In this document: positions 1-32,000 of the stretch, piece after piece
How positions within the stretch are numbered: position 1 is the first letter of the stretch
Layout of the letters: each line of letters starts with the position of its first letter
Assembly (NCBI RefSeq): GCF_000829235.1
Contig: NZ_AP012549.1
Span: 150,001 to 182,000, forward strand
Reading direction: 5' to 3'
Length of the DNA stretch: 32,000 bases
Source: a cyanobacterium endosymbiont of Epithemia turgida isolate EtSB Lake Yunoko
GTDB lineage: Bacteria > Cyanobacteriota > Cyanobacteriia > Cyanobacteriales > Microcystaceae
Made by a program: the position numbers and the translations under genes
Notes under the pieces: generated by a model
Databases searched by the model: none
Seen by the model: only the letters and a program-made list of their open reading frames with translations
What the model was told of the DNA's origin: nothing

Positions 1-20
1 GTAATTTGACAAAAATTAAG

Positions 21-74
21 TGTAACAAAAAACTATATTAAATAAAAACCTATTTAATATAGTTTTTTGTTACA
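21..74. repeat. perfect inverted repeat (24-bp arms, 6-nt loop)
   Basis: Arm 21-44 tgtaacaaaaaactatattaaata is the exact reverse complement of arm 51-74 tatttaatatagttttttgttaca. The loop is aaaacc. Confidence 0.9.
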
Positions 75-696
75 TAAATAAAAATTTAAAGTTTTACTTT
101 GATATGGTTCCAAAATTTTATAACTCTAATTTCTATAAATATCTAGTTTCTAAAATTGAATAATACAGTCAAAGTATAAATCTTGTAATTTATTAGCTAC
201 TAATTTATTAGACTAACTCTGAAAGAACCACCAAAATACTTATGAGAAATATCGAGTTGGAAGAAGACACTTACAATCTTTTAGTGTCGCAATCAAAGCA
301 CATTTAGGATTAAGTAAGCTAAAAAAGTTAGAATAAATCTAATTGACACTCAGAAACAAGCTGAAAGATCAAAAAACAAATTTTCTCGCTTTAGTTAAAG
401 GAAATAAGTATCTTTAGGTTTAGCTGGGTAATAAGAAAATCGAAATAAAGAGAAAAGAGTTTCTGGACAAAAAAAACAATATATTTACAACCGATGAGTA
501 ATAAGTAATTTTAATTGTAGAGAAAGCAGGACGGAAATAATAGATAAATAACAAATTTTCTATTTAGAGAAAGATTACTAAAATAATAATGTTCTATTCT
601 TAGGTAGGGAAACTTTCACCATACGCTGATTATTTTTTCTGAAATTGGTTATCTCATAGTTAGGATGTTCCTTTTGTTGATACTTTTATACTGTCT

Positions 697-1161
697 ATGT
701 TGACTATTATTGGTTGTGGTAATCTAAATCGATCTGATGATGCTGTAGGGGTTGTCATTGCTCAAAACCTTCAGGAATTTCTTTTAAAACATCCTGCTTC
801 TAATGTTCGTATCTATGATTGTGGAACAGCTGGAATAGAAGTTATGTTCCAAGCTCAAGGTAGTCAAAAATTAATTATTATTGATGCATGTTCGACTAAT
901 TCTTCTCCAGGAACTATTTTTGAAGTCCCTGGAGAAGAGTTAGAGAACTTACCAACACCAAGTTATAACTTACATAATTTTCGGTGGGATAATGCCTTAG
1001 CAGCCGGACGTAAAATTTTTAAAAACGATTTTCCTCAAGAGGTAATCGTCTACTTAATTGAAGCAAAAAATTTAAACCTAGGATTGGAATTAACTCCTCC
1101 AATACGAAAAGCTGCCACAGTGGTTTTGGAGAAGTTAAAAAAACAAATTATAAATTGGTGA
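697..1161 (+). CDS. NiFe-hydrogenase maturation protease (HupW/HoxW/HybD-type endopeptidase)
   Basis: 154-aa ORF. The N-terminus MLTIIGCGNLNRSDDAVGV fits the conserved GxGNxxxxDD(G/A)xG opening of hydrogenase C-terminal processing proteases, and the size is typical of the family. Whether it is HupW or HoxW cannot be decided by eye. Confidence 0.85.
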   Translation: MLTIIGCGNLNRSDDAVGVVIAQNLQEFLLKHPASNVRIYDCGTAGIEVMFQAQGSQKLIIIDACSTNSSPGTIFEVPGEELENLPTPSYNLHNFRWDNALAAGRKIFKNDFPQEVIVYLIEAKNLNLGLELTPPIRKAATVVLEKLKKQIINW

Positions 1162-1165
1162 CAAC

Positions 1166-1714
1166 TTAAGTAAAATATTTCTCGAGTAAATTATCCACTT
1201 GTCTGACACTAACCTGATTATATTGAATTTCATCAGGTAGAATTACTATGTTCGGTCCTTTTTTGCATTGTTTAAGACATTCTGTCAACCTAATTTCTAC
1301 CTGATTCATTAAACTGCGGTCAACTAATTTTGCCTGTATTTGTTGATATAATGATTTTCCTCCTCGCTCCCAACACCTAGTTTGTTTACAGACTAAAATC
1401 TTCTTTTTACTAGCTTGTTCCGGCATAATCATCACACAGGCTTTTTGAGGTCGAGTTAAAGTTTTAATAGTTTCCGCTTTAAGTTTAAAAATTCCCATAC
1501 TACCCTTTGTTTCCCTAGTTCCTTGAATTTCTAGCCAATCCTTAGGAGAAAGTTTAATATCTAAATAAACTCCTAATTCTTTGGGAATTTCTACCCAAAA
1601 TTCTCTTGAAGTTACTTTAATACGCAAATATTTAGTTATTAGTGCGTTTTTCATGACAAAACTTTCTAATTGACCGATAAGGAGGAAAGGAGAAATAGTT
1701 AAAAACTTTGACAT
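1166..1714 (-). CDS. (2Fe-2S) ferredoxin domain-containing protein (thioredoxin-like 2Fe-2S fold, NuoE/HoxE-like C-terminal domain)
   Basis: 182-aa ORF. The C-terminal half carries the Cys pattern CKQTRC ... CLKQC followed by KKGPN, typical of thioredoxin-like [2Fe-2S] ferredoxins. The N-terminal ~90 aa is a separate domain of unknown function. The gene is convergent with the hydrogenase protease, with 4 nt between the ORF ends. Confidence 0.7.
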   Translation of the reverse strand: MSKFLTISPFLLIGQLESFVMKNALITKYLRIKVTSREFWVEIPKELGVYLDIKLSPKDWLEIQGTRETKGSMGIFKLKAETIKTLTRPQKACVMIMPEQASKKKILVCKQTRCWERGGKSLYQQIQAKLVDRSLMNQVEIRLTECLKQCKKGPNIVILPDEIQYNQVSVRQVDNLLEKYFT

Positions 1715-2239
1715 CTTTTTTTATTTATTAATGAAATAATTGATAATTAAACTTATTAGTAATAACAACAATAATTTAACTAGTAGATTAATTCTTTACT
1801 AGAGCTTAATCATCCCTTAACCACACTCAAAAGTTGGATGACGACAATAGGACTAGTTGGACTTATAATAGTTGATTAATACAGCAATGTCAGGGAATTT
1901 ATAAATCTTGAAGATAAATAATGTACACTTCAACGATCACTATAAACCAGTTTTTATGACTTAAGGTTAATTCTAAAGAAAAATCAACTTAGTTTATTGA
2001 CATCAACGAATAAATATAATTTCTATTATTGCTTTACATAAAAACCTAAATAAATAATTATTATTTTGAAGTATCTCAATAAAAAAAATTATTGCCGAAG
2101 ACAATTCGGAACTAAATTAAATCTGGGTTCATCCGTTTTGGCTTAAGCCTAATTTTTTTAATATATTTTTAGGTATTGATAAATTGTTGCTAAAATAAGG
2201 TATTTTAGATATAGAAAGTTTAATATAAAGAAGGCAACC

Positions 2240-2797
2240 ATGAAGATGACAACTACTCAGGGCTTGGTACGTGCTTTTGGAGACGTGGGGGAAAACTCTG
2301 TTTTGCTAGACAAGAGTGTTACCATTCCTATTTGTGAAGGATTAAACGTGTTGATAGCTAGTTTTCAAGGACTATACCTTCAATATGAAAAACATCATTT
2401 TGTTGTAGAGGGTTCAGAATTCTACTCTTTACATGAATTTTTTAATGAAAGTTACGATAATGTTCGTGATCATGTTCATGCCCTCGCTGAACGGTTAAAT
2501 GGACTTGGAGGAATTCCCGCTGCTAGTTTTAACAAATTAGCTGAATTGTGTTGCTTTAACCCTGAAGCAGATGGATCTTACGGCTGTCGGGAGATGGTAG
2601 AACATGATTTAGAGGCAGAACAGGAAGTTCTTAAGCTACTCCGTAAACAAGCCGCTCAGGCTGAAAGCTTAGGAGATAGAGCAACTCGTTATCTTTATGA
2701 GCAAATTCTACTTAAAACAGAAGAACGAGCTTATCATTTAGATCACTTCTTAGTTAGCGACAGCTTAACTCTAGCCTTTGTTAATGACGGTAACTAA
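2240..2797 (+). CDS. dps: Dps family DNA starvation/stationary-phase protection protein (ferritin-like)
   Basis: 185-aa ORF with the Dps ferroxidase-centre context [35 protein letters not shown]. Length and helix pattern are typical of Dps. Confidence 0.9.
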
Positions 2798-2846
2798 AAC
2801 TTCCTTAAGAGTTTCCAAAGAGAGAACAAACAGTACCTGATTGAAC

Positions 2847-2871
2847 AAACTCCCATTCTTAATGGGAGTTT
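2847..2871 (+). terminator. candidate intrinsic terminator of dps
   Basis: An 11-bp perfect stem (aaactcccatt / aatgggagttt) with a 3-nt loop ctt lies 50 nt after the dps stop. It is followed by a moderately T-rich tail, tcacatttc. Confidence 0.55.
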
Positions 2872-2936
2872 TCACATTTCTAGTTTAATTCACACTCAAT
2901 CTTTTCTAATGTTAATCGACGATTAATCAATACTAA

Positions 2937-3823
2937 TCAAGTTTGGCGCAGTTTATTAAATTTACAAGAACGATCACCTACTCCCTGTAAAACTAACCGA
3001 ATGGGTTTAGATAAAACATGTACAAACCCTTTGATCCAATCAATTTTTTGAGTTTTAACTATTTTTTAAAGTTGATTAACTAAGCTCTTTAGCTCAAACT
3101 CTTGCTCTAAAATTACTCGAACAGAATTAATATTATCATCATGATTATGGTCTTCTTCCTCATTGTGATGACTAAGACGATTTTTAAAATCATCCTCGAC
3201 AGCAACATTAAAATCTAATAAAACATTAGGATTAATTTCTTTGTTATTATAAGAAACCATTTTGATTTCTGCTCTTAATTCTTATCTCAACCACTCTTTG
3301 ACTTGATGAAGTTGAAACGGTTCAATTAAGTCAGTTTTAGCCAACAATACTAAATTTACACAGACTAACTGATTTTTAAATAACTCCTCAATTGGATTTT
3401 CATATTCTAGTTTGGGATTATCCTGTCGTTGCGCTTCTAAGACAGCCAAATCCCTTACTAGAATACCTAAAACTAAAGCTTGAGGATCTACTACTGCTAC
3501 CACTCTGTCCACAGTGGTCCTATTAGGTAGGAATTTATATTCTCTGAAAGGCTTAAACTAAAGGGTTTGGCAATACCAATCCAGAAGTCTCAACTAGTAC
3601 AAAATTAATTCAAAAATATTAGTATTTGAGTCTTTATCTTCATCACAAATCTGACAATACCGCAAAAATTTTCTATCTATTCCTACTTCCTGAAATTTGT
3701 TAAATAAAACAGCAATTTATTTTTGTTGATTATATTATAGTAGATGACGAACCAATGTTACCTTAACCACTCCGAGAAAGTCAGTAATAACCGTAAAATT
3801 TTATGTATAGTAAAGTTTAGCAT
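2937..3823 (-). pseudogene. CobW/COG0523-family metallochaperone GTPase pseudogene (multiple stops and frameshifts)
   Basis: Minus-strand reading across frames reconstructs the family in the correct order. It begins MLNFTIHKI at 3823. Next is TVITDFLGVVKVTLVRHLL*, a decayed P-loop (compare GFLGSGKTTL). Next is IAVLFNKFQEVGIDRKFL (compare IAVIVNEFGEVGID). Next is VDRVVAVVDP...LVLLAKTDL (compare VVDA...LLNKTDL). An in-frame TAA follows at 3279-3281, then the His/Asp-rich linker HHNEEEDHNHDD, then a frameshift near 3060. The last block is IDWIKGFVHVLSKPIRLVLQGVGDR (CobW_C-type KG...QGVG), ending at the stop at 2937-2939. Track ORFs 3066..3260 and 3282..3512 are fragments of this pseudogene. Confidence 0.75.
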
Positions 3824-3953
3824 GTTGTCAAATGATGTTTTATCAAAAATTTTTCTTGAAACCCCTTTAAAAATATTAGAGAAACTAATTGATTGTAAGT
3901 GTTATTTTTTATAATATTATTTTAACTTAAAAGTAGTGTATATATGTTTTAAT

Positions 3954-4916
3954 TCAATTAAGATTGAACACAAAAGATCCTAAAATTAATACGCCAAATC
4001 CTAAACGATACCAAACAAAAATCCAAGTATCACGGTTTTGTAAATAGCTGGTTAACCAAGCGATAGCTAAATAGGAAAAAATTGTTGAAGAGATAACTCC
4101 TATAATAACAGGAAATAAAATTTCTTTGGAAAAGCCTAGTACCAAAACTTCTTTAGATTCTGCTAATCCTGCTATAGTAATAGCTGGAATTCCTAATAAA
4201 AAAGAAAACTTAGCTGCGGTTGCCCGTTCCAAATTCATAAATAATCCAGCTGTCATAGTAGAACCTGAACGAGACACTCCCGGAATTAAAGCCAAAGTTT
4301 GGGCTAGTCCCATTAAGACCCCGTCTTGTAATGTTAGTTGTTTAAAATCTCGTTTATGAGTTCCTAATTTTTCTGACAAAGCTAACAATACAGCCATTAC
4401 AATTGAAGAGATTGCAATAGCTCCTATACTGCGTAATGGAGAATTATCTAAATCAGAAACTAACCATTTCCATAACAACCCAAAGAAAGCAATCGGTAAA
4501 GTTCCCAACACAATGCCTGCCGCTAGTCGAAAATCATAAGATTTATAGTCCGAGATGCAGATAGCTTTTAGCGTCCCTTTAATAATATCTGTTAAATCTA
4601 ACCAGAAATACCATATTACTGCGGCAATACTTCCTAGTTGGATCACTGCTGTAAAAGATACTCCAGGATCACCCCATCCTAAAGCCAAGGGGACAACTTT
4701 TAAATGAGCCGTACTGCTAATGGGCAAAAATTCTGTCAATCCTTGTACCATTCCTAACACAATAGACTGAAACCAGTTAAATTGATAAATGGGAGTATCA
4801 GAAACTTTTAAGGAATTAGAATGAACAGTTGCTGTAAAATTCCAAAATAGGCTCAATACACCGCTAAAAACAAAAAAAGCAACTAATTCTAGTGGTCTGT
4901 GTTTTGGTTGAGTCAT
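3954..4916 (-). CDS. uppP: undecaprenyl-diphosphate phosphatase (UppP/BacA)
   Basis: 320-aa polytopic membrane ORF with the signature motifs GLTEFLPISSTAHL and PGVSRSGSTM. Confidence 0.9.
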   Translation of the reverse strand: MTQPKHRPLELVAFFVFSGVLSLFWNFTATVHSNSLKVSDTPIYQFNWFQSIVLGMVQGLTEFLPISSTAHLKVVPLALGWGDPGVSFTAVIQLGSIAAVIWYFWLDLTDIIKGTLKAICISDYKSYDFRLAAGIVLGTLPIAFFGLLWKWLVSDLDNSPLRSIGAIAISSIVMAVLLALSEKLGTHKRDFKQLTLQDGVLMGLAQTLALIPGVSRSGSTMTAGLFMNLERATAAKFSFLLGIPAITIAGLAESKEVLVLGFSKEILFPVIIGVISSTIFSYLAIAWLTSYLQNRDTWIFVWYRLGFGVLILGSFVFNLN

Positions 4917-6168
4917 AAGAATTGAGAGACTTATATAAACTTAAAGGATAAAAGTTTCAGCAATTTTATCAGTAAATACTTGCTGTTTAAAACTTTTCTA
5001 CAAAAATTGAACCCCCTAGCAATTCATCTTATAACATTCAATAAATTTAAACCTAATTATCTATTTAAAACCTAGATTTTTTAAAAAATTGTTAAAGTTA
5101 TCTAATTTTATATATGAGAAATTACTAGCTTATTTATTTTTTTTAAAATACATCGAAATCAAGAATAATTACTAATGTCTTGGTATTCTATCTAGATAGT
5201 AGCGAAACTCAACCCCAACTTATTGATCTTGAAAATCAATTTTTAGAAAATAAAATTTTAAGCTTTAAATTTTATTTTAGTCTTCTTTATAAATTCCCTA
5301 TAAACTTAAAGCTGTCTCTCTACCTTTTAACCTCTTTCCTTTCCCCTTTTTCTGAAAATTTATCTTTAAGTAAATTATCTCTAATAGAACTCTATAAATA
5401 AACTTAAAAGCCTTGGATAAGACTTAATATCTTTCAGCAGATCTAGAAAATAAACTCAGATTAGATATCGTTAAAATTCCTGAGAGAGATTTTCTAATGT
5501 AATCATCCCTAACTAGTCTCAGGAGTTGAATCTGTGAAAAACCTTAACATTTAGTTGCAATCTAAGAATTTCTTTTTATCTAAAATTTATCATCATTTAA
5601 GCTAAATACTCTATTATTACTAGATTTCCTGGAATTTAACAGAATATTTACACTTATCCAGAGAATTTTAAAGGAGTGATCACCTAAAAAAGTCAATTTT
5701 CTAGTTTAATACAATATAATCTTACGATTCTTTCTTTGAATATAGCCAACGATTTTAGCGATTTACAAATAAGTCTCGATGAGAATGTGCTTATCGTATT
5801 TATACGACAACTATCTTTAATTTTAGATCCACTTTAACAGATAATTTAGTAACATATATGGTTAAACACACTTTATCTAAACGAGATGTTGAGAGAATAT
5901 CATAAAATAATTTATCTAGTTATTTTAAAAGGACTTAATTCCTTTTTTTAACATTTATATTTATTACTCTCGTTTATTTTACCCTCAAGCAACTTAATTT
6001 TATAAAAAGCTACTTTTTATTTGGGTTAATAAAGTATGTTAAATCATTAATTTTATTATTAAATACATAACAGGAAAAACATCAATTATAAACAATCTTT
6101 TAAATAAAATTAGTGCTTATTATTGATTAATAATTTTTATGTTTTTTATTCTTAAAATATTTTATAGC

Positions 6169-6214
6169 TATATAGGTTTTTGATCTCATTATAAATAGGT
6201 CAAAAACCTATATA
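6169..6214. repeat. perfect inverted repeat (15-bp arms, 16-nt loop)
   Basis: Arm 6169-6183 tatataggtttttga is the exact reverse complement of arm 6200-6214 tcaaaaacctatata. Confidence 0.85.
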
Positions 6215-6518
6215 AATTTAATAATCATTGTATTAATTTATTCAAAATAAACAATAATTTTATGCTGCTTAAATTAAGTATTTTTTATTTTATTATTCCT
6301 AATATCTATTGGAATAATAACCAAAAAGTAACTTTTATTCTAACCCTATTAGTAATTTTTGACAATCTAGGCTCTCTTACTTGTTTATCTAATATAATAG
6401 AACTCTAATATTAGATTTAATTATTTATTTTTAACATTAAAATATAAAAAATTATTAAAATTTAAATATTAGCGTTAATTTAAGTTGTTTATATTAGCAA
6501 TGTTGATATATTGTTTGT

Positions 6519-6558
6519 TAGACAAAATTACTATAATTATAGAATTATATTTTGTCTA
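6519..6558. repeat. quasi-palindrome (10-bp outer arms around a 12-nt central palindrome)
   Basis: The outer arms are tagacaaaat (6519-6528) and attttgtcta (6549-6558). The centre, ctataattatag (6531-6542), is self-complementary. The segments between them are unequal, so the whole is imperfect. Confidence 0.6.
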
Positions 6559-7025
6559 TGATCATCTAATTGCTAAGTAGATGATTTTAAACTAAAAGAA
6601 TTTAACATTAAATAAAAAGACCATTTTAAACTAAAAAATAAGTTAAATGTAATGAATTACTTGAAGTAAAATGGTTAATTTTTATATCTCTAAACTTATA
6701 AGTAAAAATTAATAAATTGTTTTAATAGTTTTACCATATAAATATATATTTTATGCATATTTATATAGTAAATATTTTATTATATTATCCGATAAAAATA
6801 AATAATTTAAATTAACCTAAACTCAAAAATATTTAATAAAGTATTACTAATTTACTCAGATTTTGAAGTGTTTTTTGGACATTCATTCCATTATGGTTGA
6901 TAACCTCTTCAATTTAATATATAGATTTAAAAAAGTAAATTAATTTTTTAATTTAAAATTTAAACTTAGCTATTCTGTATTGTTAATGACAAAATATTTT
7001 TTTATAAAATGTATTAAATATTAAC

Positions 7026-7077
7026 TTGATTGAATAAATAACTATAATATATATATTATAGTTATTTATTCAATCAA
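7026..7077. repeat. 52-nt perfect palindrome (no loop)
   Basis: The left half ttgattgaataaataactataatata (7026-7051) is the exact reverse complement of the right half tatattatagttatttattcaatcaa (7052-7077). Confidence 0.95.
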
Positions 7078-7213
7078 ATCTTAAAACTGATTTATATAAT
7101 TTATTTATCTTAAAAGCTTTTAAAACTTATCGCTCATTATTTTGTTTAATTTTTACTGCAAAAATTATAATATTTTAATTAATAAAATAGTTAATAATTT
7201 CATTTAAAATATA

Positions 7214-7260
7214 TATAGAAACTCTGATAATTAATCAGATTAATTATCAGAGTTTCTATA
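7214..7260. repeat. perfect inverted repeat (22-bp arms, 3-nt loop), ~90 nt upstream of dxs
   Basis: Arm 7214-7235 tatagaaactctgataattaat is the exact reverse complement of arm 7239-7260 attaattatcagagtttctata. The loop is cag. Confidence 0.95.
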
Positions 7261-7351
7261 ATTAGTCATGAGGAAATAATAAACTAAAGTCAGAAAATCA
7301 ATTAAAGTTGTAATATAGCGCATTAATCAAAATGGTAGAGAAACATACAGC

Positions 7352-9262
7352 ATGCACATAAGTGAAATCACTCATCCAAACCAGTTACATGGTTTATCGC
7401 TCCGACAACTAGAAGACATCAGTCGTCAAATTCGAGAAAAGCATTTACAAACGATCGCCGCTAGTGGAGGACATTTAGGTCCTGGGTTAGGAGTAGTAGA
7501 ACTCACTGTCGCCCTTTATCAAACCCTAGATTTAGATCGGGATAAAATCACCTGGGATGTAGGACACCAAGCCTACCCTCATAAAATGTTGACTGGTCGT
7601 TATGATCGTTTCCATACCCTACGGCAAAAAAAAGGAATTGCTGGATATCTAAAACGTTGCGAAAGTCAATTTGATCATTTTGGGGCTGGACACGCCTCTA
7701 CAAGTATTTCTGCTGCCTTAGGGATGGCATTAGCTAGAGATGCTCAAGGAGAAGACCATAAAGTTGTAGCAGTGATTGGAGATGGAGCATTAACTGGAGG
7801 AATGGCCTTAGAAGCCATCAACCACGCTGGACATTTACCCAACACAAATCTCATGGTCATTCTCAACGACAATGAGATGTCTATTTCTCCAAATGTAGGA
7901 GCTATTTCTCGCTACCTCAACAAGGTGCGTCTGAGTGATCCTGTTCAATTCCTTTCAGACAACCTGGAAGAACAATTTAAACAGCTCCCTTTTTTTGGAG
8001 GGTCTTTTACCCCCGAAATGGAAAGGGTTAAAGAAGGGATTAAACGTCTAGCAGTGCCTAAAGTAGGTGCAGTAATTGAAGAATTAGGTTTTAAATATTT
8101 TGGTCCAATTGACGGACACAATCTAGAAGAGTTAATTGACACCTTCAAACAGGCCCATAAAGTATCCGGACCCGTCTTTGTTCATGTTGCCACTATCAAA
8201 GGAAAGGGCTATGACCTAGCTGAAAAAGATCAAGTAGGCTACCATGCTCAAAGTCCCTTCAACTTAGCTACTGGCAAAGCTCATCCGTCCAATAAACCTA
8301 AACCTCCCAGTTATTCTAAAGTTTTTGCTCATACTCTTACTAAGCTAGCCGAAAACAATTCTAAAATTATCGGAATTACTGCCGCTATGGCTACGGGAAC
8401 AGGATTAGCTAAACTTTATGCTAAACTTCCTAAACAATACATTGATGTAGGTATTGCTGAACAACACGCTGTTACCCTGGCTGCTGGTCTTGCTTGTGGA
8501 GGAATGCGTCCCGTTGTAGCTATTTACTCCACATTTTTACAAAGAGCTTACGATCAAGTTCTCCATGATGTTTGTATTCAAAACCTTCCCGTTTTCTTGT
8601 GTCTTGATCGCGCCGGAATTGTCGGTGCAGATGGACCGACTCACCAAGGAATGTATGACATCGCTTATCTAAGATGTATTCCTAACCTGACTATCATGGC
8701 TCCTAAAGATGAAGCGGAATTACAACGAATGGTGGTGACAGGAGTTAATTACACTAATGGACCTATCGCTATGCGTTATCCTCGTGGTAGAGGTATTGGA
8801 GTTCCTTTAATGGAAGAAGGTTGGGAACCTTTGTCCATCGGTAAAGGAGAAATTCTCCGTACTGGAGATGATATTTTACTTTTAGGCTATGGCTCCATGG
8901 TAAATATAGCCTTACAAGTGGCAGAAATTCTCGTAGAATATGGCATTGAAGCGACAGTAGTTAATGCCCGTTTTGTTAAACCCTTAGATACGGAATTAAT
9001 CTTTCCCCTCGCTCGACGCATTGGAAGAGTAGCTACTTTAGAAGAAGGTTGTCTCCTGGGTGGTTTTGGTTCAGCAATAGCTGAAGTCTTGTCTGATAAC
9101 GGCATTTTAATCCCTTTGAAGCGATTTGGCGTGAGCGATCACCTAGTTGATCATGCTACCCTCGAGCAATCCAAAGTAGATTTAGGGCTAACCAGTCCCC
9201 AAATTGTTGAACAAATTATACAAGTTTTTTTCAAAAGTCTTCAACCGTCTGTAATGAGTTAA
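7352..9262 (+). CDS. dxs: 1-deoxy-D-xylulose-5-phosphate synthase
   Basis: 636-aa ORF collinear with Dxs along its full length. It opens [20 protein letters not shown], has [13 protein letters not shown] and [13 protein letters not shown], carries the TPP-binding block [13 protein letters not shown]...NDNEMSI, and has the [15 protein letters not shown] block. Confidence 0.97.
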
Positions 9263-11376
9263 GACATTTGGGTAAATGAGTATTATTAAACGAACAATGG
9301 GGAAGTTTATCGTTAAACTCTTTTCCCTTAATTACACGCTCAAATATAACAACAAATTATTTTTAATGTGTTTATGTCTACTCAATTAAATTAACAACAA
9401 TAGGGGCTTGTTATTAAGCCTCTATAAATTGTCCAGTATTAACTGAAAATTTTAGAATCATGAAATCTTTATCACAATGCTTAACTTCTAAGGTAACAAC
9501 ATCATTTTGTTTGTAAAATAGTTTATCTTTTATGTTCTCCTAGATTAAATCCGATAGATGAATTTAAAAATATCAGTCTTCTAATCAGACTCCCTTCCTT
9601 AGAGAATTAAAGTAAGTTATGACCCTATTGTCATAATCAAATTTTTTTTGATAAATACTGAATTAATAATGTGTAATTAAAAAGTAAATTTTTTGGAGTT
9701 TAGAATTGACGGAGTTCGCGAGTATATAAACTTTTTAAAAGTTAACTTTAATTAATATTTTTTACTATTTTTTTAGTTATTCATTACTAAAAATAGATAC
9801 TAACTATTCTAGTACTGTATCTAATTCGTTCACGATATTTTAGTTAAAAAAATAAAACTTTATAAGATTAGTTGACTAACTTTAGTGATACTAATATATG
9901 GTTTGATGTTTATAAAAAAAAGTATTTATTTCTGAATAAAATATTTTTTTATATTTAAATATGATAAGATTTTATCTTTTTATTATTATTTAATAGTTTA
10001 ATAATTTTACAGACTATTAATTCATTTTATTACATGAAATATCTCTATTATTATTTCACTTGTATTGTAGCGCAAATTTATTCATAAAATTATGATAGGG
10101 TTTCCCAATATCCATGACAACCTCTTAAATTTTAGTCAGAACTTTTTACCTCAAGCTCTTACTCATTTTACTGTTCTTTAAATTTTTCTTATTTTTATAA
10201 TTACTACTCTCACACCTTTATCTAAATTTACTAAAGCACTAAGAAAACCTATTAGGATAATTTTATCCTTAGCAAGGAAGTAAACAAATAGTAAAATGAG
10301 TACTATTTTTTATTAGAATTGACAATAATATTTTAGTTTTTTTGTTGAAAATCTAAAATAAGTATAAGATAATGCTGCAGTCAATTATGAAGGAAAAAGT
10401 ATAACAAATTTTAGAAACAATAAAAAATTTAGGTTTTTGTTAGAAACAATATACTAAAAGTTAAATAAAAATAGCTTGATTATATAAAAATTATATTACC
10501 CAGTAACAATATAAGTTGTACTTGCCAAAAAGTAATAATAACAAAAAAATACGAATACTAAAGAGATAAATAAACCAGAGTTAAATTTTTTCTAAAAAAA
10601 TTTAAAAATATCTACATAATTATTATATTAGACCAAGAAAATATTGTCTTTTAAATAATAAAAATAACTAGAAAAAATTTGCTTTAATTGTTATTTTTTT
10701 TAAAAAAATTACTTATTTAAGTATTTATAAAATTTATAAAGCTATAATAGAGATACATTTCGATGTTAATCATACAAAAATTTACTTCTTTAGCAAAACC
10801 TAGTAGATATTATTATCTATATTGATTTATCTTCTTATAAAAAAATATCTTTAAAAAAAATATCAAAAAAAGCTGAATACAAACTATTATATTTTCTGCT
10901 CTATTCTTAAAATTTAAATAAAATTTAAAATTAATAGTCTATTACAAAAACTTTACTGAAAGAAATACTACCTAAATTAAAACTAGTTTTTAAAAAGTCA
11001 TTTTATGTTTTTTGGATTAGTTATTTATTGAGTATAAATATATAGCAATGAGTATATTTAACCTAAGAATACTTGATTTGTTGAGGGAAATAGTTGGTGA
11101 CTATTTAATATAATTTTTTAAAAATATACGAGTAATTATTATAAGTCTTATTGACTCTATTGTTACGTTTGTATATTAAATAATAATCTCTAGAATGATC
11201 AGGTTTTATAAAAAAATAATTTGGGTCTATTCAGGTTTTTTATACTTTAATAGATAGTTTTTTTATTTCATAAATTTGGTTGCAATAAACATTAAACATT
11301 TAAATCAAATTAAGTATATCTCTTATATAACCTTAGCTTAGTAAGGACAGGCTCAGCCACTGTTAAGCAGAAGATC

Positions 11377-11427
11377 TTTACCGAGAAGGGTTTGAATTTT
11401 TTTAAAATTCAAACCCTTCTCGGTAAA
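11377..11427 (-). terminator. candidate intrinsic terminator of grxC (24-bp perfect stem, 3-nt loop)
   Basis: Arm tttaccgagaagggtttgaatttt (11377-11400) pairs with arm aaaattcaaacccttctcggtaaa (11404-11427). The stem has a GC-containing core and begins 12 nt downstream of the grxC stop on the minus strand. There is no clear U-tract beyond the stem. Confidence 0.55.
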
Positions 11428-11438
11428 CATGTGGTTTG

Positions 11439-11705
11439 TTAAACCGTCGTAGTCAAGAGAGAATCTAATTCACTCATGGATTCCAAAGAATATAATTCAT
11501 TACATCCACCAATAGGTTGATTATTGATAAAAATTTGGGGCAGACTACTACGACCTTCAGCTCTTTGTTTCATTTTTTCCCTTGTTTCATAATCTCCATC
11601 AATACGATATTCAGTGTACTTGACTCCCTTTTTATCGAGTAAGGCTTTAGCCCGAATACAAAAAGGACAAGTACCCCAAGTATAAATTTCAACATTAGCA
11701 GTCAT
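11439..11705 (-). CDS. grxC: glutaredoxin 3 (dithiol Grx)
   Basis: 88-aa ORF with the active site CPFC (YTWGTCPFCIRAK), the motif LPQIFINNQPIGGC, and classic Grx size. Confidence 0.9.
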   Translation of the reverse strand: MTANVEIYTWGTCPFCIRAKALLDKKGVKYTEYRIDGDYETREKMKQRAEGRSSLPQIFINNQPIGGCNELYSLESMSELDSLLTTTV

Positions 11706-11883
11706 TTTGATCCTGAATCTAAGTTTTAAGTCTTAAATTTATATTGTACTAAAATTAACCGCAAAATTAGTCAATCATTACCTGAAAACTAAGTAATAAG
11801 AACATTTTAAATTAAGAATTGAAGGTCCAGATAGGTTATTCTGAATATTTAGACTAGTACCTGCTGTAACGTTGGTCAAGCTT

Positions 11884-13680
11884 ATGAAAAAGTTATTATT
11901 CCTTAGTTTATTTATTATTGGGCTATGGGTAGCCTTATATAACTTCAAAGGATTAGCAAATCAGGGAAAATTTGATTCGATAGTGATTAATTTTCGTGAA
12001 GATGTTCCTACCTCAATTATTAGTAAACAATTAGGAGCGATTACTAAACAATATGAAAAGACTGTAAGTCTCAATAGTATTTTTTCTGCTGATGAACACA
12101 TCTACACTGTATCAGGGGATAAAACTTTCCTTAACCTGATAAAACAGTCTTCTATTAAAAAATATATTGAATACTCCGAACCCAATTATATTTACAATGC
12201 TTTAGAAATACCCAACGATCCCGACTATAACAAGCAATGGAACTTGCATAGTATTCATGTTGAAAAAGCTTGGAAAAATAGCCAAGGGGAAGGAATCACT
12301 GTTGCTGTGATTGACACAGGGGTTAGTAGAATCCCTGACTTACGACAGACAGAATTTATTGAAGGTTATGATTTTGTCAACGATCAAACTGATGCCTCTG
12401 ATGATAACGGTCATGGAACCCATGTTGCTGGAATCATTGCCCAATCGACAAACAACAAGTATGGAGTAGCTGGTATTGCTTACCATGCTAGAATTATGCC
12501 TCTCAAGGTTCTTGCTGCTGAAGGTGGAGGAACTGTTGCTGATATTGCTGAAGCAATTCGCTTTGCTGCTGATCATAATGCCGATGTGATTAATTTAAGT
12601 CTTGGGGGAGGTGGTGACAGTCAAGTTATGAAAGATGCTATTGACTATGCTTATTCAAAAGGTGTTGTTATTATTGCTGCTGCGGGGAATTCTAATAAAA
12701 ATGCTGCTTCCTATCCCGCCCGTTATCCTAAAGTAATTAGTGTATCTGCTCTAGATGCAGCTGGTCAAAAAACAACTTATTCTAACTATGGGGCTGGAAT
12801 TGATATTTCTGCCCCTGGCGGTAGTGAGATAGGGAAGATTATTCAAGAAACGATTAACCCCCAAACGGGAGAAGCGATTTTTGTCGGGTTCCAGGGGACG
12901 AGTATGGCCGCCTCTCACGTCGCGGGTGTAGCGGCTTTAATTAAGGCTTCTGGTATTAAAGAACCATCTGAAGTATTAGCTATCCTTAAACGATCCTCTC
13001 GTAATGTTCGAGAAGATCCTTTTAACCATTACGGGGCAGGACAATTGGATGCTGGGGAAGCGGTTTCTTTAGCCTTCAGAAGTCAAATTATCTTCAGGGA
13101 CTTCTTCCGATGGATGCGCGCCAATGGCTACCTTTACCCTCGTTTTTGGATTGATTACAGTGTAGTGGCGTTAGTTCCCAAACTATTAATGTTTGTAGGG
13201 TCTTATCTGTTGGCTTGGTTTTTAAGGGTCTATTTTCCTTTTGCCTGGACTATATCTCTAAATTTGGGGTTAATTTTGGGAAGTTCAGGACTGTTTTTTC
13301 TGCAAGGAATCTATATTTTTGATTTGCCTCAATGGCCCTTCCGAGTTATGGGGAGTTCTATTCCGGAATTAGATAATTCTATTCGCGGAACTTCTTTGCT
13401 AAATCCTTTTTTAGCTAGTATTTTAGTTCCTTTTACTTTGATAGTTTTGTTATTAGGTTATGAACGAGGAAAATCATTTGCGTTGGGAATTTCTTTAGGA
13501 GTCTCTTCTTGTTTAACAATTCATACTGTCATGAATTCTGCAGTTTGGGCAATTCCTTCAGGAGATATTTCCCGATTTTTTTTAGGAGTTAATGTTATCC
13601 TCTGTTTTTGCTTAATTTGGCCAATAGTCAAAAAAAAAGATCAAACAACACAATTACAGTATAAAAAGGCTAAAAAATGA
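11884..13680 (+). CDS. S8 family (subtilisin-like) serine peptidase with a C-terminal polytopic membrane domain
   Basis: The catalytic triad contexts are VAVIDTGV (Asp), HGTHVAG (His) and GTSMAASHVAG (Ser). There is an N-terminal signal/anchor, MKKLLFLSLFIIGLWV. The last ~200 aa are strongly hydrophobic and consistent with several TM helices. I prefer the ATG at 11884 over the TTG at 11872 used by the ORF track. Confidence 0.85.
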   Translation: MKKLLFLSLFIIGLWVALYNFKGLANQGKFDSIVINFREDVPTSIISKQLGAITKQYEKTVSLNSIFSADEHIYTVSGDKTFLNLIKQSSIKKYIEYSEPNYIYNALEIPNDPDYNKQWNLHSIHVEKAWKNSQGEGITVAVIDTGVSRIPDLRQTEFIEGYDFVNDQTDASDDNGHGTHVAGIIAQSTNNKYGVAGIAYHARIMPLKVLAAEGGGTVADIAEAIRFAADHNADVINLSLGGGGDSQVMKDAIDYAYSKGVVIIAAAGNSNKNAASYPARYPKVISVSALDAAGQKTTYSNYGAGIDISAPGGSEIGKIIQETINPQTGEAIFVGFQGTSMAASHVAGVAALIKASGIKEPSEVLAILKRSSRNVREDPFNHYGAGQLDAGEAVSLAFRSQIIFRDFFRWMRANGYLYPRFWIDYSVVALVPKLLMFVGSYLLAWFLRVYFPFAWTISLNLGLILGSSGLFFLQGIYIFDLPQWPFRVMGSSIPELDNSIRGTSLLNPFLASILVPFTLIVLLLGYERGKSFALGISLGVSSCLTIHTVMNSAVWAIPSGDISRFFLGVNVILCFCLIWPIVKKKDQTTQLQYKKAKK

Positions 13681-14680
13681 TTTATAAAATATTTTTGATA
13701 TAGAGGTTATCTGTTTTTTGATTGGTTTTCAACTTATCACAGATTAATAATATGAAATGAACTAGTATAATGTCTAGTCAAGAAACTTAAGGTGTATAAT
13801 TTATGAACTTTCTTTATTTTTAGCTTTTTCTTACTAATTTAATTGTCAAAATAAGCAATTATTTATAAAGTACAATACTTAATTATTTCGAAGCTTTTTT
13901 ACAGCAATTAGCTAATTTCAATAGGCCTTATATTCATCCTGGATTTTTATTAAAGATCTTCTAATTGTTTTTAACAATATTTGTTTAAATAACTGGCAAT
14001 ATTTTATTAAATTTAATTTCAACTTTTTCTTCTTCACTTAAATCTTTTTTATTTTTATTAAAAATATATTTAATCTTACTTTAACTAAAACTATTTTTTC
14101 TTTTGACCAATATTTTTTATTTAGATTTTTTAGTTTGTAGGTTAAATTTTTTATTATTAAATAATAGATTGTTTCAATAGATACAATCTATTTGCTACTA
14201 TTTTAACTTACGACATTAATTTATTGATACAATTTTTATAGCGATTTTTTTAAAAAATACTGAATTCTTTAATTTAAATAAAAGTCTCGTAATAAATTTA
14301 TTATTTTTTAATAAAGACAATTTTAATACTTTAGATTTTTAATCTGTATTATGCGATATAAGTCTTTGAGAATTATTTTTATTTATTATTTACCCACTCC
14401 ATTTCTTGTAGATATATTCAGCTTATATTTTTTGTTTTACTCTTTTGCATATTGATTAAATCTTATTTAACAAGAGGCAATCTTGAAACAAACATTTATT
14501 TTCTCTATCCAAGACAAATATTTAATAATTTATTCATTATTTTTATGGAGTTTTCTGGTGCCTAAAACAAAATAAATATAAGTTACCGAGAAAAAATACG
14601 CTCAGTATATTGGAGTAGTAAAACTTTTTTGTCACCTTAACCTAGAAAAAAACAAAAAATAAATATACATTTTTATCTAC

Positions 14681-15940
14681 TTAATTTGGCTGAAGAAAAA
14701 GTGCAAAAATAGAAGTATAACCATGCAAAAAAGTTTTCCCCTCCACCGGTCCAATTTCTCCGTTACAGAAAAAGCCTCCCAAAGGTGGTTGGGGAAGATA
14801 ACGACGAAACAGCCATGAATCAAAATTTGGCTTGTCATAAAAAGCTTCTCCACGCCCTAAACAGGAAAAAATTAACGCCCCCCGAATCTTTTTGTCTAGT
14901 TCACCAACAGTGACATAAGTCCTGAGAAGAAATTCCAAATCATCTGCCGAAGTTTTAGCATCGCATAGATGAAATTGAACTCGTTGACCTGGACGAATAG
15001 GATTGCCGATAGCAATCGCCCCTACTTGCGGATCAAACCCAACCAAATGACGAATCAAAAAATCTCCAGGTTGCAAATCGTGTTTAAATTCATCGCTGAC
15101 AATCCCAATCAACAGAGAATGTTTGGCTAATTGACGATCATCTTTATCCAACGTTTTGATCAACTCTCTAAGAGATTCTAAAGAAGAACGACTAACTATG
15201 GGTTGAGCCATATTTTCTAGTTTTCCCAGCTGTAAAATAATATTGCGTCCCCCTTGCATAATTTGATAAGGCTGTCCAATAGGACGACATCCTTGAGCGA
15301 CAATAGATTCAACTATAATCTTTCCATTTAAGGCTAATCCTACGGTTCCCTGATGACATAGCTTAAGCTCTGAAGGTTCTGAGGTATAGTAAAATAAAGA
15401 ACTTTGAACATTCATAGCCCCTGTACTTGCTAGCCCCCCTACTTTTACTGAATCTGGGTACGCAAAATCAAGCCCAGCTAATAAATCATTAATTCCTGAA
15501 AAAAAGGGATCAGATAAAAGAATAAAATGTGGGTGTTGTTGAAGAGGAACACCCACAAGTTTGCTCCAAGCATCGGGGGAACTGTCGAGATCGGGTAAAT
15601 TATCAGGAGTAAGATAGAAGGCTTGAACATCAACCTCCGGTAAGCTAGCAACAGTAAGACTTAGAGCCGGTCCACTTTCAACCTCGATGATTTGGGTAGA
15701 ATTATCCACGCCAATTGTTCCTCCTCCACTACAACCAATAAGAATAGGTAAAGACAACTTTTCTAGAATTAGAGAAATTAATCTAGGATAATCACTAGCG
15801 TAGGCCGAAGAAATGAATAAGATACCCAAGTCAGGGGACTGAGATAAAGATTTTGTGACTCTATCTACAACTTCTGTGACTGCGGCTTCTAGTGATGGAC
15901 GGACAGATAAAGCATTCACCCACTGCATTTCATTGATCAT
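14681..15940 (-). CDS. FIST N/C domain-containing signal-transduction protein
   Basis: 419-aa ORF. The N-terminal block GILFISSAYASDY...PILIGCSGGGTIG and the C-terminal block GALIFSCLGRGEAFY...LGGFFCNGEIGPV resemble FIST_N and FIST_C family patterns. This assignment is from memory of the family, not from a search. Confidence 0.7.
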   Translation of the reverse strand: MINEMQWVNALSVRPSLEAAVTEVVDRVTKSLSQSPDLGILFISSAYASDYPRLISLILEKLSLPILIGCSGGGTIGVDNSTQIIEVESGPALSLTVASLPEVDVQAFYLTPDNLPDLDSSPDAWSKLVGVPLQQHPHFILLSDPFFSGINDLLAGLDFAYPDSVKVGGLASTGAMNVQSSLFYYTSEPSELKLCHQGTVGLALNGKIIVESIVAQGCRPIGQPYQIMQGGRNIILQLGKLENMAQPIVSRSSLESLRELIKTLDKDDRQLAKHSLLIGIVSDEFKHDLQPGDFLIRHLVGFDPQVGAIAIGNPIRPGQRVQFHLCDAKTSADDLEFLLRTYVTVGELDKKIRGALIFSCLGRGEAFYDKPNFDSWLFRRYLPQPPLGGFFCNGEIGPVEGKTFLHGYTSIFALFLQPN

Positions 15941-16263
15941 AGAAAGTTCATGAAATTATAAAACGACGAGTAACTATAGAGCAAAAAAAAAGAATTATTA
16001 GTTTATAAACACAGACGAGATAGGATTACTTCAATAAGTATGTTTTAAGATATCAAGCAAAGACAGAGAAATTTTGCGATTGAGTCAATTCTTTCAAGTA
16101 TACTTTTCTTGAGAGAAGATTAAGAATTAGTCATAATATTAAGTAGGTATGAGTAGAAGATTTATATATACTATGACATGAGTCGTGGCACAGACAAATC
16201 CGTTAGGATAAACTGAAATCTCAATACCTATAAGATTAAAGTCAAGAAAACCAAGGAGGAATA

Positions 16264-16488
16264 ATGGGTAACATCGAAAATCAAATTGAACAAGAGAGAC
16301 AAAACGCTAAAATCGTCTGCAGTATTAAAGGAGATAATTCTAGAGATTACGCTGCCGCTTGGGATGCCGTCGAAGAGCTGCAAGCGGAGGCTTTTCACCA
16401 AAGGCAAAAACAACTTACTAAAACCCCTTTCAAGACCAATTGTGATATTAATCCTGACGTGGTTGAATGTCGAGTTTATGAAGACTAG
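16264..16488 (+). CDS. cp12: CP12 domain-containing protein (Calvin-cycle GAPDH/PRK regulator family)
   Basis: 74-aa ORF with the CP12 core AWDAVEELQAEAFHQRQ and the C-terminal loop CDINPDVVECRVYED. A strong Shine-Dalgarno, AAGGAGG, lies at 16253-16259, 4 nt before the ATG. Confidence 0.85.
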   Translation: MGNIENQIEQERQNAKIVCSIKGDNSRDYAAAWDAVEELQAEAFHQRQKQLTKTPFKTNCDINPDVVECRVYED

Positions 16489-16646
16489 AGTTTAATACAC
16501 TCGCATATACAGTCTGTTGCCCATTTACCGATATTACAACCTAGTGGTAGTGACAATAATCTAAATGCGGATCATCACTACTATTCTGAGCATAAAAAAC
16601 ATCCCTTTAAAATAATTAGAGCGTTTTTTGAGGAAATTGAAAGAAA

Positions 16647-17276
16647 ATGGATGAACTATGGTTTCGGCCTTTAGTTTGGACTGATTATCGATTAGCGATG
16701 TCATTCATTGTTATAGTTCCTACAATTTTGATTATCTGGTCTCTAGTTCGACAAGCAGAAGCCATTAGTCGTCTTCTTATTATTTATTGGCGAGTAGCTA
16801 GTTTATTAATGATCACGATCTATTTGTTGGTCCCAGCTTGGGGGATCGAAAACTCCACTTTTGAAAATCTTTGTGGACAAATTGGCTTTATCACTGCTTT
16901 GGTCGCTCGTATTCTGATTCCCATTTCCCTTTGGTTTTGGGTGGATATTAACGACGAAATTAAGGATTTATCTCCGAGTTTTCTAAAATTAATGGTTGTC
17001 TCCTGGCGTTGGGCAATGACAGTTTATTGTAGTTTAGGGGTCATCGCTAGTGTTCCTTTTTTGTCTTGTGCATTTTCTCTAGATTTACTTTCAAGTCCAT
17101 TCTGTCAAGTTTGGATTGAAGCTCCTTTAGGATATCGTTCTATTATTCATAGCGATGCTACTCAAGGATTTATTGGATTTTTAGGCCTGTTAGGATTATC
17201 GGTCTATGTTCTTTATTTTGGGTATTTTCTCTTAATTAGACTTGGTAAGCAAGGACGCTTAGCTCTTGAACAGTAA
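16647..17276 (+). CDS. conserved-looking integral membrane protein, function unknown
   Basis: 209-aa ORF with about 5-6 hydrophobic helices. Its composition resembles the other real genes and differs from the AT-rich spacer. I cannot name the family by eye. Confidence 0.6.
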   Translation: MDELWFRPLVWTDYRLAMSFIVIVPTILIIWSLVRQAEAISRLLIIYWRVASLLMITIYLLVPAWGIENSTFENLCGQIGFITALVARILIPISLWFWVDINDEIKDLSPSFLKLMVVSWRWAMTVYCSLGVIASVPFLSCAFSLDLLSSPFCQVWIEAPLGYRSIIHSDATQGFIGFLGLLGLSVYVLYFGYFLLIRLGKQGRLALEQ

Positions 17277-17729
17277 AATAGAGTAGAAGTAGTACAAATT
17301 TAGAATTAAAACCTCAGAAACAATAATCACTTAAATTTTCTATTGATAAAGAAAAAATTTTAACTTGTATTTTACATTTAAAATAGTATTATTTACTCAA
17401 GTTAAACAATTGAACTTTATGTTCTCCAAAGTCAATAAAAAGTTCTACTAGTAGATAGTATATAATTTAAGAGATCCTGAGCTAAATTATGATTTTTAAA
17501 AAATTTTTCAACTCTTCAATGAAGATAACCGATTTCATGATTAAAATTTATTGAATTTTAAAATAAACTATTAGTTATTAACATTGATTGTTTGTTTAGT
17601 CCCTACATAATGAAAGATTTAAGAAGCGCTGAGAATTGAATGATTAATAGATTTAGTGATATTCCCCCAGACAAATCGCACAAGCTTACAGTACAAGTTT
17701 CCCTGTCTCATGATCAAGATGCTGCTATC

Positions 17730-17781
17730 TCACCGGGGGTTTCTAAATAGCAAATATTTGCTATTTAGAAACCCCCGGTGA
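17730..17781. repeat. 52-nt perfect palindrome with a GC-rich outer stem; candidate bidirectional terminator
   Basis: t caccgggggtttctaaatagcaaat | atttgctatttagaaacccccggtg a reads identically on both strands. It lies between the convergent genes 16647..17276 (+) and 17979..18386 (-). Confidence 0.9.
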
Positions 17782-17978
17782 AATATTTCCAAAGTCAGCA
17801 CTATGAACTATCTATCAGTTAGAATACATCGGTTTTTAAGCAGGTATTTTTTCATATATCTATTAGACTTGTTCTAAGAATCTAGTTTTTCTAGCTTCCT
17901 CATTAAACTTTGACTCTATTTTTAGACCGATACATTGAACATTGTAGGTACTTACTACTCCGACATCTGATACCGTAG

Positions 17979-18386
17979 CTAGAAAGATTGTTGAAATACT
18001 TTTAGGGACTTTAAGTGTTTATTTTTTTTTTGTAATTGAGTGGCGATTGAATTGCAAACTAAATCACATAAAGAAAAAACTAAAGGGTTTGCGATTGCAT
18101 AAACTACATTAACCCCCTGTTGAGTTCGTGTCACAATTCCTGCCTGGGTGAGAAGTTTTAAGTGTTTAGATACATTTGCTTGTCCTAAACCCGTAATTTC
18201 AATAATCTCAGAGACATTTTTTTCTCCTCTTTTAAGACTGCAGACGATCTGTAATCGGCTGACTTCAGATAAAACTTTAAAAAAATCCGCAATCATACCG
18301 AAAACTGCTGGAGATAACTTAGACGTCTCAGAGTCCACCGATAATGCTATCTTTATTACTGATCGTGAATTAGGGCTTTGAACCAT
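17979..18386 (-). CDS. ArsR/SmtB family transcriptional regulator (winged HTH)
   Basis: 135-aa ORF with the pattern FKVLSEVSRLQIVCSLKRGEKNVSEIIEITGLGQANVSKHLKLLTQAGIVTRTQQGVNVVY, typical of ArsR/SmtB. The true start could be the internal Met31. Confidence 0.85.
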   Translation of the reverse strand: MVQSPNSRSVIKIALSVDSETSKLSPAVFGMIADFFKVLSEVSRLQIVCSLKRGEKNVSEIIEITGLGQANVSKHLKLLTQAGIVTRTQQGVNVVYAIANPLVFSLCDLVCNSIATQLQKKNKHLKSLKVFQQSF

Positions 18387-18428
18387 ATTGCTATAGAGTT
18401 TACTAACTGAATAGTTATATTTATTTTT

Positions 18429-18466
18429 GTAGTATAGCTTGATTTACAGCTAATTTGCTATACTAC
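18429..18466. promoter_or_regulatory. candidate operator/promoter region of the ArsR-family gene (10-bp inverted repeat, 18-nt spacer)
   Basis: gtagtatagc (18429-18438) and gctatactac (18457-18466) are exact reverse complements, 43-80 nt upstream of the ORF start. Related half-sites occur at ttgctata (18388-18395) and gtagtata (18473-18480). The role is purely positional inference. Confidence 0.3.
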
Positions 18467-18559
18467 TCACTAGTAGTATATTAAGGTAATCCTCAAGATG
18501 AGGGGATAATAATTTAAATCATTGTGAAATAAATCTTCTATGGGAATAATTAGTATAAT

Positions 18560-18620
18560 AAACCCTATATAAAATTATTTTTATAAAAAACTTAGCAAAA
18601 AATAATTTTATATAGGGTTT
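18560..18620. repeat. perfect inverted repeat (23-bp arms, 15-nt loop)
   Basis: Arm 18560-18582 aaaccctatataaaattattttt is the exact reverse complement of arm 18598-18620 aaaaataattttatatagggttt. Confidence 0.9.
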
Positions 18621-18634
18621 TCTAAAAAATGCAA

Positions 18635-18672
18635 TTAAGATATAGTTTCTTTTAAAAGAAACTATATCTTAA
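18635..18672. repeat. 38-nt perfect palindrome
   Basis: ttaagatatagtttctttt | aaaagaaactatatcttaa. It begins 14 nt after the previous inverted repeat. Confidence 0.9.
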
Positions 18673-19231
18673 AAATTTGATTAACATTAAATTTTTAAGA
18701 GTAAATTCAAGCTAAATTAATTTCAAAGAATAGATATCAATGAAGTAATAGAGGTTAATTTAAACTGACTTAACAGGGGTAAAGTCAACTAATAGTAATT
18801 TTTTTTGCCGACTCGTGGAAAACTTATAAGCAATAAACTAATTTTTTAAAAGCCGATTTATGTTATATAACCCTTAGTTGAGATCTTTTATCTAAAGCTG
18901 ATTCAATAGATGCTAAGTTATGATAAATAAAATTTAGTCAATAAAACAATAGTCGTTATTTTATAACTTAATTGAAACTAATTTAGTAAATGCAGATTTA
19001 AACTGCGTGATTTCATTCAATTGAAGCCAACAAATTTAACAAGGGCTGATGAAAAAGAAACAATTTGATTTATATCTAATTCTGAGTAGATAATTATGCC
19101 GTATAGAACAGTTTACAATGATAATTAAATTAATACATATTATCCACTGTTGATCTACATTAATAGGTTATTTTTTCAAGAAATATTTGTTATGGTAGAG
19201 TAATTAAACCACCTATGCGAATTTAAAAGCA

Positions 19232-19411
19232 ATGACGACTCATTTTATTACTGTCGAAGTCAACCTTCAAAAAAATATCTTAAAATTACACGAAGAGATT
19301 GAAGCTGAACTTGGAAAAAGAGGAGAACCTCTTCGCTGGTCGATCACGGAAGTTGACACTAAAAAGCAAACTGTTCACATAGAAGGAATTATTACAAATA
19401 GCAGTAATTAA
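19232..19411 (+). CDS. small hypothetical protein (59 aa), not in the supplied ORF track
   Basis: The ATG at 19232 opens MTTHFITVEVNLQKNILKLHEEIEAELGKRGEPLRWSITEVDTKKQTVHIEGIITNSSN, ending at the TAA at 19409-19411. Composition is gene-like. The ORF ends 11 nt before the next gene on the same strand. Confidence 0.5.
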   Translation: MTTHFITVEVNLQKNILKLHEEIEAELGKRGEPLRWSITEVDTKKQTVHIEGIITNSSN

Positions 19412-19422
19412 AATTTACTATA

Positions 19423-20508
19423 GTGGTTCATCTTCCTTATACCGTCGTTTTAATTGTTCCCACCGGAATTGGGGCTACTATTGGGGGTTATGCTGGAGAT
19501 GCTCTTCCCGTTGCCCGTGCTATTTCCCAAGTGTGTGATCGCTTGATCACACACCCCAATGTTCTCAATGGAGCACAACTCTACTGGAATCTTCCCAACA
19601 CCTTTTACGTTGAAGGATATGGACTCGATCGCTTTGCTCGAGGAGATTGGGGACTGCAACCAGTTCATCAAAACCGAGTTGGTCTAATTTTAGATCAAGG
19701 ACTCGAACCAGAATTACAAACACGCCACTTACAAGTTGCTGATGCTACGAGAGCTACTCTAGGATTAGACATAACCGATTATATCCTTACCGACACTCCT
19801 CTAGAGATTAATCTAGGCATTGCTTCTTCTGGGACTAGTTGGGGAACTATTGGCAATCCAGATAGTTTACTCAGAGCAGCAGAGACATTAATCACCCAAG
19901 CTAAAGTTCAAGCAATTGCAGTTGTTGTCCGCTTTCCCGACGAACTTGACAGTTTAGCTCTAGATAACTACCGTCATGGTCAAGGAGTTGACCCCTTAGC
20001 GGGAGCAGAAGCAGTTATTTCTCACCTAATTGTCCGTCAATTTGGTATTCCCGCTGCCCATGCTCCTGCTTTGATGCCTTTACCCCTGGAGCCAAATCTT
20101 TCCCCCCGTGCCGCAGCCGAAGAACTTGGCTATACTTTTTTACCTTGCGTCTTAGTAGGGTTGAGTCGCGCACCTCAGTTTGTTTACACAGAGGGAGTGA
20201 ATTTAAAGTCCACACTTGTGGATTCTGTGATTTGGGGAAATCAAGTAGATGCAGTAATTATTCCAGAGACTGCTTGTGGAGGAAGTGCTATTCTCAGTTT
20301 CAGCCATCGTAACACCCGTATTATTACAGTTGCAGAAAATAAAACTAGATTACAAGTTACCCCAGAGTCCCTCGGAATTCAGGCGCTTAAGGTAAACTCT
20401 TATTTAGAGGCGTTAGGTGTTTTAGTTGCTCATCGTGCTGGAATCAGTGTTAGTGTCTTGCATCCTACTGTCTCATCCCTTAATTGTTTTTCTAAAACTC
20501 GTGACTGA
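19423..20508 (+). CDS. DUF3326-like conserved cyanobacterial/plastid-lineage protein, function unknown
   Basis: 361-aa ORF with a GTG start. The N-terminal motif VPTGIGATIGGYAGDALPVARA is what I recall as the DUF3326 hallmark; this family assignment is unverified. Confidence 0.75.
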   Translation: MVHLPYTVVLIVPTGIGATIGGYAGDALPVARAISQVCDRLITHPNVLNGAQLYWNLPNTFYVEGYGLDRFARGDWGLQPVHQNRVGLILDQGLEPELQTRHLQVADATRATLGLDITDYILTDTPLEINLGIASSGTSWGTIGNPDSLLRAAETLITQAKVQAIAVVVRFPDELDSLALDNYRHGQGVDPLAGAEAVISHLIVRQFGIPAAHAPALMPLPLEPNLSPRAAAEELGYTFLPCVLVGLSRAPQFVYTEGVNLKSTLVDSVIWGNQVDAVIIPETACGGSAILSFSHRNTRIITVAENKTRLQVTPESLGIQALKVNSYLEALGVLVAHRAGISVSVLHPTVSSLNCFSKTRD

Positions 20509-21079
20509 TCCTAAATTGTCTGATATAGAATCGTTAACCCGTGAGCAAATTTTAGTAGTAATAGGAGTAACAGCAGTTATTCTCTTAATTATTGCTAAAG
20601 TTTGGCAGAAAGTATGGTCTGTTATCCTACTGGATGTTCAATTAACCTTCAACGCTATTTTAGGTGGTTTAGGAGTGGCGGGGGGAATTATTGTTACTAG
20701 TAGCATTATTTATCATCTCTGGCCAGCCTATCGTCAAAGTGCAGATATTTACTTTAAATTAATAATTCGACCGTTAATGTGGTTAGATTTAATTTGGTTA
20801 GGATTATTACCAGGTTTAAGTGAAGAACTGTTGTTTCGTGGAGTAATGTTGCCCGCATTGGGATTAAATTTACTCGCAGTGATTCTGTCAAGTGTAATCT
20901 TTGGAATGCTTCATTCAAGCGGAATGCAACAGTGGCCTTACGTGATATGGGCAACGATAGTAGGATTTGTGTTAGGTTATAGTGCTTTATTGACAGGGAA
21001 TCTAGCGATTCCAATTATCGCCCACATTATGACTAATTTAGTGTCAAGTTACTTGTGGAAAATTAGTAAGTCGGTATAA
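20501..21079 (+). CDS. CPBP family intramembrane glutamic endopeptidase (CAAX protease/Abi-like)
   Basis: The three CPBP motifs are present: SEELLFRG (EExxxR), FGMLH (FxxxH) and HIMTN (HxxxN). The protein has several TM helices. The start is uncertain. The track ORF opens at 20426, inside the upstream gene. I prefer the GTG at 20501, which overlaps the upstream TGA (20506-20508) by 8 nt. Confidence 0.8.
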   Translation: MTDPKLSDIESLTREQILVVIGVTAVILLIIAKVWQKVWSVILLDVQLTFNAILGGLGVAGGIIVTSSIIYHLWPAYRQSADIYFKLIIRPLMWLDLIWLGLLPGLSEELLFRGVMLPALGLNLLAVILSSVIFGMLHSSGMQQWPYVIWATIVGFVLGYSALLTGNLAIPIIAHIMTNLVSSYLWKISKSV

Positions 21080-21111
21080 ATATATACTAATCAATAATTG
21101 ATATTTAATAT

Positions 21112-21558
21112 ATGAAAATTCAATTTCGAGAATTTAATCCTTTTGATTTATGGATTTGGCTAGAGTTTAAAACTATTCCTTCATCTATGGAAAAACAATA
21201 CATAGAGGAAGTATTTAATGCCTGGTTTTATTTAGGAAAGTTGGGAGCATTTAACGCCGAAAATTTACAAGTACAAGATCAGGGAATTGATATTAGTTAT
21301 ATGGAATATGAGACAGGTACAGCTAACAGTGTTATGATGGCTCTCATGCACAATATGACAGAGTTTCAATATCGAGGAGTTTGGGGACGCTGCTGGTTTG
21401 ATTTGGGAACGAGTGATTTAATTGCTTTGGATATTTTGATTAATGCTTTAAATCAATTAAGTAAGGAGTATGTCACTATCAATAGGTTGATTATTGGTGG
21501 TGAAAATGAAAATTGGAAAGCTGAAGATAAAAATCAATCAATATTTATTGAGAACTAA
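21112..21558 (+). CDS. conserved hypothetical protein (DUF3531-like, assignment from memory)
   Basis: 148-aa ORF, 32 nt after the CPBP gene on the same strand, with gene-like composition. The sequence includes WFYLGKLGAFNAENLQV...GVWGRCWFDLGTSD. Confidence 0.6.
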   Translation: MKIQFREFNPFDLWIWLEFKTIPSSMEKQYIEEVFNAWFYLGKLGAFNAENLQVQDQGIDISYMEYETGTANSVMMALMHNMTEFQYRGVWGRCWFDLGTSDLIALDILINALNQLSKEYVTINRLIIGGENENWKAEDKNQSIFIEN

Positions 21559-21590
21559 GTTTTAAAAATATTTTCATTTTATTGATATTT

Positions 21591-21618
21591 AAGACTAATT
21601 TTTTAAAAAATTAGTCTT
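21591..21618 (+). terminator. candidate terminator of the 19232-21558 cluster (28-nt perfect palindrome)
   Basis: aagactaatttttt | aaaaaattagtctt begins 33 nt after the stop at 21558. The stem is AT-rich and no separate U-tract is present. Confidence 0.4.
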
Positions 21619-21775
21619 GGCTGAGTGAGAAAATTAAAAACCTATATAATTATCATTATTTCATTTCAATAAGTTTTATGACTCTTCCAAATGTTTAAAC
21701 GATTGATTTCAAGAAAGCCAAGTTATACAGAAAATAATGGAAAGATTTTAAAAATTACCTAAAAAAGACAAGCGC

Positions 21776-23494
21776 ATGGCAACGTCACGACTTCGACAAC
21801 TAGGTAAATATTTGCATCCTTACTGGAAACAAGTGTTGTGGGGAACAAGCACATTATTTGTTGTTAATGCTCTAGGGGTTTATATTCCTCTACTGATTCG
21901 AGATAGTATCGACGATTTGCGTCAGGTGTTTAGTTTGGATCGAGTATTATCATATGCTGCTCTAATTTTAATTCTGGCAACTATTATGTGGATAATTCGC
22001 ATGATCTCGCGCCTCATAATTTTTGGAGTGGGTCGTCAGGTAGAATTTGACCTCAAACAGAGGATATTTGAGCATTTACTTACCCTAGAACCTGCCTATT
22101 TTTCTACTAATACCTGCGGCGATTTAATTAACCGTGCCACCAGTGATGTAGATAATATTCGTCGTTTGGTAGGCTTCGCAATATTGAGTTTAATTAATAT
22201 TATTTTTGCCTATGCTCTGACTCTTCCGGCGATGTTGTCCATTCATATTTCCTTAAGTTTATTGGCTATTGCTATCTATCCAGTGATTCTATTTATAGTT
22301 CATATCTTCAGTGGACAATTACAAAATCAACAGTTTAAGGTGCAAGAAGGACTGTCTGAGATTAGTGAATTAATTCAAGCAGATATCAGTGGCATGGCTT
22401 TAATTAAAATTTATGCCCAAGAAGCTAACGAAATTCATGCTTTTGACCAACTAAACCAAAAACTACTAAAAGCTAACTTAAAACTCGCCCAAATTCGTAA
22501 CTTTTTATTCCCTATCATTGAAGGTATATCATATATCAGTCTATTACTGCTGTTAACTTTTGGAACTAAAGCAATTAATGAAGGAACTATCAGCATTGGA
22601 GATTTTGTTGCTCTAATTATTTTAGTAGAACAGTTAGTGTTTCCCACGGCTTTCCTGGGATTTACAATGACTGCCTATCAACGGGGAGAGGTGAGTATTG
22701 ACCGAATAGCAGCCATCTTTCAATCACAGCCGAGAGTTCGCGATCGAAACCAAGTTAAATCTATCTCCTCATCAGAGATTAAAGGTAAATTAGTTGCCCT
22801 TAACCTAAGCTATACTTATCCTGGGGCAAAAAACCCAGCTTTAGACAAAGTTAACTTTACAATTAATCCTGGAGAAACGGTAGCCATTGTTGGTCCAATC
22901 GGCTGCGGAAAATCTACCTTAGCCAATACCTTACCCCGTTTACTTGAGATTGCCCCAGGACAGTTATTTTTAGATGATTATGATATCACTGAGTTACCTC
23001 TAGCCCAATTACGGGAGGCAATCGCCTATGTTCCTCAGGATAGCTTCTTGTTTAATACTTCTATTGAAAATAATATTCGTTATGGAGACCCTCTTAAAGG
23101 ACGAGATGAAGTAGAATGGGCAGCTAAACAAAGCCATATTCATCCAGAAATTATGAATTTGCCGCAAAAATATGATACTTTAGTTGGAGAGAGGGGTATT
23201 ATTCTTTCAGGCGGTCAACGACAACGTATTGCTCTAGCTAGGGCTTTATTGATGGATGCTTCAATATTAATTCTAGACGATGCTCTATCGAATGTTGATA
23301 ATAAAACCGCTGCCCAGATTCTAAATAGTCTTTACAAGGAACAGGGTAAGACTGTCATTTTTATTTCTCATCATTTATCGGTTGCAGCGCAAGCAGATCG
23401 TATTTTAGTGATGGATAAAGGAAAACCTGTTCAGATAGGAACCCATAAAACCTTGTGGCAACAACCTGGTTTGTATCGGTCTCTTTGGAATTAA
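21776..23494 (+). CDS. ABC transporter ATP-binding protein/permease (type IV exporter half-transporter, MdlA/MsbA-like)
   Basis: 572-aa ORF with an N-terminal 6-TM domain followed by an NBD. The NBD has Walker A GPIGCGKST, the signature LSGGQRQRIALARAL and Walker B ILILDD. Asp replaces the usual catalytic Glu (ILILDDALSNVD). Confidence 0.9.
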   Translation: MATSRLRQLGKYLHPYWKQVLWGTSTLFVVNALGVYIPLLIRDSIDDLRQVFSLDRVLSYAALILILATIMWIIRMISRLIIFGVGRQVEFDLKQRIFEHLLTLEPAYFSTNTCGDLINRATSDVDNIRRLVGFAILSLINIIFAYALTLPAMLSIHISLSLLAIAIYPVILFIVHIFSGQLQNQQFKVQEGLSEISELIQADISGMALIKIYAQEANEIHAFDQLNQKLLKANLKLAQIRNFLFPIIEGISYISLLLLLTFGTKAINEGTISIGDFVALIILVEQLVFPTAFLGFTMTAYQRGEVSIDRIAAIFQSQPRVRDRNQVKSISSSEIKGKLVALNLSYTYPGAKNPALDKVNFTINPGETVAIVGPIGCGKSTLANTLPRLLEIAPGQLFLDDYDITELPLAQLREAIAYVPQDSFLFNTSIENNIRYGDPLKGRDEVEWAAKQSHIHPEIMNLPQKYDTLVGERGIILSGGQRQRIALARALLMDASILILDDALSNVDNKTAAQILNSLYKEQGKTVIFISHHLSVAAQADRILVMDKGKPVQIGTHKTLWQQPGLYRSLWN

Positions 23495-24783
23495 CGCCAA
23501 TCATAGAAAGTCTACAAACAAATAAAATTCAACCCTTACTTACTTAAATTTGACTATGAATTGTTTAGTCCTATTATACCGATATAAGCTCTGAATATAA
23601 CTCAAAAATAAAAATATTTTGATAAATTTAATTTACAGTTTTACTTGATGAGGACTTCATAGAAATAAGAACTACTTTTAACTGTTAATTTCGTTTTTGT
23701 TCCAACTCCGAAATTAATTTGAAATGAATTATATTAATATCAATATAAACAAGTTCTTATAAATTGTGCTATTGAGGAATCAAACTAACTTTACAACTGG
23801 CTTAGATTAGGAAATAACCCATTCTTCACAGTCTACTCAATAAATAATTTTAGGATAAATTTCTGCCGCTTCATAGATTTTGTAATCAGCCCAGCAAAAC
23901 TTACAGTGAATAACTTTTAAATAAAATTAATTGATTAATTTATCAACGTTAATGACTTATTTCTGGGTAAAGATAAAATTACTAGTAACCCCTAAAGAAA
24001 AACTTTGCTTAAATAACTTAAGAGAAGTTCAAGAATGACCTTATGAATCTAAAATTGTAGATAATATGCTGCTGTACTTACTAAGAAATTAACGATTAGT
24101 TTTAGCTTTAGGATTAAGAATTCTTCTCTTAACATTAACAATATTTATTAAATAGATTAGGCCTTTTCTCCTTAATGCAGCTCCAATGCTCAAAGTATCT
24201 ACCCAAGCTGACTATGACGCATAAATTTTAGGTGTACCAGTAAATTTTCTTTATTGGTTGGTTTTTAGGATAGAAATAAAATGGTAAAGTTTTCTTTATG
24301 TACTAATTTTAGTACAATAATCGTAACAAATCTCTTAACCCCAAATACTATGTTGTTACATATATTTTACTTTGGAAATGTATTGAATTAATGGATTAAT
24401 TTTGTCACCGAATCTTTAGGTGTTAAGGTATAAATTTTAAAGAAAAAGTAGCTAAACAAGACTTACCTCCTCTATGAAAACTGACAAGAATAATTGCTTT
24501 AAGTGTAAAACTAATATCAGCTATAGCTTTTACCTGTACTAGGATTTACTTCAATTGTCTTTATTTTAGATGGCTATTCTCTGGGACTAGCTGAAGGAGT
24601 AATTTCACGTAATACAGCTTTGATTTATATTTTTTTGGGTTTATTCCTTGAACTATTATTACTTGACAGTTAAATAATAATGACTTATTACAATTAACTC
24701 TATCTTACTTTATGATACTCAGAGCTATTTTACTCAGTTCATAAATTACTCAAAGTATTAAAAAGGCAAAATTTTTATTTATA

Positions 24784-27132
24784 ATGAATATCTTGCAAGA
24801 TAAATGGCAAATAGCACCATCTCCATTAATTCCTCAGTGGTTTCTAACAATTGTTAAATTATATACTCCTAATTCTGAAGGAAAACATGTTGCTAAAATT
24901 CTATGGCAACGAGGAATTCAACACAAAGATCAACTGATGTCTTTCATTGATGCTGATGCCTATCATCCAACTAGTCCTTTTGCTTTTGGAGAAGAAATGA
25001 AATGGGCAGTTAAACGCCTTAAAAGAGCTTATGAAAATCGAGAAAAAGTAACTATATGGGGGGACTTTGATGCTGATGGAATTACCTCAACTAGCGTTCT
25101 TTGGGAAGGATTAGGACAATTTTTTCTTCCTCATCTTCAACTTGACTATTATATCCCTAATCGTATCACAGAATCACACGGATTAAATTGTCAAGGAATA
25201 AAAAAATTAGCAATATCAGGAACTCGGTTAGTTGTGACTTGTGATACAGGCAGTACTAACTTAACTGAAATTGACTATGCTAATGAGTTAGGTATTGATA
25301 TAATTGTCACCGATCATCATGTTTTACCAGATACTCGGCCCCCTGTTACTGCTATTATCAACCCTCGCTACTTTAGCACTAATCATTCTCTATTTAATCT
25401 ATCAGGAGTGGCAGTAGCCTATAAATTAATTGAAGCATTTTATCAGGAATTACCTAATATTCCTCAAGAACCACTAGAACAATTATTAGACTTAGTTGCT
25501 ATCGGGCTAATTGCTGACTTAGTTGAGTTAAAAGGAGATTGTCGTTATTTAGCACAAAAAGGTATTCGATGCTTGCACAAACAGCAACAATTTAAAACTC
25601 GTCCAGGAATTGCTAAATTATTAGAGTTATGTAAGAAAAATGGTGATCGACCTACTGATATTTCCTATGGTATTGGACCTAGAATTAATGCTATTAGTCG
25701 CATTTATGGAGATGCAACATTTGGAGTTGAATTATTAACTAGTCGCGATATAAAACTTTGCCACGAACTTGCTTTTAAAACCGAATTAGCAAACACAAGA
25801 CGTAAAGAAATACAACAAAGAGTTTATAAAGATGTTAAAAATAAACTATCTAAAATTGACTTGTCAACTGTGAAAGCTATTGTCTTAAAAGATACTCAAT
25901 GGGATAGCGGAGTTCTAGGGTTAGTTGCAGGAAAAATTGCTCAAGAATATAGTCGTCCAACAATTTTATTAACCATAATAGAAACAGATAATGAAGACGA
26001 AGTTAAAGGCATAAAAATGCTCAGAGGTTCAGCGCGCTCAGTTAATCAAATAGATTTATATAAATTACTGGATTATCATAAAAATTTGTTACATCGTTTT
26101 GGAGGACATCCTTTTGCTGTAGGGTTAAGTTTACCTCTAAAAAATTTAACTTTATTTAGAGAAGGGATTAATCAACAATTACGACAAAAACTCGATCATA
26201 TTACTTATTTAAAAGCAACGATTGAAGTAGATTTAATTGTTACTGTTGTTGACTTAGGACAAGATTTATTTCGAGAACTAAAATTATTAGAACCCTGTGG
26301 AATTGGTAATTCTATTCCTAAAATTTTAATACAAAATTGCTGGTTTGATAATGTTTTCAGCAATAATATTGAGGACAGAACAAAAAATAAAATACAGTAT
26401 ATAAAGACAACTTTTGAGATTCATGATTTTTCTACTGACAAAGGATTTCCTGGAGTTTGGTGGGAACATTATAAAGATGAGCTTCCTTTTGATAAACTCC
26501 AAGATACTATTGTTGAATTATATTTTAATTCTTATTATAAACGTTATGAAGTTAGATTAATTGCTATTAGAGACTGTGTAGATAATGTTGAACTTAATCA
26601 AAATACTAATAATAATAACTATTTGTTAGATTGGCGAAACAAAAAATATAAAGAAGACTTTCAAAAAGTAAATACTCAAATTCAAATATTACAAGAATGT
26701 CCTAATAGCTGGGATGAACTATTAACAATATATCATCAAACTCAACAAAAAAAAATTAAACTTGCTCTTGCTTATGATTCACCAAAATATATAAATTCCA
26801 TAGAAGTTTGGCAACAATTATTAGGAATTGCAAAATATTACAGTCGTACTAATGAAGTTGTCAATATAAAACAAATAAAGACAAGATTAGAACTTAGTAA
26901 TTATACCCTAAAAATTGGATTAGAAACCTTGTATGAATTAGGATTTAATTACAATAAAATAGAAGAAAAGTTCCAATTTAGATGGATCAAAAAGATTGCT
27001 AATAATGCTCAAAAACAAGTGAGTAAATTTCTAGAAATAGTGGACGAAGAACAATTTCAGCATAAATATTTTTCTGAAGTTTCGCTTGAGTATATCAACA
27101 AAAAAATATATATAAACAATAAAAAAGAATAA
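24784..27132 (+). CDS. recJ: single-stranded-DNA-specific exonuclease RecJ
   Basis: 782-aa ORF with DHH-family motifs DFDADGITS, TCDTGS and VTDHH, and the DHHA1 motif RFGGHPFAVG. It has a long Asn/Lys-rich C-terminal extension. Confidence 0.9.
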   Translation: MNILQDKWQIAPSPLIPQWFLTIVKLYTPNSEGKHVAKILWQRGIQHKDQLMSFIDADAYHPTSPFAFGEEMKWAVKRLKRAYENREKVTIWGDFDADGITSTSVLWEGLGQFFLPHLQLDYYIPNRITESHGLNCQGIKKLAISGTRLVVTCDTGSTNLTEIDYANELGIDIIVTDHHVLPDTRPPVTAIINPRYFSTNHSLFNLSGVAVAYKLIEAFYQELPNIPQEPLEQLLDLVAIGLIADLVELKGDCRYLAQKGIRCLHKQQQFKTRPGIAKLLELCKKNGDRPTDISYGIGPRINAISRIYGDATFGVELLTSRDIKLCHELAFKTELANTRRKEIQQRVYKDVKNKLSKIDLSTVKAIVLKDTQWDSGVLGLVAGKIAQEYSRPTILLTIIETDNEDEVKGIKMLRGSARSVNQIDLYKLLDYHKNLLHRFGGHPFAVGLSLPLKNLTLFREGINQQLRQKLDHITYLKATIEVDLIVTVVDLGQDLFRELKLLEPCGIGNSIPKILIQNCWFDNVFSNNIEDRTKNKIQYIKTTFEIHDFSTDKGFPGVWWEHYKDELPFDKLQDTIVELYFNSYYKRYEVRLIAIRDCVDNVELNQNTNNNNYLLDWRNKKYKEDFQKVNTQIQILQECPNSWDELLTIYHQTQQKKIKLALAYDSPKYINSIEVWQQLLGIAKYYSRTNEVVNIKQIKTRLELSNYTLKIGLETLYELGFNYNKIEEKFQFRWIKKIANNAQKQVSKFLEIVDEEQFQHKYFSEVSLEYINKKIYINNKKE

Positions 27133-27193
27133 ATATAATTTATTCTTTAAGCTAGAATAGATAAGGTGCTATTGCAAAAGTACGTATAAAATT

Positions 27194-27460
27194 ATGAAAT
27201 CTTTAACCTATCTAATTATCACAATAATGATTGCTTTCTGGTTTGGAGTAATCGCTATTTTTTCTATTCAAAACATTACTGAAATTTCTTTAAAATTTTT
27301 AATGTTGGAATCTATCAAATTTCCCATTGGAGTATTATTATCTTTCTGTATAGGGGGGGGAATGGTTTTGGGATCACTAATGACTATATTGTGGGAATGT
27401 TCAAAATATTTACCTCAAAGAGATTCAAGGAAAATTTCTAAAGAAGTTGATAATTTTTGA
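27194..27460 (+). CDS. LapA-domain (DUF1049-like) small membrane protein
   Basis: 88-aa ORF with two TM helices (ITIMIAFWFGVIAIFSI and VLLSFCIGGGMVLGSLMTIL), 61 nt downstream of recJ on the same strand. The family call is from memory. Confidence 0.55.
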   Translation: MKSLTYLIITIMIAFWFGVIAIFSIQNITEISLKFLMLESIKFPIGVLLSFCIGGGMVLGSLMTILWECSKYLPQRDSRKISKEVDNF

Positions 27461-27737
27461 TTTAAATTGAATCAATGTATATGTTAGGTTAATGTTAAAT
27501 TACAAGTCGTAAAATTACGTCGAACAATTGATGCGTAAATTCTAATAGCCATAGAAAAATTAGTTATTTAGTTGCTGATGATTTAATTAAAATATAAACA
27601 ATAAAAATAAGAAAAAAATTAATTTAAAATTGTAAAAATTATATAAAAATTTTTACAAATAAAGTCAATAAAAGAGTAAATAAGAAGACTTTAATAAAAG
27701 CAAAATAAATAAAGTGATAGAAAATTTTAGAACAGAA

Positions 27738-27795
27738 AAACCTCTGTTTTAAGTTAATTTTTTTAATCATAAAAATTAACTTAAAATAGAGGTTT
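27738..27795. repeat. near-perfect inverted repeat (25-bp arms with one G:T position, 8-nt loop)
   Basis: Arm aaacctctgttttaagttaattttt (27738-27762) pairs with arm aaaaattaacttaaaatagaggttt (27771-27795). The only non-Watson-Crick position would be G:U in RNA. Confidence 0.85.
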
Positions 27796-28308
27796 AAAAA
27801 TATTGCTTAAAAACTTAATTAAAAAATAAATAAAAAAGTTAAGATAATATTTTCAATGAAAACTATTAGTTGGTGACTAGAGTCTTGTTAACTAATTTAG
27901 TTGAACTAGCTCCAGTAGGTTTAATTTATTGAGATTTATAAATAATAAATTTGCTAAGTGTTAGTGTTTATATAATCCCTTATAAAGAATAGTAGATTAA
28001 AATAATAATGGTAATTTTAATAAAATAAAAGTTAAAATAATTGCAAATAAAAGCAGTAAATTTACTTCGATTAAAAACCAAATTAAATTAGACTTATACT
28101 ATTAATTAATTAATAGTTTATTCACTTAGTAGAATTGATGAAATTGATAATATAGAATTTATTAGAGATAAAATATTTGTACTAGTTAAATAATAGCGAC
28201 ATTTCGATTTTGAAAATTAAAGTAAGTAGGAATTTTTAAAAAATAACTATGACAAGCATAATTTATATTAGAGTTAACAAATTTTTTTTGCTTTCTGATT
28301 TTCTTCTT

Positions 28309-28851
28309 TTAACTCGATTGAAATACATACAATGTTATAGCACTATTTCCATAATATTTTTTCTGACGAATTTCTAATCCATTGATTGTCATTGCTTGCC
28401 ATAATTTAGGATTATGTTCTACTGCAATTTCTCCGCCTTTTTTTAAAAGTTTGTGAGCTGCTATTTTTTCTAAAACAGGTTGATACAACATACTAGTATA
28501 AGGCGGATCAAAATAGATATAATGAAATTGTTGTCCTTCTAGAGTTTTTAGGATGTTTAAAACATCACCTTTAATCACTTTAAAAGTCTGATTTGTCGTG
28601 GAAAATTTTTGCCAATTTTGCTTAATAATTTTACACGCTTTCCCATAGCTTTCAATACCTATTACTTCCCTTGCACCACGAGATAAAGCTTCTGCACCCA
28701 TTGAACCATTTCCTGCACATAAATCTAGCCAACGACATTCGACAATTGAACCTTGCCAAATATTAAACAAAGCCTCCCTAACTTTAGCAGATGTAGGACG
28801 AATTAATTGTCCAGGTAAAGTGGTTAATAATCGATTTCCATAAATCCGCAT
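28309..28851 (-). CDS. rsmD: 16S rRNA (guanine(966)-N(2))-methyltransferase RsmD
   Basis: 180-aa ORF with the SAM-binding motif LDLCAGNGSMGAEALSRGA, the DPPY motif (YFDPPYTS), and the typical RsmD N-terminus RIYGNRLL...LRPTSAKVREALFN. Confidence 0.85.
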   Translation of the reverse strand: MRIYGNRLLTTLPGQLIRPTSAKVREALFNIWQGSIVECRWLDLCAGNGSMGAEALSRGAREVIGIESYGKACKIIKQNWQKFSTTNQTFKVIKGDVLNILKTLEGQQFHYIYFDPPYTSMLYQPVLEKIAAHKLLKKGGEIAVEHNPKLWQAMTINGLEIRQKKYYGNSAITLYVFQSS

Positions 28852-29168
28852 TCTGGTTAATAGTTAATTATAGGGATATTGATTAGGAACTACTGACAAA
28901 TACAAAAGTCTAGCCAAACTCAAACACGTAATAGTGATCAGTCAATGCAACACGACTAATAAACTCTTGAGTATCTAAACTATCCATTGTTTTTTCTAAT
29001 TGTACTTGTCTTAGTTACCAACTACTAAAATAGTAATCTATCCTAAATACAATTTTATCCAAAAAAACTATTGATAGGTTTTTAGATATCTCTAAGTGAA
29101 TAAGTAACTGCAATTGAAGTCTAACTTAACTAATCTTAATTATCTAAGCAGACAATTAAAAATTCTAG

Positions 29169-29807
29169 TTATTTATAGAGTTGTACTGATTTAAGTAAAC
29201 TCACAAAATTAGATAGGCTTTTTAAGCCATAATTGGAGGATTTTTCAGGGTGAAATTGTACTGCCATTAAATTATCAAAAGCAATTGCTGCTGTTACTGT
29301 TTGACTGCCATGAGTAACGGTTGCTGCGGTAACACTTATATCAAGTGGATCAACATAATAAGAGTGAACAAAATACATGTAAGGATTAGGGGGTAAGCCT
29401 TGCCATAAACTTAAATTAGATTGAGTAAATTCCAATTGATTCCAACCCATGTGAGGAATAGTAAGATAAGGTTCAGAACGAAAACGACGGACCTTTCCAG
29501 GAATAATTCCTAACCCTGGTTCTTTCCCTTCTTCAGAAGTATCAAAAAGAATTTGTAAACCTAAACAAATTCCTAAAAAAGGTTTTTTATCAGCAATTGC
29601 CTGTTTAATAGGATTAACTAAATGGCGCGCCCGTAAATTTTGAACTGCCGGATCAAAAGATCCTACTCCAGGTAAAATAATTCCAGCAGCTTTAGCAATT
29701 TCGTTAGGAGAATCAGTGATTTTTGGGGTTATCCCTGCTCTTTCGATTCCCTTACAAACAGAATGTAGATTTCCCATATCATAGTCGATAACTGCAATAA
29801 AATTCAT
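29169..29807 (-). CDS. hisH: imidazole glycerol phosphate synthase, glutamine amidotransferase subunit HisH
   Basis: 212-aa ORF opening IAVIDYDMGNLHSV, with the nucleophile context GICLGLQ and the C-terminal FHPEKS of class I GATase HisH. Confidence 0.92.
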   Translation of the reverse strand: MNFIAVIDYDMGNLHSVCKGIERAGITPKITDSPNEIAKAAGIILPGVGSFDPAVQNLRARHLVNPIKQAIADKKPFLGICLGLQILFDTSEEGKEPGLGIIPGKVRRFRSEPYLTIPHMGWNQLEFTQSNLSLWQGLPPNPYMYFVHSYYVDPLDISVTAATVTHGSQTVTAAIAFDNLMAVQFHPEKSSNYGLKSLSNFVSLLKSVQLYK

Positions 29808-29952
29808 GTTGTAAGATTTAATATAATAAATGCTTTGATCCTATTCTAGAGTATAAGAAACCATGACTAGCATTGTTTTAACTTTACTTGATTTCAAATT
29901 TAGATACCCTATCAACTCTCTAGTTCCTTGAAGGTTATTTGAAGATATATTT

Positions 29953-30008
29953 AAAATAAAGCTATCGAAGGAGTATTTATTTAAACACTCCTTCGATAGC
30001 TTTATTTT
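29953..30008. repeat. perfect inverted repeat (22-bp arms, 12-nt loop)
   Basis: Arm aaaataaagctatcgaaggagt (29953-29974) is the exact reverse complement of arm actccttcgatagctttatttt (29987-30008). It lies upstream of hisH, not downstream, and inside the spurious track ORF 29841..30086. Confidence 0.9.
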
Positions 30009-30735
30009 TGTCATAATGACTAGATTGTATCGATTATTAATTATAAACTTGAATATTAGGAGAGAATGGGATAAACTTAAAAGCACAATTAACCTAAAAA
30101 AATAGTTTTATAATTGCTTAATATATCTATTGGTTACGATGAATGAAAATTAATTTATTTATAAAAAATTTTATTATAAAGTAATATAATATTTGCGACA
30201 ATTTAATTGTATCTATATCTTGATCCTGATTCTATATTTTTATTTATTTTTAAAAAATTTATCTAGTTGAATTTATAATAACTTATTTAGAGATACATAA
30301 AGTAAAAAAAATATCTATGATTAGATTAAAATATAATCATTTACTTATAGAAAAAATAATGTTAATTAATTGTGATAAAAAAGAGAATTAGTTTAGAAAA
30401 TAATTATTAAATGGCTTTAAATAAGTGATTAACAAGTCATCAATTTTTTACCAACTACTTGAATAATCTAAGCAAAGACTGGAACAATTATGACAAGAAG
30501 GCCTCAGCTAGATAAAAGTCTAACTATTCGACAATTAACATAGATTTTTACAAAATTTAATTATAGGTAAAGTTCTTATTATTATCCATAATGGAACAAT
30601 TAATATGCTTGTCTTTATAAGAATTAGTATTAAACTATTTCTAATAATACTGCTATTTTATGAATTTTAAAATAAAAAGTAATTTAATCATTGAATAACC
30701 AAGAGTAGATTTACAATATTAGAAGTGTTATGTTA

Positions 30736-30782
30736 AGGTTTTATATATAATATAATTATAATGTCTATTATATATAAAACCT
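30736..30782. repeat. perfect inverted repeat (17-bp arms, 13-nt loop)
   Basis: Arm aggttttatatataata (30736-30752) is the exact reverse complement of arm tattatatataaaacct (30766-30782). Confidence 0.85.
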
Positions 30783-31858
30783 AATTATTTTAAAGAATTT
30801 TATTTTAATTTTTTAAAAAAAATATTAATTTTTATAACTTAAAAACTTGAACTATGCCCTTATATAAAAATACTTTAAATATAATTTATAACCTATTACA
30901 AAGATAATAAAAAAAACAGATGATCTCTATCGTAAAAATATACAGTATTATATTTCATTTTTTATCATTGCTGTCACTCCATCGGCTATTCCTCTTTTTT
31001 TTGTAAATAAGAAATTTTTAATAGCTTGACAAGTTTTTCAGACAAGAGTAATTGTTAGTAGCCATTACAGGTTATTTTTTAAACAAATAGTACGTGATAC
31101 GAAAATCAATCAAGTCTATACTAGGATTTTATAGTACAATATCAGCATCTTGGGTAAGGGCTGATACGTTAACATTAGGATAAAATACTTCTGTTTATCT
31201 TTGAAGTTTAATGGAAGGAAAAAAATTGATCAGTAAATTTATATATTATACAGGAGATATTTTAAAAAGCATAGGAACAATTTGTTGAGAAAGTTAGTAA
31301 CAGAAAGAAAATATATAATTGGAGTTTTTATCTATTGGTATAAAAATTTTCCTTTCTGAGAAAACTTAAACTTTAAGATAAATTATTATTTACCAAAAAC
31401 CTATTACAGCAATCAAATAAAAACATGTTATTATTTAATTGATAAGACTAAAAAGTGCAGACTAAAGTAGTTTAATTAATACTATTTTTAATACAAAACT
31501 AGCTGAGGTTAGTGTTTTGTCTAGTACTAAAAAAATTAACTTTTTGAAATACTGCTGGTTATGAATAAGTCAATCGCCCTTAATTTCATAAACAACTTCC
31601 AAATTCTTGTATGAAAGCTTACTTATTATTAATTACTCCTATTCTTAGCCTGCCTTTATAAATAAACGTTATTTTTTTTATGCTGTCAAATCTGAGGGAA
31701 TAGACTTACCATCATGAGTTTACTTTCGATTCAGAGACTGTTTTGAACGAAACTTTAAGTAAGTGACATATAAGAAAATAAAATTTTTTAGGTAATTTTT
31801 TTTTCTTTAAGCCATTTAGATGATTCTTTTGGAATGTTAGTTCAGCGAAATACATCAT

Positions 31859-31880
31859 ATAGTTATCTTAAGATAACTAT
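31859..31880. repeat. 22-nt perfect palindrome
   Basis: atagttatctt | aagataactat. Confidence 0.8.
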
Positions 31881-32000
31881 TATAAATAGTCTCCTATGAG
31901 TTCTTTTAGATGAAGAACAAATTGACCAATTTTCTGCTCTTATTATTCTTTTAAAATTTAGATAAAAATTGATTACACCTAAAAATCTAGAATGATTTAC

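Follow-up and report, generated by a model that had tools for sequence, protein, structure and literature searches.

Long perfect hairpins in spheroid-body spacers: probable products of quasi-palindrome template switching, with a terminator-like minority at gene ends

Why should spacers that are otherwise decaying contain hairpins that are perfect? The window, i.e., the whole stretch of DNA analysed here, covers ~32 kb of the chromosome of the Epithemia turgida spheroid body (SB, or diazoplast), a diatom's cyanobacterial endosymbiont with a genome of 2.79 Mb, about half of it decaying, AT-rich spacer. A preliminary description placed fourteen inverted repeats within it, and all fourteen are found where it put them, twelve of these with a perfect stem of at least 14 bp. 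Two explanations were offered there, selection for RNA-level functions such as termination, or instead the perfecting of imperfect palindromes by template switching. As judged from sequence, most of these hairpins probably are products of quasi-palindrome template switching in near-neutral, AT-rich spacer, with a minority, found at gene ends, likely under selection in addition. The elements, along with two further imperfect hairpins, are as follows.

21-74, no strand assigned: hairpin, perfect 24-bp arms, 6-nt loop, ~620 nt upstream of hycI
2847-2871, plus strand: hairpin, 11-bp stem, 3-nt loop, then a T-run, 50 nt past the dps/ferritin stop
6169-6214, no strand assigned: hairpin, 15-bp arms, 16-nt loop, middle of the 2.4-kb divergent uppP-dxs spacer
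7026-7077, no strand assigned: perfect 52-bp palindrome, 26-bp arms, spacer 0
7214-7260, no strand assigned: hairpin, 23-bp arms, 1-nt loop, 92 nt upstream of the dxs start codon
11377-11427, minus strand: hairpin, 24-bp arms, 3-nt loop, 12 nt past the glutaredoxin stop (minus strand)
12988-13022, plus strand: imperfect hairpin within the S8-protease coding sequence
17730-17781, no strand assigned: perfect 52-bp palindrome, 26-bp arms, spacer 0, between convergent DUF3177 and arsR
18560-18620, no strand assigned: hairpin, 23-bp arms, 15-nt loop, divergent arsR-DUF3326 spacer
18635-18672, no strand assigned: perfect 38-bp palindrome, 19-bp arms, spacer 0
18667-18700, no strand assigned: hairpin, 15-bp arms with 1 mismatch, 4-nt loop, overlapping the end of 18635-18672
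21591-21618, plus strand: perfect AT-rich 28-bp palindrome, 14-bp arms, loop 0, 33 nt past the DUF3531 stop and also upstream of an ABC-transporter gene
27738-27795, no strand assigned: hairpin, 25-bp arms with 1 mismatch (16 bp perfect), 8-nt loop, convergent lapA-rsmD spacer
29953-30008, no strand assigned: hairpin, 22-bp arms, 12-nt loop, 146 nt upstream of a minus-strand hisH-like amidotransferase gene
30736-30782, no strand assigned: hairpin, 17-bp arms, 13-nt loop, middle of an expanded AT-rich spacer
31859-31880, minus strand: perfect 22-bp palindrome, 11-bp arms, loop 0, ~130-150 nt downstream of a minus-strand FAD-monooxygenase gene (stop just beyond the window end, its position inferred from synteny with the related SB locus L086)

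Excess over chance and uniqueness of the arms

The earlier estimate that none of these would be expected by chance is borne out by shuffling. With dinucleotide-preserving shuffles, run in blocks of 100 or 300 bp so that local composition is retained, stems of at least 11, 14, 17 and 20 bp appear on average 1.4, 0.05-0.08, 0 and 0 times, versus 19, 12, 9 and 7 times in the window. Non-coding DNA, which makes up ~15.8 kb, contains all 12 of the stems that reach 14 bp, and 5 of the 12, having a loop of 0-1 nt, are perfect even across the apex. Pairing in the stems is fully Watson-Crick with zero G:T pairs, a single DNA hairpin is predicted for each element upon folding (z-scores of -4.5 to -12.6), and mismatches in hairpins with 20-nt arms peak at zero (7, 2, 2 and 2 hairpins with 0, 1, 2 and 3 mismatches, respectively).

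Such elements might descend from dispersed repeats or miniature mobile elements (MITEs, REP/BIME-like sequences, IS ends), or instead sequencing or assembly artefacts, though we give this very little credence. IS-related sequences are indeed present in SB genomes (PMC5638926), and the 17730 palindrome is gone as a 76-bp block in the R. gibba SB. The arms, however, lack a consensus, as had been described: no two arms share a word longer than 9 nt, equivalent to random spacer segments (mean maximum 9.5), and no terminal-repeat or target-duplication pattern was found at the hairpins. The R. gibba SB gap, furthermore, is a deletion since CTATC direct repeats flank it and since 17730 is present in three other lineages. 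Assembly artefact is unlikely because a separate assembly (Logan SRR29904087; L091) matches window positions 18643-31558, i.e., 12.9 kb, at 100% identity, hairpins included, and the same hairpins are seen in sister genomes that were sequenced independently.

Lineage-specific footprints of probable arm-to-arm copying

The main sister genome, that of the E. adnata SB (L089), is 94.6% identical to the window. Upon comparison with this and other SB genomes, one arm is seen to have been rewritten, with its partner conserved, at 7026, 18560, 18635, 27738, 29953 and 7214. At all of these except 27738, the arm that changed matches its conserved partner exactly as a reverse complement, in several instances with indels. 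Perfect palindromes at 7026 and at 18635 are found only in the E. turgida SB. At 7026 the E. adnata SB possesses a quasi-palindrome, with differences in 15 of 35 left-arm columns (including a 9-nt length change), 5 of 26 right-arm columns and 1 of 60 columns of the right flank. At 18635 the left arm differs from that of the E. adnata SB at 4 of 19 positions (including an indel) and the right at 1 of 19, and the R. gibba and R. gibberula SB orthologues are non-palindromic. The left arm of 18560 differs at 5 of 23 positions versus 0 of 23 for the right, with the outer 11 bp specific to the E. turgida SB and outgroups resembling the E. adnata state. Arms of 7214 are identical in the E. adnata SB, where the loop base alone differs (A versus T); in comparison with the R. 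gibba SB, 4/23 positions differ in the conserved right arm, versus 12/23, along with a 7-nt indel, in the rewritten left arm.

Toward the end of the window, the left arm of 29953 is the same as in the SB locus L082 (0/22 differences), and its right arm has been rewritten in the window alone, with 8/22 differences, a 1-nt insertion among them, when set against five other SB genomes. Hairpin 27738 is only quasi-palindromic in L082 and in L081, its closest relative (88.5% identical), and its left arm is, by eye only, closer to their right arm, read as the reverse complement, than it is to their left arm. Orthologues of 21591 in five other SB genomes are imperfect quasi-palindromes, the L082 orthologue of 30736 is alignable and not palindromic, and 6169 is a 15-bp stem in the E. 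adnata SB and non-palindromic in the R. gibba SB. Polarisation is noisy in these AT-rich spacers, with an automatic outgroup test at 7026 returning mixed calls, and some elements may have decayed in the sister lineage instead of having been perfected in the window.

Between window and E. adnata SB there are four compensated arm pairs, i.e., changed on both sides yet still Watson-Crick, versus 0.11 expected (Poisson P = 6e-6), though selection on structure would likewise yield such pairs, and the sample is small (n=4). Arms of hairpins that are perfect in both genomes change at approximately the background rate. Hairpin 21-74 is shared with the E. adnata SB (L089 2619-2656, there with a 15-bp perfect stem), has a compensated pair at positions 32 and 63, and has a loop which differs at three positions if compared as the reverse complement but at six if compared directly. 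The loop of 2847 likewise matches better as an inverted copy. Hairpin 18667-18700 is perfect in the E. adnata SB (L089 21393-21426), with 18672 and 18695 a compensated pair. Within the S8-protease gene (12988-13022), the E. adnata SB loop, AACATTA, is the exact reverse complement of the TAATGTT of the window and of the R. gibba and E. clementina SBs; this 7-nt loop inversion along with two arm corrections accompanies a 14-bp perfect stem, and alters the E. adnata SB protein (NV to TL, and P to R).

For the E. turgida/E. adnata clade, the ~32 kb contain at least eight inferred events, with arms reaching 26-30 bp. One-arm rewriting, compensated pairs, loop flips and centre-perfect palindromes together fit quasi-palindrome template switching or arm-to-arm conversion. 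Perfection through the apex speaks for a DNA process, as an RNA hairpin needs no such perfection. The replication mechanism that we infer is one in which a nascent strand, during replication or repair synthesis, would fold back at an imperfect inverted repeat, copy a stretch of the opposite arm, and then resume upon its proper template. A single switch could rewrite an arm as its partner's exact reverse complement, extend the stem, convert a mismatch to a compensated pair, or flip the loop. Repeated arm-to-arm correction would then preserve perfection while the surroundings drift, with switch products presumably tolerated, and accumulating, because the spacers are nearly neutral.

Identical footprints could be supplied by a DNA-level process other than replication slippage, that is, by cruciform or hairpin extrusion with inter-arm mismatch repair, by loop-flipping intramolecular recombination, or by fold-back priming in double-strand-break repair. 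Arm-to-arm gene conversion or inverted-repeat recombination would also give rise to homogenised arms, compensated pairs and loop flips, and a giant, 100% perfect inverted duplication without spacer in a related genome (L082 1-3788) would fit fold-back repair, if real. We nevertheless view such processes as decidedly unlikely here. Copying more readily accounts for the rewriting of a non-complementary arm where length changes by 1-9 nt (7026, 7214, 29953), mismatch repair is a poor fit for de novo arm rewriting as the hairpin would have been unable to form beforehand, and arms of 14-26 bp are short for homologous recombination. By sequence data these variants are inseparable.

Hairpins at gene ends

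Might all of the hairpins be functional RNA elements, i.e., intrinsic terminators or organelle-style 3'-end processing or stability signals, with pairing kept by selection and with stems long due to the extra length that stability would require when AT-rich? The preliminary description counted only three (2847, 11377, 21591) right after a gene end, which is true inside the window, and 31859 additionally follows the gene just outside. These four sit 12-150 nt past stop codons, with 17730 and 27738 between convergent genes, and free-living cyanobacteria too possess perfect 14-18 bp hairpins directly after dxs.

Some of these are also conserved. The 2847 stem is identical in the E. adnata and R. 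gibba SBs and has one change in the E. clementina SB, though with a variable loop (CTT/AAA/TCTT/A7 across the window and three relatives) and flanks diverging by 15-20%; it probably is an intrinsic terminator. Both 11377 and 17730 remain paired, with covariation, across deep lineages. The former has a 29-bp perfect stem in the E. adnata SB, with one compensated pair (G:C to A:T), is a perfect 22-bp hairpin of other sequence in the R. gibba SB, and is imperfect in the E. clementina SB; it is, to judge from this, an old, maintained element in a terminator position. The latter, also old and maintained on such evidence, has a 30-bp perfect stem in the E. adnata SB (one compensated pair and a symmetric centre change) and a 27-bp perfect stem in the R. 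gibberula SB, and has decayed in the E. clementina SB. Over a four-genome alignment both members have changed in 5 of its 28 pairs, among them swaps of G:C to C:G and of G:C to T:A that have no G:U intermediate. The 31859 palindrome is kept in L082 (one central mismatch) and partly in L086. Hairpins 2847, 11377, 17730 and 31859 are old, conserved across deep SB lineages and probably terminators, and 21591 perhaps is a further member of this group, with selection most likely retaining them as terminators or RNA 3'-end elements.

As an explanation of all of the hairpins, however, RNA function is unlikely. Approximately eight (6169, 7026, 7214, 18560, 18635, 29953, 30736 and 21-74) have no gene 3' end nearby, and most of these are missing or imperfect in relatives that are 88-95% identical. 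G:T pairs are lacking, apices are perfect, arms evolve at approximately the neutral rate with one-arm bursts that include indels, and a consensus terminator scan flags only three hairpins. Of the explanations originally offered, template switching is well supported for most elements, both for their origin and for their maintenance, and selection fits only 2847, 11377, 17730 and 31859, not the roughly eight found in divergent-promoter or mid-spacer positions.

Density and known systems

Hairpins of at least 14 bp number 0.51 per non-coding kb in SB loci, 0.76 in the window, and 0.105 in 78 loci of free-living cyanobacteria, that is, density per kb of spacer is ~5 times higher in SB genomes, an excess which could stem simply from more neutral DNA and higher AT content, without a raised switching rate. 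Stems of at least 20 bp number 19 in 206 kb (SB) versus 2 in 1288 kb (free-living). Density is uneven among SB lineages, with 0 in 7.4 kb of spacer for the marine uoEpiScrs1 and 0 in 3.4 kb for L081. The mechanism is an established one; for a nascent organelle genome, such a density of its products apparently has not been reported.

As with rho-independent terminators, 2847 and 11377, and probably 21591, 31859 and 17730, are in matching positions, with 2847 a short stem followed by a T-run. Unlike such terminators, most window elements are off gene ends, far longer, AT-rich, and often without loop and T-tract. Arm-to-arm gene conversion reportedly occurs in large human Y-chromosome palindromes (a finding credited to Rozen et al., 2003). 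There, as here, arms evolve in concert, diverging approximately neutrally between lineages while keeping their mutual identity, though over tens to hundreds of kb rather than tens of bp, and with enzymology that presumably is different.

Plastid genomes display hairpin-associated small inversions as well as 3' inverted repeats (reportedly described by Kelchner and Wendel in 1996, and by Stern and Gruissem in 1987). These too involve unique stem-loops in AT-rich, organelle-type spacers, in which loops flip among close relatives and some hairpins sit at the 3' ends of genes (PMC5492656). The window, by contrast, is from a young (nascent) nitrogen-fixing endosymbiont, its stems are unusually long, many are loopless, and any RNA-processing role would be putative.

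Template switching makes quasi-palindromes perfect or more perfect (PMC7202029). This is the Ripley model of quasi-palindrome-associated template-switch mutation, known from the E. coli thyA hotspot and from lacZ QP reporters (PMC7202029), in which, as in the window, an imperfect inverted repeat is perfected by a multi-nucleotide change in one arm, copied as its partner's reverse complement. The window events, instead of coming from reporter reversion, are deduced from divergence that arose naturally between endosymbiont genomes. Template switches can also create a perfect stem, make several compensatory changes and invert a loop (PMC8794818), and the window shares with the cases of Monttinen and Loytynoja 2022 (PMC8794818) de novo perfect stems, one-step multiple compensation, loop inversions and half-stem insertions. 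Those cases concern functional rRNA and microRNA genes, with outcomes filtered by selection, whereas the window elements are mostly in apparently neutral spacers, and the mutational process therefore is visible almost unfiltered, and at high density.

Inventory and distribution of the hairpins

About half of the window is coding, and its G+C content is approximately 31% overall, with 16–25% seen in those kilobases which are dominated by spacer. The genes are cyanobacterial, that is, encoding a hycI-type hydrogenase protease, dps/ferritin, uppP, dxs, glutaredoxin (grx), an S8 protease with DUF5942, a FIST protein, DUF3177, arsR, DUF3326, an Rce1-like protein, DUF3531, an ABC exporter, recJ, a LapA-domain protein, rsmD, and a hisH-like amidotransferase, with synteny with free-living Crocosphaera confined to dxs itself. 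Scans of the window supplied no tRNA gene and no Rfam family match, and a consensus promoter scan is uninformative in such AT-rich DNA, its promoter-like matches equaling shuffle counts. RecJ and Dxs are 100% identical to proteins of the E. turgida endosymbiont, which places the window in its spheroid-body (diazoplast) chromosome. The spacer (window 30086–32000) running from the hisH-like gene to the next gene, a FAD-dependent monooxygenase placed by synteny past the window's end, is about 2.2 kb long versus about 0.83 kb in the R. gibberula spheroid body (SB), the extra DNA being about 81% A+T.

All 14 of the inverted repeats of the preliminary description are present in this DNA, with arm and loop lengths as described there, and these are referred to here by their start positions. 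Each folds, as DNA, into a simple hairpin (z-scores of −4.5 to −12.6). The expectation that chance would not supply such arms was borne out as well, that is, as based on local, dinucleotide-preserving shuffles: perfect stems of at least 11, 14, 17, and 20 bp number 19, 12, 9, and 7, respectively, versus shuffle means of 1.4, 0.05–0.08, 0, and 0. Hairpins with 20-nt arms indeed peak at zero mismatches, with counts of 7, 2, 2, 2, and 5 for zero through four mismatches versus 0, 0, 0.03, 0.5, and 2.8 upon shuffling. Loops are only 0–1 nt in 5 of 12 long stems, i.e., perfection there extends through the apex, and arm G+C ranges from 6 to 42%.

The arms share no common sequence, as had been claimed, the longest word found in common being 9 nt, a length likewise seen among random spacer segments. 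A dispersed repeat or mobile-element family (REP/BIME, MITE, or HIP1-type) was considered and set aside given no shared consensus and no Rfam match. A candidate shared arm motif, AAACC..TATAT, is not enriched over random spacers, and the repeat-family idea was dropped for that reason too. Nor are these elements likely to be artefacts of assembly, as an independent assembly (Logan SRR29904087) is 100% identical to the window across 12.9 kb holding four hairpins, and as several elements are present also in sister genomes that were sequenced by other groups. These same observations, along with the loss of hairpin 17730 from the R. gibba SB by deletion, contradict the view that the hairpins are relics of mobile elements.

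Distribution was assessed by comparing syntenic loci of other SB genomes with 78 free-living cyanobacterial dxs loci.

Perfect stems of at least 14 bp, per 10 kb of locus
Window: 3.75
E. adnata SB: 5.0
R. gibba SB: 3.2
E. clementina SB, two loci: 3.65 and 0.9
Free-living loci: mostly 0, maximum 1.4

Per non-coding kilobase, stems of at least 14 bp are found at 0.51 in SBs (0.76 in the window) versus 0.105 in free-living cyanobacteria, and stems of at least 20 bp number 19 in 206 kb versus 2 in 1288 kb. As judged on the compared loci, dense long hairpins thus are specific to SB genomes. Density nevertheless is uneven across SB lineages. Particularly, perfect stems of at least 14 bp number zero both in 7.4 kb of spacer at the locus from uoEpiScrs1, a marine endosymbiont with a 2.48-Mb genome, and in 3.4 kb of spacer at the locus from a relative (L081) that is 88.5% identical to the window near 27738. 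As G+C content is similar in both, hairpin density may differ between SB lineages.

Hairpins can occur also in clusters. Three perfect hairpins with stems of 18, 18, and 15 bp lie within 310 bp in the E. adnata SB (L089 2347–2656), a cluster which is found to the left of and overlapping the window's start, such that the window begins inside of it. A comparable three-hairpin cluster is seen at window 18560–18700.

Gene-end hairpins and younger spacer hairpins

The most informative relative is the E. adnata SB, which is 94.6% identical to the window over positions 6–19184 (799 substitutions, 43 gaps). Further outgroups were R. gibba, E. clementina, R. gibberula, and another Rhopalodia SB (chromosome CP191495), plus two metagenome contigs. 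Automatic polarization using the R. gibba and E. clementina SBs was too noisy in spacers, and manual multi-genome alignments were used instead. The alignments divide most of the hairpins between an older, gene-end class and a younger, lineage-specific one.

Hairpins of the window by class, with differences from relatives given as differing positions per arm
Older, gene-end class
2847: 50 nt past the dps stop codon; stem unchanged in E. adnata and R. gibba SBs, one change in E. clementina SB; loop variable
11377: 12 nt past the grx stop codon
17730: between convergent genes; found in four lineages, in one of them decayed, and deleted in a fifth
31859: roughly 130–150 nt past a gene just beyond the window's end (by synteny); conserved in CP191495
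Younger, lineage-specific class
21-74: probable member
6169: member
7026: perfect 52-bp palindrome in the window, only quasi-palindromic in E. adnata SB; versus the latter, left arm 15/35 columns (with a 9-nt length change), right arm 5/26, right flank 1/60
7214: versus R. gibba SB, left arm 12/23 (with a 7-nt indel), right arm 4/23
18560: versus E. adnata SB, left arm 5/23, right arm 0/23
18635: versus E. adnata SB, left arm 4/19 (one indel), right arm 1/19
27738: member
29953: versus CP191495, left arm 0/22, right arm 8/22 (including an inserted base)
30736: member

The gene-end hairpins 2847, 11377, 17730, and 31859 behave as conserved elements in terminator position, and such a role is predicted for them here from sequence. 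Distances to the hairpin from a stop codon on the gene's own strand are short for 2847, 11377, and also 21591 (33 nt), and roughly so for 31859. Selection for RNA structure, which the preliminary description had offered as one of two explanations for the hairpins generally, could account for this class. By contrast, no stop codon lies within about 100 nt upstream, on the gene's strand, of 21-74, 6169, 7026, 7214, 18560, 18635, 29953, or 30736. Hairpins overall also lack intrinsic-terminator form, i.e., a short G+C-rich stem, a loop of 3–8 nt, and a T-tract. A consensus terminator scan, which is uninformative in AT-rich DNA, calls only 7214 (minus strand), 29953 (minus strand), and 18635, with no call for 2847, even though the latter fits the terminator form by eye.

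Two loci may be mentioned alongside. The R. gibba SB (L001 20575–20580) is without a 76-bp block corresponding to window 17730–17805, including the 17730 palindrome, and CTATC direct repeats bound that gap, which is a signature of slippage deletion. For the small gene ending just before 17730, called as a DUF7734-like ORF in the E. clementina SB, there is no convincing ORF in the window. Five free-living loci (L004, L009, L029, L054, L057; ~11917–11990) carry a perfect 14–18 bp hairpin, which presumably is a terminator, directly following the stop codon of dxs, and the window has no perfect hairpin of at least 10 bp at that position.

The younger hairpins mostly occupy divergent-promoter or mid-spacer DNA and are missing or imperfect in relatives that are 88–95% identical. 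Six (7026, 18560, 18635, 27738, 29953, and 30736) are perfect in the window only, with orthologues at that same range of identity quasi- or non-palindromic. Polarization is clear for 29953, the right arm of which is unlike that of five other genomes which agree among themselves, and for 18560; it is weaker for 7026. In every case of one-arm change, i.e., 7026, 7214, 18560, 18635, and 29953, the altered arm reads exactly as the reverse complement of its conserved partner. Change thus is clustered, multi-nucleotide, often accompanied by an indel, and concentrated in one arm, and the derived state is more perfect than that of relatives or outgroups, all of which would be expected of template switching.

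Compensated pairs and inverted loops

Between the window and the E. adnata SB there are four arm pairs (32/63, 11389/11415, 17739/17772, and 18672/18695) which have changed on both sides while remaining Watson-Crick, versus 0.11 expected (P = 6e-6). Correspondingly, the site of 11377 is occupied in the R. gibba SB by a perfect 22-bp hairpin whose sequence is clearly distinct. The arms of 17730 are perfect over 27 bp in the R. gibberula SB, and in a four-genome alignment both members have changed in 5 of 28 pairs of this hairpin, with G:C to C:G and G:C to T:A among them, swaps which do not pass through a wobble (G:U) intermediate. One-step compensated pairs, that is, including ones impossible via G:U, are a further expectation of template switching, as too are loop inversions.

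The latter is best seen within the S8-protease gene, at a hairpin found at window 12988–13022 (L089 15662–15696). The loop is AACATTA in the E. adnata SB and TAATGTT, the exact 7-nt reverse complement, in the window as well as in the R. gibba and E. clementina SBs. At this site the E. adnata SB also carries two base changes that make a 14-bp stem perfect, and loop inversion and stem changes together alter three amino acids (NV to TL and P to R). The marine uoEpiScrs1 endosymbiont has the AACA-type orientation, which suggests that this loop may have flipped repeatedly. Elsewhere, the 1-nt loop of 7214 shows an A/T difference between the window and the E. adnata SB, and the loops of 21-74 and 2847 match better as inverted copies. 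Loop orientation thus flips between close relatives with stems kept, as is seen in plastids.

A second coding-sequence repeat, in hycI (window 896–943), is perfect over 11 bp in the window and over 16 bp in the E. adnata SB, with paired T:A versus C:G differences setting the window apart from the SBs of R. gibba and E. clementina; the peptide sequence is for the most part retained.

Template switching as the proposed origin

These footprints match quasi-palindrome template switching, the other explanation that had been put forward. Neutral AT-rich spacers may both seed quasi-palindromes and tolerate the products, a nascent strand would take the opposite arm as template and then return, making the repeat more perfect, and repeated arm-to-arm correction would keep hairpins perfect. 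Template switching via the opposite arm leaves a repeat ‘perfect or more perfect’ (PMC7202029), and outcomes catalogued for RNA hairpins comprise perfect stems arising anew, multiple compensatory changes, inverted loops, and insertions within one half of the stem (PMC8794818); what is seen in the window matches that catalogue too. SB genes for DNA replication and repair are, dnaA aside, reported to be largely intact (preprint 10.64898/2026.03.19.712447).

The sister-genome alignments consequently divide the earlier proposal. Gene-end hairpins are conserved, and selection for RNA structure is retained for that class. Selection fails, however, with regard to the positions of the other hairpins, their youth, one-arm bursts of change, symmetry that is perfect through the center, and near-neutral arm rates. 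Arm-to-arm conversion, whether through mismatch repair or through recombination, is mechanistically close to template switching and is compatible with the sequence data as well.

Of 1055 columns differing between the window and the E. adnata SB, 38 (3.6%) are in perfect inverted-repeat context, versus control counts of 13 (reversed copies), 0 (complemented copies), and 1 (direct copies). About eight discrete template-switch-type events can be counted. These numbers suggest that, between two sister genomes, such events account for some 1% of the mutational events and for about 3.6% of the differing columns.

Template switching has been studied mostly in reporter hotspots, or instead inferred in genes, the signal of which is blurred by selection, and the older plastid literature includes similar spacer hairpins and small inversions. 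The mechanism is already known. What the 32 kb covered here would seem to offer is a particularly clear natural case of the birth and maintenance of template-switch hairpins in a nascent organelle genome. That is, with a half-neutral, AT-rich endosymbiont genome and sister genomes at 80–95% identity, hairpin birth, correction, flipping, and decay are directly readable. A like combination of spacer hairpins and small inversions is found in plastid genomes (PMC5492656), and a literature search found no SB paper mentioning palindromes, hairpins, or inverted repeats. Plastid-like hairpins can appear in the spacers of endosymbionts or organelles without selection, and covariation, taken alone, does not demonstrate functional RNA structure in such genomes. 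In diazoplasts, this mutational background of hairpins must be allowed for when terminators and small RNAs are annotated.

More speculatively, and improbable on present indications, an unusually active SB template-switch regime might keep creating perfect spacer hairpins, some of which are recruited by the host–endosymbiont system as organelle-style RNA 3′-end, insulator, or stability elements. If so, then a mutational process would be supplying raw material as bacterial gene expression becomes organelle-like, in convergence with plastids, and lineage hairpin densities (none in the sampled uoEpiScrs1 locus) would follow whether a particular nuclease or repair gene had been lost or kept.

A much larger repeat is seen in the Rhopalodia SB chromosome CP191495 (L082 1–3788). 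There, the 3′ part of the ABC-transporter gene lies within an inverted repeat that is 100% perfect and lacks a spacer, with each arm 1894 bp long or longer. This 3.8-kb repeat is either genuine, as a giant palindrome or inverted duplication, or else a fold-back artefact of long-read assembly. The DUF3326-to-ABC segment of this same chromosome is inverted relative to the window.
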